Assembly (NCBI GenBank): GCA_019057815.1
Contig: JAHLWR010000019.1
Location: 3,400-67,399 of the forward strand
Direction: 5' to 3'
DNA from: Candidatus Heimdallarchaeota archaeon
GTDB taxonomy: Archaea; Asgardarchaeota; Heimdallarchaeia; Heimdallarchaeales; Heimdallarchaeaceae
Length of the DNA stretch: 64,000 nucleotides
The notes beneath the pieces are model-generated. The model was given only the letters and a program-made list of their open reading frames with translations, was not told where the DNA came from and searched no databases. The number at the start of each line of letters is the position of its first letter. Position 1 is the first letter of the stretch. A program made the translations under genes and the position numbers. Shown piece by piece: positions 1-64,000 of this stretch.

Positions 1-7385: not shown

Positions 7386-9581
7386 TTATTGGTGTTTTTT
7401 CACTAATTCAATCAACTCAGGAAAATCAATTCCCAATTCTTTGATTTTTTCAATTGTTGGAACACCACTATTTGTCCAACCACGTCTCTTATAGACTGCA
7501 TTCTTTAGTTTCTCGTATCTAGCTTCTCTTAATTTTCTTAGTTCTTTCATCTTTTCTTCAGTTGAAAGATTTTCTACATTAATTCTAGCTTCTTCTTTGA
7601 GTTGTTTCAGATAGTACTTGTCTTCTCTGGATAAGTATTCTTCTTCAGTAACAGGTCCCATTGCTCTATAAGGAATAGTATCTAAATCTCTGTATGTTAC
7701 ACCTTCTGGTATTAAGAGTAAATTCATAGATCTTTGGAAATTGTAAACCCTTTCACTCATCTTGATGTAGTCAACCGAACTAATATTCTTTCCAGTGACA
7801 GCGTTATAATATTCTATATAGTTCAGAACATGCTCAGGGATTTTTGCTGGATCTGCTAAATCTTCTGGAACTTTCATACCATTTTTTTCTATTGCTCCTG
7901 TAGCAAATTCGCTATTATCTTCAGGTACTATGTCATTCCATGGTAATTTGCATAAACCTAAGAGACCGAATGATGTCCTCCACATTGGGAACCACCAGAG
8001 GGCATTAGCTTTTTGTTCAAATGTGGGCATGTTGTTACGTACCATATCTTCAAAAATTAGCCACGCTTCATCGTGTTGTGGACCTTTGAGGGCAAAACCA
8101 TACCCACCTTGCTGAGCTAAACTTTCTTTGGTTATATATTCACTGAATTCCAGTCCTTTAGACTCCATTCCTATATCATGCACTAGTTTGATTTCTTCTT
8201 CGTTTAGACTATATTCCTTTGCGAAATATTCTTTCATCTTTCTGATACCTTTACCAACAATAGTTCCGAAACCTTCTCCTCTAGCTATCTGGTGAATAAG
8301 TTCTAATGCATCATCGTTGTTTCCCCAAGAGAGATCTAACCCTCCAGTTCTTTCATTGTTTAAAATACCATACTCGTATAGTTCCATACAGAAAGCTATA
8401 CCTGTTCCTATACTAATAGTATCAAGACCATAGGTGTCGCAGTAGAAGTTGGTTTCAATTATTCCATCTGGATCACTAACATACCAACTTGATCCACAAC
8501 CTGCTATAGTTTCGTATTCTGGACCATCAACTGAAACTTTTTGTCCTTTATAGGGACCTGTTTTACACTCAAAATTGCTTACACCATGACTACAACCAAC
8601 AGCACAGCCCTTCCAACAGGGGTCTGGTCCTTTATTGAAGCGTTTACGGTATGCTTCTTTACCAATTTTTTCATGCTCATCAAACCTACCATATTTGAAG
8701 TTCTTTGTTGGTAGTAAATCAAAATCGTGCATGATGGGTACAAGATGTACTGTCCCTATTGTTCTCATTTCATTTTGTTTTGAATCAAGCTCAACCATTT
8801 CTTTGGTGTGTTTTCTTCCGACTTCTTTTAAAGAATCTAAGTCATCAGGGTTGTTTCCTTGAGTTCTCACGTCTCGTTTCTTAATAACAATTGATTTTAT
8901 GCGTTTATTCCTAAAGATTGTCCCTGTTCCCCCTCGACCAGCTTGTTTATATCTTACATATCCTCGTCTTGTGTCATACCAGCTAAAGTTCAGACATCCC
9001 CAGTAGGAGTTTTCGGCTCCCGGACCAGCAGATATTACAGAAACCTCTCTTTTATCACGTTCATCATCAGCGTATTTTTCTGTCATCAGAGTTCCAATCT
9101 TATAAGTTTCTGATGGTATATCCTCTGCATCTTCAATTACAATCTTGCCTGATTCGCCATCGATGAAAATTGATATTTCTTTTTCTGATTTACCTTGAAT
9201 TGCAATAGCATCAAAGCCTGCATATTTGATGAATGGACCAGCATAGCCACCAACATTACTATCAATTATTATTCCGGTAAGAGGAGAAATCGCAGTAACA
9301 ATACTTTTTCCAGAACCAGGGAAATTACTTGTTCCACCAAGAGGACCAGAAGCTATACATAAAACATTATCCGGATCATCCCAAGTAGTTTTCTTATCCT
9401 TTGGTAGATATTTCCACATAAGATACAAATCGAATCCCTTACCACCTGTAAATATCTCTTTCATTTTAGGAGTAACATCTTCAATTGTGATTTTCATCTT
9501 GTTAAGGTCAATGTAAAGTGTCTTACCCGCGTATCCTTTCGATAACTCAGGAACATCGTAATTAAATTCTAAAATAACCAT
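7386..9581 (-). CDS. aor: Tungsten-type aldehyde:ferredoxin oxidoreductase (AOR family)
   Basis: 731 aa. It has the AOR N-terminal pattern YAGKTLYIDL...GGKGF, the Cys cluster CWKGCAVGC and the C-terminal YKRRGW...GVPT...LGI motif. GGTGA lies 4 nt upstream of the ATG. Confidence 0.85.
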   Translation of the reverse strand: MVILEFNYDVPELSKGYAGKTLYIDLNKMKITIEDVTPKMKEIFTGGKGFDLYLMWKYLPKDKKTTWDDPDNVLCIASGPLGGTSNFPGSGKSIVTAISPLTGIIIDSNVGGYAGPFIKYAGFDAIAIQGKSEKEISIFIDGESGKIVIEDAEDIPSETYKIGTLMTEKYADDERDKREVSVISAGPGAENSYWGCLNFSWYDTRRGYVRYKQAGRGGTGTIFRNKRIKSIVIKKRDVRTQGNNPDDLDSLKEVGRKHTKEMVELDSKQNEMRTIGTVHLVPIMHDFDLLPTKNFKYGRFDEHEKIGKEAYRKRFNKGPDPCWKGCAVGCSHGVSNFECKTGPYKGQKVSVDGPEYETIAGCGSSWYVSDPDGIIETNFYCDTYGLDTISIGTGIAFCMELYEYGILNNERTGGLDLSWGNNDDALELIHQIARGEGFGTIVGKGIRKMKEYFAKEYSLNEEEIKLVHDIGMESKGLEFSEYITKESLAQQGGYGFALKGPQHDEAWLIFEDMVRNNMPTFEQKANALWWFPMWRTSFGLLGLCKLPWNDIVPEDNSEFATGAIEKNGMKVPEDLADPAKIPEHVLNYIEYYNAVTGKNISSVDYIKMSERVYNFQRSMNLLLIPEGVTYRDLDTIPYRAMGPVTEEEYLSREDKYYLKQLKEEARINVENLSTEEKMKELRKLREARYEKLKNAVYKRRGWTNSGVPTIEKIKELGIDFPELIELVKKHQ

Positions 9582-9785
9582 AAAATCACCTAGTTGTGAT
9601 TCGCTTAAATATATCGAATTTTAAGTTTATGCCAAGACACTCAAACAGTTTTAGCATTTTTCCTTAAATTACAACTTGTTAGAAAAATAGACTGTGTAAA
9701 GATATTATATTAACAGAAAAAATTAATTAAAAAACCTTTTATTTAACTAGCTATAAAATCTATCAAAACGCTTAGAGGTAAGTAG

Positions 9786-11609
9786 ATGGGAAATATAAAA
9801 TTTTCAAAGAAGATAAAAATAGATAGTGCTTTACTAATAAATTCCTTTTTACTAGTAATGGTTTTTGGATTTCAATCACCCCTAACAGCAGATAATCAAA
9901 GAATCTATCCTGATTCTAACCTAATATCAGCTTATGTTCCTCACGATCCTATTCAGATTTCTAATAATGGAAATTTCACAGATTATGGATTCGGAGGAAG
10001 TGGAACAGAAATCGATCCTTACATAATTGAAAATATCGAAATCATTACAGAGGAAATTTCTGCGATAGAAATTTTTGATGTTACGGTATACTTTGTTATT
10101 CAACATTGCTACTTAGAGGCTGATTCTATCGGGATAAATATTGAAAACGCTGCTCAAGGGACTGTTATCGTTTTCAACAATACTTGTATGTATAATTTCC
10201 AATATGGTATCCGTATAGAGGAGGCAGAAGAAACTACTATTTTAAACAATACAGTTGATGATAGTCATCGAGGAATTCATGTGTATCACGGAGAATATAC
10301 TCTTATAGAAAATAATACCGTTATGAACTGTGACTATGGTTTAAATATAGTATATACAGATCCTATAACTATCAAGAATAATTTTCTTTATAATTGTGGT
10401 ATATATATTACAGCTGATGAATCTGATTACCCATTCTACATTTTAGAGAATAATTTCGTTAATGACAAGATTGTAGGATATTTTGTCAATATTAACAATG
10501 TGATTTTTGAAGATCCAATTTATGGACAATTAATCTTCGTTTCTTGTTCAGACATTACGATAAGAAATCAAGAGCTAAATAACGCTAAATTTGGTCTGAT
10601 GTTCAGATACAGTGAGGATATACACATAATAAATAACATTTTTAAAGAAAATAATAATGCAATATCCCTTTATCTAACTATATCTGTTGAAATAATTAAT
10701 AATACTATTGAAGACAATAGTGGAGGAATGTTTATACAAAATTCAGATAATGTTATTATCAGAAACAATTACTTCTTCAATAACTACTATGCTAACAATA
10801 TATTGTACTGTGATTCCCCTATTATAGAAAATAACCTTTACGTAGACAATACTAGAGGGATATTTTTCCAGTACACAGATAACGCAATAATCCAAAACAA
10901 CACCTGTAGAAAGAATGAATACATTATAAATTCATACGGAATTTATTTACACAGTTCTGATAACGCAATAATTAAATTAAACACTATTGAAAACGCTATT
11001 AGATATGGTTTATCTCTTGCTAGTTCATCAGAAAACAATTTGGTTTTTCTCAACAGTTTTATCAATAATAATCCTTCTGGTCTTTCTCAAGCTTCAGATG
11101 ATGGGATTGATAATTTATGGTATTCTCCTTCATTGAATGTTGGTAATTACTGGGATGATTTACTAGGTTCAGAAAATTATACAATTGATGGTAGTGCTGA
11201 TTCTATAGATCTATTCCCTATAGAAGAAAATGATGTTCCTCCAGTTATCAATCATCCTGATAACGTTGAATATGAGGAAAATTCTGTTGGAAACACAATT
11301 AGCTGGGTAGTTTATGATTTAGATCCAAATACCTATATTATCTACTTAAATGGAACTGAAGCTGAACAAGGTTCATGGGTTTTTCTTAATGAACTAACTA
11401 TTAATATTGACTTCCTTTCAGTTGGAACATACAATTACACAATTGTACTTTTTGATACTAATGGAAATTTCATAACAAATACAGTAATCGTAAATGTAAT
11501 CGCTACAATTGACGAGTTTAGTTTATTCAATGCTTTGCTCCCTACATTTATTCTTCTAATAGCTTTTGTACTGCTTCCTCTCTTACGAAAAAAGAAAGAT
11601 AGATTGTAG
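9786..11609 (+). CDS. Secreted parallel beta-helix (PbH1/NosD-like) repeat protein with an Ig-like domain and a C-terminal TM anchor
   Basis: It has a signal-like N-terminus, a PHDPIQISNN motif, many ~22-aa IxNN repeats, GNYWDD...YTIDGSADSIDLFP, then a beta-sandwich region and the TM LPTFILLIAFVLLPLLRKKK. It belongs to the same family as the 51-59 kb genes. Confidence 0.8.
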   Translation: MGNIKFSKKIKIDSALLINSFLLVMVFGFQSPLTADNQRIYPDSNLISAYVPHDPIQISNNGNFTDYGFGGSGTEIDPYIIENIEIITEEISAIEIFDVTVYFVIQHCYLEADSIGINIENAAQGTVIVFNNTCMYNFQYGIRIEEAEETTILNNTVDDSHRGIHVYHGEYTLIENNTVMNCDYGLNIVYTDPITIKNNFLYNCGIYITADESDYPFYILENNFVNDKIVGYFVNINNVIFEDPIYGQLIFVSCSDITIRNQELNNAKFGLMFRYSEDIHIINNIFKENNNAISLYLTISVEIINNTIEDNSGGMFIQNSDNVIIRNNYFFNNYYANNILYCDSPIIENNLYVDNTRGIFFQYTDNAIIQNNTCRKNEYIINSYGIYLHSSDNAIIKLNTIENAIRYGLSLASSSENNLVFLNSFINNNPSGLSQASDDGIDNLWYSPSLNVGNYWDDLLGSENYTIDGSADSIDLFPIEENDVPPVINHPDNVEYEENSVGNTISWVVYDLDPNTYIIYLNGTEAEQGSWVFLNELTINIDFLSVGTYNYTIVLFDTNGNFITNTVIVNVIATIDEFSLFNALLPTFILLIAFVLLPLLRKKKDRL

Positions 11610-11821
11610 AGAGTGAAGTAATACTTTTGTTCTTTTTTCTCTAAAATAATTTGTACCTTCTTTTTTGTATTTTTTATGGTTTTTACTGCAAAGTCTTTTC
11701 ATCTAATCCATAGTATTAGATCTATAGCTATTATTATACTATCAACTAATTTCCTAAGAATTTCTGATTTGATGAATTTCCCACTTTTCCTAAAACTCTC
11801 TTCATATTTTCACATTTTGGC

Positions 11822-12238
11822 TTAAAACTCATCGTGTCCTATTGGTTTTTCATTATCATCAAAAGATTGAATTTCTAGTGTATACCCCATCGGATCACTA
11901 TAAAATCCATTATAAATTTTGTATTTTTTGGTATATTCTGGAGTTCTGATTATGTTTATATCATTTTTAACTAAATAATTATGCCATTCATCAACTTCTT
12001 CTTTATTTTCTACAACCATAGTTAAACAAATTTTATTGGTATCTTGAATCATATTCTCTTCTTTAGTTTCACAGAATCCCCAGTAACCATATTTTCCAAC
12101 TTGATAGATAATACAACCCCCTTGGTTCAGAGCTTGTGGAAGTTTAAGGACTTCATTATAGAATTCATTTGTTTTCTCTAAATTTGTTGTCCTCAAGAAC
12201 ATTATTGGATATATTGGTTTAGCAAGCATGGTTTTCAA
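11822..12238 (-). CDS. VOC/glyoxalase-bleomycin resistance family protein
   Basis: 138 aa. The N-terminal LRTTNLEKTNEFYNEVL and C-terminal DPMGYTLEI fit the paired beta-alpha-beta-beta-beta VOC pattern. Confidence 0.55.
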   Translation of the reverse strand: MKTMLAKPIYPIMFLRTTNLEKTNEFYNEVLKLPQALNQGGCIIYQVGKYGYWGFCETKEENMIQDTNKICLTMVVENKEEVDEWHNYLVKNDINIIRTPEYTKKYKIYNGFYSDPMGYTLEIQSFDDNEKPIGHDEF

Positions 12239-12282
12239 AAAAAGAAAGGTAATCTATACAAAAACTTTTGGTATAACTGTTA

Positions 12283-13365
12283 CTAATTGAAGAAAAGCTG
12301 GTCTTTAGTAAGATATGGGAACATTTTTGGCAGTATTTCTACTGCTGCTGAAAATGGTGAAACATCTCCAGTAAAGCTTTTTATCTCTTCTTGAAACTTG
12401 GTATAAAATTCTTCCACGAAAACTTTATGCGAGTTTCTGAAAAGACGCATATCTTTGTCTACAATCAATAAACCTGTTATATCTCCGTGAGTATGAGTTA
12501 AAATAGTTCTTCCTTCGAATTTTATTGAAAGTAGATTCTGATTTGGAGCTTGTGCTACATCACCTATTAAAGAAGTAAAAGCGGTTATCACTCCTCCAGC
12601 AAGCGTTTGATCCGTTTTCCTTTCATGATATTGGATATCTATCATAGTGGCGCCTGTCTTGTTGATTATGAATAGGCGATAAAATGACGCTGTTGTTGCA
12701 TAGACGAATGAAGGCCATATAATATAAATCATTAACAGACCTATTATCGATACTCCAAAACCTATTGCTCCATATATGTCGAAACTCTCCAATACGTGTT
12801 CAAGTATTTCTGTTATTGATACAACAAAACTTACCACAAACATAAGGAAAAACATCGATGTTGGAAGAGCAAATTTAGTTTTCCATGATTTGATAAATAA
12901 AACAGCGCTTCCAACCATACAAAAAGTAAAGATGTATAATTGATAAGTATCAAAAATAATCATAAATAGCCAGTCGTTAACATGTGTTGCATTTTTGAGT
13001 ATTGAACCAGATATAGTCTCGACAGTATAAACTGTCAGAAAGGAAACTATAGTAGAAATGCTTACCCATAGATAAATTGTGCTCAATCCCATGAAATAAG
13101 AAATGTGCAAGAATAGTGATAATAATATTAGAGCGTAAGGTATAAAATGAATAAATGCGAGAGGATCTGTCTCAGAATTAAGATCTGTTAATTTGTAAAC
13201 AAGAATTTCAATAATACTCTGTATCGCGCCAAAAACTAATGTCGACATTAACCAATGGTAACCTCTTATTCCTTTTCTATACCTTCTGTAAAGGAAAATA
13301 GAGAGAACTATAAGCATAAAACTCAGTTGAACAATCTTTATAATTAAATCAGTATCATTATCCAA
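12283..13365 (-). CDS. 7TM membrane protein with a C-terminal longin/roadblock-like domain (paralog of 3461..4597)
   Basis: The N-terminus DLIIKIVQLSFMLIVLSIFLYRR parallels ELYIKIVQLSIIFIITSYFVFRR. It has seven hydrophobic segments, and its C-terminal LFIINKTGATMIDIQY...LLSIKFEGRTILTHTHGDITGLLIV aligns with the other copy. Confidence 0.7.
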   Translation of the reverse strand: MDNDTDLIIKIVQLSFMLIVLSIFLYRRYRKGIRGYHWLMSTLVFGAIQSIIEILVYKLTDLNSETDPLAFIHFIPYALILLSLFLHISYFMGLSTIYLWVSISTIVSFLTVYTVETISGSILKNATHVNDWLFMIIFDTYQLYIFTFCMVGSAVLFIKSWKTKFALPTSMFFLMFVVSFVVSITEILEHVLESFDIYGAIGFGVSIIGLLMIYIIWPSFVYATTASFYRLFIINKTGATMIDIQYHERKTDQTLAGGVITAFTSLIGDVAQAPNQNLLSIKFEGRTILTHTHGDITGLLIVDKDMRLFRNSHKVFVEEFYTKFQEEIKSFTGDVSPFSAAVEILPKMFPYLTKDQLFFN

Positions 13366-14079
13366 TTGGGCTCAATGTAAGTCATTGAGACGCTTGATAA
13401 AGTTTTCGGGAATCTGTAGCTTAACAGTTCTTGATTAATTGAATAACTATCCTTGTTCAGATTTCAAGATTTAAAAGTTAACAGATAGTTTTATAAGGGA
13501 ATCTTTTTGTCGAAAGAAAAGTGCGACTTAGATTTGGTTAACAAGAGAAAAGGATAAAAAATGGAGTAAAAAAGGTTGAAACGGGAATATTGTGATAAAA
13601 GATTTTGTCGAAGAAAAAGGTAGACAAAATTGTTGAATCATCAAAAAAAAAACTACTGAGTAATTTGAGAGTATAAAACAAGCTTTTGGTAATGTTGTCG
13701 TATGTTTGATACGACTACTTATGTATCAGCCGTTAGTTTGAAACGACTTTGGATGTTAGTGCTTACGAAAAGGGTTAAGAAGAGAAACAAGAGCACTACT
13801 TTAAATAGGGGGGTAGATAAGTCGTATAACATACACTACTTAGAAGTTAACAGCAAATTGTACCACCAAACCTTGAAACTTTATCTGTTACACATTCTTT
13901 GTACCAATCTAATTATTGGTAGTCTATGGTATTTAAAGTGGGTTGGTTTTGATGAGTAGAATTATGTTTGTATGGGAAATTTTTGTATTAGGAAGAAATC
14001 TTAAGACATCAGTAAAACAAATAAAACCAAAGAAGCTAATGATGTTAATGATCCAATATTAGTTCAAGAAACCAACAAT

Positions 14080-14226
14080 GTGGTTGAATTTTATTTTTGT
14101 TCAGAGTGCGGAAATAAAACAAAAACAACCTCAAAATTTTGTTCTGAATGCGGTACAATGATATTAATAAAAAAATATAGTAAGTTAGTTCTATTATTTT
14201 TTAACAAGTTATTTATTACCTATTAA
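14080..14226 (+). CDS. Possible small double zinc-ribbon protein (48 aa, GTG start)
   Basis: My manual translation is MVEFYFCSECGNKTKTTSKFCSECGTMILIKKYSKLVLLFFNKLFITY, with an FCSECG motif twice. It is below the ORF-track size cutoff, and no clear SD was seen. Confidence 0.25.
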   Translation: MVEFYFCSECGNKTKTTSKFCSECGTMILIKKYSKLVLLFFNKLFITY

Positions 14227-14250
14227 GTACTTGAATTTCTACCTTATAAT

Positions 14251-15123
14251 TTAGTTTCTTTTAGAGGTTGTTATTATATCTAAATAATATCGTGAAAAAA
14301 GTACTTTTAGTCCTTTAGGTAAATAGGGATCAAATGGTTTTTTTGTGGATAATAGTTCACCATTCCATTTGAAAGTGTTAGGTTTGTAAAAAAAACTTTG
14401 TTTAGTCCATTCGACATATCCATTTCTGTAAACAAAACCTTGTTTATACGGATTATAAGGACAAAGATCATTATCAGCAAGAGCAATATGCTCTAAAGCT
14501 GGACATTTAGCTAAAGGGTATAAATCTATAGTTTTTAGTTTGTTACGTTGGATGTCAATTTCGGATAAACTTGAGCATCCTTCCAGAGGTTTTAAGTCTA
14601 TGGCTCGAAGTTTATTGTTATCAAGTCTGACATACCTGAAAGAGGTACTATCAGCAATAGAAGGTAAGGTAATTTTAGTTAGTTGGTTTTCTTCAAAAAA
14701 AATTCCCAGTAAGTTTGGGCTGTTGCTTAAAGGAGTACAATCTACACAAGTCAGTTGATTCCAATTGAGAGAGATAATTTCTAGTGTAGGGTGATTTTCA
14801 AAAGGGCTTAAATTTATGTTTGTTAATTTATTTCTTGAAAGATCGATTTTTTTTAGTTTTGGGCATTTAGCTAAAGGAGCTAGACTTATACTTGTAATTT
14901 TATTACCTGAGAGGTCAATCTCTTCCAAATTAGGACAGTTGGCTAAAGGTCGAAGATTGATACTTTTCAAGTGATTATAAGAGAGATTCAAAGTCATTAA
15001 TTTTTTACTCTCCTTAAAACCACTAAAATCGACTCTATCCAGTTGTTTGTCATTATAATCTACATGGTAAGGATTATATCCATACTCAAATCTTTCAACT
15101 CTTTTACCTTTTATTTTTGACAA
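14251..15123 (-). CDS. Leucine-rich repeat (LRR) protein
   Basis: It has about nine 22-24-aa repeats of the form LxxLxLSxNxLxxIxLxPLxxCPxL. No signal peptide is visible. Confidence 0.85.
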   Translation of the reverse strand: MSKIKGKRVERFEYGYNPYHVDYNDKQLDRVDFSGFKESKKLMTLNLSYNHLKSINLRPLANCPNLEEIDLSGNKITSISLAPLAKCPKLKKIDLSRNKLTNINLSPFENHPTLEIISLNWNQLTCVDCTPLSNSPNLLGIFFEENQLTKITLPSIADSTSFRYVRLDNNKLRAIDLKPLEGCSSLSEIDIQRNKLKTIDLYPLAKCPALEHIALADNDLCPYNPYKQGFVYRNGYVEWTKQSFFYKPNTFKWNGELLSTKKPFDPYLPKGLKVLFSRYYLDIITTSKRN

Positions 15124-15459
15124 TTTTAAATCATCCCTTTTATTTTTAATATAATATTAGTATTTTAAGATAAAAACCTATCTAAAAGTCCATCCAAGGA
15201 TTTTGTATTTTTGAATCTATAAATAATATCAATGAATCTATAGAATTTTTTTTAAGATAGTTTTGGATGTTATTATAATTTTCTAACTATTCTAGTCGGA
15301 AATATCTTCTTATTGGTTTATTGTTTATCAAAATTATTTTAAAAGCGATATTGATTACTTAAGATTTTGATAGTATTAACATAAGAGATTCTCTTTCATA
15401 ATGTGTTCAAATAATTCAAAATATTGCCAGAAAGATGAGCCAATTATTAAACTATAATC

Positions 15460-15490
15460 AAAAAAGTACTAAGAAAAAAGAAAGAAAAGG
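15460..15490 (-). terminator. Oligo-T tract downstream of the giant-gene operon
   Basis: The minus strand reads CCTTTTCTTTCTTTTTTCTTAGTACTTTTTT, 40-70 nt after the stop at 15530. Archaeal terminators are typically oligo-T. Confidence 0.35.
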
Positions 15491-15529
15491 TATAGATTAA
15501 GATTAAAGATACTCATAGAGTGTTGTATG

Positions 15530-18500
15530 TCAATAAGTTTTTTTGCCAAACATTCCTCCAGCACCCCAGAAATCTACATATTTCATGATACAATGAGCCC
15601 AGTTAGTAGTATCATCATCATAATCATAATCATCTATTTTATAAGGTCCTTTATCCTGTGCATCTTCATACTTGTGTGCTTGTTCATAAGGTTTATCGAA
15701 ATTTTGTGCAGCTATGTCAAATTGTCTGAAAAGTTCAGGGGGGCGTCCATCAAAACATAAAGCTTCAGGAACAAGATAACGTAAATTTTCTACTCTATTA
15801 AAAATTTTCAAACTACTAATTGTTGGGAGAGTGTTCAAGTTTATTTCTACCTTAAAAGTTCCTGCTGTTTCTGTTTCTTTAGGTTTAATTTCTATATATC
15901 GTAAGTATCTGATGCTCCTATCCTGCTTATATTCTAATTTTTTATCTTTAATAAATGAACAATAATCGTCTAATTTTTCTACCATACCGATAAGTGCAAT
16001 AGAATCGATAATCTCTCTGTCAGATAAACCTTTCAAAGATATAGCAGGCTTGTTATTATGCGGTTTTTCATGGTCGATATTTATATACATTAACTCTAAT
16101 GCTTTTCTAGCAGCGTTTAAAGATTTTCCCCTTACACCATCCAAATCATTAATAAGATTTATTAAAGAGCGGTCTGTATTTTTATATTCTTCAAGATTGG
16201 TTGTAGGCCACCTTATTTCCGAATTATCGACTATCTTTCCACCTAATTTAGTAATAAGAGATTTTAAAGTATCTACATTACACTCAAATTTGTTTAGATT
16301 TATTATAAAAGCTCTCTTTCCTCGGTCTCCTTTTTCTACGAAGAAAATTTTAATACCCGCACCACTTTCTATTATTGTCACCATCTTGTTTTTTAGTAAA
16401 GGTTTGAGATAGGCATTATTGTTAAAATGGTCGAGAACGCGTTTATATAGTATATCTCTAGCGGTTTTCCCATCTTTGGGTGTAATGTCCTTTTTTATGT
16501 TATTAACAAAATCAACATTGTTTTTTTTGCTTATCGAATCTCTGAATTTTTGATAAAAGGAGCTGTACATTAAGTATTTAGTATAAGTTTTTGACGCATG
16601 TTCGTGTATAAGATTGACTCTATTAGCTCTGAACCTTGACGCATAAGGTCGATATTTTTGTAACATATCTTTTAAAGAAACACTAGGGTCTTTAATATCT
16701 TTATGTATATAGCGTGTATAAATATCGGTTATCAAAGAGCTTTGGAAGTAATCTATACCGTCAGCAGCGTTTGTACGATAACGCCAAGGATCAGTCTCTT
16801 TACCTAACAGACCTTCTTTTTTAAGTCTTAAATATGCACCATCGCCACCCATAACAACCTTCCTAGCATTAGTATTTTCTTTGAAGGCATCAGTTAAGAA
16901 ATCCATATGTTTATCATAAAGACTAATAGCATCGTCAAGGTCTAATATAGATGAATCCATAACATTGCAGTGTTTGTAACCAAGATAATAAGGATTGAAA
17001 ATTGTTTCCTCCACTCCTATTTCGGTATCAATGTCAAATTTGAGTGTGGTTTTAGTATAACAGTCGATTTTAGGGGCATTATTAAGATCCTTATAGTACT
17101 CTATTGTATCCGATAGTCTTGCAATCACAGCATCAGATTTACATCTAGGATCAATACCCATGTTTTTTATGAGGAGATTGTAAATAGATTCTATCGTTTT
17201 GCTCTTAGTACCAACATCAGTTTCGCTACTTGTTATATCTTTTTTCAGTTCTTCCATCTTTTTTATAGCTAAACTAATATCCACCCATTCATAAGAGACA
17301 GAAATTTTAGTTATTCCATCCACTGTTTTAGTATCTGTTTTCAAGTAAGGAACATTGTTGGTTGTTAAAAGGGAATAAAGAAAAACTCTCTGATATCTAT
17401 AGGATAAGTCATTAGGGTGTTTATCCGTTTTGTAATCACAACCCATAATCCCGCGTTTGAAGAAAAGTTTAATCATACCATCTATTTCATCTCCCTTCAT
17501 ATCTCTAAGCGTCAAATAAGCCCCTTTTATAGAGTCTATTTTAACGTGATCGTAACTGAGAGGTGAGATAAGAATAGTTTTAGAAGGAGAAGGATCAACA
17601 CCTTCAGGAGCAGGGAAGTTCCTACCATCCAGATAAACCATTTCGAATAAATGAGGTTTAGTGGGGTCATTTACTGTCTCTGAGGTATATTTTATTATAG
17701 ATGTTGATAAACCGTCAGAGTCTGTTTCAATGTCTATGCCTGTACCCAAGCAGTTTTTACCTGTGTTAATCCCCTCTACCTCATCCTTATTTATGAAAAC
17801 CTCTAACAAAGGTCTGGTGTATAACTTGTAATCATCATGAATTCTTTTAATATCCTCAAAGTCGACAATATAGTTACTTCTTACACCATCTTTATTGACC
17901 ACAAAACAAATAGATCTAATAGGTTTATTACCAATCTTAGGTTGAGGTACATTTACCATAAAAGCAGCTTCTATATATGTATTTTCCCCCTCAAGTTCTC
18001 CTTTAAACAGTGAGTTTTTATATGTTAGAAATGTCTTGAGTGTGTCAGTGTTAACTGAAACATGATAAACTTCATCTATATCGATTAAAGTAGTACCATC
18101 TCCATCTTTGTAACCCATATTGTGAAGTTGTCCTCTTCCTGATGCATCGATAACTTCTGCTGAAAAAACATCTTTAAGGAATACGAGGTTAACAGTTAAT
18201 CCAGAGATAAGCATAATCTCGAGTTGTAGCTTTAAAGCTAGCCTTTTCGCTGTTTCGAAGTCAGTTTTTAGGCCATTACTTTTCTCGTCTATAGTTCTAG
18301 TAAAAGTATTTAACAAACGCATAAGATTAAGTTCATTAAATTCTCGTTTATAACCAGTTCCTTTTTCATATCGGATGAACTGTTCAATTTGGTCTTTAGT
18401 CATAATATCTATACTTAGAAGTTTACCCTCACTATCTACAAAATAATTAGGGATGAATTTCCTTTTTATAAGCGTAGCGAGGGTTGACATATCCCGACCA

Positions 18501-21500
18501 AGGCTAGACTGTACGTTTGCTGATGATACAACATTCATACCTTCCCAAAGCCTATTATTCTTGAATTCCCAAGCCCCATGTTTTGTTACCATGTCAAAAC
18601 CTTGGATATTAAGAATCAATTGACGGTAGTTAGTGTCATCAATTGATCTAGGGCCTTTAGGTGTTATATAGTCTATATTCATATCTATAGGCCCCCAATC
18701 TTTATCTTTGAAAGTTATACCTTTATCTGCATCATATTCTATTTGGCTCACATCGAATTTGAATATACCATTAGAAGTAGTTATAACACCAACATCATCG
18801 ACAGAATTTCTATCAGGTCCAAAAACAACAGGTAAAATAACTCCACCAGCACCCATCAACGTAAGCTGTTCTTGTAATTCTTCCCAAATTATAGCAGCTT
18901 TCTTTTTAGCACCATTACCATCGGTGGGTTTGGGATCATCTTCAGTATGTGTATTTAAACGTTTTTTAAGTTCATCGTTGGCCCATTTCATAACAAGATA
19001 AATGTCAAATTTTGTTGCACATTCAACAAGTTCACCAACAGTCTCTTTAGGAACAGCTCTAAAACGTTTTAGAGCATCTTTGCTTACAAGTCTATCATCC
19101 ATTAAATCTTGGAAAGTTTTAAGATGTTGAATAAAAGCAGGATATTTAGTGACTGGATTACCATTCTCATCTATAGTGATTATACCTTCGGACTCTATTA
19201 TTTTCTTAGCAACAATATCAAGTTCTTTTAGAACATTCTCACCGAGAATGTTCTTAGGACTAATATTCTTATCAAGAGCCATTAAAGCGAGTATTAGAGA
19301 TGTTTGTAAGGTATTCACTTGTGAAGAGGTTCTACCTGGAACAGCATAATTGAAGAAACCATTTTTAAAACTGTCAATAGCTTTCATTTTAGCATCTATA
19401 GAGGTAACAGTAGATCCCGTGTAACGGGTATGCATTCTATCGATATGATCATTACTAATAAATGAAAAACCATATGTTAATCTAGCAATATTAAGATTGG
19501 TATCAACACCTGTTTTTCCTGTAACGGTAGAATCAGGGGGGATAGTGTCTGTGTCTGTAAGAGAGTTTTTAACCATAACCTCACTAGATGTTACTTCATT
19601 CATCTGCGAAAAGAAGGTTGACGGAGTGAGTATCTTAATGAAATTATCTAAACGCCCGTCTTTTTCTAGAGTAACGATTTTAGATAAACTTGTAGCGAAA
19701 ACCTCGAAAAGAGCAAAAATTGAACCTAATCGTTGTTTTTTAATTAACATCTCAAGAGATAGAATACTTGCAAGAAAGTCTGGTAGACGAGCAAAAGCTC
19801 TATTAGATTTGATAAGAGCTTTTCCGAAAGATTTCATAAACAACTTCATTGAACCTTGGAAAGCACCCCAAGGAAGGAAAACAGTATATTCAAGATAACT
19901 CCAAGCTTGACGAAGAGACGTGTGTATATTAATTATACTCTTTTGTTTAGTAGCAAATTCAATCATTGATAGTTGGTGACCCAAAACATCATCGACTAGC
20001 TTTGCATTCCTTGAGGAGGCTTTTATGCTATTGCGAAGAAGGCTTACACGAGTGAAAATATCTACAATGTCCATAGGTATTTGGATACGTGACAATGCAC
20101 GGAAGAAACTGTTTTGAACAATGATTGAATCTCGAACATCTTCATAAAGAGCTATGACTGGGAAAATGTTGCCTATCATTTCAATAGTGGTGAGAAATTC
20201 CAGTTCAGTGATACCAAATTGGATGTAAATTTGGTCTATAGAAAGTTTATAATGTTTATCGAGACTAATAAGCCACTTATAGGAATCTCCATCAGCTGTA
20301 CTTGTACCATCCCAAACAGCTATAACAAGGTAGTGATCGTCAAAACCAAGAGGTTGGATATTAGACGCCATCATTTCCTTAGTGTAAACACCTATGCTAT
20401 AAGGACCATATTTGAGGAACTTACTCTTAAACCAGAGGAAGATGTTAGAGTCTCTTTCACACATGTTATAAGCTTCAGGTTGGTAATTAGGAGAAGTAAC
20501 CCAATCACGCATGTTAGCCAGATCGGAATCGGTAGAATTAACAACAGCATCAGCGTATGCACTATCAGCAAAAGGCAATTTAGAATTTACATTGCTTATG
20601 GTTTTTGTGGAAAGGTGGTTAAGATAAGCGTCCCAAAGATAATCAAATTCCAAAATACTATGAGTACGGGTACATTTGTCTTTATCTAATACAGTATAAG
20701 ATTCACTTGCCTCACCAGTATAGTATGAAAGGGGTATGCCTGCTCCTTCACTGTTACCTAAAATAAGAGCCCAAAAGAACATAAAAGCGCTGTGGAATTT
20801 AACATAAGCATAATCAGTACGTTGTTGAAGCATTTCTCCTTTATCACCACCAGTAGCACCGAGACTAAAACCTGTCATCATCCTCCAGAAGAATTTGATA
20901 ACATTCCAAGCGATACGCAAAGCTTTACTGACAAAACTCCAGATTTTATACCAAGTGCTATGAGTAGGTGAGTCCTTGAAAGGATCATAAGAACCTTGAA
21001 TAAGGTCAAAAATACCTTCCATCCAGTCGGTAAACCGGTCTTCCATACCCTTGAGATTGAAAACATCACGTAGAACACGGACATCGATATAATTTAATCC
21101 TGAAACATCTACATCTAAAAGCTTAACTTGGTCTTGGGTATTATAGTCAGCTAAATTAAGACATTGCCACTTAATTTTACCATCCTCCATATAATAACTA
21201 GAGTAATCGACAGCGTCTCCGACATCTAATTGTTCTTCTTGATTGAAACATTGGATAATAAGCTTTTCAAACCATTCAGCGAAAGAAGATTTAGTAGGAT
21301 CAAAATAATCTGCGTCTTCATAAGTTCCAGAGAGAGATAAAGGAATCTCATAAGGTAGATCTATTTTAGATTGAATTGCTTGAATAGTTGCAGGGTTATC
21401 AAAAACGCCGACGTAAGTACCAGAATAATCAGGATTGTCAAGATTGTTAGAATAAATAGTGAAAGAGCCAGAGGAAGTTATATATGTTTTCTTGTATTTA

Positions 21501-24500
21501 TCAGCATCAGCTTTAGGAATAACTTCAATATATCTGTTATGAAGTGTCCAGATAAAATCATTATCATTAGCAGTTATAATAATCTCAGTGTTTATACCAA
21601 CTGTACGAATGATCTCTGTTTCAACATCAGTAGTAGCATTAGTAAACGTGAAGTAATGTGTAGTGGAATCTGTTTCGCTATCAAGGTTTAGTAAGTCAAT
21701 ATATTGGTTTGAATATTCATTGAAACTAAGATATCTTGTTATCTCAGGGTCACTTTGATGAATGTCATCACCAACATAATCTCCTTCCATAAGAGTGTAA
21801 CCATCAATATTATATCCTTCAGCAGTAAAGTTTCCATGTATAGCTGGATCATAAATAAAATTGGCTCTAGATTGACCTAAACCATCTAGTATAATCTCTG
21901 TATCACCAACTAAATAACAAGCGGTATTAGTTGAAGAGCTGGAAGTAAGGGAAAGAGCACCCAATTCAGAATTAATTTGAGATATTTCTTCCTCTGATAG
22001 AATAGGTGCTGCCGGAGCAGTAAGCATTTCATAACTACCATTAACGTCAGGTACAGTTCTAAACCACCATCTACCTGCAGTGATAGAATAAGTATTCATA
22101 TAGTTATTATTAAAACCTTCATCAATCTTAATGGCAAAGTTCATGTTAAAGAGTACATAACTGGCAAGAGGTACACCTGTTCCTCCGTCATATATTTGAG
22201 GAATACCTAAATTATCTTCATCTTCTTCGTCAAGTCTATAATAACTTTCAACCTCAAGTTGAGTTTCAAAATCACTGGCACCTAAGAAGTAAATACGGTA
22301 AGTATGGAAACCACCAAGGTCATCCCTGAAGAACCCACCTGCAAGGACATGTTCATTATCAATAATACTTGTTCCACCAGCAACCTCGTCAAAAGGCTTA
22401 CTTTCGTACATTAACGTATCTAATCTGGAAAGAACAACGTTATAATTAACTCTAATAGGTGAAGGTTCGAGAATTTCAAAAACCTTATCCATTCGATTCT
22501 TAAGTCTAATACTGATATTAAGAGGTTGAGAAGTGTCTGTGATTTGAACTAACATTAATATTCGATGGAAACCCTTAGAATCGATGCCAAGTTTATACTC
22601 GTAATACGTTTCTAAATCTTGATCTCCAGTTAAATCATCGTAAGGATTGTTACGAACAACGTAATCACCCTCCATCCAATTCATAGGTCCTGGATCAAGA
22701 CGTGGACGTATTAAATCAATTCCTAATCTTCCTCTATAGTCATCGTAGCCTTGGGTGTAAACAGAAGGAATAGCATAGCGATTTAATAAGGGGATGGTTA
22801 AAGTGTTAGAACTAGTATCTACTTCATTGAAAATAGAATCCTCATTTTGTATCAATTGGTAACCATCGATAGAAAAGAGTTTGATATCAAACCCAAAGTT
22901 ATTGTCTAATCCTTTTTGTATAATAAGTTCAGCGTCTTCGAGATCTTGAGCGTAATAGAGATTAGTGTAAAGAATAATGTAATCTTCAGCACTAGGTATA
23001 AATTTTATATCAGATCCAAAGTCAATATAGAAAGTATCTTCGTCATTTTCTAATTGATTAAATTCAAGGTTGCCATAGGGTGTTTTGAGTCTGTCTCCTT
23101 TTTTAGGACAGATATCATTGATTAAACCTATCAATCCTTCAGTATTATGCAAAACTTCAGAACCAAAAGGTTGGGTATAAAGCCATTGAGTAATGTACTC
23201 GTTTTGCTGGAAAACACTTCCACCAATAGAAATATCCCCAAAAGCAATATACGAAATATGCATCAAATGGTTAGGATTATCACTAGGTCTAACAATTTTG
23301 AACAAGATAGGAGAAGTACCTCCATGAACGTTGATAGGGATAAAAGCGTTATTACGCTTGAAATCGCTTTTAGTATAAATAGCTATACCAGACTGATAAA
23401 TTGTGAAAGGTAAGTCACTGTCAATTTCAATAAAAATTGTTTCAGCAGCGAAAGAATCAGCATAAATCATGAAGTAGTAATTATCAACGGTATTAGGTTC
23501 AATAGCACGTTCAAAAATCGTATCGATGTCAATAACACCAGTTTCACCTAGTTCTTTAATTTTCCATAGAGCAGAAGTTTGTTCCCCTTCAGAAGAATCA
23601 ATAGTGATCTTACTTTCACTTGAGGGAAATTCGCCTATGGTTGATCTTTCGAGAGAGTATTTGAAATCTGCAAATAGTAAAGATTCAACCATCTCTTTAA
23701 GTGTCTGGATATTTGGCATAATCTTAATTACATCAAAATTAAATGTTCTTGTAGGATATTTCAAGCTTAGATTATCAATCGTTGAAGTTTCTCCATCATA
23801 AGCAGGTATATGTGCTAAAGCTTGATATAAATCTATTTCAAAATACTGCCATTTCTCTTTATCTTCTAAGAGAGTAAGGGGGAAAGATGCAGTTATATAT
23901 ATGTGATTATCCACATCAACAGTATAAGTAGCCGAACCTTCATACCAGATACTCTTTTCTCCAAAAGTAAACTCGAGCTCTATGTGTTGATTTCCTCTAC
24001 AGAGTATTTCTTCAATAACTATTTTTCCTTTACCTTTAACGAATCCAGAAAGGGTTAAACCTTCTTTAACGTCTATAGTATCTAAAATATATTCAATTAC
24101 ACCACTATCTTGTACGAAAACAGGATTAATAATAGCATTATTTTCCGTTACTTCTGAATAATCCCCTGAATCTGGATCTATTGTAGAAATGATATCTTTC
24201 CATTCCCTCTGTTCTTCAAGATTGTAAGTTTCAGCGGTATACAATATATCAGTTACGGACTCTCTAGTAGCGAGCGAGAAACCATAGACAGAAGTAAGAC
24301 CTTGTGAAATAAATCGCAATTTAAGGATGTTATTAGGTGAGTTTCCAATAACGTTTAGGTTGATAGGATAGCGATGGTACTCAAGATTGGGGAAAGGAGA
24401 AGATTGTGTCCATGTATCTCTTAAAATGTAATTGTCATTAATTATTATTGTAATGTTACTTAAACCATCTTGAATCGAGCAACCAATAATAGTCAAATAA

Positions 24501-27500
24501 AGATTAGTTGTGTAAGCATTGATAGATATTTTCCAATAGCCACCTTTAACAGTTATTTCCCAATTATCCTCAAAATCCTTCTGAGTGCTGAAATATTCGA
24601 TATAGTTGAAAACTTGGATGTTATCGTAATGGACGCTACCTATGGAATTGGATAAAGTAAAACGATATTCACCTGAACCAACAACCACAGAGGTATTGAA
24701 ACTATATTCATCTTCATTAATAACTAGAATGAAATCTCCTTCTCTGATAGTAACATTGTTTTCGTCAATAATATCAACAATTGGTGAATAATAATAGTTT
24801 AAAGAAATATGGTTCCATTCATGTTCTTTGATAATATCACCACTAGTGATTTGAAGTAAAAGATCACTGTTGTTGCCGAAAAGAACACCATTGTGAGTGA
24901 TTTTAATGTAGCCGACAGTTATCCATTCATTGATAGTGTCGTTATAATATTCATTAGTGATAATTGTTTCAAAGTCGGTTGAGGGCATAAAGTCCATGCT
25001 CCATTCAGGACCGGATGAACCATCTTCAGTAGAATAAACAAAATTTACACTACCAGTGCAGTTAAGCATTTGATTTGTATTATATCTAAGATAATAATCA
25101 CCTAATTCTCCTTGACCATTCATTGAAGGAAGTTGAGTGAGAATCTCATCATCTTCATAGTGGAAGGTGTTAGAGAATATACTATGAACGAATAATAAAC
25201 TTCCACCCACGCTTATGTAAGGCTTAATTCCTGTAGTATCAAGGTTGTTGGTAGTAGTATCAATTCTAACTTCAATATAATTATCTAAATCGATAATCTC
25301 ATCCCATTTCCATATCCAGAAACGCATAATGTGAGTAGTTTCATCATATTGAAGCCTTACAAAGAAGTTCTTATATGTAGATAAATGTGATATAACTTCA
25401 AGGTTATAATATGTATGGTCTTCGTCTACTTCCCCTACAGCGACAGAATCACTACTCCGCCACTCGTTATAAAAGGAACTATAACCGAATTTCATACCAG
25501 TATAGTAGTAATTCGAATAGGGGTCGACTTTAGCTAATCCTATCTCGATACTGTTATCTAAATCTTCTATGTTCATAGCGAACATATCCAAATCAAATGT
25601 TATATCTATGTTACCTGAAAGCTTATCTACAAATCTGAATTTACTATTGGGGTACATTATCAACGAATCAGAATAACCTGTCCCCATGCCCGTTGTACCA
25701 CTCCAAGAGTAATCTCCTTCAAGTTCTTGTATTTCTTCTTCATCAAAAGAATCAGTTATAGGAATGTAATCTATATAGGTAAATTGATCATTACCAAAGC
25801 CAACAGTAAAACCAAAACTTCCATCGTTATAGATATTGTTTAACCTATATTCTTCCGAATCAGTGAAATATGCACTATTTTCAAATGCAACTTTATGGTC
25901 ACCATGTAAAGGTATATAGTTTGGGTGTACGTATTCAAAACCGTATTTATCATTTGTGCCTTCTATGATATACTCTGTATGAACGTTTGCGTTTTCCATA
26001 ATATCTTTAGTAAAGGGAACGTTCTGCATCGAACCGTAATACTGATTGTAATAATACCAGTTTAAACCTTCATTATATCTAGGACTATCACAGTAAATGT
26101 TGATAAGATATTCATGGACTGTATCTCTTGAAATTAATATCTCAAAATTAATTATTATTTCTTCACTTGCTGGAAAAGCACCTAGTAAAGCATTACCAAT
26201 GTAAACATATGTGATATCTTGATGTTCAAGTCTATGTTCATTATTACGATTGTTTATGTCATTAGTGTCATATTTTATTGTCCATTCACGATCTTCATTA
26301 TGACCATAATGTAGAATTTTTATTCTTAGAATCTCAGGTTCGTTTTCCCCTGGAAGTATTAAAGCACCAGATGTAAATAAGACGTCTGTTGGTAAGTCAT
26401 TTGAAGACCATTTGTCAATCTTAAATTCAGCTTTTAAGAGGAATTTATCTGCTATTGGCCCATCGTAATTAACGATTCTGTGAGGAAGATCGTCATTAAG
26501 AAGGATATAATCAACCGCTTGACCATCAGGCTCACCTTTCAATTCACCTAAATAACCATGACCACCAAAGGACATCCATTCGTTGTAGTGGTGCATATAA
26601 TAATTATAATAGTGTCCATAGTAACCACAAGATAAATAGAAACTATTCTGTTCCCAGAAATCTTTTGTGTCACTATCATAAAGCCATTGTATGCCTTTAG
26701 GTCCAGAATCAATAGAATATGGGCTTGTAAAGTCATATGGACTTTTATCAAGAATTGACCAGTCTCCACCAATAGCATTTGAACCATCAAGCGACAGATA
26801 AGAACTAGGTGTGTGAGTGAAGAAAGTTAAATATAAACTGTCAATAGTAGACGCATATCCCCAATCTTGATTATTAATGTAAATATTTTTAGTTGATTGA
26901 AAAGAGACTTTGTTTAATTCTGGTAGAGTACTGTTTGTTAATTTTTTGTGAATATAATTATGGACTTCAGTAAGTGTATGATCACCAAATAATTGGTTCC
27001 ATCCATTGGTTTCGGTTTCTAAGGTGAGTCTACCACAACCATATACTAAATCTAAGTAATATTCTGAAATATTCAAATTAGCGTTAAGAATAGGTTCAAT
27101 CCTTGTTCCAATAGGAAGATTGAGGTAATCTGCTGATGAAAAACTATCTTTATACATTTGTGTAAGTGTAGGAGTATTTATCTCAAACTCACTATATTCC
27201 AATAAAGATAATTCTTCTCCATTATAGTTAGGAAAGAGTTTTCGGTTAACTGTCCAATCCATATCATAAGAAATGGGAGCAGCTCCAAGGGCGAGAAAAG
27301 TTTGAGTAAACAGAGGATATTTATTAAGATAATTGATAAGTGAAAGATCATCGTCATCTACAAAAGGATTTGTTAAGTAATTTTTATCCTCTTTTGTCCC
27401 ACCTAGTAAAATGTCGTCACCAAATGAAACAGTAAATCCCTCAAAACTACCACAAGTGCTAGGATAATTAAAATGCTGTTTTTCCTCAAAATCGTATAAT

Positions 27501-30500
27501 AATGAATAAGCTACATTGTGCCTATAATCGTCATCATCAATCATTGGGTTACCATAATAGGGTCTACCGTAATTTATTGTTATTATGTAATCATTATCAT
27601 AATAGATGTAACTAGTGTCGAAGGGTAAAGCAGAATAGGTGACATTATCAATAACGTTTGGAGACCATGTATCTTCGATAGACCAAATTATTTTACAATC
27701 AGGAATAGAATCTTCAAAAGGTCCATCGTCCTCTGTGATTTTGAAGAGTTGACCTTTAAGTTTTATATTATAATTTTCATTAACTGTATCTCCATAGATA
27801 TAATCATGTATATTATTTCCCATGTCATAATACTCATAATAACCTTGAGAAAGTTTCTTTCTAAGTGTATCAACAAAATCCAATTCTATCAGAACTTCTC
27901 CGTCTCGAGCATCATTATCAAGATTAGAAATACTAAAACTTAATTCCAATATAGTTGCTGCTGGTGACAGATAATTTGGAAGAAGTGGAACCCTAGAAGT
28001 ATAATCTTGTTTGTATGATTCAAGTATTTGATCTTTGTTATATTTCCAAGGTTGATTTGTATTAGAAATGAATAAAGGTGCTAATCCATCTCGTTCTTGT
28101 AAGAACCAAGATAAATCTTCAAGGGATAAATCATAATCATCGTTATTTAGAAAATCTACCAATTTATCATCTGAAGTATATGGGTTGTGAATATTAGGGT
28201 TATCTAATCTTTCTATATAAAAAGGACTAAAATCTGTGAGTAAAATATTAGAAATATATGGTGCGTAATCTTTGTTATTATAATCATCAAATGTTTCAAC
28301 GTTCTTGATTCTGTATACATGAATGTTTTTGAAAATAACAGGGTGAGAACATTGGTAACTATCGAAAATTATCTTGACGAGTTTTAAAGAACTATCTTCT
28401 ACTCTTCCATCACCATCAGGATCTTCTCCAATGATGTTTGCAAGTATGAAACTTTTAGTTAAACTATTATCGTGAATGTTATTAGGATTGATGGTAAATT
28501 CATATTGATTACCCTCATTATCTTCAAATGTCACTTTTGTTGCATTAAGTGGGTTAGTGGAGTAAATTTCAAAATAAATATAGGGAAAATGACTATGATC
28601 GATAGGAATGTTGAGATCCTCAAGAGTAACTGAACCAATAAAAGCAGCGAGATTGCCTTCAATTGGGGTAATAATAGCATTTGAAACGTCATCCCAATCC
28701 GTTAGTTGCTGGAATACACCGTCAACTAGAATATTTTCAACTAAAGGTTTGTGAAGAGTGTAATAAGCGTCTTCCTCCCAAACATCAAATTGAGTAGTCG
28801 ATTTAGCTTCATTAGTATTGAAATCTAATTGCCAAACATTTTCGAGATTGTGGTCGGTATAATCAGTATGAGCTATCGCACTACTAGTAATGGGACGAGT
28901 GAGAATGTAATGGATAGTAACATTTTCATAAGCATCATGTGGATGTTGAAGCACTATTTCATAGTCCCCATAACTGAAATCTAGAAAAATTACGTGTCCA
29001 AAGACCTTTTCTTCATTTTCAGTCCAAGTAATAGTTCCTTGGAAAGAGTAAGGCTCAGCACTAAACAGTTTTCTTGTATAGACATCGATTGATATTCTAG
29101 GTAGAATGTTGTCTACAAGTACTCCCACTTCAAATAGACATGGTTCTCGAATATTAATATCGTAAGATGCAATAAAATTATCAGGAGTATTAGTCTCATA
29201 AGAGTAAGACAATGTATCCTCTACCATCTCACTCGTTACTCCCTTGTCGAAATAGTTGATAGGATTGATTTTAGTATTAAAAGGGTTAATACCCAAAACA
29301 AGCATTGGTCCAAGATATACAGGACTCTGTAAAGGACGAGGATCATTGTTAATGATACTAATCTGTAAATATTCCAACCTTCTCAAATCTGGAGTTTTAA
29401 AGTGTAAGTAAGAATCTTTATTGGCTAGAACGTCTTTAACACCTAAAGATTCTACTGTTGCAATACCAAAAAGGTCAAAAACTGTATGAGTTACTTCAAC
29501 CTTGATGTTTTGTTGAGATTTAATCAACATGATAAAACGAGATGAATCTCTTCTAACAGGCCCAGAGACACTAATCGATTTAAATTCAATAATTTGGGCT
29601 TTAGAGTTTGTAGAGCATTTTGAGAAGAATCCCATATTTCCTCCAATGGCCATTCCACCTAAAGAAGGAGTATAATAGTATTCCTCACCATTTAGAGTTA
29701 TTAAATATGCGTTATAACCAAAGGTTGTTTCAACACTGATGGTATTATCTTTCAGAAGATTATAATCAGAATTGAGAAATATTATTTCATCTATAGCGTC
29801 ATTTACATAGATGAAAATAGCAGGTTTATCATTGGTTCTACCTATTCCAACCTTGATATTCCTGTAACCACTTATCGATATACCTGCAATAATATCGTAA
29901 GAAGATAAATTGAAAACAAGTGATGTGTAGAAATCACCAACATTGACATCTTTTCGCACAGCTTCGCAACTTTCACTTACCGAAATACCGGAAAGTTCTA
30001 AATCTTCGAAAATAGCTACATCTTCAGTAGTATAGTTATTCTGAATAAGTTCTGTAGTTAAGTAATCTGCGTATCGAAGTTGATCGTTTTCAATAAAGTA
30101 AGTAGCAAGATAACCTTCTCTATCTGTAGCTAGAGCGGGATAATATTCCCCAAAGAACGTTGTAATGTCATAATATGCGTGATTGTTAGAATGGATAAAT
30201 TCCCAAGGAGAAAATTCCTCGCTAACAGGATCAGAATAACCGTTAGTGAAAATGTTTGCTTGATAAATAACAATGTCTACACCGTCAGTACAGTCTAGAC
30301 GAGTATCGGGCGAACTAAAAGAGAACTCAAATTTGAGTCTTTGACCACAATAATCTGTGAGTGAAAAAGTGTTGAAAGCAGGATAATTCCAGCTTTCGTA
30401 AATAGTGTAAGAACTTAATATTTCTCCATATTGTTGTTCAGGGTCATCAAGATTGAAGATTTTAATTGTATATGTATAATTATATGTTTCATATTCATAA

Positions 30501-31222
30501 CTTACAGGAGTCATTACATCAAAGAAGAAAGAGAAGTTTACTATGGGTTGCCAAGGGATATATACTCCTGGACTCTCCAAAATTATCTTGTTATCCCAAA
30601 GAGGAACTTTTATTGTTTTTGTGTAACTCCAACCATCTCCCCAATCAGTATCTGTAACCGCACCATGGTTTTCAAATGTAAAACCATCAGTTAGAAAATC
30701 ATGATAATATCTGTTGGGAGTATAAAGTTTAATTGAACCTATCGACATATAACCCGAAAGTTCTATACGCATAGAATCGATACCAGCAATGAGATATCCA
30801 GGAATTTGAATGTGGACTGTGCTTGAATCGATATTGTTTTTCGTTAGTGTGTATAGAACTCTTTTAGTGTTTCCATCTTGAAGAGTGATTGTTGATCCAC
30901 TTGAAAGTTTGGTTGTAGCGATATTTTCTATTAAAAGCCAAACTTCAGAAGTTATATCACGTATGACATCAAAATTGTTAGTTATGGCAATTTGTCCATC
31001 TTTGACAACAATTTTAGAACTATATTCCCTAACATTGAAAGCACCATTCCAATTATTTCTTGAATATTCTTCATTATCGAAATCATCGATAAAGAACCAT
31101 ACTTTGTTATGAGCTGAACTGGGACCGGTAGCTAGTATAGAAAACATCTGTAAAAGAAATACAGAGATTAAAATTGCAGATAAAATTTTATTTTTTGATT
31201 GTTTTTTTAACCATTCGTTCAT
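15530..31222 (-). CDS. Giant protein (~5230 aa) with an N-terminal signal/anchor, a ~3400-aa acidic Tyr/Asn-rich ectodomain, a hydrophobic region and a ~1740-aa Lys-rich C-terminal module
   Basis: It is a single uninterrupted ORF. The likely start is the ATG at 31220-31222, which overlaps the upstream TAA as TAATG, with GGAGGA 7 nt upstream; the track start at 31237 is a TTG. The N-terminal hydrophobic segment is ILSAILISVFLLQMFSILATGPSSA. Modules end in motifs such as IGSIKLY, FKNIHVYRI and YDNIQVFNY. Confidence 0.85.
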   Translation of the reverse strand: MNEWLKKQSKNKILSAILISVFLLQMFSILATGPSSAHNKVWFFIDDFDNEEYSRNNWNGAFNVREYSSKIVVKDGQIAITNNFDVIRDITSEVWLLIENIATTKLSSGSTITLQDGNTKRVLYTLTKNNIDSSTVHIQIPGYLIAGIDSMRIELSGYMSIGSIKLYTPNRYYHDFLTDGFTFENHGAVTDTDWGDGWSYTKTIKVPLWDNKIILESPGVYIPWQPIVNFSFFFDVMTPVSYEYETYNYTYTIKIFNLDDPEQQYGEILSSYTIYESWNYPAFNTFSLTDYCGQRLKFEFSFSSPDTRLDCTDGVDIVIYQANIFTNGYSDPVSEEFSPWEFIHSNNHAYYDITTFFGEYYPALATDREGYLATYFIENDQLRYADYLTTELIQNNYTTEDVAIFEDLELSGISVSESCEAVRKDVNVGDFYTSLVFNLSSYDIIAGISISGYRNIKVGIGRTNDKPAIFIYVNDAIDEIIFLNSDYNLLKDNTISVETTFGYNAYLITLNGEEYYYTPSLGGMAIGGNMGFFSKCSTNSKAQIIEFKSISVSGPVRRDSSRFIMLIKSQQNIKVEVTHTVFDLFGIATVESLGVKDVLANKDSYLHFKTPDLRRLEYLQISIINNDPRPLQSPVYLGPMLVLGINPFNTKINPINYFDKGVTSEMVEDTLSYSYETNTPDNFIASYDINIREPCLFEVGVLVDNILPRISIDVYTRKLFSAEPYSFQGTITWTENEEKVFGHVIFLDFSYGDYEIVLQHPHDAYENVTIHYILTRPITSSAIAHTDYTDHNLENVWQLDFNTNEAKSTTQFDVWEEDAYYTLHKPLVENILVDGVFQQLTDWDDVSNAIITPIEGNLAAFIGSVTLEDLNIPIDHSHFPYIYFEIYSTNPLNATKVTFEDNEGNQYEFTINPNNIHDNSLTKSFILANIIGEDPDGDGRVEDSSLKLVKIIFDSYQCSHPVIFKNIHVYRIKNVETFDDYNNKDYAPYISNILLTDFSPFYIERLDNPNIHNPYTSDDKLVDFLNNDDYDLSLEDLSWFLQERDGLAPLFISNTNQPWKYNKDQILESYKQDYTSRVPLLPNYLSPAATILELSFSISNLDNDARDGEVLIELDFVDTLRKKLSQGYYEYYDMGNNIHDYIYGDTVNENYNIKLKGQLFKITEDDGPFEDSIPDCKIIWSIEDTWSPNVIDNVTYSALPFDTSYIYYDNDYIITINYGRPYYGNPMIDDDDYRHNVAYSLLYDFEEKQHFNYPSTCGSFEGFTVSFGDDILLGGTKEDKNYLTNPFVDDDDLSLINYLNKYPLFTQTFLALGAAPISYDMDWTVNRKLFPNYNGEELSLLEYSEFEINTPTLTQMYKDSFSSADYLNLPIGTRIEPILNANLNISEYYLDLVYGCGRLTLETETNGWNQLFGDHTLTEVHNYIHKKLTNSTLPELNKVSFQSTKNIYINNQDWGYASTIDSLYLTFFTHTPSSYLSLDGSNAIGGDWSILDKSPYDFTSPYSIDSGPKGIQWLYDSDTKDFWEQNSFYLSCGYYGHYYNYYMHHYNEWMSFGGHGYLGELKGEPDGQAVDYILLNDDLPHRIVNYDGPIADKFLLKAEFKIDKWSSNDLPTDVLFTSGALILPGENEPEILRIKILHYGHNEDREWTIKYDTNDINNRNNEHRLEHQDITYVYIGNALLGAFPASEEIIINFEILISRDTVHEYLINIYCDSPRYNEGLNWYYYNQYYGSMQNVPFTKDIMENANVHTEYIIEGTNDKYGFEYVHPNYIPLHGDHKVAFENSAYFTDSEEYRLNNIYNDGSFGFTVGFGNDQFTYIDYIPITDSFDEEEIQELEGDYSWSGTTGMGTGYSDSLIMYPNSKFRFVDKLSGNIDITFDLDMFAMNIEDLDNSIEIGLAKVDPYSNYYYTGMKFGYSSFYNEWRSSDSVAVGEVDEDHTYYNLEVISHLSTYKNFFVRLQYDETTHIMRFWIWKWDEIIDLDNYIEVRIDTTTNNLDTTGIKPYISVGGSLLFVHSIFSNTFHYEDDEILTQLPSMNGQGELGDYYLRYNTNQMLNCTGSVNFVYSTEDGSSGPEWSMDFMPSTDFETIITNEYYNDTINEWITVGYIKITHNGVLFGNNSDLLLQITSGDIIKEHEWNHISLNYYYSPIVDIIDENNVTIREGDFILVINEDEYSFNTSVVVGSGEYRFTLSNSIGSVHYDNIQVFNYIEYFSTQKDFEDNWEITVKGGYWKISINAYTTNLYLTIIGCSIQDGLSNITIIINDNYILRDTWTQSSPFPNLEYHRYPINLNVIGNSPNNILKLRFISQGLTSVYGFSLATRESVTDILYTAETYNLEEQREWKDIISTIDPDSGDYSEVTENNAIINPVFVQDSGVIEYILDTIDVKEGLTLSGFVKGKGKIVIEEILCRGNQHIELEFTFGEKSIWYEGSATYTVDVDNHIYITASFPLTLLEDKEKWQYFEIDLYQALAHIPAYDGETSTIDNLSLKYPTRTFNFDVIKIMPNIQTLKEMVESLLFADFKYSLERSTIGEFPSSESKITIDSSEGEQTSALWKIKELGETGVIDIDTIFERAIEPNTVDNYYFMIYADSFAAETIFIEIDSDLPFTIYQSGIAIYTKSDFKRNNAFIPINVHGGTSPILFKIVRPSDNPNHLMHISYIAFGDISIGGSVFQQNEYITQWLYTQPFGSEVLHNTEGLIGLINDICPKKGDRLKTPYGNLEFNQLENDEDTFYIDFGSDIKFIPSAEDYIILYTNLYYAQDLEDAELIIQKGLDNNFGFDIKLFSIDGYQLIQNEDSIFNEVDTSSNTLTIPLLNRYAIPSVYTQGYDDYRGRLGIDLIRPRLDPGPMNWMEGDYVVRNNPYDDLTGDQDLETYYEYKLGIDSKGFHRILMLVQITDTSQPLNISIRLKNRMDKVFEILEPSPIRVNYNVVLSRLDTLMYESKPFDEVAGGTSIIDNEHVLAGGFFRDDLGGFHTYRIYFLGASDFETQLEVESYYRLDEEDEDNLGIPQIYDGGTGVPLASYVLFNMNFAIKIDEGFNNNYMNTYSITAGRWWFRTVPDVNGSYEMLTAPAAPILSEEEISQINSELGALSLTSSSSTNTACYLVGDTEIILDGLGQSRANFIYDPAIHGNFTAEGYNIDGYTLMEGDYVGDDIHQSDPEITRYLSFNEYSNQYIDLLNLDSETDSTTHYFTFTNATTDVETEIIRTVGINTEIIITANDNDFIWTLHNRYIEVIPKADADKYKKTYITSSGSFTIYSNNLDNPDYSGTYVGVFDNPATIQAIQSKIDLPYEIPLSLSGTYEDADYFDPTKSSFAEWFEKLIIQCFNQEEQLDVGDAVDYSSYYMEDGKIKWQCLNLADYNTQDQVKLLDVDVSGLNYIDVRVLRDVFNLKGMEDRFTDWMEGIFDLIQGSYDPFKDSPTHSTWYKIWSFVSKALRIAWNVIKFFWRMMTGFSLGATGGDKGEMLQQRTDYAYVKFHSAFMFFWALILGNSEGAGIPLSYYTGEASESYTVLDKDKCTRTHSILEFDYLWDAYLNHLSTKTISNVNSKLPFADSAYADAVVNSTDSDLANMRDWVTSPNYQPEAYNMCERDSNIFLWFKSKFLKYGPYSIGVYTKEMMASNIQPLGFDDHYLVIAVWDGTSTADGDSYKWLISLDKHYKLSIDQIYIQFGITELEFLTTIEMIGNIFPVIALYEDVRDSIIVQNSFFRALSRIQIPMDIVDIFTRVSLLRNSIKASSRNAKLVDDVLGHQLSMIEFATKQKSIINIHTSLRQAWSYLEYTVFLPWGAFQGSMKLFMKSFGKALIKSNRAFARLPDFLASILSLEMLIKKQRLGSIFALFEVFATSLSKIVTLEKDGRLDNFIKILTPSTFFSQMNEVTSSEVMVKNSLTDTDTIPPDSTVTGKTGVDTNLNIARLTYGFSFISNDHIDRMHTRYTGSTVTSIDAKMKAIDSFKNGFFNYAVPGRTSSQVNTLQTSLILALMALDKNISPKNILGENVLKELDIVAKKIIESEGIITIDENGNPVTKYPAFIQHLKTFQDLMDDRLVSKDALKRFRAVPKETVGELVECATKFDIYLVMKWANDELKKRLNTHTEDDPKPTDGNGAKKKAAIIWEELQEQLTLMGAGGVILPVVFGPDRNSVDDVGVITTSNGIFKFDVSQIEYDADKGITFKDKDWGPIDMNIDYITPKGPRSIDDTNYRQLILNIQGFDMVTKHGAWEFKNNRLWEGMNVVSSANVQSSLGRDMSTLATLIKRKFIPNYFVDSEGKLLSIDIMTKDQIEQFIRYEKGTGYKREFNELNLMRLLNTFTRTIDEKSNGLKTDFETAKRLALKLQLEIMLISGLTVNLVFLKDVFSAEVIDASGRGQLHNMGYKDGDGTTLIDIDEVYHVSVNTDTLKTFLTYKNSLFKGELEGENTYIEAAFMVNVPQPKIGNKPIRSICFVVNKDGVRSNYIVDFEDIKRIHDDYKLYTRPLLEVFINKDEVEGINTGKNCLGTGIDIETDSDGLSTSIIKYTSETVNDPTKPHLFEMVYLDGRNFPAPEGVDPSPSKTILISPLSYDHVKIDSIKGAYLTLRDMKGDEIDGMIKLFFKRGIMGCDYKTDKHPNDLSYRYQRVFLYSLLTTNNVPYLKTDTKTVDGITKISVSYEWVDISLAIKKMEELKKDITSSETDVGTKSKTIESIYNLLIKNMGIDPRCKSDAVIARLSDTIEYYKDLNNAPKIDCYTKTTLKFDIDTEIGVEETIFNPYYLGYKHCNVMDSSILDLDDAISLYDKHMDFLTDAFKENTNARKVVMGGDGAYLRLKKEGLLGKETDPWRYRTNAADGIDYFQSSLITDIYTRYIHKDIKDPSVSLKDMLQKYRPYASRFRANRVNLIHEHASKTYTKYLMYSSFYQKFRDSISKKNNVDFVNNIKKDITPKDGKTARDILYKRVLDHFNNNAYLKPLLKNKMVTIIESGAGIKIFFVEKGDRGKRAFIINLNKFECNVDTLKSLITKLGGKIVDNSEIRWPTTNLEEYKNTDRSLINLINDLDGVRGKSLNAARKALELMYINIDHEKPHNNKPAISLKGLSDREIIDSIALIGMVEKLDDYCSFIKDKKLEYKQDRSIRYLRYIEIKPKETETAGTFKVEINLNTLPTISSLKIFNRVENLRYLVPEALCFDGRPPELFRQFDIAAQNFDKPYEQAHKYEDAQDKGPYKIDDYDYDDDTTNWAHCIMKYVDFWGAGGMFGKKTY

Positions 31223-34200
31223 TATTTCATCCTCCAAGAGAAATTACTATTTTTTATAGATTTGAGAGAAAAGGTTTTACCTATACGAAGTTTAGATCTG
31301 AAAATAACCGAAACAATAATACAGAGAGAAAGTCCAACAATAACGACAGGTAGGACGATAGTATTATCATTAGAACCATTGTTGAGAGTGTATAGGTAGT
31401 AGATTTTACTTACAGTTTCATGACCTGAGGTATCAGAAACTTTGATCCTGAGACAGTATCCTGGAAAATCTTTGGCTTTGAAACTTACATAATATTTTCC
31501 ATCCTTAAGACGCATAGTCTTGTCTTTGTAAACTTCGAGTACTTTGTTGTCGTCTTCTCGTAAAAATTCAAGTTGAACATCGTTAACGTTCTTTTCTTTT
31601 ATTATCGCATTTACATCAATTTGATCACTAATATTTACTAGTTGTGGAATATTGACTTCTAGAATTTCAGGGTAATAGATATCCCCAATTTCGTAGTTAT
31701 AAACGTCTGAACTATAGATTTTATGATAATCATTAAAAACAGAGATATAGAACTCTATTTCCTCTTTATATAGAAGATCGATTATCGCACTAGCTTTATC
31801 AAGTTCTTGTGTGTTTGAAAGTAGGGGATATTGTAGATACTCTCCGGTTGATTCTTTAATATTTAACATAACATAATAGTCTATTACAGGTAACTCAAAG
31901 GCTGTACTGAATTCATGAGTAATTTTATCGAAAGACCAATCTAATAATCGTTGCTCTTTAAGTAACCACTGAAAACCTCCTTCAGATGTGAAATATTTAT
32001 AAGCTGTAGTAGTTGTTCCTCCATCCGAAGTGGCAATAATACGATAATATGTTCTAACTCCAGCAACAACCCATGCCATGACATAATCATAATGGTAGTA
32101 AGTACCACTTCCGTGTATCATAGTATTAGTTTGATGAGATTGACCGTTGACATACCATTCAACTTCTACTGTTAAGGGACTATCTGGTTCGCTAACATAA
32201 GCGTAAACTGTTACAGCTGTCCCAACTTCTGGTACTCCAGACTTTCCGTAAGAAGTTACGCTAGGTGGAGTAGTATCAAAACCTATTATGTCTACTGTTA
32301 CTGTAGAGGAGAAAACGTTATTGTTTGCCTTATCCCACCCTTTAGCTTGGAATCGCACTTGTCCTCCACCAAGATCAGTCCAAGCTCCAACATTCTTTTT
32401 CCAAGTATTAGAGTCTTCAACATCCATAGTCCCGGAATAGTAAACCCAATCACTCCAAGTACTTTCTCCTTCAGCTTTAGTCTGGTATTTTAACTGGACA
32501 TAATCCATCCCAGAAGAACCCATGCTTTCTTCACTATCTACAAAATCGAAATATAACCAGAAAGTTTCGTCTTCGTAAATAGTACTATCACTTATTGAAT
32601 AAGTTTGGTAGATAGGATCTTGATAATCGTCAATTTTAATGAAGTTTTCTACAATATGAGTGCCCCAGTTATAATTAGAATCTTTAGCATCTATTTTAAT
32701 ATCATACCATCTATAAGCATCACCGTTGGGTTGCCATGTAAAGGCACTAGAAGGCAAAGTCATATCAAAATTTTGATAAAGGAAAGGATGTTGTGTCATC
32801 CATCCAAGATAAGTCCAAGTACTTGAATAATGAGGTTTGATGTATATTTTAGCACTAGCAATTTCATCAATTTCGGTTGAGTCACTGATCGTTACATAAA
32901 CTTCAAGTGTTTCGTCGTATTGTATAATATTATCTGTACCACCATTATGTGATAGTGAAACTACTTCAGGACCAGTTTCGTCAAAAATAATCTCAACTAC
33001 TTGTGTAACATAGTTGAAATTTGAAGATATTGGACGATTGTCACTTGCAACCCATCGACAGTGAATAGTATCTCCAAGATTCATAGCAGAATTGGGGATA
33101 GTAGCAGAGAAAGAGTTTCCATTCTGTGTAACAGTAAGATAAGTTCGACTGTTAGGATCTGTGGTGTAATAATCAAAACTTACAGCAAGTATGTCGTAAC
33201 CTGTAGATATTATTGTTGCTGAAACAGGAAGATCACCATTGTCTCCATAGTCGTCAACGATATAATAAGAAGAGATACCAGGAGCGTAATGGTCATCAAT
33301 TGCTAATGTTCCACTAGTTACAGCAGAAGGATTATTTGAGTTATCATACATTTTGACTTCGTAATTGATTGTATCACCAAGATAGATTTCGTCGAAATCT
33401 TGTAAAATAAATGCTAATTCGTTATCACTATAAAATGATAAACTCTGCCAACTGCTCCAACCAACACTGTTTTCGTTTATTAATCTAATATCATCTACCA
33501 TAAATTTCGCACTGTTAGGTGAGAAATATTTACTAGCGTCGTTTGATTGTAACTGAATACGCAAAAGGTTAATATCTGTAGCATCTGTATCTGCATGGAA
33601 TGAATCAAAATAATATTCAAATTCATACCATGTATTTATTTGTGTTATAGTCCAACCAGAATACCTCCATGTATCACTTGCCCAGAAATTAGATGGGTTA
33701 GAGGCAATACCTACACTTAATCGACATGCTGTGGCACCTATTGGTAATTCTGTAATTTTAACTTTAATTTTGAATAAGTTGTATCCGCTGTTTAACATAT
33801 CTATTGGACTGGTAAGATAATTATAAACTCCATAATAATAACGAGTTCCTGAACTATCTACTGTGAGTTCTAAGTTTCCTCCAGTTGATGAACGTGAAGA
33901 ATAAAAACTTGAGTCCCATCCATCTAAATCTTCATCAAAATCCCAAGGATCATTTAAGTAATTTGTCGCATAATCACTTATTTCTTTATATCTATATTCA
34001 CCACTTGAACAATAATAATCTCCTGTTGGACCATTATCAATACTTGAAACTTTTATTGTAGCCGAAGTGTCTTCAGCGTTATTGTTAATATCCACATAAT
34101 CAGGAGGGTTATTCAGAGTTGGTTGGTTAGGAGCATAAAGATCTAAACTTTCAACATAGAATGTGTGACTTCCTGGGTTACCTAAAGTATCTGAAAATAT

Positions 34201-37200
34201 CACATAACATTGAATGGTATAAACATCAACATGGTCATCATCATTAATAGTTGAAGAGAAAACAACATTATCAGAGGTAGACATTGTTACATAACTTGTC
34301 CATGCCCCACTAGGAGTTTTATGTTTGAATTGAACTGTGTTAGCATCAACTCCCGTAAGATCGTTCAGCGTTATTTCTACAGGTATTGCAACATCCCACG
34401 CACTATCAGGAGCATTAACTGATTGAACAGTAGGTGCAACATTTTCCATAACTATGATATATATTATTTTACTACCTGCATTACCGTTATTGTCACCTAC
34501 AGATATAATTACTTCTATGACATCATCAGTAACATAAGTTCCTCCTAGAATAGTTGCAGTGAAATGTGTTCCTGGACTTTCAGGTATATCAGCAAAAGAC
34601 CATGGGGGGGAATCTCCTAGAAGTTTATGTCTAACATTAACTCCATCATGTGTAAGTTGGTTGATAGTAGGATCTATTTCATCAATATCTATAGTAATCG
34701 TCCCATCGCAACTTTCTTTGAAAACAGATATACTACTGATTGTTATTATTGGTTTAACGTTATCTATAATAGTAAAATCCAAATTATAGGCGTTAACTGT
34801 TCCTCCTGAACTAGTTGCTCGTATTTCTCCGTTAATTACATACTCATAATAATATTGAGGTATTATAACTTCATATTTTCCTGTTTCATCATTAAGCGTC
34901 ATTGTGAAAGTAATAGTTCCTCCACCGTTAATAGTATATCGAAAAACTACGGAAGAAGGATCTTCACCATTAGTTGTGATAACAGTGTTTATGTATCCAT
35001 TATCTAAATATCCAACATCATCGTTTGATACATTGGGTAATATTTCAAAGAAGTCGATATCGATAGTATCTCCGTTCATTGAATACGGAGTAGAACCCTC
35101 TGTTGTATTTGTAATATATAATCGTATATAACAATAAGTTTTATCGGTGTTTAATGTAGTTGTGACAGTATGCCAATCTCCATCGTCATTAATATTGAAC
35201 CAATAACTATCAGAAGTAGCTCCAAAGGGTTCAATATAAAATAATATTCTAATTCTGTTGATAGAGTTTGAAACCTTTTGAGGAATGCGGTAACGGAAAG
35301 AAAGTTGAGAATAATATTCTGTCGAGAAAGGATTGGATTGTAAGTCTACCTCTACGCACCTCCATGTACCACCAACACTTACAAGATGGATGTAGTCATT
35401 ATCTACTGTTTTTGTCATACCCATTCCGTCCCAACCTAACGAAACGTCTTCCCAATCCCACGCTTTAGAAGGTTTTAGTTCAGTCGATGAAATACTTGGA
35501 GCTATTTTGTCTGGAATGTCATAAAAGAAAATCTCGCTAGTATAGGCGTTATTTTTGTTATCATAAACAACTGTATAGTAATATAAATCTAAACCAGCAT
35601 CAAGATAACTTTGAGCAATATAAGAGTCGAAATGACTTACACCATTGAATTCTAGAACAAAAGTCATTTGATGGTCAAACCATGAGATATTGTCTTGACT
35701 ATAATAAATATAGGCTCTTTCTATTCCTGAACCACCTAAATTGTCTTCTGTAGCTACTTGAACAAGATAAGATTGATCATTTCCAAGACCATTAGGAAGA
35801 TCTATATCTGCATATACTGGTGCGATTGTGTCAACAACCCATAAAATATAATGACCGCTGAGAGTTAGTAAATTACCCTGAGCATCTCTAATGAGAAAAG
35901 TTATAACTATTTGATCATTATATTCGTAGCCACCACATTCTGTAGGAGTAATAGTATAAACAAATCCTCTATATGTCTCTCCTTCAATAATATTCCAATA
36001 AGAGTCATAATCCATGTTAATAGTACCACTTTGATAACTGGTAGTTCCAGCTGATTCATCGTAAACATAATATGACATTTGGATGGTTACAGGATTACTA
36101 AATTCATCTCTAGCTCGTAGAATAACATCGAAAGAATAACCAGGATTAATGCTCGATGGATAAATGTGGTTTATATCGTTAGAATAGACATAAGGGTCAA
36201 TCCCATCTGTAAGGTCAACTGTAACATTACTAAAAGTACCCATGTTGCCGTAAATATCAGAATACACATAATGATATGTTAGAAAACCGTCAGTGTACCA
36301 GTCTATGTCGGTATTTGTTACTGATACCCCGTATATTCCGTTGTATTCATTTCCTCCTGCAACCATGCTCATTGGGAAGTAATAACTTGTTGAAGGTTCG
36401 GTCTCTGTTCCATAAGCTACATAAATCCATAATCCCACGCCTATTGTTTCATCTATTCCCGACCAATCCTTAAGATTTATCTGGAAGTCTATATTTTGAG
36501 TATCATAGTTGTACTCTGTGTGTGTATTTATTTCCGCTAATAGTGGCTCTTCCACGTCTTCAACCCAATAAAATTCAATTATTTCTTCTCCCTCTCCCCC
36601 ATTCCCAAGTGTATCTACAGTTATTATCTTGATAAATAGTCTAGAAATGGTATAAGGTTCATCTACTGAAGGGATATTTGAAAAAGAGAAAGTGTTTTGA
36701 TTATATATTGTACCAAATAGTATCCAGTCTGGATCCGTATTATCAATCATAGCTGAATAATGATTGCCGTCGTATAACGTATCATACCACTCATCCCAAT
36801 TAGTCCAGTCTCGCATATAGTAAAAATCAGCTTGCTCAACTCCTGTAAAATCGTAAAGTGTCCCTTCAAATGTGAAGGTATCAGGACTATTGGTAGTACT
36901 AATAAAATTTGTTAAAGTTGAATCTTGTAATTCAGGACCATAAATATCAATCATAAATTTAGATTCAGGATCATAATCGTTTCTAAAGATAAATTCTATA
37001 TCGTCTATTTCTAACCAATAGCTAGTAGAATTTACACAATTGCTTTCATAAGTTACAATTAATTTCTTAAAACTAAAAATACTTTCGGGCAAAATATCTT
37101 TAATACTGAATTCCAATGTTCTGTAATATTCATCCACAAAATAATAAGGGGTAGAAGAGTCATAGATTAAATATTCATTATCAAGAATATCATAAATTGT

Positions 37201-38922
37201 TACAGATTTAATAATAACAGAATCAGGTTGAACATCATCGTTAAATTGTACTATCCTAGATTCAATAGTTATTTTGTCCAAATAAGAACTAGGAAGTAAA
37301 GATGAGTATTTGTCATAAGTAAGCGTTGCTATGTCAAGGTTTGAACTATCCGGAGAGTGATCGATTTTGTATCTTCTGTATCTATCGAAAGGACTATTAA
37401 CAATAAAATAATCTTCGGCAATAGTGATTGTTTCTTTTGATATCCATTGTTCACCAAAAGAACGGATCTCGAAGGAACATGTATCCCTCCAACCGCCAAC
37501 GAGTACATCCAATGAAGCTGTTAGTGTAAGTTCTGTATTGAAAGCAGGGTCTATGCTGAGATCGTAATCTGTTTTACTATGAATACGATGTACATATTCA
37601 GGATAGGAAAATGTACCAATCTCACCAAAAGTATGTAGGATTTCGTCCATCCATGAGGTAGTAATTGATGTTTCATGGACGTTTGAACCCGGTTTGTAGA
37701 CATCATAATTGAGTTCTATATAAGAATAGCGAATATAATCTTGATAGTTAGGTGTAGTATTTTCGAAAATTCCATTCCAATAGTCTAAATACTCCCCATA
37801 ACCCTTCACTGTAGTATCTGTTTCACAGAAAGCATCAATATCCCAACTTTCTGAACGATAGTCTGTTCCCAGAGTTGGAGAGAAATAGAATTGTACTGTT
37901 GTTGTATCATTATCTTTTAAATCCAGAACCAAGTAATAATTTTCTGTAGAAAAGAAAATAGGCTCGTCAGTATCACTTTGAACAACAGTTAATACCCTTT
38001 GTGAACGAGTGTTGTACCACTTGCTAAGTGGTGCAGACATGTAATGTATAAATTCATCTACTAAATAGCCCAAAGTGTAACTAAAACTAATTGATTCAAT
38101 GTAAGAGTAATTATTAGGGTCATAATACCAGTAATCATCATCTGAAAATTCATTAACTCCTAATTCAATACCAAACCAAGGATTAGTATTTTCGCCAGTA
38201 CTTGGAAAATTGGTTTGGAAGTGATATATATTATTTTGACCTATAGCGTTTTCAATTGTATAAGGGCTACGCTGATTCATCCAACTCATTAAATCATTAG
38301 GACTGATTAAATTAAATCCTTCATTACTCCCATCACCAAAAGATATTTTATAAGTATGGTTGGCATTAAGGGTAATGTCTTGAGCACAATATAAAAACGA
38401 TTTTCCATTGAAGTCATATAGCGGAAAATCAGGTAATAATAACGTAGTATATGTTTGATGGGGCTCATCTAGGAACAAGGGATAGGCATTAGTATCATCA
38501 TAAAAGTCTGGATCTGGAGCATTATAACTAGAGTTTATCCAGTAATAATATGTATAATAATCATTGGTATTTTGCCCCATTTTAAAAGTCTTTAAACGAC
38601 CTTCATTAACATAGAAACTGTCTGCTACAGAGAAATAATAAGGGTAAATATGGAAATCATAACTTGTGTAATCCCAATACCAAGATTCCCAAGTACCATC
38701 ATCTTTGTTATAATCCTGAGTTGCAGCAATGCAAAACTTTCCTTCTCCTATAGTGTCAAAATAATTTGTTGTCATATTATTTTGTGATTCAAAGTCATTA
38801 TAATAATAGTCGTCAATATAGTCATGCTCTTGAAATATAAGATTCTGAACTACATTCAGATAAATCGTTCCCAGAAAAGTCATACCTAATTTGGTAAAGT
38901 TTAAGATAATCGATTGTAGCAC
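31222..38922 (-). CDS. Giant surface protein (up to 2566 aa) with repeated beta-sandwich/Ig-like and jelly-roll-like modules and a C-terminal TM anchor
   Basis: It is an uninterrupted ORF. Many ~100-aa units are bounded by DxxxP (for example DTIAPVYADI, DKIAPSISS, DLYAPNQPT, DTTPPSVTS). The C-terminal TM is IVLPVVIVGLSLCIIVSVIF followed by RSKLRIGK. The start is uncertain: GTG at 38922, ATG at 38883 or ATG at 38775. Confidence 0.8.
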   Translation of the reverse strand: MLQSIILNFTKLGMTFLGTIYLNVVQNLIFQEHDYIDDYYYNDFESQNNMTTNYFDTIGEGKFCIAATQDYNKDDGTWESWYWDYTSYDFHIYPYYFSVADSFYVNEGRLKTFKMGQNTNDYYTYYYWINSSYNAPDPDFYDDTNAYPLFLDEPHQTYTTLLLPDFPLYDFNGKSFLYCAQDITLNANHTYKISFGDGSNEGFNLISPNDLMSWMNQRSPYTIENAIGQNNIYHFQTNFPSTGENTNPWFGIELGVNEFSDDDYWYYDPNNYSYIESISFSYTLGYLVDEFIHYMSAPLSKWYNTRSQRVLTVVQSDTDEPIFFSTENYYLVLDLKDNDTTTVQFYFSPTLGTDYRSESWDIDAFCETDTTVKGYGEYLDYWNGIFENTTPNYQDYIRYSYIELNYDVYKPGSNVHETSITTSWMDEILHTFGEIGTFSYPEYVHRIHSKTDYDLSIDPAFNTELTLTASLDVLVGGWRDTCSFEIRSFGEQWISKETITIAEDYFIVNSPFDRYRRYKIDHSPDSSNLDIATLTYDKYSSLLPSSYLDKITIESRIVQFNDDVQPDSVIIKSVTIYDILDNEYLIYDSSTPYYFVDEYYRTLEFSIKDILPESIFSFKKLIVTYESNCVNSTSYWLEIDDIEFIFRNDYDPESKFMIDIYGPELQDSTLTNFISTTNSPDTFTFEGTLYDFTGVEQADFYYMRDWTNWDEWYDTLYDGNHYSAMIDNTDPDWILFGTIYNQNTFSFSNIPSVDEPYTISRLFIKIITVDTLGNGGEGEEIIEFYWVEDVEEPLLAEINTHTEYNYDTQNIDFQINLKDWSGIDETIGVGLWIYVAYGTETEPSTSYYFPMSMVAGGNEYNGIYGVSVTNTDIDWYTDGFLTYHYVYSDIYGNMGTFSNVTVDLTDGIDPYVYSNDINHIYPSSINPGYSFDVILRARDEFSNPVTIQMSYYVYDESAGTTSYQSGTINMDYDSYWNIIEGETYRGFVYTITPTECGGYEYNDQIVITFLIRDAQGNLLTLSGHYILWVVDTIAPVYADIDLPNGLGNDQSYLVQVATEDNLGGSGIERAYIYYSQDNISWFDHQMTFVLEFNGVSHFDSYIAQSYLDAGLDLYYYTVVYDNKNNAYTSEIFFYDIPDKIAPSISSTELKPSKAWDWEDVSLGWDGMGMTKTVDNDYIHLVSVGGTWRCVEVDLQSNPFSTEYYSQLSFRYRIPQKVSNSINRIRILFYIEPFGATSDSYWFNINDDGDWHTVTTTLNTDKTYCYIRLYITNTTEGSTPYSMNGDTIDIDFFEILPNVSNDDVGYLDNGYINTVITTNGEDPSSVVFRYTINGGGTITFTMTLNDETGKYEVIIPQYYYEYVINGEIRATSSGGTVNAYNLDFTIIDNVKPIITISSISVFKESCDGTITIDIDEIDPTINQLTHDGVNVRHKLLGDSPPWSFADIPESPGTHFTATILGGTYVTDDVIEVIISVGDNNGNAGSKIIYIIVMENVAPTVQSVNAPDSAWDVAIPVEITLNDLTGVDANTVQFKHKTPSGAWTSYVTMSTSDNVVFSSTINDDDHVDVYTIQCYVIFSDTLGNPGSHTFYVESLDLYAPNQPTLNNPPDYVDINNNAEDTSATIKVSSIDNGPTGDYYCSSGEYRYKEISDYATNYLNDPWDFDEDLDGWDSSFYSSRSSTGGNLELTVDSSGTRYYYGVYNYLTSPIDMLNSGYNLFKIKVKITELPIGATACRLSVGIASNPSNFWASDTWRYSGWTITQINTWYEFEYYFDSFHADTDATDINLLRIQLQSNDASKYFSPNSAKFMVDDIRLINENSVGWSSWQSLSFYSDNELAFILQDFDEIYLGDTINYEVKMYDNSNNPSAVTSGTLAIDDHYAPGISSYYIVDDYGDNGDLPVSATIISTGYDILAVSFDYYTTDPNSRTYLTVTQNGNSFSATIPNSAMNLGDTIHCRWVASDNRPISSNFNYVTQVVEIIFDETGPEVVSLSHNGGTDNIIQYDETLEVYVTISDSTEIDEIASAKIYIKPHYSSTWTYLGWMTQHPFLYQNFDMTLPSSAFTWQPNGDAYRWYDIKIDAKDSNYNWGTHIVENFIKIDDYQDPIYQTYSISDSTIYEDETFWLYFDFVDSEESMGSSGMDYVQLKYQTKAEGESTWSDWVYYSGTMDVEDSNTWKKNVGAWTDLGGGQVRFQAKGWDKANNNVFSSTVTVDIIGFDTTPPSVTSYGKSGVPEVGTAVTVYAYVSEPDSPLTVEVEWYVNGQSHQTNTMIHGSGTYYHYDYVMAWVVAGVRTYYRIIATSDGGTTTTAYKYFTSEGGFQWLLKEQRLLDWSFDKITHEFSTAFELPVIDYYVMLNIKESTGEYLQYPLLSNTQELDKASAIIDLLYKEEIEFYISVFNDYHKIYSSDVYNYEIGDIYYPEILEVNIPQLVNISDQIDVNAIIKEKNVNDVQLEFLREDDNKVLEVYKDKTMRLKDGKYYVSFKAKDFPGYCLRIKVSDTSGHETVSKIYYLYTLNNGSNDNTIVLPVVIVGLSLCIIVSVIFRSKLRIGKTFSLKSIKNSNFSWRMK

Positions 38923-41900
38923 AGAAATTATCGTAATATTCAGGATAAATTCTCAATTCTATTCCCCAGAATTCTTCAGGACGAGAAAGGGAAGAATAAT
39001 AAGTGCCATTACTGTTTATGTCATTAATTAGAATGGACCAAACAGCGTCAGGACTATATTCATAATCTGTAAATTGAGTTGGAACTGATTCATCATACGA
39101 ATGGTCATAAGCCATATTAATATAATTTGGACCATTCCAAGCATAATAATTTAGAGCTACAACATCTATTTTACAATTTGTTACTTCTGAGAACATAATT
39201 TTGAAAAATGGCATAGCTTTTGAGAAACTTAGAGGAATACGAACTTTAATACATCTTTCTGAATTAGGTAAATCATTTACATCATAATTATACGTGTCAG
39301 AATTTGTATAATCATCAACCTTAAAACCCTCATCATGATATCCTGGTCCATCCTCCAAATAGGGTCCATCTGTGTCTGAGATTTTAAGAAATCCATCCCT
39401 AGCTATTGCATTACTATCCCATTCACCGCATTCTGGATTATTCATATCAAAGCCTGAATAGGGGTTTTTACTCATCAAAAATTGGTTTAAAGGTTGTTTG
39501 ATAAGATAGTTGCCAAGATCATATTCACCATACTGCCCATTGCCACCGTAATAGAGAGGATTAAGTGTCCATAATTCTTGCTCTGTTTCACTCCATGATT
39601 CTCCTGTTGCATCAAATAATATATCATAAGCATCTCTTCCGTTATCAAATTCTAATTTTTCTACATTTAAAGTATATATAACTTCTTCATTTGATTTATC
39701 AAAATCATAAGCGTAAATAGCTGCAGTATGTCTTCCTACTTGATCTCCATACTCGTAGTTAGAGATACGATAAGGTGTATAAAGTAAATCGTAAAAGTGA
39801 TCCCAAGCGGGTTCAAATGTAGTGTCACACCCTGGTGGATAATCGATGTCCCACAAATCTACTCCATAACCTTCAAAATCCTCAAAGCCTTCAAGAGTAC
39901 CATCTCTCCTCCAAGTACCTGGAATCGGAGTAATACCATCATCCATATAAACTATAGCAGGAATACCATCACTAAGAATTAAGGATACATCATCATTGGG
40001 ATATTCACTGAAATCCTCAATTAATAATGCTTGTCTTGATTCAAAATGTTCGATGACTCCAACATCAAAAGTGTTTCCACCGTAGTCACCAGCTATTTTA
40101 GTAGGTAGAGTTGCTCCACTCCTACTATCAATTTGCAAATTCCAATATTCATCCATGAAATAGATGTAATAATCAATAACGTTTCCAATATCAATTTCGT
40201 TAGTATCAAAATCAAGTGTTACGTCAAAATGATAAACTGTTAACTCACCAAGAGGTTCAGTTGAAGTTAAAAATGTAGGATTAGCGTCATACGAACAGAA
40301 ATATTTCAAATCCCAAGAATAAGAGTTAGTCCAAGGTTCAAGCAACATACTATTGTAAATACCATAATAAACATACCCTTCAACATCACTTCTATCAATT
40401 AAATTGAAAGATATAGAAGCTGTAAAAGTGGGAGGAGAGAGTATTTCGACATCTACTTCCTCACTAATGAGGGGTTTATCACCATCAACAAGAGTGATTA
40501 ATAGCGATTGTTCGAGAGGATATGATTTTTCATTTACTTCATCATATACATCTACAATTACCAGTTTAAATGTCATATCCTTTTCTGGTGACCAGTAATT
40601 ATCCGAACTTGGTCTTGTAATAACAAAAGTGTAATTATAGGTATTTCCTTCATGCCAATATCTATCCCAATCGATCCTTCCAGGATAATCTTTATCTTCA
40701 ATTGTTCCTACTAAGGATATCGATTGAATCATAGAATGATCTCTAACTGTTAACCTAATTTCTATGTCTTGATTATATCTAGCATGAATGTTATCGGGTT
40801 CATAATTTAAAACTGTAAAGGAATTTGTATCATATTCTGGTGGTGTAATATCTTGAATTATTATTGTTCTAACACTTGAAGTTATTTTATTTCCTTCTCC
40901 ATCTTCTATAATTGCGTACCAATAAAGATATCCCGCAACATAGAGGTCATAGCCATAAATTGTTAGAGAATAGTTATTATTAACTGTAGGTTCGAGTAAA
41001 AGAACGTTTTCTTCTCCTTCCCACATAGCGCTTTGAGACGTATCCAAAGGATTAGTCCAACAAATCGATACGCTTTTTATACCTGAATGTTCATCAGATA
41101 CTAAATCTACTTGTAAGTCTACTTGTGTATCAATATTTATAGTAGTGGCTGTTTCATTAACAATAAAGGTAGGCAAAACTGTTTCAGAAACAAATACAGA
41201 ATGAAGGTTTGATTGTTTAATATTATTGAATGTGTCACTTGCTGAGACATAATATTCTATTGTCATATTATAGTTGAAAGAAGTTAAAGAGAAATTATCG
41301 GGATATAAATGGTAATAGAATTCACTAGTAGTGATATTTATCATAGAAATAGGAGTTTCAGAAAATGGTTTGTCGGGATCAAAAATTTCATCATCATCAA
41401 AATATCTATAATAAAGTAGAGGGATGTTGATTTCACTATTATCATTGACTAAACATCCAACGGGAATATATTCATCAGTAAAATCTATTCCGTAAACATC
41501 ATTTACAGATAAAGTTGGTGGAAGACCATCAACAACAGTTAAGATAAGATTACCATACTCTGATACTTTATTGGTATAAACTGTTTGACGATAATCTGTA
41601 AGCGAGAGATAACAGTCGATTGTAGTATCTTGTCCAATAGGTAGATAATTTCCGTGATAAACAGCATAATCGTTGTCGGTAGAATAACCTGTTTTTTGCA
41701 ATCTGATTTTATCTATAATTAATGTGTCAGAATCAAACAGACCACTATAACAAGTGAATTCCAGCCATATTTTTTTAGTGTTTTGAATATTAGAATTTGT
41801 AATATTAAGGTCATGGATGTTTATAGTATTAAAGGAATTTTTTTGAAGTAACTCATCTCCTGTCCAAGCATAATCTCCTCCTATACTATCTTTTATTCCT

Positions 41901-43477
41901 GTAAATAAAATAGTATTTTGAGTAACAGCTTTCCACGTGAAAGCAAAATTATTATACAGTTCAAAATTAACATAATCTTTTAGATCAATACCAATGTAAG
42001 CAATATTAGTATTATCAAAAGTTAGTTCAATGTAACTATCTGTTCCTGTATTATTCCATTTTACCCAATTGATATAACTTTCTTCTAGATACAATCCATC
42101 AAAAGTGCTATCATATAGAAGTTCATTATCATATTCCATATTTTCACAGAAACTTATACCATCATCACCATATTCACCAATATAATTCAAATAATCAGTA
42201 TCATCTCTTAATAATGATACTCCATGAGTACCATAGTTGTCTTCAAACCAAGCTGTTACATGATAGGTACGAATATTATCGTAAACATAAGCTTCAATAT
42301 TAGCTGTGTCTTCTTTGTTATATTTTAGTTCTGTTTCTTCATTCGTAAAGAGAAGGTGATTAGAGACTATGGATGAAGGAATTTCATCAAAAACAGAGAA
42401 TAAATATTTTTTAACTAAAGTTGTATCTGTTTGTCCATCACCATCTGAATCATAGATAATGTTCAGCTGTACTTCTAGTGTTCCCCTTTGATGAGTAGGA
42501 GCCATATATCCTTCAAATAAATATTTATTATTTCTCTCCCAAATAGTACCAGTACGACATTGTATTGAGTTAATATAACAAGGGGCATAAACACTCATTT
42601 CTAATATTGATTCTTTATAAAATATTTCCGCGTATATTGTTACACCATCTTCTGTTGTAGGAACAGAGGGACTCAAGTAAACATTATTGACAAAAGGTTC
42701 ATTACCTATAACTTTTATTTCTTCAACTCTCGTATAACCTGTCTGATCGTGTTCGTCTGTAGCATTAACCCAATAATAGATAATATCATCAATACTCGCA
42801 TCTAGAGATTCAGGAGAAGGAATCTCAAAAATACAATTAATCATATCTTGTTCTTCAAAAAATGTTGGAGATTTAGATGCTGTGGCTATATCACCGAAGT
42901 TAATCCTATAACTAAGGTGGATGTCGACTTCACCACCATTGATATAGTTAATATCGTCTGCATCATAAATAGAGTAGTTAAATGAGATAGATGTTATCTG
43001 ATCATATGTAACAAAAGACGGATTTTCATCATTAGAGTCTATTCTTGGTTCTCCATCTTCAGCTACACGATAATAATATCTCAACGAAGTAGTGGAAGCG
43101 TTATATTCTCCAGCATCATATAATTCTACAACATAACTTACAACCGTTCCAACTTCTTTTTTTGGTATCACTCCCCAATAAACTGCTCCTTGCGACCAAA
43201 AAGCTGTAATATATTTCATTGGAACAACAGTTGTTATACCGCTTACGTCATAGAGTAAACTGACTGAACTAATTCCATCTGTGCTGTTTGCGTCAACGAA
43301 CACAGTAACGTTGTCGAACTGGTTTGGATGCGCATGTGAACGCCAAACATCTATAACATTTGGACCATAAACTGTATCTGCTGAAACATTTATAGCTGTT
43401 GAAATTATTGGGGCTATAAAAAGCCATAAAATTACTGAAAAAACTAGTTTTTGATTGATTGTATTTTTTCTTTTCAT
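38822..43477 (-). CDS. Giant secreted protein (1551 aa) with a signal peptide and beta-sandwich and jelly-roll-like modules but no C-terminal anchor
   Basis: The ATG at 43475-43477 is preceded by AGGAG 9 nt upstream. The signal is LVFSVILWLFIAPIISTAINVSA. Modules end in IIDKIRLQK and IDYLKLYQI. Confidence 0.85.
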   Translation of the reverse strand: MKRKNTINQKLVFSVILWLFIAPIISTAINVSADTVYGPNVIDVWRSHAHPNQFDNVTVFVDANSTDGISSVSLLYDVSGITTVVPMKYITAFWSQGAVYWGVIPKKEVGTVVSYVVELYDAGEYNASTTSLRYYYRVAEDGEPRIDSNDENPSFVTYDQITSISFNYSIYDADDINYINGGEVDIHLSYRINFGDIATASKSPTFFEEQDMINCIFEIPSPESLDASIDDIIYYWVNATDEHDQTGYTRVEEIKVIGNEPFVNNVYLSPSVPTTEDGVTIYAEIFYKESILEMSVYAPCYINSIQCRTGTIWERNNKYLFEGYMAPTHQRGTLEVQLNIIYDSDGDGQTDTTLVKKYLFSVFDEIPSSIVSNHLLFTNEETELKYNKEDTANIEAYVYDNIRTYHVTAWFEDNYGTHGVSLLRDDTDYLNYIGEYGDDGISFCENMEYDNELLYDSTFDGLYLEESYINWVKWNNTGTDSYIELTFDNTNIAYIGIDLKDYVNFELYNNFAFTWKAVTQNTILFTGIKDSIGGDYAWTGDELLQKNSFNTINIHDLNITNSNIQNTKKIWLEFTCYSGLFDSDTLIIDKIRLQKTGYSTDNDYAVYHGNYLPIGQDTTIDCYLSLTDYRQTVYTNKVSEYGNLILTVVDGLPPTLSVNDVYGIDFTDEYIPVGCLVNDNSEINIPLLYYRYFDDDEIFDPDKPFSETPISMINITTSEFYYHLYPDNFSLTSFNYNMTIEYYVSASDTFNNIKQSNLHSVFVSETVLPTFIVNETATTINIDTQVDLQVDLVSDEHSGIKSVSICWTNPLDTSQSAMWEGEENVLLLEPTVNNNYSLTIYGYDLYVAGYLYWYAIIEDGEGNKITSSVRTIIIQDITPPEYDTNSFTVLNYEPDNIHARYNQDIEIRLTVRDHSMIQSISLVGTIEDKDYPGRIDWDRYWHEGNTYNYTFVITRPSSDNYWSPEKDMTFKLVIVDVYDEVNEKSYPLEQSLLITLVDGDKPLISEEVDVEILSPPTFTASISFNLIDRSDVEGYVYYGIYNSMLLEPWTNSYSWDLKYFCSYDANPTFLTSTEPLGELTVYHFDVTLDFDTNEIDIGNVIDYYIYFMDEYWNLQIDSRSGATLPTKIAGDYGGNTFDVGVIEHFESRQALLIEDFSEYPNDDVSLILSDGIPAIVYMDDGITPIPGTWRRDGTLEGFEDFEGYGVDLWDIDYPPGCDTTFEPAWDHFYDLLYTPYRISNYEYGDQVGRHTAAIYAYDFDKSNEEVIYTLNVEKLEFDNGRDAYDILFDATGESWSETEQELWTLNPLYYGGNGQYGEYDLGNYLIKQPLNQFLMSKNPYSGFDMNNPECGEWDSNAIARDGFLKISDTDGPYLEDGPGYHDEGFKVDDYTNSDTYNYDVNDLPNSERCIKVRIPLSFSKAMPFFKIMFSEVTNCKIDVVALNYYAWNGPNYINMAYDHSYDESVPTQFTDYEYSPDAVWSILINDINSNGTYYSSLSRPEEFWGIELRIYPEYYDNFCATIDYLKLYQIRYDFSGNDLSECSSESYISRA

Positions 43478-43490
43478 TTTCTTTTTCTCC

Positions 43491-46205
43491 TTATTTTTTC
43501 TTTCTTATTCTTATAACCATACTAACTGTGAAAATGACAAGTATCGCTGATGCTACACTTATTCCTATAATCATTCCTTGATTCCCTCCTCCGTTATCTG
43601 TTGGCTGAGTGCTATTTGTTGTATCAGTAGTTGTAGTCGAAATTGTTTCAGTAGTTGTTGTCGTAGTTTCATGTTGAAGGTTGAACATTCTTTCTAAGGT
43701 TGTCGTTCGATTGAATTCATCTGTTACTTCAACAGATATTTGGATAGACTCTTTTTCTTCGTAGTCTGCTGGATCAAGCATAAATTCGTAGATATATTCT
43801 ACATTATTGGGTTCTGTTTCAAAGTAAGTTTGTTCATCAACTTCTAAAACAAATTTCCTTATGTTGTTTCCATCTTCGCAAGTGAAAAAGATTGTTGTTT
43901 GTTCCGAGAATGTCTCATCATTAGGTTCTGAACAGTTTATTATTGGTGGATCAACATCGTTTTTCCAAGTGTAAACTATGTATTCACATTCATACCATGG
44001 TTCTGTAGTAAAGTTGAATATTAGTGTGTGTTCTCCATCCTCTATTTCAGTGATATAATACTCTCCTGGTTTAGATTTATATTTCTCAATACTTTGTCCA
44101 TCCATAGTTATAGAGAGGTAACCATTACGGAAATCCACGTCTATATTCAGGTTAGGACTTACTCTTGTAGGTTCATAGATTAAAAGATCTCTGATTACAA
44201 AGATGGGTTCAAGTGTTGTATATACTGACATTGTAAGGTCAACATGAGTATCGTCTTCTAAGTATCGAACAATGATAAAGACATCCTTCCCATTTCCCAC
44301 CATACCTGTGAGTCCTACTGCTCCCCAGTTCCCCCCATTTATTGTTGTTTCTTCATCTTCTAAATAACTTACACTATAACAAGGATCTTCAAAGAATGCC
44401 CATACATGTATAGAATTAGTAGCTGTCCAATTAAGAGTATAATGAAATTCTTCATAAGTTTTAAATTTGTAGACTTTGGTAAGTTGCTCATTTAAACTTA
44501 TATCACAAGCAAAATCTGTTCGTTCGTCGATAAATGGTCGGAAACTTATCTCTTCGGGTTCAGAATAGTAAAAGTCTCCATAGCCTTGTGCGCTGTCAGG
44601 ATTATGATATGTTCGTTCTGGAATACCATACCAATTAATATCTGGAAGGTATTCGTAATCTACAAATTCAACGGTATTCATTATTATTTGATTTTTTATC
44701 CTTACAACGTTATACCAATCCCATTCCCAATCATAGTTGTTAGTAAATGATAAAGCTACTCCTGATATTAACGCTGCTGAGAAACTTGTCCCTACACCAG
44801 AAGTCAAACTATCATTTAAACTGCTATTAGCACAAGTTATCTGGGGGTTAGCTATAATTCCTTCATCAGTGTTGATATAATATGATCCTCCAGGTGCTAA
44901 AAGTTCGGGTTTTATCCATACACTATATCTACATGAGTAGGTTGTTAGTTGGTGATAAGCGTTATACGCTCCTACTGTTATAGCTTTTCGACTAAGTCCA
45001 GGAGATGCTATTTGTATGTTTGGTCCATTGTTTCCTGCTGCTGCTATTACACATAAACCATTTTCGCATAATTCATTTACTGCATCAGTTACTTCTGAAA
45101 CATAAACATCCCATGCAAAAGACAAATTAACTGTTGTAACATTATATTCTTCTTTTATACCTAAAAGATAGTCACAAGCGTCTAAGAAGGTCGATGTTGT
45201 CCCTATACCTTCATCGTCCAGAACTTTCAATATGACCATATTAGCTAGTGGTACTATTCCATGATAAGGTGAATAACTGTCACTTGTCACTGTGCTGTTA
45301 ATCGTTAAAGGTTCATCAGAGAGGATTTTAGTCAATGAAACGTTGAACATACCGAAAAAGCTTATATTGTGAGGTGAAGTGTAAGTTATATTCTGTTCCT
45401 CTCCACTGAAAACTAAATCTGTAGCAAGGACATGTTTGGTTATACTCCCATTTCTATATAATTCTATGAAACTTACAGTTGCTAAAGCGTTAGTCATATT
45501 ATAAATTGTAAATGTTGCTGATTCGTCTTCTAGCAGTTTTAGACCATCAAATTGTTTGAATAAATCATCATTATCGTTTCTTTCTATCCACTTGTATTCT
45601 AACCCTTCAGTTTGTTTTCCTGCTATTATCGAAGCCATAGCTGTTCCATGACCAGAATAATCGCAAGGTTCATCGTAAAGATCTCCATAAGTGTCGTAAT
45701 CTGCTCCTACAAAATCTTTCCAATCCAGTAATTGTTCTTGATCGAACATCAAGTGATTGATATTTATCCCACTATCCATTATACATACAGTGTGAGATCC
45801 TTTTTCAAACGAATTATCAGGTGAGATACCCATTAACTCTTGAGTACTGAGCATCTGAGCAGTCATCAACTGGTCTTTGTAGATTTTCAATCCTTTCAGA
45901 GTTAGCTCTTGTTCTGCTTTTTCGCTATCACTGACTCTATAGATTGTTAATCCCAGATTTCTCAAAACTTTTTGTCTTGTTAACCCTTCTATTTGTCCTT
46001 CTATTCCTTGAACGATTATTGTTTCTCTATCTTCTAGATTATATTCTTGGTTAGTGAACGGTGGTTGAACTGAATAATTCTTTTCACCTTCATTTTTCTC
46101 AACGCCAAAGGAATAGATCGATTCTACTTTACTGATAGAGGAACAACTTGAGAAAAGCAGTAGATTCACTAGTAATAATACATACAAACTGCTCTTTAAT
46201 CTCAA
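43491..46205 (-). CDS. Subtilisin-like serine protease (peptidase S8), membrane anchored
   Basis: The catalytic context is D in VCIMDSGI, H in SGHGTAMAS, N in AAAGNNGPN and S in GVGTSFSAA. The N-terminal signal ends in the lipobox-like LLFSSC. A Thr-rich stalk (HETTTTTTETISTTTTDTT) precedes the C-terminal TM IIGISVASAILVIFTVSMVI and RIRKKK. The TTG start overlaps the upstream TGA as TTGA. Confidence 0.9.
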   Translation of the reverse strand: MRLKSSLYVLLLVNLLLFSSCSSISKVESIYSFGVEKNEGEKNYSVQPPFTNQEYNLEDRETIIVQGIEGQIEGLTRQKVLRNLGLTIYRVSDSEKAEQELTLKGLKIYKDQLMTAQMLSTQELMGISPDNSFEKGSHTVCIMDSGININHLMFDQEQLLDWKDFVGADYDTYGDLYDEPCDYSGHGTAMASIIAGKQTEGLEYKWIERNDNDDLFKQFDGLKLLEDESATFTIYNMTNALATVSFIELYRNGSITKHVLATDLVFSGEEQNITYTSPHNISFFGMFNVSLTKILSDEPLTINSTVTSDSYSPYHGIVPLANMVILKVLDDEGIGTTSTFLDACDYLLGIKEEYNVTTVNLSFAWDVYVSEVTDAVNELCENGLCVIAAAGNNGPNIQIASPGLSRKAITVGAYNAYHQLTTYSCRYSVWIKPELLAPGGSYYINTDEGIIANPQITCANSSLNDSLTSGVGTSFSAALISGVALSFTNNYDWEWDWYNVVRIKNQIIMNTVEFVDYEYLPDINWYGIPERTYHNPDSAQGYGDFYYSEPEEISFRPFIDERTDFACDISLNEQLTKVYKFKTYEEFHYTLNWTATNSIHVWAFFEDPCYSVSYLEDEETTINGGNWGAVGLTGMVGNGKDVFIIVRYLEDDTHVDLTMSVYTTLEPIFVIRDLLIYEPTRVSPNLNIDVDFRNGYLSITMDGQSIEKYKSKPGEYYITEIEDGEHTLIFNFTTEPWYECEYIVYTWKNDVDPPIINCSEPNDETFSEQTTIFFTCEDGNNIRKFVLEVDEQTYFETEPNNVEYIYEFMLDPADYEEKESIQISVEVTDEFNRTTTLERMFNLQHETTTTTTETISTTTTDTTNSTQPTDNGGGNQGMIIGISVASAILVIFTVSMVIRIRKKK

Positions 46206-46753
46206 ATCGAATCACCATACCAATTAATTAACTCTGTAGCACAAGAATGTTGTCCACCTAAAAATGAACAAATGCTCAAGTGTTCTGTGTCCCCAACAAA
46301 TAGATTTAGGGAGAATGAAGGAAGGTTCATATTTTCTGATAACCTATTTATTACACCAAACCCTCCTTCCTTACACTCTTTTCCCTTTTCACGCATGTAG
46401 CAGGGGGAATAGTGGGGAGAGAAGAAATTGTAAAAATTAAAGAAACAGTCAATACCACATTCTTGCTCTTCCCAGAAATACACAGTTGACGTGAACTGTA
46501 CGAACTTAAAATTCTCAAAAAAGTTAAGTTGAAAATGTGTTCTTAAATAATTATAAAAGTTGCCATCAAACTGTTTTGAAACAATTTTGTTTTGAGTTTT
46601 CATTGTTGTCATACTTCTTTGTTTGTAGGAAGATAGTTTGACGGAACCTTCGTTATAATTACTAGTTGAATAAAAAGTTTCATATTTAAAGGTGGTAAAA
46701 TTTTTTTCTTCCAAAAAACCCTCAGTATTTGTGTAAAAACTCTCTAAAAACAT
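46202..46753 (-). CDS. Cys/Phe/Tyr-rich hypothetical protein (183 aa), no signal peptide
   Basis: The ORF sits 4 nt after the ATPase gene and overlaps the protease start by 4 nt. It contains CGIDC, SPC, ECKEGG and SICSFLGGQHSC. I recognised no family. Confidence 0.5.
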   Translation of the reverse strand: MFLESFYTNTEGFLEEKNFTTFKYETFYSTSNYNEGSVKLSSYKQRSMTTMKTQNKIVSKQFDGNFYNYLRTHFQLNFFENFKFVQFTSTVYFWEEQECGIDCFFNFYNFFSPHYSPCYMREKGKECKEGGFGVINRLSENMNLPSFSLNLFVGDTEHLSICSFLGGQHSCATELINWYGDSI

Positions 46754-46757
46754 CTTC

Positions 46758-47654
46758 TCACTCTCCTTTGGTGGAAATGTTAGCAGTTTCCAGATTTATT
46801 CTTCTTTGAGAACTTGAAATTATCTCATCTTGTTTCAATAGATCAATATTTTGTGTAACATTGTCGACCATACAAGAAAGTTGATTATACAAAGAATGCT
46901 TTCGGGGGAAGAAATACTCTCCATGGATGCAGTTCTCAATAATTTCATAAGAAAGGTTGAAGAATCCGAGAAAAATGGGATCTATTCCTGTTTCTCTCTC
47001 CAGTTCTTCTTTCCATTTGTGCAAGATTTTGAGACTCTTATCTTTAAGTTCGGGAGGTATTTGGTTGAAAATGAAGAAATTCAGAGATTGATAAAAGAGT
47101 TTCTTGTAGATGTCTTGAAGCATTTCTTTAGCTCCTTCAAAACTAAAGGTTGAAGGCCTCAAAACGAAGATTCGTGCATCAGCTATAGTTGCAGCGTGGA
47201 CAGACTCTATCCTGTAACCCGGAGCGCAATCTAGAACAACGTATTGATAACCCATTCGTTGGAGCGTTTTCATCATCTCGTGAAGGATGAAATATGAATG
47301 TTCATGGATACTTTTCAACAAAGAAAGTAATCCTTCACCGTAGTCTATTTTTTCGCTAGCAGTGATAATGGAAAGGTTAGTAACAGAAGTAGAAGAGATG
47401 TTGTTTTCAGAGAGGATACCATTACCTAAGAGAATGTCATTAATAGTGATTTTAATGTCTGTTCTAGAAATATTGAAAATGTGTTGTAAAGTAGGTTGAG
47501 CAACATCAAGATCGATAAGAACAGTTTTCTTCCCTCTCTTAGCTAACTCATGCGCTATATTACAAGAAAGAGTAGTCTTACCAGGGCCTCCTTTCTGACT
47601 ATGAAGCATAATCACATCTATTCTTTGTCGACAAGACATCTTTTGTAGAATCAA
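46758..47654 (-). CDS. MinD/ParA-type P-loop ATPase
   Basis: It has the deviant Walker A SQKGGPGKTT, then LIDLD (Walker A') and VVLDCAPG (Walker B-like). The track start at 47654 is a TTG, and an in-frame ATG lies at 47637-47639. Confidence 0.85.
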   Translation of the reverse strand: MILQKMSCRQRIDVIMLHSQKGGPGKTTLSCNIAHELAKRGKKTVLIDLDVAQPTLQHIFNISRTDIKITINDILLGNGILSENNISSTSVTNLSIITASEKIDYGEGLLSLLKSIHEHSYFILHEMMKTLQRMGYQYVVLDCAPGYRIESVHAATIADARIFVLRPSTFSFEGAKEMLQDIYKKLFYQSLNFFIFNQIPPELKDKSLKILHKWKEELERETGIDPIFLGFFNLSYEIIENCIHGEYFFPRKHSLYNQLSCMVDNVTQNIDLLKQDEIISSSQRRINLETANISTKGE

Positions 47655-47880
47655 CTAGTTATGACTCCTAGACACTAAACATCATGTCAAAAAGCATGAA
47701 AAAATCACTGATTTATTTTCATCAGATCTTTTTTCATGTACCCATATTGCTTTTATTTAACGTATATAAAAATCTTATCCGTCGACCGTACTGCTTTAAG
47801 TATTAATAAGCTGTTTAAACTTATTCTTCATTATATTAAATAACCTATGTTGTTAATGATTTCAACCTTCTTAAAGTCGA

Positions 47881-47898
47881 AAAAAATATATACTATAT
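47881..47898 (+). promoter_or_regulatory. TATA-like box for the wHTH gene, implying a leaderless transcript
   Basis: AAAAAATATATACTATAT is centred about 28 nt upstream of the ATG at 47917, and no SD lies between them. Confidence 0.35.
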
Positions 47899-47916
47899 CT
47901 CCCTAAAAAATTAATT

Positions 47917-48243
47917 ATGTCAAGGTATTTAATGGGTTTGGAGCAAAAGTCAGCTTTACAAGTATTAGAAACATTGCTAGAATTGGGAGGAAAGACGAAT
48001 GTCTCAACATTAATTAATTCCGTTATTGGTGGTCAGAAATCAGTCTATTCAGCTATTAACGTTTTAGAGGATTTAGAACTGATTAAAAGCGAGCAGAAGA
48101 TAATACGCGGAAGCAGGTATATATATTTAACTTCAATTGGTGAACAAATAGCATACAAAATAATCGAAATAACGACAATATTAGAATCTCAGAAATTTCA
48201 AAAAAGAGAAAAAAAAACTAAAATTTACAGTTATGATTGGTAA
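47917..48243 (+). CDS. Small winged-helix DNA-binding protein, divergent from the ATPase operon
   Basis: 108 aa. The pattern LQVLETLLELGGKTNVSTLINSVIGGQKSVYSAINVLEDLELIKSE fits HTH plus wing, followed by a basic tail. Confidence 0.55.
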   Translation: MSRYLMGLEQKSALQVLETLLELGGKTNVSTLINSVIGGQKSVYSAINVLEDLELIKSEQKIIRGSRYIYLTSIGEQIAYKIIEITTILESQKFQKREKKTKIYSYDW

Positions 48244-48481
48244 TAAAGTGTTGAAAGAGGGAAAAGATTAAAAGTAAAGACTATCAATTATCATTTACTC
48301 AAACGTCCGAAATTTGGGTATTGTGATAGAGTCATTTCTTACTTTATGACTCTACCACAGCTTCTTGACATTGTGTAAAATGTCAGCATGATGGCATATT
48401 AATTTACTATTTATAAACCGTTGTTCTTAGATTGCAGTTAGATTGCAGTTTTTGTTTTTTTCTTTCAAACTATCAAAACTT

Positions 48482-48697
48482 TTACAGTTTCATATTTGTG
48501 TCATTCATCAGTTTTTCAATTTTTAACCATTGTTCTCTAACTTTTCCTTGTTCTATTACCTGATTGATAACATTTAGCTCTTCGATCCCTTTAGAATTAT
48601 ATTCCATAACTCCGCTAATAAAGTGGATTTTCTGCTTTATTCTGTTGATCAACCCACTTTTATCATAGTTCTTATCTTCCAAGCACTTTAATATCAT
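48482..48697 (-). CDS. Hypothetical small protein (71 aa)
   Basis: This rests on the ORF alone; the sequence looks helical and charged, with no recognised motif. Confidence 0.3.
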   Translation of the reverse strand: MILKCLEDKNYDKSGLINRIKQKIHFISGVMEYNSKGIEELNVINQVIEQGKVREQWLKIEKLMNDTNMKL

Positions 48698-48916
48698 AAC
48701 TTTTTCGACTATTTATTTATTGAAAATTGATTATGTTTTCATCTTTTTTTATTTAGGTTTATATAGTATTTAATGAAATAATCAATGAAAACTAACTCTT
48801 GGGAAGATATGAAAATCCAGACAGAACTCTTAAATAGGTATATGGTTTCTTATCTATTTGAGTTAACCTAAAAAACTATATCCAAAGGGTTGAAAGCAAA
48901 AAAGGAGCTAATCTTA

Positions 48917-50953
48917 ATGGGAAAAGTAAGAACAATAAAATCTATGATATTGTGTATGATTATAATGTCAATAATTATCGAAAGTGTTTTCATGAATCAA
49001 TGTGTAGAAGTGAGGGCTGATACACGTCTTATTAAAGGATATGTCTTTGAGCCGCCAGATAATAATTCGTCAACTGGAGCTAAAGTTGAATTCCTAAGGG
49101 ATGGCAATGTGGTAAAGGTAAGATATACAGATGAAGATGGATACTATAGTTTTAGTTATAATATTGAGCGTTTTTATATTTATACTTTTCAAGTCTCTAA
49201 ATATGGTTTTGAACCGACAGGTAGAGCAGGTCCAACCTATAGACGTACAGCTGAGTTCTATAATTTCACTTTAGTTGCTGTTGGAGAAAATCAGTATTAC
49301 ATCTATGGAACTATAACGGATGAGAATTCTAACCCCTTACTGAATGCCAGAGTTGAGTTTTTAAGAGATGGCTATCTGGTAACTTATCGCAATACCAACG
49401 TCACAGGACACTACTCTTTTAACTATGGTGATGATGCTGGTCCACATACCTATGAATTAAATGTATCAAAACAAGATTACCAAACAAACACTACTGATGG
49501 CCCTACTTCTCCGGGTTATTTTAATTGTGATTTTGTCTTGGAGTATGAATATTTTCTCCTTAGAATAGAGGGTTTTGTGAAATATAATTCTAATGCTCTA
49601 GGAAACGCAACTGTAGAGTGTTGGGAAAATACTGACAAATTAAAAGATAGTAGAAGAACAAATGAAGATGGGTACTATCTGGGATGGAATTTCCACTACT
49701 ACCCAATCCATAATTATGAGTTGAGAGCATTTCATCCGAATTTCACAATCGAAGTGCAGCCTGTAGAAGTTGAAACAGGAGGGATCTTATGCATGAATTT
49801 CACTATGCAAGATACAATGGATAGGTATGTGATTCTTTTAGGGATAAATGATTTTGATTCAGATGGTGAAAAAGATGAAGGTATTGATTTCAGTGATAAA
49901 CATTTACGTATTCTTGAATGGTATGGCTGTTTCCGTGAAGCTTTTGGAATACCTGATGAGAATTTTAAGATTCTAACAGATGAAAGTCCTGATGATTCCA
50001 TTTTTGACGATACTAATGAAATTGAGTATTTACCTTATTATTCAGAAACAGATGAAAGCACTACATATATTAACAATTTATCTTGCAGTGCTGCAACTTA
50101 TGATAATACAGCTGATACACTTAAAGATGTACTCTGGAACAAAGCAGGTGTAGATGATGAGGTTTTTATATGTCTTATGTCACATGGAAGTAACAAAAGT
50201 AATGAATTCGAGCTCTTACTCTTAAACACAGACAAAATAACTGGTACAGAGATATCAGATATTATAGAAGATAGTCAGTGCAATAAAATTTTCGTTTATA
50301 CACATGCTTGCCACGGAGGAAAACTAGGAGAAATACTAATGGATAATCCAAGAAAAAGTTCTATTTACGTTGCTACGGGGTGTGGGGCAGAGGGAGTTGT
50401 TATTTACCCTTTCCAAAAAACCCTTGTAACAGAGATATGGAAAGAGAAGTTATTGCTTACTCACACCTACCATGCTAGTCCAACTATTGCTATGGAAACG
50501 CTCTTCAAGGAAGCAATAGAGTATATGTATCTTAATCACTTGGATTTCCCAATAGACTATTCGTATTTTTATAATACCAATAATCCTTCAGAGAGAATTT
50601 ATACTTATACAATTAATGGAACATCATACTATGGATGGAATCAAAGTGATTTTATTCTAAATATGCCAGACGAATATTCTTTGCCTTATGGTTATGGATA
50701 TAATTGCTCAATATTCGCTCTTAATAATATCACTAAAGAATATTACTTCCATCTTTGGGATAATATTACGAGCAAACATATCTGGTTCTTTGAAGATTAT
50801 ACACGCTTTGAGGAGCTAGCATTAGAAGTATATGGTTATCTTATTGTAAAAAACCCGGGTATAAGTATTACAGCTATTGCCATTCATGGATGGGGACACC
50901 TTATGCCTTGTGAATACGATGGTGACAATCAAAATTACTTTATTAATGGGTGA
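48917..50953 (+). CDS. Secreted protein with three CarboxypepD_reg-like beta-sandwich repeats plus a caspase/legumain-fold (clan CD) cysteine peptidase domain
   Basis: The ATG at 48917 has GGAG 9 nt upstream. The signal is SMILCMIIMSIIIESVF. Three repeats have the form G.V.D.....L..A.VEFLRDG......T...G.Y.F. The catalytic-type motifs are VFICLMSHGS (His-Gly) and IFVYTHACHGG (Ala-Cys-x-Gly), about 44 aa apart, preceded by the strand RYVILLGIN. Confidence 0.7.
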   Translation: MGKVRTIKSMILCMIIMSIIIESVFMNQCVEVRADTRLIKGYVFEPPDNNSSTGAKVEFLRDGNVVKVRYTDEDGYYSFSYNIERFYIYTFQVSKYGFEPTGRAGPTYRRTAEFYNFTLVAVGENQYYIYGTITDENSNPLLNARVEFLRDGYLVTYRNTNVTGHYSFNYGDDAGPHTYELNVSKQDYQTNTTDGPTSPGYFNCDFVLEYEYFLLRIEGFVKYNSNALGNATVECWENTDKLKDSRRTNEDGYYLGWNFHYYPIHNYELRAFHPNFTIEVQPVEVETGGILCMNFTMQDTMDRYVILLGINDFDSDGEKDEGIDFSDKHLRILEWYGCFREAFGIPDENFKILTDESPDDSIFDDTNEIEYLPYYSETDESTTYINNLSCSAATYDNTADTLKDVLWNKAGVDDEVFICLMSHGSNKSNEFELLLLNTDKITGTEISDIIEDSQCNKIFVYTHACHGGKLGEILMDNPRKSSIYVATGCGAEGVVIYPFQKTLVTEIWKEKLLLTHTYHASPTIAMETLFKEAIEYMYLNHLDFPIDYSYFYNTNNPSERIYTYTINGTSYYGWNQSDFILNMPDEYSLPYGYGYNCSIFALNNITKEYYFHLWDNITSKHIWFFEDYTRFEELALEVYGYLIVKNPGISITAIAIHGWGHLMPCEYDGDNQNYFING

Positions 50954-51100
50954 AAAAATGACTTTGGGTTCAGATAAAATAAAATTGGTTTTACACAATA
51001 AAACTAAAGAATGTCCATGCAATTGTCAAATAGATAGAAGTTGGGACGCAAGAAGAGGATTTTTACATCAAAGTTAAATCGAAAACTGTGAGGAATACAA

Positions 51101-52990
51101 ATGAACAGAAAAAAGGAGAAAATAATCAAGAGAATAGGAACATTAGTCATTTTATCAATGCTTGTAGTTACAAATATAGTCTTCTTTGTAAGTTCAGATA
51201 TAGAACAGAGCGAAACATCGGTTGGGAGGTATTCTTTAATTCCTCACTCTCCTATCTCTATTACTTCTGATGAAGATTTTGTAACTTATGGTTTCCAGGG
51301 AAATGGAACAGCTGATAACCCCTATATTATTGAAGGATTAAATATTACAACTGTCCAGAATCTAGGAATAGGTATTTCCTTTACAACTAAATTTTTCATC
51401 ATCCGTAATTGTCACGTTGAGGCTGGAAATAACGGGATAAATATTTGTGGTGTTGCTGATGGAACTGCTAGTATTGTCAATAACACTTGTATCAACACCC
51501 CTATGGGGATCGTGCTATCACATGCAAGCTTTTCTATAATTTCAAATAATACTTGTTTGAACAATGAAAAGGGTATGGTGGTAGACAGATCCCCCTTTAC
51601 ATTAATCTCAAATAATAAATGCATTGATAATAATTCTGGCGGTATTAAATTGACTTATTCTGATTCCTTAGTTCTTTCGGATAATGAGATAACTAAAAGT
51701 GAGTATGGGATAAACACCTACGAATCTCCCTTTTTGACAATAACTAACAATACTTGCTATAAGAACACCTACAGTATCAGAGTAGATTATTCTCCCTTTT
51801 CAACAATAAATAATAACACATGTACAAACAATAAAGACGGTATTAAGGTGATATATTCGCGTTCTGTTCTTTTAACCAACAACACTTGTAATTTTAACGA
51901 ACGTGCTATTCTCATTGTATATGATTCACAGAATCCCGCTCTTACTCAACCTGGGAATGTTATACTCAGAAATAATAATTGTTCAAATAACAACTTAGGA
52001 ATATGGTTAGAAGACGCTCAGTATTCAATTTTAACCAACAATCGTTGTAATGGGAACACTAAGGGAATTTATCTATTACGTTCACGTAGTTCATCAGTAA
52101 CTAACAACACATGTAACGATAATGATCAAGGACTTATTTTGGACCATTCTGGTGATATCCCCGTCGTTAATAATAGGTTTTATAATAACAATAGAAGTAT
52201 TGTTATTTATAACAGTGGGGCTACAACCCTAACCAATAATACCATGATCAAAGGAGGGATAGCTATCTGGGATGATTCATGTCAAGGGTATCTTTCTCAA
52301 AAATTTACCAAAGACAGTAACTGGGTCAATGGTCGCCCTGTAGGTTACTTTACTAACCTCAATGATCTTTCGTTTAACACCTCAGTCTATGGTCAACTCT
52401 TTTTTATTAACTGCAAGGATATAACCGTGAGTAACCAAAACTTCACTGATGTTACTACTGGAATACTCTTAGCTTATAGTGACTCTTGCAGTGTCGAAAA
52501 CTCCCTCTTTGCTGAAAATGTCTGGGGAACTTACCTAGACCATACTCTTTCTACCACACTTACTAACAACTCTTATAGGAATAACAACTACGGAGTCTTT
52601 CTGAGGGATTCTGACTCTAATATTCTCACTTATAATCTCTTTGAAGGAAATGAGCAATATGGAGTTTACCTCTACGCTGCATCCTCTAACAACCTCATTC
52701 ACCACAATGCTTTCATCGACAACAACCCTGAAGGTACTAGTCAAGCTTATGATGCCGGTGTGGATAATAACTGGTATCTTAAACGCAAAGGTAATTACTG
52801 GTCAGACTGGTTAGAAGGTGATTACTTGATCGATGGAATAGCTAACTCTACTGATCTTCATCCTCTAACTGACATTCCTACCGTTCCAACTCCTCTATCC
52901 ACAGTTTTTATTGTGAGTGTTCTTATCCTCGCTTGTATAGTTTCATTAAGGAGCAGCGTTAGAAAGAGGAAGAAAACAACAAAACTATAA
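51101..52990 (+). CDS. Secreted parallel beta-helix (PbH1) repeat protein with a C-terminal TM anchor
   Basis: GAGGA lies 7 nt upstream of the ATG. It has a signal/TM, a PHSPISITSDEDF motif, about 20 NNTC/NNxC coils, GNYWSDW...YLIDGIANSTDLHP, and the TM VFIVSVLILACIVSL followed by RKRKK. Confidence 0.85.
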   Translation: MNRKKEKIIKRIGTLVILSMLVVTNIVFFVSSDIEQSETSVGRYSLIPHSPISITSDEDFVTYGFQGNGTADNPYIIEGLNITTVQNLGIGISFTTKFFIIRNCHVEAGNNGINICGVADGTASIVNNTCINTPMGIVLSHASFSIISNNTCLNNEKGMVVDRSPFTLISNNKCIDNNSGGIKLTYSDSLVLSDNEITKSEYGINTYESPFLTITNNTCYKNTYSIRVDYSPFSTINNNTCTNNKDGIKVIYSRSVLLTNNTCNFNERAILIVYDSQNPALTQPGNVILRNNNCSNNNLGIWLEDAQYSILTNNRCNGNTKGIYLLRSRSSSVTNNTCNDNDQGLILDHSGDIPVVNNRFYNNNRSIVIYNSGATTLTNNTMIKGGIAIWDDSCQGYLSQKFTKDSNWVNGRPVGYFTNLNDLSFNTSVYGQLFFINCKDITVSNQNFTDVTTGILLAYSDSCSVENSLFAENVWGTYLDHTLSTTLTNNSYRNNNYGVFLRDSDSNILTYNLFEGNEQYGVYLYAASSNNLIHHNAFIDNNPEGTSQAYDAGVDNNWYLKRKGNYWSDWLEGDYLIDGIANSTDLHPLTDIPTVPTPLSTVFIVSVLILACIVSLRSSVRKRKKTTKL

Positions 52991-53208
52991 GAATATATGT
53001 AAGTGTTTTTTCTTCTTTTTCCCCCTCTTTTCCATTCCAAAAAGATTAGTGTCAAAACAATGCTACAACAATTTTACCCTCAAAGGATTATAGGGGACCC
53101 AAACACAAATTAATATCTTCCTATCTTTAAAAAATCAAAAAAAGGAAGTGTTGAAGGGTTTATTCGTGTTATTACTTCGTTTCCATGCTGTTTCTGGCAA
53201 CTGTTCTA

Positions 53209-55359
53209 TTATTTCTTTACCTTCTTTGAGATTATCCTTGTAAGCATTAAGGTAACTACTAACATTAGTAGAGTAAATGTAAAGTTTAATTGATTTTCAT
53301 CTGTAGTTGACACAATTGAAGTGTGTTCTGTTGTAGTAGATTCAACAGGTTCATCGAATGGATATAAATCGATTGAATCTGCAGAACCATCAATAGAATA
53401 ATTACCTGTTCCATCCCAGTCTGACCAAAAGTTACCTTCAAGTGTTTCAGTATCATACCAAGTATTAGTTTTTCCATTATCATACGCCTGTGAAGTTTCT
53501 CCTAGATTATTTTCTACAAATGTATTATGGTGAATAAGATTATTATCAGAATAGGCTAAGAATATTTCATAACCTCCATTTTCTTGTAAAAGATTGTAAG
53601 TAACGACACAGAAATCAGAATACTCAAGCAAGATACCATTATTGTTATTGTTGTTACACGTGTTGTTTACAAACGTAGAATTATCAGAATCGTAAAGTTT
53701 GATGCCAGAGTAGTAGTTATTGTTACACGTGTTATTTTTAACCGTAGAACTTGCAGAATACCAAAGTATAATACCTTCCTTGTCGTTATTACTGCACGTG
53801 TTATTTACAACAGTAGAACTACCAGAAGAGTAAATCGCGATGCCTCTGTAGTTATTGTTACACGTGTTGTTTACAACCGTAGAATTACCAGAATGGGAAA
53901 GCTCAATGCCGTGCCAACCATTGTTGTTGCTACAAGTATTGTTAGAAACCGTAGAATTACCAGAATCACTAAGCCTGATGCCATAACCATTGATGTTGTT
54001 ACATGTGTTGTTAGCAACAGTAGAATTACCAGAAAATTCAAGCTTGATGCGATAGCCATTGTTGTTAGTAACAACTGAATATGTACAGTATTTAAGCGAT
54101 AGACCAATTATAGTGTTATTTAATATTTGGTCACGTACTATTACATTAGTACAATTAACCAATATTAATTGACCATAAACTGGTTCAGCAATGGTCTTAG
54201 ATTCAAGGTTTGTGTAAAAACCTAGTTTTTTCCCATTCACCCAATTATTATCGACAGTATACGAGAGATAGGCACCAATAGTATTTTCGTTAATATATAA
54301 ACCACAATTAGTAAAAGTGTTGTTTGCCACAGTTGTACTCCCAGAATAGGAAATCGCGATGCCATTGTTGTTGCATGTGTTGTTTGTAACCGTAGAATAA
54401 GCAGAATACTGAAGAATGATGCTATTGTCGTTGCATGTGTTGTTTGTAACTGTAGAATAAGCAGAATCATAAAGCTTAATGCCTACACTGTTGTTTGTGC
54501 ATGTGTTGTTAGCCACAGTAGATCTACGCGAAGACTAAAGATAAATGACATAACTATTGTTGTTGCAGATGTTGCTAGTAACGCAAGAACTATAAGAAAG
54601 CTTCAGATAGATCCCTCTGCCGTTGTTTGTGCACGTGTTATTGGAAACAGTCGAAGAATAAGAATTCTGAAGATAGATGCCATAATCGTTGTTGTTGCAC
54701 GTGTTATTGGTAACAGTAGAATAATCAGAACAGGAAAACCAGATGCCATAATCGTTGTTGTTGCAAATGTTGCTAGAAACGCTAGAATTATCAGAAAAGT
54801 CTAGAAAAATGCCGTCACCGCTATTATTGTTGCATGTGTTGTTGATAACAGTAGAATTGCTAGAAGATCGAATGAAGATACCGTATTGGTTATTGTTTGT
54901 GCACGTGTTGTTGGCAACGGTAGAACTGTCAGAACCCCAAAGCTCGATGCCGTTATAACCATTGTTGCTGCACGTATTGTTAGTGACAGTTGCAGTATTA
55001 TCAGCTACATTTCTGATATAAATGCCATGGGATATTGCGTCAACGTAACAGTTACGAACAGTAAAATACTTAGTTGTATCAATAATATAAATTCCTTCAT
55101 CACTTGTTGTTGTAATACTATATTCCTCAATAACATAAGGATCCTCAACAGTTCCTGCTCCTGGAAAAACTTCGAAATCACTATCAGAAGTAATGAATAT
55201 TGGATCATGTGGGATTAATGAGGAAAGTGACAAATCCCTTTTATTTTTTTCTATTGTTTGTATTCCTTTAGTCATTCCTTGTCCAAGATTCAGTATTAAC
55301 ACTATTGTTACTACTAATCCTATTGTTGTTCTTATTGAATAATTTGAAATCTTTTTCAT
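53209..55359 (-). pseudogene. PbH1 beta-helix surface protein interrupted by one in-frame TAG (54535-54537)
   Basis: ORFs 54535..55359 (signal plus N-terminal half) and 53209..54516 (C-terminal half plus TM anchor) are in the same frame. The read-through text ...YVIYL*SSRRSTVANNTC fits the repeat unit GIYLxxSxxSTVxNNTC, and the combined length of about 715 aa matches the intact 774-aa paralog. Confidence 0.6.
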
Positions 55360-55476
55360 TTTTTCACCTTGTTATCCTTACACTTCGACGGATGGGTTTT
55401 TGATAAGAAGATAGGCAAGTGTAGTGTTTTTATCAATTTATATATCTATTGTCTCATATTTAAAGAAGGAAAAAAA
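55360..55476 (-). repeat. Duplicated upstream region (5' UTR plus promoter), copy A
   Basis: It is nearly identical to 57803-57917. It includes GGTGA just upstream of the ATG and a TATA-like AAATATATAAATTG (minus strand) about 80 nt upstream. Confidence 0.8.
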
Positions 55477-55477
55477 G

Positions 55478-57802
55478 CTATTTCTTTCTTCGTTGTAGCA
55501 CCACTAAACCAAAGACTAAAAATAGAAAAGTTATCGCAGGAAGGAGAAGAGAGAGCGTTTGAAATTCTGACATAACCTCAGAAACAGTAAATGAGTGATA
55601 TAAACCAACGTTGTCATCGATAGCTTCATTGTGGTCAGCAGAATTATCTATAGCTTTAATGTAATATTCAATTGTGTCACCAGCTGTAAAAAGACCAATA
55701 GTTACGCTGTAAAGATTACCACTTATAAGAGTCATACTAACTTCTAACCAAGTTCCACTATTGACTCTATAGTGGAGAGTAACGGATTGCACACCAGACG
55801 CGTCAGTGATGGTAACATTGATACTAATAATATCTAGTTCTGTAGGTGTAGAGGGAGCGTGAATAATATCAACAATTAGTGGAGGATCAATGTCTACAAT
55901 TACTCCAAGAGGATATATGTCAACTGAACCAGCTGAACCATCAATATCATAAGTACCTGTTCCTGACCAATCTGACCAATCGTTGCCATATTGTGTTTCA
56001 GTATCATACCAAAAGTTGTCAAATCCTTCATCATACGCTTGTGAAGTTCCTCCTAGTCTATTGTCTACAAAAGTATTATGGTGAATAAAATTATTATCAG
56101 AACCATATCTTAAGTATACTCCATAGCCTACATTTTCTTGTAGAACATTGTAAGTAACGACACAGAAATCCGAAGAACTAAGATAGATGCCATAATCGTT
56201 GTTGTTGCAAGTGTTGTTTGTAACAGTAGAAGAATCAGAAGAGCTAAGATAGATGCTTTCCCAGTTGTTACTGTTACAAGTGTTGTTTGTAACAGTAGAT
56301 CTACTAGAATCTTCAAGATAGATACCGTATTGGTTATTGTTGCTACATGTGTTGTTTGTAACAGTAGAAGAATCAGAAGAGCTGAGATAGATGCCAAAAT
56401 AGTTGTTGCTGCAAGTGTTGTTTGTAACAGTAGAAGAATCAGAAGAGAAAAGAAATATACCCTCGATATTGTTACTACAAGTGTTGTTTGCAACAGTAGA
56501 ACTAACAGAATACCGAATATAGATACCGATTTGGTTATTGTTATTACATGTGTTATTTGCAACAGTAGAAGAATCAGAAGAGCTGAGATAGATGCCAAAG
56601 TAGTTGTTGCTACAAGTGGTATTAATGATAACTGAATTTGAACAGTAGTAGAGAGATAGACCAGTTCCAGCGTTATTTAATATTTGGTCACGTATTGTAA
56701 TATTAGTACAATTAACTAATATTAATTGACCATAAGGTTCAGCAATTATCGTAGAGTCTAGGTTAATGTAAAAACCCATTTTTTTCTCATTCACCCAATT
56801 ATTCTCGACAGTATATGATAAATAAGCATCAACCGTATCTTCCCTTATCTCTAAACCGCAATTAGTAAAAGTGTTGTTTACAACAGTAGAACTAACAGAA
56901 TACCGAAGATAAATGCCTTCCCAGTTGTTATGGTTGCACGTGTTGTTTACAACAGTCGAATTATCAGAATAGTAAAGATAGATGCCATAGCTATTATTGT
57001 TGCTACAAGTGTTGTTGGCAACAGTAGAACTACCAGAAGCGGAAAGCACGATACCTAAATTGTTGTTGTTGTTGCATGTGTTATTAATGACAGTAGAACT
57101 ACTAGAAGAGTAAAGCAAGATGCCGTCCCAGTTGTTGCTACAAGTGTTGTTGGCAACAGTAGAACTACTAGAAGAGTAAAGCCTGATACCATTCGCTCTA
57201 TTGCTACACGTGTTATTAGCAACAGTCGAATGACTAGAATAGTAAAGATAGATGCCATAGTTGTTATTGTTGCAAGTGTTGTTTACAACAGTAGGAGAAA
57301 CAGAATAGTCAAGCAAGATGCCACAACCATTGCTATTGCAAGTGTTGTTTACAACAGTAGAACTCCCGGAATACAGAAGATAGATGCCATCATAGACATT
57401 GTTACTGCACGTATTGTTGACGACAGTTGCTGTTCTATAAGCTACCCCATAGATATGAATTCCATAATTGCCTGCATCAACATAGCAGTTACGAACAGCA
57501 AAATATCTCGTTGTACCAGTAATATAAATACCATTGACATCAGTTGTTGTGATATTGTAATCCTCAATAAGATAAGGATCATCAACAGTTCCTGCACCTG
57601 GAAAACCGTAATCGGTAAAATTACCATCTGAAGTAATGTATATTGGGTCATGTGGGATTAAAGAGGATAGTGACAGATCCCTTTCATTTTTTTCTGTTAT
57701 TTGTATTCCTTTAGTTATTCCTTGACTAAGATTTAGTATTAACACCACTGTTACTATTAATCCTATTGCTGTTCTTATTGAATAATTTGAAATTTTCTTC
57801 AT
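55478..57802 (-). CDS. PbH1 beta-helix surface protein (774 aa) with a C-terminal Ig-like domain and TM anchor
   Basis: It has the signal MKKISNYSIRTAIGLIVTVVLILNL, the motif PHDPIYITSDGNF, more than 20 coils of STVxNNTCxNN, GNDWSDW...YDIDGSAGSVDIYP, then DPPLIVDI...SGVQSVTLHY...EYYIKAIDNS (beta-sandwich) and the TM LLLPAITFLFLVFGLVVL followed by QRRKK. Confidence 0.85.
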   Translation of the reverse strand: MKKISNYSIRTAIGLIVTVVLILNLSQGITKGIQITEKNERDLSLSSLIPHDPIYITSDGNFTDYGFPGAGTVDDPYLIEDYNITTTDVNGIYITGTTRYFAVRNCYVDAGNYGIHIYGVAYRTATVVNNTCSNNVYDGIYLLYSGSSTVVNNTCNSNGCGILLDYSVSPTVVNNTCNNNNYGIYLYYSSHSTVANNTCSNRANGIRLYSSSSSTVANNTCSNNWDGILLYSSSSSTVINNTCNNNNNLGIVLSASGSSTVANNTCSNNNSYGIYLYYSDNSTVVNNTCNHNNWEGIYLRYSVSSTVVNNTFTNCGLEIREDTVDAYLSYTVENNWVNEKKMGFYINLDSTIIAEPYGQLILVNCTNITIRDQILNNAGTGLSLYYCSNSVIINTTCSNNYFGIYLSSSDSSTVANNTCNNNNQIGIYIRYSVSSTVANNTCSNNIEGIFLFSSDSSTVTNNTCSNNYFGIYLSSSDSSTVTNNTCSNNNQYGIYLEDSSRSTVTNNTCNSNNWESIYLSSSDSSTVTNNTCNNNDYGIYLSSSDFCVVTYNVLQENVGYGVYLRYGSDNNFIHHNTFVDNRLGGTSQAYDEGFDNFWYDTETQYGNDWSDWSGTGTYDIDGSAGSVDIYPLGVIVDIDPPLIVDIIHAPSTPTELDIISINVTITDASGVQSVTLHYRVNSGTWLEVSMTLISGNLYSVTIGLFTAGDTIEYYIKAIDNSADHNEAIDDNVGLYHSFTVSEVMSEFQTLSLLLPAITFLFLVFGLVVLQRRKK

Positions 57803-57917
57803 TTTTTCACCTTGTTATCCTTACACTTTGACGAATGGTTTTGATAAGAAGATAGGCAAGTGTAGTGTTTTTATCAATTTATATATTTTTAGTTTTATAT
57901 TTAAAGAAGGAAAAAAG
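57803..57917 (-). repeat. Duplicated upstream region (5' UTR plus promoter), copy B
   Basis: See copy A. About 110 nt align with only a few substitutions or indels. Confidence 0.8.
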
Positions 57918-57978
57918 AGAAAGGGTGTATGTTTTGCTCTTGTTAATACTTCTTTTCTATGCAGTTTCTAACAGCTAG

Positions 57979-59437
57979 TCTACTTCTTTTTCTTCTTTGA
58001 GATTATCCTTGTGAGTATTAAGGGTACTACTAATATTAGGAGAGTAAATGTAAAGTTTAATGGATTTTCATCTGTAGTCGATTCAACTGAATGTTCAGCA
58101 AGGTTCATCAAGAGGATATAAATCTTCTGTACCAGTTGAACCATCAATAGCATAAGAACCTGTTCCTGACCAATCTGACCAGTAATTACCTTCCAAAGTT
58201 AAAGTATCATACCAATAGTTGTTAGTACTATCATCAAGAGCTTGGGAATTTCCTTTTAGATTATTGTCTACAAAGGTATTATGGTGAATAAGATTATTAT
58301 CAGAACTAAGGAATAAGTATACTCCATATTTGATATTTTCTTGTAGAAGATTGTAAGTAATGACACAAAAATCAGAATAGAAAAGCAAGATACCTTCCCA
58401 GTTGTTGTTACTGCAAGTGTTGTTAGCAACCGTCGAACTATTAGAAAGGGAAAGAGAGATTCCTCTGTAGTTGTTGTTGCAAGTGTTGTTGGCAACAGTC
58501 GAACTACTAGAAGACTCAAGACTGATGCCATGCTTGTTATTGTTTTCGCACGTGTTGTTAATAATAGCTGAATATGTACAGGAGTAGAGAAATAGACCAG
58601 TTGTAGCGTTATTTAATATTTGGTCACGTACAGTCACATTAGTACAATTAACTAATATTAATTGACATTAAACTGGTTCAGCAATAGTAGTAGAGTCAAG
58701 GTTAGTGTAAAAACCCAGTTTTTTACCATTCACCCAATTATTCTCAACAGTATATGATAAGTAAGTGTCAACTGTATCTTCTCTTATAACCAAACTACAA
58801 TTAGTAAAAGTGTTGTTTGCTACAGTAGAGCTACCAGAAGAGTAAAGCAAGATGCCGTCATCACCATTGTTGATGCACGTGTTATTTGCAACAGTCGAAC
58901 TTCCAGAAGAACGAAGCAAGATACCTCTGTTGTTGTTGTTGCACGTGTTATTTGCAACAGTCGAACTTCCAGAATTGTAAAGCTTGATGCCCCAGTAGTT
59001 ATTGCTGAATATGTTGTTAATGACAGTCGAACTATCAGAAGACCAAAGATAGATTCCATCCCATTGATTGTTGCTACACGTGTTGTCCTCAATAGTTACA
59101 GTACCATCAGCTGCATCATCGATATAAATGCCATAATCACCTGCGTCAATATAGCAGTTACGAACAATGAAATATCCCGTTGTATCAGTGATATAAATAC
59201 CATAGTCAGTCCATGTTGTAATGTTATATCCCTCAATAATATAAGGATCTTCAGCTGTTCCTGTTCCTAGAAAAACCTCAAAATCGCTATCACTTGTTAT
59301 TTCAATAGGATCATGAGGAGTTAGCTCTAACGAAGTAGGTCTATAATTATTCTCTTGGGCAGTTATTTGTACATTGATATTCGATGCATACATTGACAAT
59401 ATCAGTATTATAGTACTATTATTGTTCTCTTTTTCAT
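57979..59437 (-). pseudogene. Degraded PbH1 beta-helix paralog
   Basis: The remnant signal peptide MKKRTIIVL* (ATG at 59435-59437) is out of frame with the body. An in-frame TAA at 58668-58670 replaces the Tyr of the conserved IAEPVYGQLILVNC. The C-terminal anchor (EHSVESTTDENPLNFTFTLLILVV...KKKKK*) is present at 57979-58094 but frameshifted. The copy is also shorter than its intact paralogs. Confidence 0.7.
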
Positions 59438-59630
59438 AAAATCACACTTATTGAAACTCTTTATCGAATAAATATTTTGTGCAACAAATTCTTCGTTAAT
59501 AATCATAACTGGAATATTTTTCGAGTTTATAAACCAATTTGAGAATAATAGGTCAAACCCATCAGTTCTAATATCTTCCTATCTTCAAAAAACCCAAAAA
59601 GAAAGCATAAAATTACAGAAGGACTATTTC

Positions 59631-60044
59631 ATGATGGAAGAACTCTTAGAACGTCAATATTCAGTAACAGTCAGTATTCTAGAAAAGGTCATCTTTATCT
59701 TTTTCACTCTTCTTTCTGTTATTGCTTCTGTTCTTTCATTTACTGATTCTTCTGATAATTCTTCTTATTCCCTTGTTTTCAAAATCTTCATCGTTTTCTT
59801 AACTCTCTTAATTTTCCTCTATTCTTTCATCATCACAGTCCTTATTCCTGTAATTGCCAAGAGTATTCTTCCAAAAATAGTTGACTTGCTTAACTGCAAT
59901 TTTACTTCTTTTAGGTTTTTTTCTACTTATAGATTGGAATCTTTCCAATACAAGAATTTCCAAGAGAGAGATCTATGTGAGGATATTAGATTTGAAGAGA
60001 ATAAGGATAAAGAGGATTTATCAATTTCAGGAGGTATTAACTAA
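59631..60044 (+). CDS. Hypothetical membrane protein (137 aa)
   Basis: It has two long hydrophobic segments (IFIFFTLLSVIASVLSF and FKIFIVFLTLLIFLYSFIITVLIPVIA). Confidence 0.4.
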   Translation: MMEELLERQYSVTVSILEKVIFIFFTLLSVIASVLSFTDSSDNSSYSLVFKIFIVFLTLLIFLYSFIITVLIPVIAKSILPKIVDLLNCNFTSFRFFSTYRLESFQYKNFQERDLCEDIRFEENKDKEDLSISGGIN

Positions 60045-60046
60045 CT

Positions 60047-60313
60047 ATGTTGTGGGAATTAATTTTCGAAATTGAACATAAAGTCAAAGGAATAACTGTC
60101 GGTTTAGCCAATTATAAAATCTCTACTAGAGATGATTTGGAATATTTTTTGAGTCATTGTGTAAATGAATCTAATACTCCTGATGAACTATGGGAATATA
60201 GAGCTGTGCTTTTAGATGAAAATGGTAAAAAAGTAATTTTATCCGATCTTAATGAAATAATTATTAACAAAGAAAAATGCTTTGGTTCTGATACTATTCC
60301 AACTAGCGTTTAA
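60047..60313 (+). CDS. Hypothetical protein (88 aa)
   Basis: Its ATG lies 2 nt after the preceding stop, so the two genes are coupled. No motif was recognised. Confidence 0.35.
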   Translation: MLWELIFEIEHKVKGITVGLANYKISTRDDLEYFLSHCVNESNTPDELWEYRAVLLDENGKKVILSDLNEIIINKEKCFGSDTIPTSV

Positions 60314-60452
60314 AGTTAATAGTATTGAAATATCTGAATAAAGAAAAAAAAAGAACAAAAATAGGTGTTAACTCCACCCACATTGGTGACAGTTAATAAT
60401 TTATGAACAATTAGCTTAAATATTGTTATAGCTTAAATCAGGTGACTGAACT

Positions 60453-61109
60453 ATGTTACTTAATGAAAAAATTAATCTTTTCGAAAAGAGAGTTCTATAT
60501 GAACTTCTTGAAATTGCTGACAAAATTACAAATGGATACGAAGATTTTCCTGCGATTCCTTTTTCAGACAAAGCAACTCTCGCTATTATTCTGAGTTATT
60601 TTGAAATGATTGGAAAATATGTCGATGGATATGTTTTGGATGATAAAAATAGTAAGTCTGGATATTATTTTCAGGAAGGACTGAAGGAGGTTCTGAAAGG
60701 CTTAAGATATGGATATGAAGAATCGGTTAGACATGTTGTAAATTTTATTTGTGAACTCCTTTACAAAGGAGGAAGATGTAGACTTTATCATGTAAGCAGT
60801 TTGGATAAACGTATAGAAATTAAAAAACATAAAAAAAATAAAGCAATCCAACTAGATTTTCCATCTGGTAGTAGAGAGGAACTTGGTGACTGGTCCAAAT
60901 TCAAATTATATATAGATATAAATGAATTGGTTGGTGGTGTCATAAAGAACTGTAAAAGCTATATTGAAATGCTTAGGCTTGGTAATGATAAGGCTCTAAT
61001 TAAGAATTTCAGCAAAAGATTTGACTATGATTACAAACCAGTTAATATAAAAATAGATTCTTTGAAAACAATTCTAGATAAAATAACGGAAGACATTATT
61101 AAAAGTTAA
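60453..61109 (+). CDS. Hypothetical protein (218 aa)
   Basis: It is a clean ORF with GGTGA 8 nt upstream of the ATG. No motif was recognised. Confidence 0.45.
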   Translation: MLLNEKINLFEKRVLYELLEIADKITNGYEDFPAIPFSDKATLAIILSYFEMIGKYVDGYVLDDKNSKSGYYFQEGLKEVLKGLRYGYEESVRHVVNFICELLYKGGRCRLYHVSSLDKRIEIKKHKKNKAIQLDFPSGSREELGDWSKFKLYIDINELVGGVIKNCKSYIEMLRLGNDKALIKNFSKRFDYDYKPVNIKIDSLKTILDKITEDIIKS

Positions 61110-61358
61110 TCGAAAAGTTTTACAACCTTTATAAACAAAGTTCTCATTATAGTTCAGCACAGTCACACCTATCTTGTTCTCCCAAACACTTAGTAAAAGG
61201 AAGAAGGTGAAAAGAAGTAGGTATAGACGCTCATGTACGATTGTTCCTAGTTCCTACGTATCACTCCCTATCTTAGATTATGAAAATTTGCTTTTTCTTG
61301 ATTAAAAAAGATAATTTCATGAAGAAGCTTTAAGTTAAGTACGATGTACACAAAATAA

Positions 61359-61856
61359 ATGACATTAAGAAGGGATATCAGTAAAGAAGTTAGAACCTTA
61401 ATTTTCAGCAGAGATAATTATAAATGTCGTTTTTGTGGTTGTGGTCGTGAGGACAATATAAAATTGACTGTTGACCATTTCTTTCCAATTTCTAAGGGAG
61501 GTACAAATGATTTAGACAATCTTTGGACTTTGTGTCAAGAATGTAATAAAGGAAAAAGAGATATGATTTTGAAAAAACCAACTAAAGAAATATCTTCGGT
61601 TGGGATTCCTGTTCCTCAAGAATATTCAATCGAGCAAGTCACTCAAGCTTTACAGCATTATAAGAAAAGTACTAATCAAGAGCAATTAACAATATACCAA
61701 GCAATTATTGTTGTTCAAACTCCTGGGTTAACTGATGGGATAAATCCTTTGTTCTATCCTTTACCAGCTCAAGCAATTGTAAATGCTATTCATTCTTTAG
61801 AGAAACAAGGAAAACTAAAAATAGAAAAAGCAATGTTAGATGTTTCCAATCTGTGA
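61359..61856 (+). CDS. HNH endonuclease with a C-terminal extension
   Basis: The motif CRFCGC...LTVDHFFPISKGGTNDLDNLWTLCQECNKGK is a canonical HNH beta-beta-alpha-Me pattern with CxxC pairs. Confidence 0.8.
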   Translation: MTLRRDISKEVRTLIFSRDNYKCRFCGCGREDNIKLTVDHFFPISKGGTNDLDNLWTLCQECNKGKRDMILKKPTKEISSVGIPVPQEYSIEQVTQALQHYKKSTNQEQLTIYQAIIVVQTPGLTDGINPLFYPLPAQAIVNAIHSLEKQGKLKIEKAMLDVSNL

Positions 61857-62174
61857 GCTTTCTCTATCCTTTTAATTCTTAAATTCTGTTGCCCTTTTAA
61901 ATCAATTCTTTTTATAGTGGTAAAAATTGCTTCGAATAGATAGGTGAGAAAATAAGTTCTTTCAGAACTGTTTGGAGATTTTGGAGAAGATAATGGACGG
62001 ACTGAAAGAGAAGAACAATTCCTTTGAAGAGTTCATGAAGAGAGCAGAAGAGAAGAAAGCTGGTTAGACTAATTATCAGAGTTTGCTAAAAACAATAAGA
62101 AGTAATTCCTTTACTCTAGGCGCTTATCACTTGAAATAGCTAGCTTTAAATATTTATTTACTCTTGATTCATAT

Positions 62175-64000
62175 ATGGGACTGGAGAAAAAAACAATTTG
62201 TAGCTTATTTGTTCTTCTATTTTTAACTAGTAGTATTCCAATATTTTATGTATTTAGTGATTCTCAAGAAATTGTTTATATGAAAATCTCTCTGTATTCT
62301 GTCCAGATACACAACAACCATGAGGATATTCTGAACAATGGAGATGGTGGTGAGATTTATTTCGAATTTAGCGTTAATGGTTCAAATTTTGGGACAGCAC
62401 AATATAAAGAAATATACGATGGAAACACCATTACTTTAGATTTTGATTTGTTTGATAGTTTAATCAAGGATTACAGTGCTCTCTTTGTCTTTATTAAATG
62501 TATAGAAGCCGATACATTAACTCCAGATGATTTTGTTGGAGAATGTAATTTTACTCTACTTCCTTTGAATGTTGAGGTATTTGTAGCTACATATGGAAAC
62601 TATGAAAGGTTTAGCATTACCAATTCAGATGCTACATTCAATATAGACGTCAATATTAATAATAATATCAATATTCCTCCTAAAGAGAAAGAAGCTCATT
62701 TAAAGATTATACTAAAAGAAGCAGTTATCCTTGATGATCATGAGGTATTTCCTAAGAATATAGATGATAGTGAGATTTATTTCAGTTATGAAATCTATGG
62801 TGCTAAAAAAAGAACTGAAAAGTATACAAATGTGGAAACTGATGAAAACATTCAAATTAATAAAGAGCTTTACAAAGGATTTGTGTTTGGTGATGAATTT
62901 GAGTTCAAACTATTATGTTATGAGTCTGATATTGACAAGGATGATTTATTAGGTGGGATCTACTATCTTTTTCCATTCTTTTCTGCTGAATGGTTTAGCT
63001 CTACTTATGGTGTAAGTTCTCCATGGATAATCTCAATTTCTGATGTTATTTTCAATTTAGAAATAATGGTGACATATCCTGCAATACCAAGTAACTATGA
63101 TATTATTACTCTAGGGGATGCTATTAGAATATCGTTCTCCACATCTATGCCTGCTGAATCAGCAATATATTACAGAACATCTAGTGATTCCTCATTCTCT
63201 TCTTCATCTGATTCTGTACAGAAGACTGACCATGTTATTGACTTATTGAACTTACTCCCCAACACATTGTATTATTTCATGGTAGAAACAAATAATTATG
63301 ATGATGAGAAATATATCGATGACAACTCTGGAATATACTATTCTTTTATCACAAATAGTAACTTACCAATTCTCACTACTCTGACAAAAGATTTAGGAAT
63401 TAACAAAGAATTCCGAAAAGCTCTTACATATAAGATTGGGGATGTGATTATCAGTCTTGGGATATATGCAGGAATTAGTGCTCCACTTCTATTTACACTT
63501 CAAACCCCAAAATATAATTCTCCAGGAGATGAAATCACAACAACAGCATCTGTCATACCGTTAAAAGGTTTTGCAGGAGCTGGAATATTTGGAGAGGTTT
63601 CGTTATATGGATATTCTATTCCATTAATTGAACCTGAGAGTAAATTTGGGAACTTCACATCCCAGTATGGTGATATACTAATTCCAATTCCATTGTCATA
63701 CAAATTTGGTAAACGGTTTGAAACTGAAGATGATTATGCATTTGATCTAACTGCTTCAGTGGAGGTCCTGTTTGAGGTAGGAATTTCTCTTGAAGCTAAT
63801 ATTTCAATGAGTTTTTCAGGAAGTGTGGTGAATAAGAATACAGTTTCTTACATCTTGAATGAAAACCATAAATCCATTTCTCTTGCAGACCAAATTACTA
63901 CTACAGCAAGTAACGGTGATGAGATTAGTTCTGATGTGAATATTACAACACAATTCAATAGTTTATTTTTTAGGGTAAAATCATTAAATTTGTCAATTAC
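62175..64000 (+). CDS. Secreted multidomain protein, partial because it runs off the window end
   Basis: It is not in the ORF track because it has no stop within the window. My manual reading from the ATG at 62175 found no in-frame stop through 64000 (at least 608 codons). It has the signal KKTICSLFVLLFLTSSIPIFYVFS, two tandem ~170-aa modules and an FN3-like segment (AIYYRTSSDSSF...LLPNTLYYFMVET). Confidence 0.6.
   Translation, partial: MGLEKKTICSLFVLLFLTSSIPIFYVFSDSQEIVYMKISLYSVQIHNNHEDILNNGDGGEIYFEFSVNGSNFGTAQYKEIYDGNTITLDFDLFDSLIKDYSALFVFIKCIEADTLTPDDFVGECNFTLLPLNVEVFVATYGNYERFSITNSDATFNIDVNINNNINIPPKEKEAHLKIILKEAVILDDHEVFPKNIDDSEIYFSYEIYGAKKRTEKYTNVETDENIQINKELYKGFVFGDEFEFKLLCYESDIDKDDLLGGIYYLFPFFSAEWFSSTYGVSSPWIISISDVIFNLEIMVTYPAIPSNYDIITLGDAIRISFSTSMPAESAIYYRTSSDSSFSSSSDSVQKTDHVIDLLNLLPNTLYYFMVETNNYDDEKYIDDNSGIYYSFITNSNLPILTTLTKDLGINKEFRKALTYKIGDVIISLGIYAGISAPLLFTLQTPKYNSPGDEITTTASVIPLKGFAGAGIFGEVSLYGYSIPLIEPESKFGNFTSQYGDILIPIPLSYKFGKRFETEDDYAFDLTASVEVLFEVGISLEANISMSFSGSVVNKNTVSYILNENHKSISLADQITTTASNGDEISSDVNITTQFNSLFFRVKSLNLSI

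What the first reader, a model, noticed from the sequence alone, without database searches (positions are those of the whole stretch)
15530..47654. A ~32-kb operon links a MinD/ParA ATPase, a Cys-rich protein and an anchored subtilase to three giant proteins
Six co-directional genes are joined by coupling signals visible in the sequence. There is a 4-nt gap at 46754-46757 and a TTGA start/stop overlap at 46202-46205. TAA-GGAG-N9-ATG sits at 43475-43493, and a TAATG overlap with GGAGGA sits at 31220-31240. The genes encode a cytoplasmic deviant-Walker-A ATPase, a cytoplasmic Cys-rich 183-aa protein, a subtilase with both a lipobox-like Cys and a C-terminal TM, and then about 9,350 aa of giant proteins. 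Those giants are built from beta-sandwich units bounded by DxxxP and jelly-roll-like units ending in [IV]Dx[IL][RK]L-type motifs. The 15.7-kb gene would rank among the largest archaeal ORFs. I cannot map this gene set onto known archaeal surface machinery such as S-layer, archaellum, type IV pili or archaeosortase substrates. The closest established analogy is the Staphylothermus tetrabrachion surface complex with its bound STABLE subtilase, which has no ATPase partner. My working hypothesis (inference) is an ATPase-positioned, protease-matured giant surface scaffold or adhesion apparatus. It could relate to cell-cell contact or protrusions in a syntrophic Asgard archaeon.
Basis: partly seen in the sequence, partly recalled or inferred. 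Interest (0 to 1): 0.9.

Follow-up and report, generated by a model that had tools for sequence, protein, structure and literature searches.

The report
Aloposon-like tandem giant-gene cassette, Heimdallarchaeia
This 32-kb gene cluster from an Asgard (Heimdall-group) archaeon closely resembles the 'aloposons' outlined in 2022: a ParA-like ATPase gene followed by two giant surface-protein genes, with a conserved front end and a very variable exported back end whose function is still unknown.

Summary
The ORFs and coupling signals are real, but there are five genes, not six. D and E are one ~4,083-aa gene split in this window by a net 5-nt frameshift; the ortholog elsewhere is an intact 4,060-aa ORF. 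The host is a Heimdallarchaeia archaeon.

The layout (ParA/MinD-like ATPase, small ORF B, S8 subtilase, tandem giants of 4,083 and 5,230 aa) matches the published outline of 'aloposons' (Wu et al. 2022, PMC8813620). A distant homolog of giant 2 is 98-100% identical to a giant-gene remnant in Ca. Heimdallarchaeum endolithica. There the intact pair is present or absent between near-identical strains, beside a duplicated secY 5' end.

New here:
- A and most of B are conserved, while the S8 and giants diverge extremely. The junction lies inside B's 3' end.
- The S8 is optional, and one relative lacks all of A, B and S8 within the 3.5 kb seen upstream.
- Giant 1 carries at least 12 probable Ig-like modules; giant 2 is non-repetitive with no known domain.
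- B is a recombination mosaic with non-conserved cysteines.

No tRNA, integrase or flanking repeats occur in the window. The 'obligate ATPase-positioned, protease-matured scaffold' reading is only partly supported. I class it as a new variant of a known, functionally uncharacterised kind.

The parts
48482..48697 (-). Small alpha-helical ORF (71 aa from the first ATG here; 108-109 aa in relatives), co-directional with the cassette. Candidate first gene of the conserved 'head'.
   Evidence: tblastn: 87-90% identical to the L002 and L005 108-aa proteins and 41% to the L007 109-aa protein. In L007 that protein lies directly upstream of, and co-directional with, the ATPase gene.
47917..48243 (+). 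Divergently transcribed 108-aa winged-helix-like protein, a candidate local regulator.
   Evidence: 95-98% identical in L005 and L010, more conserved than A. Weak Sta1/Lrs14 HTH hits, E 4.5e-4 to 7.7e-4, below the curated cutoffs.
46758..47654 (-). Gene A: ParA/MinD-superfamily deviant-Walker-A ATPase. The likely true start is the ATG at 47639.
   Evidence: Pfam AAA_31 2.8e-25, plus CbiA, ParA and MipZ. PDB best hits are ParA and MinD. Below every NCBIfam cutoff. phrog_164 ParA-like partition protein, 2.2e-32. dN/dS 0.16-0.22.
46202..46753 (-). Gene B: 183-aa F/Y/N/S-rich ORF with no known domain, always immediately after A. It is a recombination mosaic, and the junction between conserved head and variable cargo lies in its last ~100 nt (about 46202-46304).
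   Evidence: Only 9 homologs in 5.8 billion proteins. No Pfam, NCBIfam, PHROG or PADLOC hit. Only this frame is open in every ortholog. dN/dS 0.5-0.8 with flat codon-position rates. Two internal haplotypes cut across the flanking-gene relationships. Nucleotide homology to L006/L007 ends at window 46304. No RNA structure.
43491..46205 (-). Gene C: membrane-anchored extracellular S8 subtilase, with signal-like N-terminus, catalytic domain, Thr-rich linker and C-terminal TM plus RKKK.
   Evidence: Peptidase_S8 1.8e-33. Triad D144/H186/S474 and TM at 879-897. Best PDB match is Tk-SP 3afg. 91% identical in L010 but only 26% in L013. Absent from the L014 cassette.
38822..43477 (-). ORF D: N-terminal 1,551 aa of giant 1, with a signal/TM at residues 11-29. 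Contains three ~105-aa modules (D 715-1004, nt 40466-41335).
   Evidence: Colinear with residues 6-1531 of the intact L010 giant. Modules from the iterated HMM. dN/dS 0.27.
38793..38825 (-). Frameshift site that splits giant 1 into D and E in this assembly.
   Evidence: tblastn frame switch between L001-giant residues 1531 and 1543. DNA alignment shows a net 5-nt deficit, as 2+1+2 nt gaps, in a variable linker rather than a homopolymer.
31222..38922 (-). ORF E: C-terminal ~2,535 aa of giant 1. No signal peptide; C-terminal TM (E 2522-2540) plus a basic tail. Contains nine modules in three clusters (nt 35488-36510, 34129-34611, 32254-33393).
   Evidence: Fused D+E is 84% identical over 100% to P0012, 4,060 aa. 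Modules. TM. AF2 is low-confidence but almost all beta. Foldseek returns only Ig-type sandwiches, weakly.
15530..31237 (-). Gene F: giant 2, 5,230 aa from the ATG at 31222 that overlaps E's TAA. One N-terminal TM/signal-anchor, no C-terminal TM, non-repetitive, no known domain.
   Evidence: No Pfam, NCBIfam, PHROG or PDB hit. No internal repeats. Only 9 matches to its N-terminal ~1,000-aa profile in 1.84 billion representatives. Colinear with P0011 at 21-28% and L011 G2 at 32%. dN/dS 0.24.
14251..15123 (-). LRR protein (290 aa), co-directional and 406 nt downstream of giant 2. Possibly associated, membership uncertain.
   Evidence: LRR_8 1.2e-31. An LRR or LRR-like gene also follows giant 2 in L014 (307 aa, assigned LRR-like by eye only) and sits beside the giant remnants in L012 (415 aa). 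No sequence similarity between them at E 1e-3.

Best explanation
The locus is an aloposon-type tandem-giant-gene cassette of a Heimdallarchaeia archaeon. It is resident here in a chromosomal neighbourhood rich in surface-protein genes.

It has two parts. The conserved cytoplasmic 'head' is a small helical protein, a ParA/MinD-like ATPase and the small ORF B. The hypervariable exported 'cargo' is an optional membrane-anchored S8 subtilase, giant 1 and giant 2.

Shown: the genes are tightly packed with overlapping or SD-preceded starts. Giant 1 has an N-terminal signal and a C-terminal TM, and carries at least 12 modules of ~105 aa. Giant 2 has a single N-terminal anchor and is non-repetitive. 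All genes except B are under purifying selection. The head/cargo boundary sits in the 3' end of B. The cargo differs radically between cassettes that share the head. Several cassettes can occur in one genome. In Heimdallarchaeum the giant pair is gained or lost between near-identical strains at a site with a duplicated target.

Inferred: the genes are co-transcribed and translationally coupled. The giants are exported by Sec and displayed on the cell surface as a variable adhesion or contact layer, trimmed by the S8 protease when it is present. Cargo diversity arises by recombination at or near B. The ATPase serves either maintenance/partition of the element or spatial placement of the surface assembly; the data do not decide which.

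In this genome giant 1 is split by a frameshift. Both halves still show purifying selection, so the split is either very recent or an assembly error.
For: - Architecture and junctions.
- D+E is one gene.
- Published aloposon definition (tandem 3,000-6,000-aa giants; consecutive upstream genes including a MinD/ParA-like ATPase; several copies per genome): PMC8813620.
- Four consecutive upstream genes (small protein, ParA-like, B, S8) in the L006/L007 lineage.
- Giant sizes across the family run from 2,071 to 4,476 aa for giant 1 and 5,016 to 6,010 aa for giant 2.
- Link to Ca. H. endolithica: P0011, the homolog of F, shares a 90% cluster with UJG42416.1. L012 holds two giant-2 3' remnants, each next to secY 5' sequence. 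L009 is 99% nt-identical to that genome but carries the intact pair.
- All named relatives are Heimdallarchaeaceae or Heimdallarchaeota.
- Head versus cargo: A 65% and B 72% identical, but C 26% and giant 1 undetectable by BLAST between the window and L006/L013. Nucleotide homology ends at 46304.
- S8 optional, and a second cassette in one MAG.
- Topology. Modules. Soft Ig-like support.
- Purifying selection, dN/dS 0.16-0.27 against the close relatives L010 and L005 (up to 0.37 for C against L006).
Against: - No tRNA, integrase, transposase or flanking direct repeat was found in the 64-kb window. No tRNA was found in six related loci either, whereas published aloposons sit next to tRNA genes.
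- The upstream flank (NosD and CarboxypepD_reg genes) is syntenic in L002 and L005, so nothing shows recent mobility of this copy.
- I could not retrieve the published Otus/Ephialtes or their four upstream genes. Homology to them is therefore indirect: it rests on the H. endolithica remnant and on the paper's statement that such remnants are homologous to an aloposon giant.
- Whether published aloposons carry an S8 protease or a B-like ORF is unknown.
- Surface display, Ig-like fold and protease processing are predictions. Both AF2 models were low-confidence (pLDDT 36.8 and 49.9).
Confidence: 0.62

Rival explanations
1. One reading: a fixed chromosomal cell-biology apparatus in which the ParA/MinD ATPase positions, and the subtilase matures, a giant surface scaffold. 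All parts are functionally obligate and the locus is not a mobile or variable element.
For: - Tight coupling of all genes.
- Purifying selection on A, C and the giants.
- Stable flanks in three related genomes.
- ParA/MinD-type ATPases encoded in operons for envelope machines are known (BcsQ; weak matches).
- No mobility genes in the window.
Against: - The giant pair occurs with none of A, B or S8 in the 3.5 kb seen upstream in L011.
- The S8 is missing in L014.
- The cargo is replaced or diverged beyond recognition behind a conserved head.
- The pair is present or absent between 99%-identical Heimdallarchaeum strains.
- Giant 1 is frameshifted here.
- The same architecture was already described as a mobile element.
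Confidence: 0.2
2. A virus-derived or virus-linked element like HeimV2. The giants would be host-recognition or virion-associated proteins, the ParA-like ATPase a partition function of an episomal stage, and the locus an integrated and partly decayed provirus.
For: - Wu et al. describe HeimV2 as a virus/aloposon hybrid.
- A's best library hit is a phage ParA-like partition family (phrog_164, 2e-32).
- C matches phrog_3677 protease.
- An insertion scar and remnants exist in H. endolithica.
Against: - No capsid, terminase, portal or integrase gene was detected in or next to the cluster.
- No relatives of F or A in the IMG/VR contigs.
- Flanks are ordinary chromosomal and surface-protein genes with conserved synteny.
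- Signal-peptide and TM topology suits cell-surface display.
Confidence: 0.08
3. A decaying or non-functional locus or assembly artefact, in which the giant ORFs are chimeric or pseudogenised and have no current function.
For: The D/E frameshift. B evolves almost neutrally. Giant-gene remnants exist in H. endolithica.
Against: - Independent assemblies give colinear, uninterrupted orthologs.
- dN/dS is about 0.25 for D, E and F.
- A 15.7-kb open frame in 33% GC DNA cannot persist by chance.
- Other reading frames of B carry 7-21 stops.
Confidence: 0.05

Closest known systems
Aloposons of Candidatus Heimdallarchaeum endolithica and aukensis, with the giant proteins Otus and Ephialtes (Wu et al. 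2022, Nat Microbiol, PMC8813620)
   Same: - Same archaeal group.
- Tandem giant genes in the 3,000-6,000-aa range.
- A run of consecutive upstream genes that includes a MinD/ParA-like ATPase: four in the L006/L007 lineage, three plus a separated fourth here.
- More than one cassette per genome.
- The giant-2 3' end lies at the element boundary in the H. endolithica remnant site.
- A giant-2 family member is 98-100% identical to a remnant in the H. endolithica genome.
   Different: - No adjacent tRNA gene, integrase or repeat was found here or in six related loci.
- The intact Heimdallarchaeum-type pair I could see sits upstream of secY, not at a tRNA.
- An S8 subtilase and the B ORF are not mentioned in the publication.
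- Direct sequence comparison with Otus, Ephialtes and the published ATPase was not possible with these tools.
Cell-surface (cell-wall-associated) variable genomic islands of archaea, for example that of Haloquadratum walsbyi (PMC4535781, seen only in the listing)
   Same: A cluster of surface-protein genes, including giant ones, that varies strongly between related genomes. The neighbourhood here is full of NosD/beta-helix, LRR and CarboxypepD_reg surface proteins.
   Different: This is an analogy only; the paper was not read in detail and there is no sequence relationship. The conserved ATPase-B head joined to the variable cargo is specific to this system.
ParA/MinD-family ATPases encoded within envelope-machine operons (BcsQ of cellulose synthase; TadZ/CpaE of Tad pili, from my own knowledge)
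   Same: A deviant Walker A ATPase encoded at the head of an operon for exported components. Weak BcsQ-family similarity.
   Different: All family scores are below the curated cutoffs. No partner machinery (secretin, synthase, pilin) is present. The best library match is to phage ParA-like partition proteins.
Staphylothermus marinus tetrabrachion with the STABLE subtilase
   Same: A large archaeal surface protein genetically or physically associated with a subtilisin-family protease.
   Different: Tetrabrachion is a coiled-coil stalk. Here the low-confidence giant-1 predictions are almost all beta-strand, with Ig-like modules. There is no sequence similarity evidence, and the protease is dispensable in related cassettes.

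Membership tests
Aloposon (Wu et al. 2022) | Tandem genes encoding proteins of 3,000-6,000 aa (Otus and Ephialtes) | tested here: met
   Giant 1 is 4,083 aa once D and E are fused. Giant 2 is 5,230-5,235 aa, adjacent, with a TAATG stop/start overlap. Relatives carry pairs of 4,060 + at least 4,037 aa, 4,476 + 5,274 aa, 3,488 + at least 1,818 aa, and 3,224 + 6,010 aa.
Aloposon (Wu et al. 2022) | [quoted passage not shown] | tested here: met
   A is ParA/MinD-like. In the window, A-B-C are consecutive and a fourth conserved small gene (48482-48697) is separated from A by a divergent wHTH gene. In L007 that small gene is directly upstream of A, giving four consecutive genes. Whether these are the same four gene families as in the publication could not be checked.
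Aloposon (Wu et al. 2022) | Integration at a tRNA gene downstream of the giant genes | tested here: not met
   ARAGORN and Rfam find no tRNA anywhere in the window. No tRNA-like match at E<=1 in 11000-15700. None in L002, L009, L010, L011, L013 or L014. The Heimdallarchaeum-type pair in L009 abuts secY instead.
Aloposon (Wu et al. 2022) | Sequence homology of the giants to Otus/Ephialtes | tested here: inconclusive
   The support is indirect only. F is homologous to P0011 (E 5e-73 over the N-terminal 900 aa and colinear to residue ~3,800). P0011 is 98-100% identical to a remnant in the Ca. H. endolithica genome. The paper says such remnants are homologous to an aloposon giant. The intact published giants could not be retrieved.
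Aloposon (Wu et al. 2022) | Evidence of mobility (different insertion sites, presence or absence between genomes) | tested here: inconclusive
   For the family: an intact pair versus a remnant between 99%-identical sequences, with a duplicated secY 5' segment, and two cassettes in one MAG. For this window's copy: no flanking repeats, no integrase, and the upstream flank is syntenic in L002 and L005.
MinD (cell-division site selection) or chromosomal/plasmid ParA partition ATPase, sensu stricto | Score above the curated family cutoffs; partner gene (MinE/MinC or ParB) adjacent; C-terminal membrane-targeting helix for MinD | tested here: not met
   Every NCBIfam score is far below cutoff: ParA_partition 62.8 vs 180, minD_arch 57.3 vs 201.75, minD_bact 60.5 vs 212.9. 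The adjacent gene B has no ParB, MinE or any other domain hit. The C-terminus of A is polar and not amphipathic, judged from the sequence.
Peptidase S8 (subtilase) | Asp-His-Ser triad in subtilase order, with a family HMM score above cutoff | tested here: met
   PF00082 at 116.5 bits against a cutoff of 21.8. D144 (DSG), H186 (HGT) and S474 (GTS) are present.
Known anti-phage defence systems (PADLOC) | Significant full-length matches of two or more components to one system | tested here: not met
   Only partial P-loop (PDC-M28B, 8e-8 over 80 residues) and subtilase-core (IetS, 5e-5) matches. B and the small ORFs have none.
Ig-like (cadherin/HYR/Big-type) repeat adhesins | Tandem ~100-aa beta-sandwich modules recognisable by a family HMM or a confident structure | tested here: inconclusive
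   Twelve mutually homologous ~105-aa modules with a D..GN...D...P signature. No Pfam family recurs. The AF2 module model has pLDDT 49.9 with 7-8 strands. Foldseek top hits are all Ig-type sandwiches, but with E >= 8e-3 and TM 0.4-0.5.

The most novel reading that the evidence does not exclude
The cassette may be a head-and-cargo diversification system. A conserved module (small helical protein, ParA-like ATPase, B) would act as a fixed expression and maintenance platform. Recombination at a hotspot in or just after B would swap in radically different exported cargos (with or without a subtilase, plus two giant surface proteins), including exchange of domains between giant 1 and giant 2. That would give Heimdallarchaeia a mobile, population-level system of surface variation, comparable in logic to polymorphic-toxin or antigenic-variation cassettes, built around the largest proteins these cells make.
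Probability: 0.25. Interest if true: 0.75.

Novelty: new variant of a known kind. Interest (0 to 1): 0.55.

Why it matters
Aloposons are so far the only non-viral integrated elements reported from Heimdallarchaeia (per PMC11529989), the archaeal group considered closest to eukaryotes. Published knowledge of them amounts to three sentences of gene-map description.

This window and its relatives add concrete, testable anatomy:
- which parts are constant (ATPase plus B) and which vary (protease and giants);
- where the junction lies;
- that the protease is dispensable;
- that giant 1 is a membrane-anchored array of probable Ig-like modules, while giant 2 is a non-repetitive 5,000-6,000-aa protein with no recognisable domain and fewer than ten relatives in 1.84 billion representative proteins;
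- that the pair is gained or lost between near-identical strains at secY.

If the giants are surface-displayed, they are prime candidates for the cell-cell contact or virus-interaction surfaces of these syntrophic archaea. If the head/cargo swapping is real, it is a new way of generating surface diversity in archaea. The finding is not the discovery of an unknown system, however, and its function remains unproven.

Tried and rejected
- **B as a structured RNA.** Rejected: the alifold covariation term is unfavourable (+2.81), only 3 of 72 pairs are compensatory, the MFE z-score is -1.0, and only sub-threshold Rfam chance hits appear.
- **B as a conserved Cys-rich metal-binding protein.** Rejected: the cysteines are not conserved.
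- **'Jelly-roll' repeat family.** The HMM finds only the seeds and their orthologs, so it is not demonstrated.
- **Internal repeats in giant 2.** None by BLAST or by ortholog-profile windows.
- **Catalytic motifs in giant 2** (HExxH, GxSxG, DxD, CxxC, Walker A). None is conserved in P0011.
- **Domain assignment of the giants.** Pfam, NCBIfam, PHROGs and PDB sequence profiles all gave nothing significant.
- **AF2 of a 1,196-aa stretch of E with 3 sequences.** pLDDT 36.8, unusable.
- **AF2 of one module with a 26-sequence internal-repeat alignment.** pLDDT 49.9, giving secondary structure and a weak Foldseek trend only.
- **Mobile-element hallmarks in the window** (tRNA, integrase, flanking repeats). 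None found.
- **Defence-system membership.** None.
- **Collection scans that found nothing.** Viral contigs with F's N-terminus and with A; genome contigs with C; metagenome contigs twice. As a result the region upstream of giant 1 in the Heimdallarchaeum-type contig L009 was never seen.
- **Wu et al. supplements and text.** They contain no gene-level aloposon annotation.
- **Programmed frameshifting at the D/E junction.** Considered, but I did not test for slippery sites. The indel lies in a variable linker and looks like an ordinary mutation or assembly difference.

Full report
**1. What is in the sequence**

| ORF | Coordinates | Length (aa) |
|---|---|---|
| A | 46758-47654 | 298 |
| B | 46202-46753 | 183 |
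| C | 43491-46205 | 904 |
| D | 38822-43477 | 1,551 |
| E | 31222-38922 | 2,566 |
| F | 15530-31237 | 5,235 |

The quoted junctions are all present: TGA-GAAG-ATG between A and B, the TTGA overlap between B and C, TAA-GGAG-N9-ATG between C and D, and GGAGGA...TAATG between E and F. The last one makes the true F start the ATG at 31222.

A is a ParA/MinD-superfamily ATPase with the KGGxGKT deviant Walker A. It scores far below every curated NCBIfam subfamily cutoff. Its best library match is the phage ParA-like partition family phrog_164 at 2e-32.

C is an S8 subtilase with an intact D144/H186/S474 triad, an N-terminal hydrophobic segment, a Thr-rich linker and a C-terminal TM.

B, D, E and F have no hit in Pfam, NCBIfam, PHROGs or PADLOC. 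D, E and F also have no significant hit to PDB sequences.

**2. D and E are one gene**

D and E overlap by 100 nt in different frames, and E has no signal peptide. The ortholog in an independent assembly (L001/L010, Logan SRR30965927) is a single 4,060-aa ORF.

- It aligns to the window in frame 2 up to residue 1531 and in frame 3 from residue 1543.
- The fused D+E is 84% identical to it over 100% of its length.
- At DNA level the window has a net 5-nt deficit, as 2+1+2 nt gaps, in a variable linker and not in a homopolymer.

So there are two giants, not three: giant 1 (4,083 aa, interrupted here) and giant 2 (5,230 aa). D and E each still show dN/dS of about 0.25 against L010. The break is therefore either very recent or an assembly error; I cannot tell which.

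**3. Host and neighbourhood**

The window encodes Ras- and Arf-family small GTPases. The named relatives of B and of giant 2 are 'Candidatus Heimdallarchaeota', 'Heimdallarchaeaceae' and Ca. Heimdallarchaeum endolithica.

The flanks carry NosD/beta-helix, LRR and CarboxypepD_reg proteins, AFOR and ordinary metabolic genes. No tRNA, Rfam family, integrase or transposase was found, and no direct repeats bracket the cluster.

**4. Synteny**

B is a rare marker, with 9 homologs in 5.8 billion proteins. Wherever the contig extends upstream of a homolog, an A-type ATPase gene precedes it.

- L010 shows the whole array: A, B, C, giant 1 (4,060 aa) and giant 2 (at least 4,037 aa, cut by the contig end).
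- L013 shows B, S8, then giants of 3,224 and 6,010 aa.
- Upstream of A, a small helical protein is conserved. In L007 it is directly upstream and co-directional, giving four consecutive genes before the giants. In the window's lineage a 95-98% conserved divergent wHTH gene, with weak Lrs14/Sta1 similarity, lies between them.

The linkage is not universal:

- In L011 the giants are clearly orthologous and colinear (30-40% identical), but the 3.5 kb seen upstream holds four unrelated genes: a multi-TM protein, a coiled-coil protein, a TM plus zinc-ribbon protein and a 133-aa protein. There is no ATPase, B or S8 there.
- In L014, which comes from the same MAG as L002, a second cassette has a B homolog followed directly by giants of 2,071 and 5,016 aa, with no S8.

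**5. It matches a described system**

Wu et al. 2022 (PMC8813620) define 'aloposons' in Ca. Heimdallarchaeum by three features:

- tandem genes for 3,000-6,000-aa proteins (Otus and Ephialtes);
- integration at tRNA sites downstream of the giants;
- four consecutive upstream genes including a bacterial MinD/ParA-like ATPase.

They also mention a genomic region holding truncated fragments of a giant gene. The only later mention of aloposons adds nothing functional.

I could link the window's giant 2 to that genome.

- The exhaustive profile search with the giant-2 N-terminus found only 9 proteins in 1.84 billion representatives.
- The best of these, P0011 (5,274 aa, colinear with F at 21-28% identity), shares a 90% cluster with UJG42416.1 of Ca. 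H. endolithica.
- In that genome (L012) the ribosomal-protein/secY operon contains two remnants of a giant-2 3' end. One covers P0011 residues 3978-5265 at 39-65% identity and the other covers 5091-5274 at 98-100%. Each is followed by secY 5' sequence, and one of those is an 85%-identical duplicate.
- The metagenomic contig L009 is 99% nt-identical to this region, yet it carries the intact 4,476-aa and 5,274-aa pair immediately upstream of secY.

So the pair is gained or lost between near-identical strains at a site with target duplication, which is how a mobile element behaves. The site is not a tRNA, however. I could not retrieve the published intact aloposons, so homology of the window's genes to Otus/Ephialtes and to the published ATPase remains indirect.

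**6. Conserved head, variable cargo**

| Comparison | A | B | C (S8) | Giant 1 | Giant 2 (F) |
|---|---|---|---|---|---|
| Window vs L010 (aa identity) | 83% | 59% | 91% | 84-86% | 86% |
| Window vs L006/L013 lineage | 65% | 72% | 26% | no BLAST hit; weak module-level HMM hits only | not compared |

Gene order and membrane topology are the same in both lineages. Nucleotide homology to L006/L007 spans window 46304-47623, which is A plus the first ~450 nt of B. It stops about 100 nt before B's stop codon.

L014's giant 2 carries a ~260-aa segment 41% identical to part of the window's giant 1 (E 1595-1855). This indicates that domains move between the two giants.

**7. What B is and is not**

B's frame is the only open one in every ortholog: 1 stop, against 7-21 in the other frames. 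However:

- Its substitutions are flat across codon positions.
- Its dN/dS is 0.5-0.8, against 0.16-0.37 for its neighbours.
- Its cysteines are not conserved, and its C-terminal tails differ between homologs.

Its divergence is also discordant with its neighbours. Against L006, dS is 0.29 for B while A and C are saturated. The DNA alignment explains this: B's middle segment exists as two haplotypes (window/L006/L005 versus L010/L002/L003) that cut across the relationships of the flanking genes. B is therefore a recombination mosaic.

An RNA-structure explanation was tested and rejected. B's function is unknown. It may be a small, rapidly evolving adaptor protein, or an ORF kept open mainly to couple translation across the head/cargo junction.

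**8. The giants**

Topology:

- Giant 1 has an N-terminal signal-like segment and a C-terminal TM followed by a basic tail. The same ending is seen in L009 and L013.
- Giant 2 has one N-terminal hydrophobic anchor and no other TM.

BLAST finds no internal repeats in either giant.

| Protein | Modules of ~105 aa |
|---|---|
| D+E (clusters of 2-4) | 12 |
| P0012 | 11 |
| P0013 | 8 |
| F and P0011 (giant 2) | 0 |
| Shuffled controls | 0 |

The modules share a D..GN...D...P signature. No Pfam family recurs among them.

AF2 was low-confidence both for a 1,196-aa stretch (pLDDT 36.8) and for one module with a 26-sequence alignment (pLDDT 49.9). Both predictions are almost all beta-strand, with 7-8 strands per module. 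Foldseek returns only Ig-type sandwiches, but weakly, with E of at least 8e-3 and TM 0.4-0.5. An Ig-like fold is therefore likely but not shown.

Giant 2 has no cryptic repeats and no conserved catalytic-type motif. It is a non-repetitive, domain-less 5,000-6,000-aa protein family confined, as far as the databases show, to Heimdallarchaeaceae.

**9. Most likely mechanism**

Shown: the gene order, the tight junctions, the predicted topologies, purifying selection on A, C and both giants, the head/cargo mosaic, the optional S8, multiple cassettes per genome, and presence/absence polymorphism in Heimdallarchaeum.

Inferred:
- The genes form one transcript from upstream of A to the T-rich tract after F.
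- The S8 and both giants are exported by Sec and displayed on the membrane.
- The S8 processes the giants when it is present.
- The function is a variable adhesion, contact or shielding layer.
- Cargo diversification occurs by recombination near B.
- The ATPase acts either in element maintenance (partition) or in placing the assembly.

I put about 0.62 on 'aloposon-type variable surface cassette'. Smaller weights go to a virus-derived element and to a decaying locus.

**10. Novelty and score**

One listed feature of the published class, tRNA-adjacent integration, was tested and not met. The S8 and B components and the head/cargo structure are not described in the publication. I therefore file it as a new variant of a known, functionally uncharacterised kind, with interest 0.55.

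The most novel reading still open is a cargo-swapping surface-variation system built around giant proteins. I give it about 0.25 probability, and it would merit about 0.75 interest if true.

Noticed in passing
L012 (Ca. H. endolithica CP084167.1, 1889004-1909645): 3873-7707, 7772-8288, 9905-10521: The ribosomal-protein/secY operon of the published complete genome carries two nested remnants of a giant-2 3' end, a duplicated secY 5' segment (an 84-aa Plug_translocon ORF, 85% nt identity) and an LRR gene. A 99%-identical metagenomic contig (L009) has the intact 4,476 + 5,274-aa pair at this site. This looks like repeated insertion and deletion at secY.
   Followed up: partly
window 53200-59400: An array of paralogous NosD/right-handed beta-helix genes (435, 274, 774, 180 and 243 aa) with 66-69-nt periodic repeats. 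It also contains duplicated 78-300-nt blocks, including near-identical intergenic or promoter segments (55398-55475 vs 57839-57916, 94% identical).
   Followed up: no
window 165-755 and 6629-7189: Ras-family and Arf-family small GTPase genes (eukaryotic signature proteins), which independently mark the contig as Asgard.
   Followed up: no
window 47917-48243 (+): A 108-aa winged-helix-like protein transcribed divergently from the ATPase gene. It is 95-98% identical in L005 and L010, more conserved than any cassette gene. It has weak Lrs14/Sta1 (archaeal biofilm/motility regulator) and Csa3 similarity, all below cutoffs.
   Followed up: partly
L014 6529-21579 (giant 2, residues 800-1056) vs window E residues 1595-1855 (nt about 33358-34140): A ~260-aa segment is shared at 41% identity between giant 2 of one cassette and giant 1 of another, while the rest of the proteins are at or below 25%. 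This suggests domain exchange between the two giants.
   Followed up: no
window 14251-15123 (-); L014 21658-22581; L012 8365-9612: An LRR or LRR-like protein gene lies next to the 3' end of giant 2 or its remnants in three otherwise different loci. The three proteins are not similar to each other at E 1e-3, and the L014 one was judged LRR-like by eye only.
   Followed up: partly
window 46202-46753 and alignment A7, columns ~105-260: B's middle segment exists as two sharply different haplotypes, distributed across genomes independently of the similarity of the flanking A and C genes. L002, L003 and L004 carry a 108-aa truncated form.
   Followed up: partly
window 2675-2800 and 43612-43668: 9-nt periodic GTAGTAGTT-type repeats encode Thr-rich linkers on the minus strand. 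They occur in the 240-aa ORF at 2221-2943 and in the stalk of the S8 protease, and probably mark O-glycosylated surface-protein linkers.
   Followed up: no
window 12283-13365 (-): A 360-aa ORF downstream of the LRR gene has no hit in Pfam, NCBIfam, PHROGs or PADLOC.
   Followed up: no

Follow-up and report, generated by a model that had tools for sequence, protein, structure and literature searches.

The window analysed here, a 64-kb stretch of a Heimdall-group genome, encodes on its minus strand a protein of 5,230 aa (the giant) that consists of two very different parts, a Lys-poor ectodomain and a Lys-rich tail of ~1,840 aa. No segment of the tail convincingly spans the membrane, and N-glycosylation sites are nearly absent from it; for these two reasons it is probably exported and glycan-free rather than cytoplasmic. 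Our preferred explanation, a serious possibility rather than a probable one, is that a wholly exported giant delivers its tail as a cargo that engages a membrane.

The giant gene is located at 15530..31222 (-), from a probable ATG at 31222 to a stop codon at 15530-15532 in the ORF list. Within a TAATG, the ATG overlaps the stop codon of the upstream gene, and GGAGG is found 9 nt 5' of the start. The alternative start is a TTG at 31237 (ORF 15530-31237(-), 5,235 codons). Residue numbers here are counted from this TTG; subtracting 5 gives the numbering from the ATG. A Sec-type signal peptide (31115..31222 (-)), whose n-region is basic, whose hydrophobic core spans aa 18-36 and whose cleavage motif is SSA|H-like, precedes the ectodomain of ~3,350 aa (21053..31114 (-)). 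Based on composition and Pfam, the ectodomain is acidic, Lys-poor, rich in Tyr, Asn and Asp, non-repetitive and without a known domain. It is followed by a junction domain of ~400 aa (aa 3396-3800; 19838..21052 (-)), a Lys-rich, fast-evolving, nearly sequon-free mid-tail of mixed alpha/beta character (aa 3801-4594; 17456..19837 (-)), and a conserved C-terminal module of ~640 aa (aa 4595-5235; 15533..17455 (-)), which reaches the extreme C-terminus (DKGPY...W..GG.F).

The earlier note had read the protein as bipartite with a sharp change in composition, and the statistics confirm this. A multinomial change-point scan places the break at aa 3350, with a broad peak at 3200-3800. Its LLR of 61.3 exceeds all permutations, whose maxima are 28 for residue shuffles and 32 for 100-aa block shuffles. 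Across the break, Lys rises from 3.7 to 8.7%, pI from 4.3 to 6.1 (6.06 for the tail), and the net charge per 100 aa from about -9 to about 0. In 200-aa windows, Lys is ~3.5% before aa 3400 and 7-13% after, and Tyr drops from 7.4 to 4.6%. The tail had been described as rich in Lys, Glu and Leu. This is correct for Lys; Glu is lower than in the N-terminal part (5.0% vs 6.7%), and Leu is barely higher (9.0% vs 8.1%). Secreted proteins of the same genome have 1-4% Lys and a pI of 4.1-4.6, and the N-terminal part matches them. The tail matches the cytoplasmic proteins, which have 7-10% Lys (median 8.7% in 42 ORFs). P0076, a partial homolog from another Heimdallarchaeaceae MAG, is colinear over the junction and has the same Lys shift; the shift is not an artefact of assembly or fusion.

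P0076 is colinear with aa 1824-4521 of the giant at 42% identity; the fusion of the two parts is thus old enough to be common to both. In 100-aa bins, the identity is 55-70% in the junction domain, which is the most conserved segment, 45-55% in the ectodomain and 22-35% in the mid-tail. The junction domain alone is 60% identical in alignment A1, and the ectodomain is 42-46% identical to that of L009. An exhaustive search for the C-terminal module gave P0072 (64%), P0073 (40%), P0074 (29%) and P0075 and no others; a further match is in L010 (62%). In L011, an orphan decayed fragment of this module lies between unrelated genes, and GGGG replaces GGDG. The known family has ~7 members, most of them truncated, and all homologs end at contig ends. 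A patch at aa 4795-4838 (16724..16855 (-); V.GGDG.Y ... YR.NA....D.....L.TD) is invariant in 5/5 covering sequences and is a candidate active or binding site. Relatives carry homologous, colinear tails, unlike polymorphic toxins, in which unrelated cassettes replace one another.

Two hydrophobic stretches had been reported near the junction, and both map within a few bases of the positions given then. The first (aa 3430-3464; 20846..20950 (-)) is a cationic amphipathic helix rich in Trp, Phe, Lys and Arg that opens the junction domain. The second (aa 3481-3503; 20729..20797 (-)) is a short hydrophobic helix with an AFMFFWALILG core. The stretches are present, but they are only moderately hydrophobic. 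Their Kyte-Doolittle 19-mer maxima are 0.97 and 1.21, versus 2.44 for the signal peptide. Their Hessa-type sums, above +5 and +4.95, resemble those of buried ectodomain segments; the signal peptide scores -1.1, and the true TM or signal segments of the operon neighbours -1 to -2. The signal peptide is the sole TM-grade segment of the giant. In P0076, the first stretch is nearly invariant and the second is also conserved, and both counterparts are below TM grade. The flanks do not obey the positive-inside rule, and the second stretch has an acidic C-flank (NSEGAG...EASES). The window at aa 3435-3452 has the highest hydrophobic moment of 5,218 windows (muH 0.72; mean 0.20, sd 0.11), and the second highest, aa 3800-3817, is at the opposite end of the junction domain.

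These data bear on the topology proposed in the earlier note, a type I giant in which one junction helix spans the membrane and a cytoplasmic tail of 1,740 aa might link up with the MinD/ParA ATPase or the cytoskeleton. The composition of the tail is indistinguishable from that of cytoplasmic proteins of the genome, the operon begins with cytoplasmic proteins (the ATPase and a 183-aa protein), and marginally hydrophobic helices sometimes insert. Some bacterial giants are also predicted to have C-terminal TM segments and intracellular regions (10.1101/2023.11.21.568195). Nevertheless, both stretches are far from TM grade in the giant and in P0076, the acidic C-flank is unfavourable, and hairpin insertion of both would still leave the tail outside. 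The ATPase family is found mostly in housekeeping contexts without giants, and the sequon depletion described below would be unexplained for a cytoplasmic domain. We consider this topology very improbable. As a fallback, the same note had proposed that the tail forms a separate secreted module, perhaps an effector. This agrees better with the data but is still only a proposal: no toxin or enzyme domain, cassette-type polymorphism or consistent immunity-like gene was found.

The tail contains 2 N-X-S/T sequons versus 13.5 expected (O/E 0.15). Two or fewer were seen in 0/1,000 block shuffles, and the Poisson P is about 1e-4. Control motifs in the tail are normal (observed/expected: S/T-x-N, 11/13.8; N-S/T, 18/14.2; N-x-x-S/T, 15/13.9). 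The tails of the homologs are similarly poor in sequons: 2/10.4 in P0076, 1/3.2 in P0072, 1/5.1 in P0073 and 0/4.2 in P0074, which together with the giant makes 6 observed versus about 36 expected. The ectodomain of P0076 has 14 versus 15 expected. As the background, O/E is 0.97 in 42 ORFs without a hydrophobic segment, so cytoplasmic proteins show no depletion, and 1.10 in 17 signal-bearing ORFs. The ectodomain of the giant (20/37) and the 2,566-aa neighbour (15/31) are also about 2-fold depleted, so a constraint on giant proteins in general, unrelated to delivery, may account for part of the signal.

As the earlier note had stated, the tail has no recognisable Walker, HNH, toxin or enzyme motif. 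It conserves neither a Walker A nor an HNH-like or metalloprotease motif, and it has no match in Pfam, NCBIfam, PADLOC, PHROGs or, by sequence and profile, the PDB. The ectodomain has no Pfam match, and for the giant as a whole the same searches and Foldseek found no toxin, enzyme or translocation domain. The tail had been thought to look helical, with aa 4011-4062 as the example. Two AlphaFold2 models of the tail give 45-50% helix and 10-15% strand, which supports this weakly, as both are of low confidence (mean pLDDT 47 and 31); Foldseek returned no structural match. Nothing structural thus backs a membrane activity. Internal repeats are absent along the whole protein, and the tail is not homologous to ordinary surface repeats, a possibility the earlier note had raised against its own reading.

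It might be that the tail has no topological meaning at all and represents other extracellular domains, anciently fused, that differ in fold class or origin and whose composition reflects fold and history instead of compartment or delivery. The lack of a TM segment and of an effector signature in any library, the old fusion shared at 42% identity, and the generally poor annotation of giant proteins are all consistent with this. However, all of the ~11 further secreted proteins encoded in the window, the neighbouring giants with their 4,100 aa among them, are uniformly Lys-poor and acidic throughout their length, and an extracellular Lys-rich region of 1,840 aa would be an outlier in this organism. 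The sequon depletion, kept across homologs at 22-64% identity, is also left unexplained, and this explanation appears unlikely.

The cluster starts with a MinD/ParA-type P-loop ATPase (46758..47609 (-); Pfam AAA_31, CbiA, ParA) of a Heimdallarchaeota-specific family, in which nearly all of the 71 homologs are Heimdall-labelled. Next is the 183-aa protein (46202..46753 (-)), which has no known domain and overlaps the neighbouring genes at both its start and its stop; in L004 a homolog follows the ATPase. The S8 subtilisin-like protease (43491..46205 (-); PF00082, E=1.8e-33) combines a signal peptide with a Thr-rich linker and a TM anchor at the C-terminus. Then come a 1,551-aa acidic protein (38822..43477 (-)) with a signal peptide and no anchor, and the upstream giant of 2,566 aa (31222..38922 (-)), acidic throughout, with a C-terminal TM anchor, a short basic tail and no clear signal peptide. 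A homolog of the latter is upstream of the giant homolog in L009. Based on the ORF length in L009, the 1,551-aa ORF and the 2,566-aa gene may be one gene split by a frameshift, the former encoding its N-terminal part. The gene overlaps suggest co-translation. At 407 nt 3' of the giant, a 290-aa LRR protein of cytoplasm-like composition is encoded (14251..15123 (-); Pfam LRR_8). Its homolog (74% identity) follows the giant C-terminus in L010 (gaps of 340-407 nt), and L008 has no counterpart, so the position is kept in one close relative only.

This arrangement recalls the aloposons of Candidatus Heimdallarchaeum. According to Wu et al. 2022 (PMC8813620), these have tandem genes for 3,000-6,000-aa proteins, preceded by four genes in a row of which one encodes a MinD/ParA-like ATPase, and are integrated at tRNA genes downstream of the giants. 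It is possible, though doubtful, that the cluster is an aloposon-type locus in which the 5,230-aa and 2,566-aa (or 4,100-aa) proteins are counterparts of Otus and Ephialtes; this concerns the kind of locus, not the mechanism of the tail. The likeness lies in the Heimdall-group host, the tandem multi-thousand-residue genes, and the short upstream run, here the ATPase, 183-aa, S8 and 1,551-aa genes. The cluster differs in having no tRNA gene in the 64-kb window, no integrase among the scanned ORFs of at least 150 aa and no flanking direct repeats. Its flanks are syntenic in relatives (upstream in L004, downstream in L010), which suggests a stable chromosomal locus. Moreover, the nearest ATPase of Ca. 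H. endolithica (CP084167.1), 43% identical, is not adjacent to giant genes, and similarity in sequence to Otus or Ephialtes could not be demonstrated. The accessible text of Wu et al. 2022 (PMC8813620) mentions neither a two-part composition nor a tail free of sequons.

The giant has no C-terminal anchor, unlike the 2,566-aa and S8 proteins, and would need some other attachment if it stayed on the producer. The junction and tail could then lie against the outer face of its own membrane or the TM-anchored 2,566-aa partner, as the foot from which the acidic ectodomain projects. Instead of pointing to delivery, the richness in Lys and the lack of glycans would then come from tight packing on anionic lipid head groups or on partners. 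In favour of this, the junction carries the top-ranked amphipathic cationic helices at its two ends, and the tail is colinear and vertically inherited; export and sequon depletion fit it as well as they fit delivery. On the other hand, an anchor of ~1,840 aa would be very large, the net charge of the tail is near zero and not strongly positive, and the mid-tail evolves faster than the ectodomain, which is usually the opposite for a structural foot. Nothing shows interaction with the neighbours. We regard such a membrane-proximal base as rather unlikely.

In the delivered-cargo explanation, the signal peptide would take the entire 5,230-aa protein out through Sec and, as no stop-transfer segment is present, the Lys-rich tail would also leave the cytoplasm of the producer. 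The ectodomain might make contact, and the junction helices, singly too weak to span, could lie in or dip into a membrane. The unglycosylated tail would be inserted into or carried across that membrane, perhaps after cleavage by the membrane-anchored S8 protease. Counted for this explanation are the signal peptide and the TM grading, the composition classes of the genome, the sequon depletion, the amphipathic helices, the conservation profile, the orphan fragment in L011, and the gene overlaps and the presence of this protease in the operon. Counted against it are the missing effector domain, the low confidence of the AlphaFold2 models, the absence of cassette swapping, the LRR gene being kept in one relative only, the milder sequon depletion in the ectodomain and the 2,566-aa neighbour, and the small, mostly truncated family. 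Amphipathic helices are also present in soluble proteins.

In polymorphic toxins and contact-dependent effectors (CdiA, Rhs, MafB), an N-terminal secretion signal is followed by a very long stretch outside the cell, then by a conserved pre-C-terminal region, and finally by a C-terminal part that evolves faster and is adapted to a cytoplasm. The giant resembles them in its N-terminal secretion signal, long extracellular part, conserved junction, faster-evolving portion after the junction, nearby protease gene and one orphan C-terminal fragment elsewhere. It differs from them in lacking RHS/YD, haemagglutinin or other filament repeats and any known toxin or pre-toxin domain, in a C-terminus that is homologous in relatives, and in the absence of a consistent immunity gene. 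Typical toxin domains are several times smaller than the tail. MARTX and large clostridial toxins are huge single chains with amphipathic or hydrophobic helices between a receptor- or contact-binding part and a cytosol-adapted cargo freed by proteolysis. The giant is also a single huge chain with such helices between two parts, although its binding, cargo and release roles are only proposed. It resembles these toxins in neither sequence nor fold and lacks glycine-rich MARTX repeats as well as a CPD or glucosyltransferase domain. It comes from an archaeal host with export by Sec, and its putative protease is encoded apart from it, as a membrane-anchored S8 enzyme. The giants of Omnitrophota and other bacteria are mostly extracellular, poorly annotated and associated with S8 or C39 peptidases, which might process them, and they break metagenome assemblies (West-Roberts et al. 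2023, 10.1101/2023.11.21.568195). The giant here is likewise very large, mostly extracellular, poorly annotated and S8-linked, with homologs truncated at contig ends. Theirs have many TM helices and SecA-like and carbohydrate-binding or -degrading domains (10.1101/2023.11.21.568195); the giant has one signal peptide and no recognisable domain.

The sequon depletion of the tail is an observation new to this analysis. A tail purged of N-X-S/T sequons would stay free of glycans while passing the external oligosaccharyltransferase.

The giant gene at 15530–31222 (minus strand) most likely starts at ATG 31222, where TAATG overlaps the upstream stop and GGAGG is found 9 nt upstream, giving a protein of 5,230 aa. 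Residues are numbered here from TTG 31237 (5,235 codons); subtraction of 5 gives the numbering from the likely start. In 200-aa windows, Lys is ~3.5% up to aa 3400 and 7–13% after it. Tyr drops from 7.4% to 4.6% across the same break, where net charge also goes from ~−9 to ~0 per 100 aa. In a change-point scan the break is assigned to aa 3350 (LLR 61), while the shuffle maxima are 28 for residues and 32 for 100-aa blocks. The composition shift described in the earlier note is thus real, and the two hydrophobic peptides reported there (aa 3430–3464 and aa 3481–3503) were located where it had placed them. The tail (aa 3396–5235) is not rich in Glu as had been thought, with 5.0% in the tail versus 6.7% in the N part; Leu is higher than in the N part, but marginally.

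Eleven secreted proteins, including NosD beta-helix paralogs, the S8 protease and both neighbouring giants, contain 1.2–4.4% Lys and have pI values of 4.05–5.5, all but one ≤4.6. Clearly cytoplasmic enzymes contain 7–10% Lys. With Lys 3.7% and pI 4.29, the N part of the giant groups with the secreted proteins. The tail (Lys 8.7%, pI 6.06) groups with the cytoplasmic proteins; among 42 non-hydrophobic ORFs taken from this locus and related Heimdall ones, the median Lys content is the same as in the tail. These values bear out a bipartite protein, secreted-like in its N part and cytoplasm-like in the composition of its tail. Both neighbouring giants are uniform in composition over their full length.

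The break is also present in a homolog. A 1,835-aa tail query detects P0076, a partial protein of 2,719 aa encoded in a Heimdallarchaeaceae MAG (GCA_054383135.1). Over aa 1824–4521 of the giant the two proteins are colinear and 42% identical, and the Lys shift recurs in P0076, which indicates that the break is not an artefact. Identity to P0076 is 45–55% per 100 aa in the ectodomain except for two dips of 33–34%, one of which (aa 3301–3400, 34%, gapped) is a linker-like stretch. It reaches 55–70% over aa 3401–3700 and drops to 22–35% over aa 3801–4600. The peak at the junction indicates that aa 3396–3800 is a functional domain in its own right. On this alignment, the mid-tail (aa 3801–4594) is the fastest-evolving part of the giant.

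A type I protein with a cytoplasmic tail had been proposed in the earlier note for the case that the hydrophobic region spans the membrane. The composition of the tail agrees with this, and the hydropathy of the junction does not. On the Kyte-Doolittle (KD) and Hessa-type scales, the sole TM-grade segment of the giant is its N-terminal signal peptide (aa 18–36, preceded by Lys-rich residues), with a KD 19-mer maximum of 2.44 and a Hessa-type 19-mer sum of −1.1, where more negative is more TM-like. For comparison, the Hessa-type sum is −2.0 for the C-terminal anchor of the 2,566-aa protein and −1.2 for that of S8, and the true TMs of these two proteins and of a 360-aa protein range from about −2 to +0.7. 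At the junction, the first stretch has a KD value of 0.97 and a Hessa-type sum above +5, and the second has 1.21 and +4.95. They score no better than buried ectodomain segments, and the same is true in P0076. No stop-transfer span of at least ~19 residues before the tail reaches TM grade on these scales. The second stretch has a hydrophobic core of just 11 residues followed by acidic residues, so that its C-flank, read directly from the sequence, is acidic instead of positive-inside.

The first stretch contains the most amphipathic 18-mer of the giant, FVSKALRIAWNVIKFFWR, with muH 0.72 (mean 0.20, sd 0.11), and the second-ranked one is at aa 3800. It can be considered that the tail is a membrane-proximal foot keeping the anchorless giant on its producer. 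The amphipathic junction is compatible with such a foot, and we regard this reading as doubtful.

The sequons for N-glycosylation bear on the same question. The tail contains two N-X-S/T sequons (3567 and 3991) versus 13.5 expected from shuffles (z = −3.6; O/E 0.15). Two or fewer were seen in 0/1,000 block shuffles (Poisson P ~1e-4). Control motifs in the tail are at expectation: 11/13.8 for the reverse motif, 18/14.2 for N-S/T, 15/13.9 for N-x-x-S/T and 17/21 for D-x-S/T. Every homolog counted shows the depletion too. The tail of P0076 has 2 sequons with 10.4 expected; its ectodomain, as a control, is undepleted (14/15). Among homologs of the C-terminal module (aa 4595–5235), the values are 1/3.2 for P0072, 1/5.1 for P0073 and 0/4.2 for P0074. 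Pooled over the giant, the P0076 tail and these three proteins, tail and C-terminal sequences contain 6 sequons versus ~36 expected. The background O/E is 0.97 in the 42 non-hydrophobic ORFs and 1.10 in 17 signal-bearing ORFs.

Archaeal N-glycosylation takes place on the outer side of the membrane, where AglB modifies N-X-S/T. Only for a polypeptide exposed there does selection against sequons make sense, and their avoidance in the tail points to an exported tail, against the cytoplasmic reading. With no TM-grade span at the junction, an acidic flank and this avoidance, a type I protein with a cytoplasmic tail is very improbable. From the earlier interpretation the bipartite protein remains; the giant is probably not a membrane-spanning coupler, as judged on hydropathy scales together with the sequons.

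A depletion of ~2-fold is also seen in the ectodomain (21053–31114; 20/37) and in the 2,566-aa neighbour (15/31). Part of the depletion in the tail may thus be common to such giants in general, and avoidance of N-glycosylation seems to be a trait of the class. Sequon counts exceed expectation in the S8 protease (16/9.6) and in a CarboxypepD_reg protein (16/6.6). Another reading takes the tail as an ordinary extracellular module, with a composition that says nothing about topology. The absence of a TM-grade segment at the junction agrees with this, and the uniform, Lys-poor composition of the neighbouring giants does not; such a module seems rather unlikely.

The best-supported picture, drawn from sequence features, would be a Sec-exported giant with an extracytoplasmic, glycan-free tail. 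The giant would be exported via Sec without a stop-transfer segment, and the tail would lie outside the cytoplasm, free of glycans and cytosol-like in composition, behind a conserved junction with interfacial helices. We infer the export of the tail from hydropathy and sequon statistics. Its membrane engagement, cleavage and delivery are conjecture. Tentatively, the tail can be proposed to be a membrane-engaging and possibly delivered cargo, perhaps freed by the anchored S8 protease of the operon. Among the four readings this one ranks first, followed by the membrane-proximal foot, the ordinary extracellular module and the type I protein. The more specific form of this idea, a cytosol-adapted, glycan-free cargo of ~1,800 aa moved into or across the membrane of another cell by an amphipathic-hairpin junction, is unlikely on present evidence.

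An exhaustive HMMER search with aa 4036–5235 against 1.84 billion representatives gives four matches only. All four correspond to the last ~640 aa of the giant, and each is cut by contig ends. The C-terminal module is conserved at 29–64% identity in five sequences. It contains an invariant patch at aa 4795–4838, V.GGDG.Y...YR.NA....D.....L.TD, and the extreme C-terminus of the giant, DKGPY...W..GG.F, is also conserved. The contig of P0076, L009, also carries homologs of aa 10–1821 of the giant and, just upstream, of the 2,566-aa gene. There the giant homolog is broken into ORFs of 1,850 aa and 2,719 aa at the equivalent of aa 1822 (L009 ~10001–10029), and the homolog of the 2,566-aa protein is likewise interrupted. 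These breaks could be assembly errors or gene decay. A metagenome scan yielded two more contigs. L010 carries a 62%-identical C-terminus of the giant and, after it, a copy of the downstream LRR gene with 74% identity. L011 carries an orphan fragment of ~130 aa of the C-terminal module with unrelated genes on either side. The L011 fragment (1993–2376) is 59% identical to aa 4720–4849, has GGGG in place of GGDG and contains a premature stop; its neighbours are a 352-aa membrane-anchored protein and a HAD-like gene.

No relatives were found in GTDB genomes by a tail scan and then a junction-alignment scan, in JGI metagenomes with the junction alignment, or in IMG/VR, PLSDB plasmids and GenBank phages with the tail. 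A word-indexed search with aa 236–5235 gave no match, a false negative, as the 1,835-aa query later found P0076. The giant of the window itself is absent from the results in both protein libraries, and negatives for very long proteins in these libraries are thus untrustworthy. The sequences found show a family that is real, rare (~7 lineages) and so far limited to the Heimdall group.

Searches with the whole giants and nine 400-aa tail chunks in Pfam (up to E=5), and in NCBIfam, PADLOC and PHROGs, gave no match, and PDB sequence and profile searches gave chance-level matches at most. AlphaFold2 models have a mean pLDDT of 47 for the C-terminal module (5-sequence alignment) and 31 for the junction and mid-tail (2 sequences), both unusable. 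The best Foldseek match in PDB to the former model has E=0.5. As a weak hint, the low-pLDDT models suggest a helix-rich tail (45–50% helix, 10–15% strand). A papain-like triad of Cys3593, His3635 and Asp3660 in the junction was rejected, as His3635 is Asn in P0076. The GGDG patch as an NAD-kinase or DAG-kinase-like motif found no family support.

The window has a G+C content of 29–36% (2-kb bins). It encodes LRR proteins and aldehyde:ferredoxin oxidoreductase, besides a Ras-family and an Arf-family small GTPase; the two GTPase genes are at 165–755 and 6629–7189. Both are eukaryote-like signature proteins and indicate that the host is an Asgard (Heimdall) archaeon. The Logan assembly of SRR14803094 contains short contigs of the same organism. 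At least five secreted NosD/right-handed beta-helix paralogs are encoded at 9786–11609, 51101–52990, 53209–54516, 54535–55359 and 55478–57802. Two small ORFs (58095–58637 and 58668–59399) are Asn-rich and Lys-poor, like the adjoining NosD paralogs. The CarboxypepD_reg protein (48890–50953) has a weak legumain-like (C13) match. This region is rich in surface proteins, and its upstream part is syntenic in the related locus L004.

The giant belongs to a tightly packed minus-strand cluster of six genes, among which no mutual resemblance was found at the protein level. It begins with a MinD/ParA ATPase (46758–47609), followed by a 183-aa protein, the S8 subtilase (43491–46205) with a Thr-rich linker and a C-terminal TM anchor, a 1,551-aa protein (38822–43477) with a signal peptide and no anchor, and a 2,566-aa protein (31222–38922) with a C-terminal TM anchor and without a clear signal peptide, whose stop overlaps the start of the giant. 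The 1,551-aa and 2,566-aa ORFs overlap by 100 nt (38822–38922) in different frames. In L009, an ORF at 1–4473, open from the contig start (1,485 codons), ends at the counterpart of residue 1034 in the 2,566-aa protein and extends ~450 codons past the start of that protein. Given the signal without an anchor, the anchor without a signal and the long L009 ORF, the two ORFs may be one type I gene of ~4,100 aa, split by a real frameshift or by sequencing error. A 108-aa ORF divergent from the ATPase (47917–48243, plus strand) looks by eye like a winged-helix regulator and might control the cluster.

The ATPase has 71 homologs, and nearly all source-named ones are labelled Heimdallarchaeota or Heimdallarchaeaceae. 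In viral contigs, its alignment detects distant ParA proteins only. The idea that the ATPase marks giant operons was dropped, as 60%-identical orthologs lie between DNA ligase and V-ATPase genes, and a copy in H. endolithica has no giants nearby. In L005 and L006, ~60%-identical orthologs, widespread in Heimdallarchaeota, are in a housekeeping context with DNA ligase, an IFT52-GIFT-domain protein and V-ATPase, and are followed by two ~327-aa proteins, which are not giants. In view of this context, it is uncertain whether the ATPase is functionally linked to the giants.

Aloposons of Ca. Heimdallarchaeum contain tandem genes for 3,000–6,000-aa proteins (Otus and Ephialtes), with a MinD/ParA-like ATPase among the four genes that precede them, and they integrate as mobile elements at a tRNA gene downstream of the giants (Wu et al. 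2022, PMC8813620). As far as these features go, the present locus also has tandem giants, a 2,566-aa gene (~4,100 if fused) and the 5,230-aa gene with overlapping stop and start. Four upstream genes (ATPase, 183-aa, S8 and 1,551-aa) are packed on the same strand, or three if the 1,551-aa ORF belongs to a giant. It differs from the integration feature in that outline: ARAGORN finds no tRNA gene in the 64-kb window. No att-like direct repeats were found flanking the cluster, whose flanks are syntenic in the relatives L004 and L010. No Heimdallarchaeum giant is among the search matches; the same searches also missed the giant of the window. On these grounds the locus is not filed as an aloposon, and its resemblance to the elements so outlined is, so far, one of layout.

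The giant shares a signal peptide with polymorphic toxins, and differs from them in having no internal repeats (self-BLAST, E≤10), no RHS/YD or FHA-type Pfam domain and no toxin family match in its tail. Cassette replacement is not seen either: 6 lineages have homologous C-terminal modules with 29–64% identity, and the mid-tail diverges faster than the rest yet stays colinear. Both the window and L010 have an LRR gene downstream of the giant, 340–407 nt away, and it is absent in the more distant L008. The decayed fragment in L011 is the one orphan piece of the C-terminal module. The LRR protein (14251–15123, 290 aa; Lys 10%, pI 9.2) is cytoplasm-like, and its 74%-identical L010 copy is at 1807–2625. 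It could be a binding partner or an inhibitor of the C-terminal module. The resemblance to polymorphic or large translocating toxins is architectural only. Compared with repeat-type giant adhesins (Ig, cadherin or beta-helix arrays), the giant has neither tandem homologous domains nor Pfam matches, and the adjoining NosD beta-helix proteins are unrelated to it. Its family is uncharacterised, and is best described as a variant of Asgard giant-gene clusters.

No known organisms are more closely related to eukaryotes than the Heimdall-group archaea, which form tight partnerships with other microbes. To our knowledge, almost nothing is known of their surface machinery, and giants beside MinD/ParA ATPases were reported earlier with no functional clue that we know of. 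The giant now has an anatomy: a signal peptide, an acidic ectodomain, an amphipathic junction, a glycan-free Lys-rich tail and a C-terminal patch. Its compositional and sequon signature is unusual and conserved, and makes its topology and fate testable. Lys content and sequon O/E separate compartments in the Heimdall lineage and are usable proteome-wide. The analysis also narrows what would separate an anchor, a cytoplasmic coupler and a delivered cargo for the tail. If the tail is not delivered, the locus would be a well-delineated but ordinary orphan surface giant. If it is delivered, archaea would have a new way of transferring proteins between cells. The cargo reading, if true, would mean that archaea of the lineage nearest to eukaryotes practise a contact-dependent delivery unrelated to known secretion or toxin families, possibly towards their syntrophic partners.
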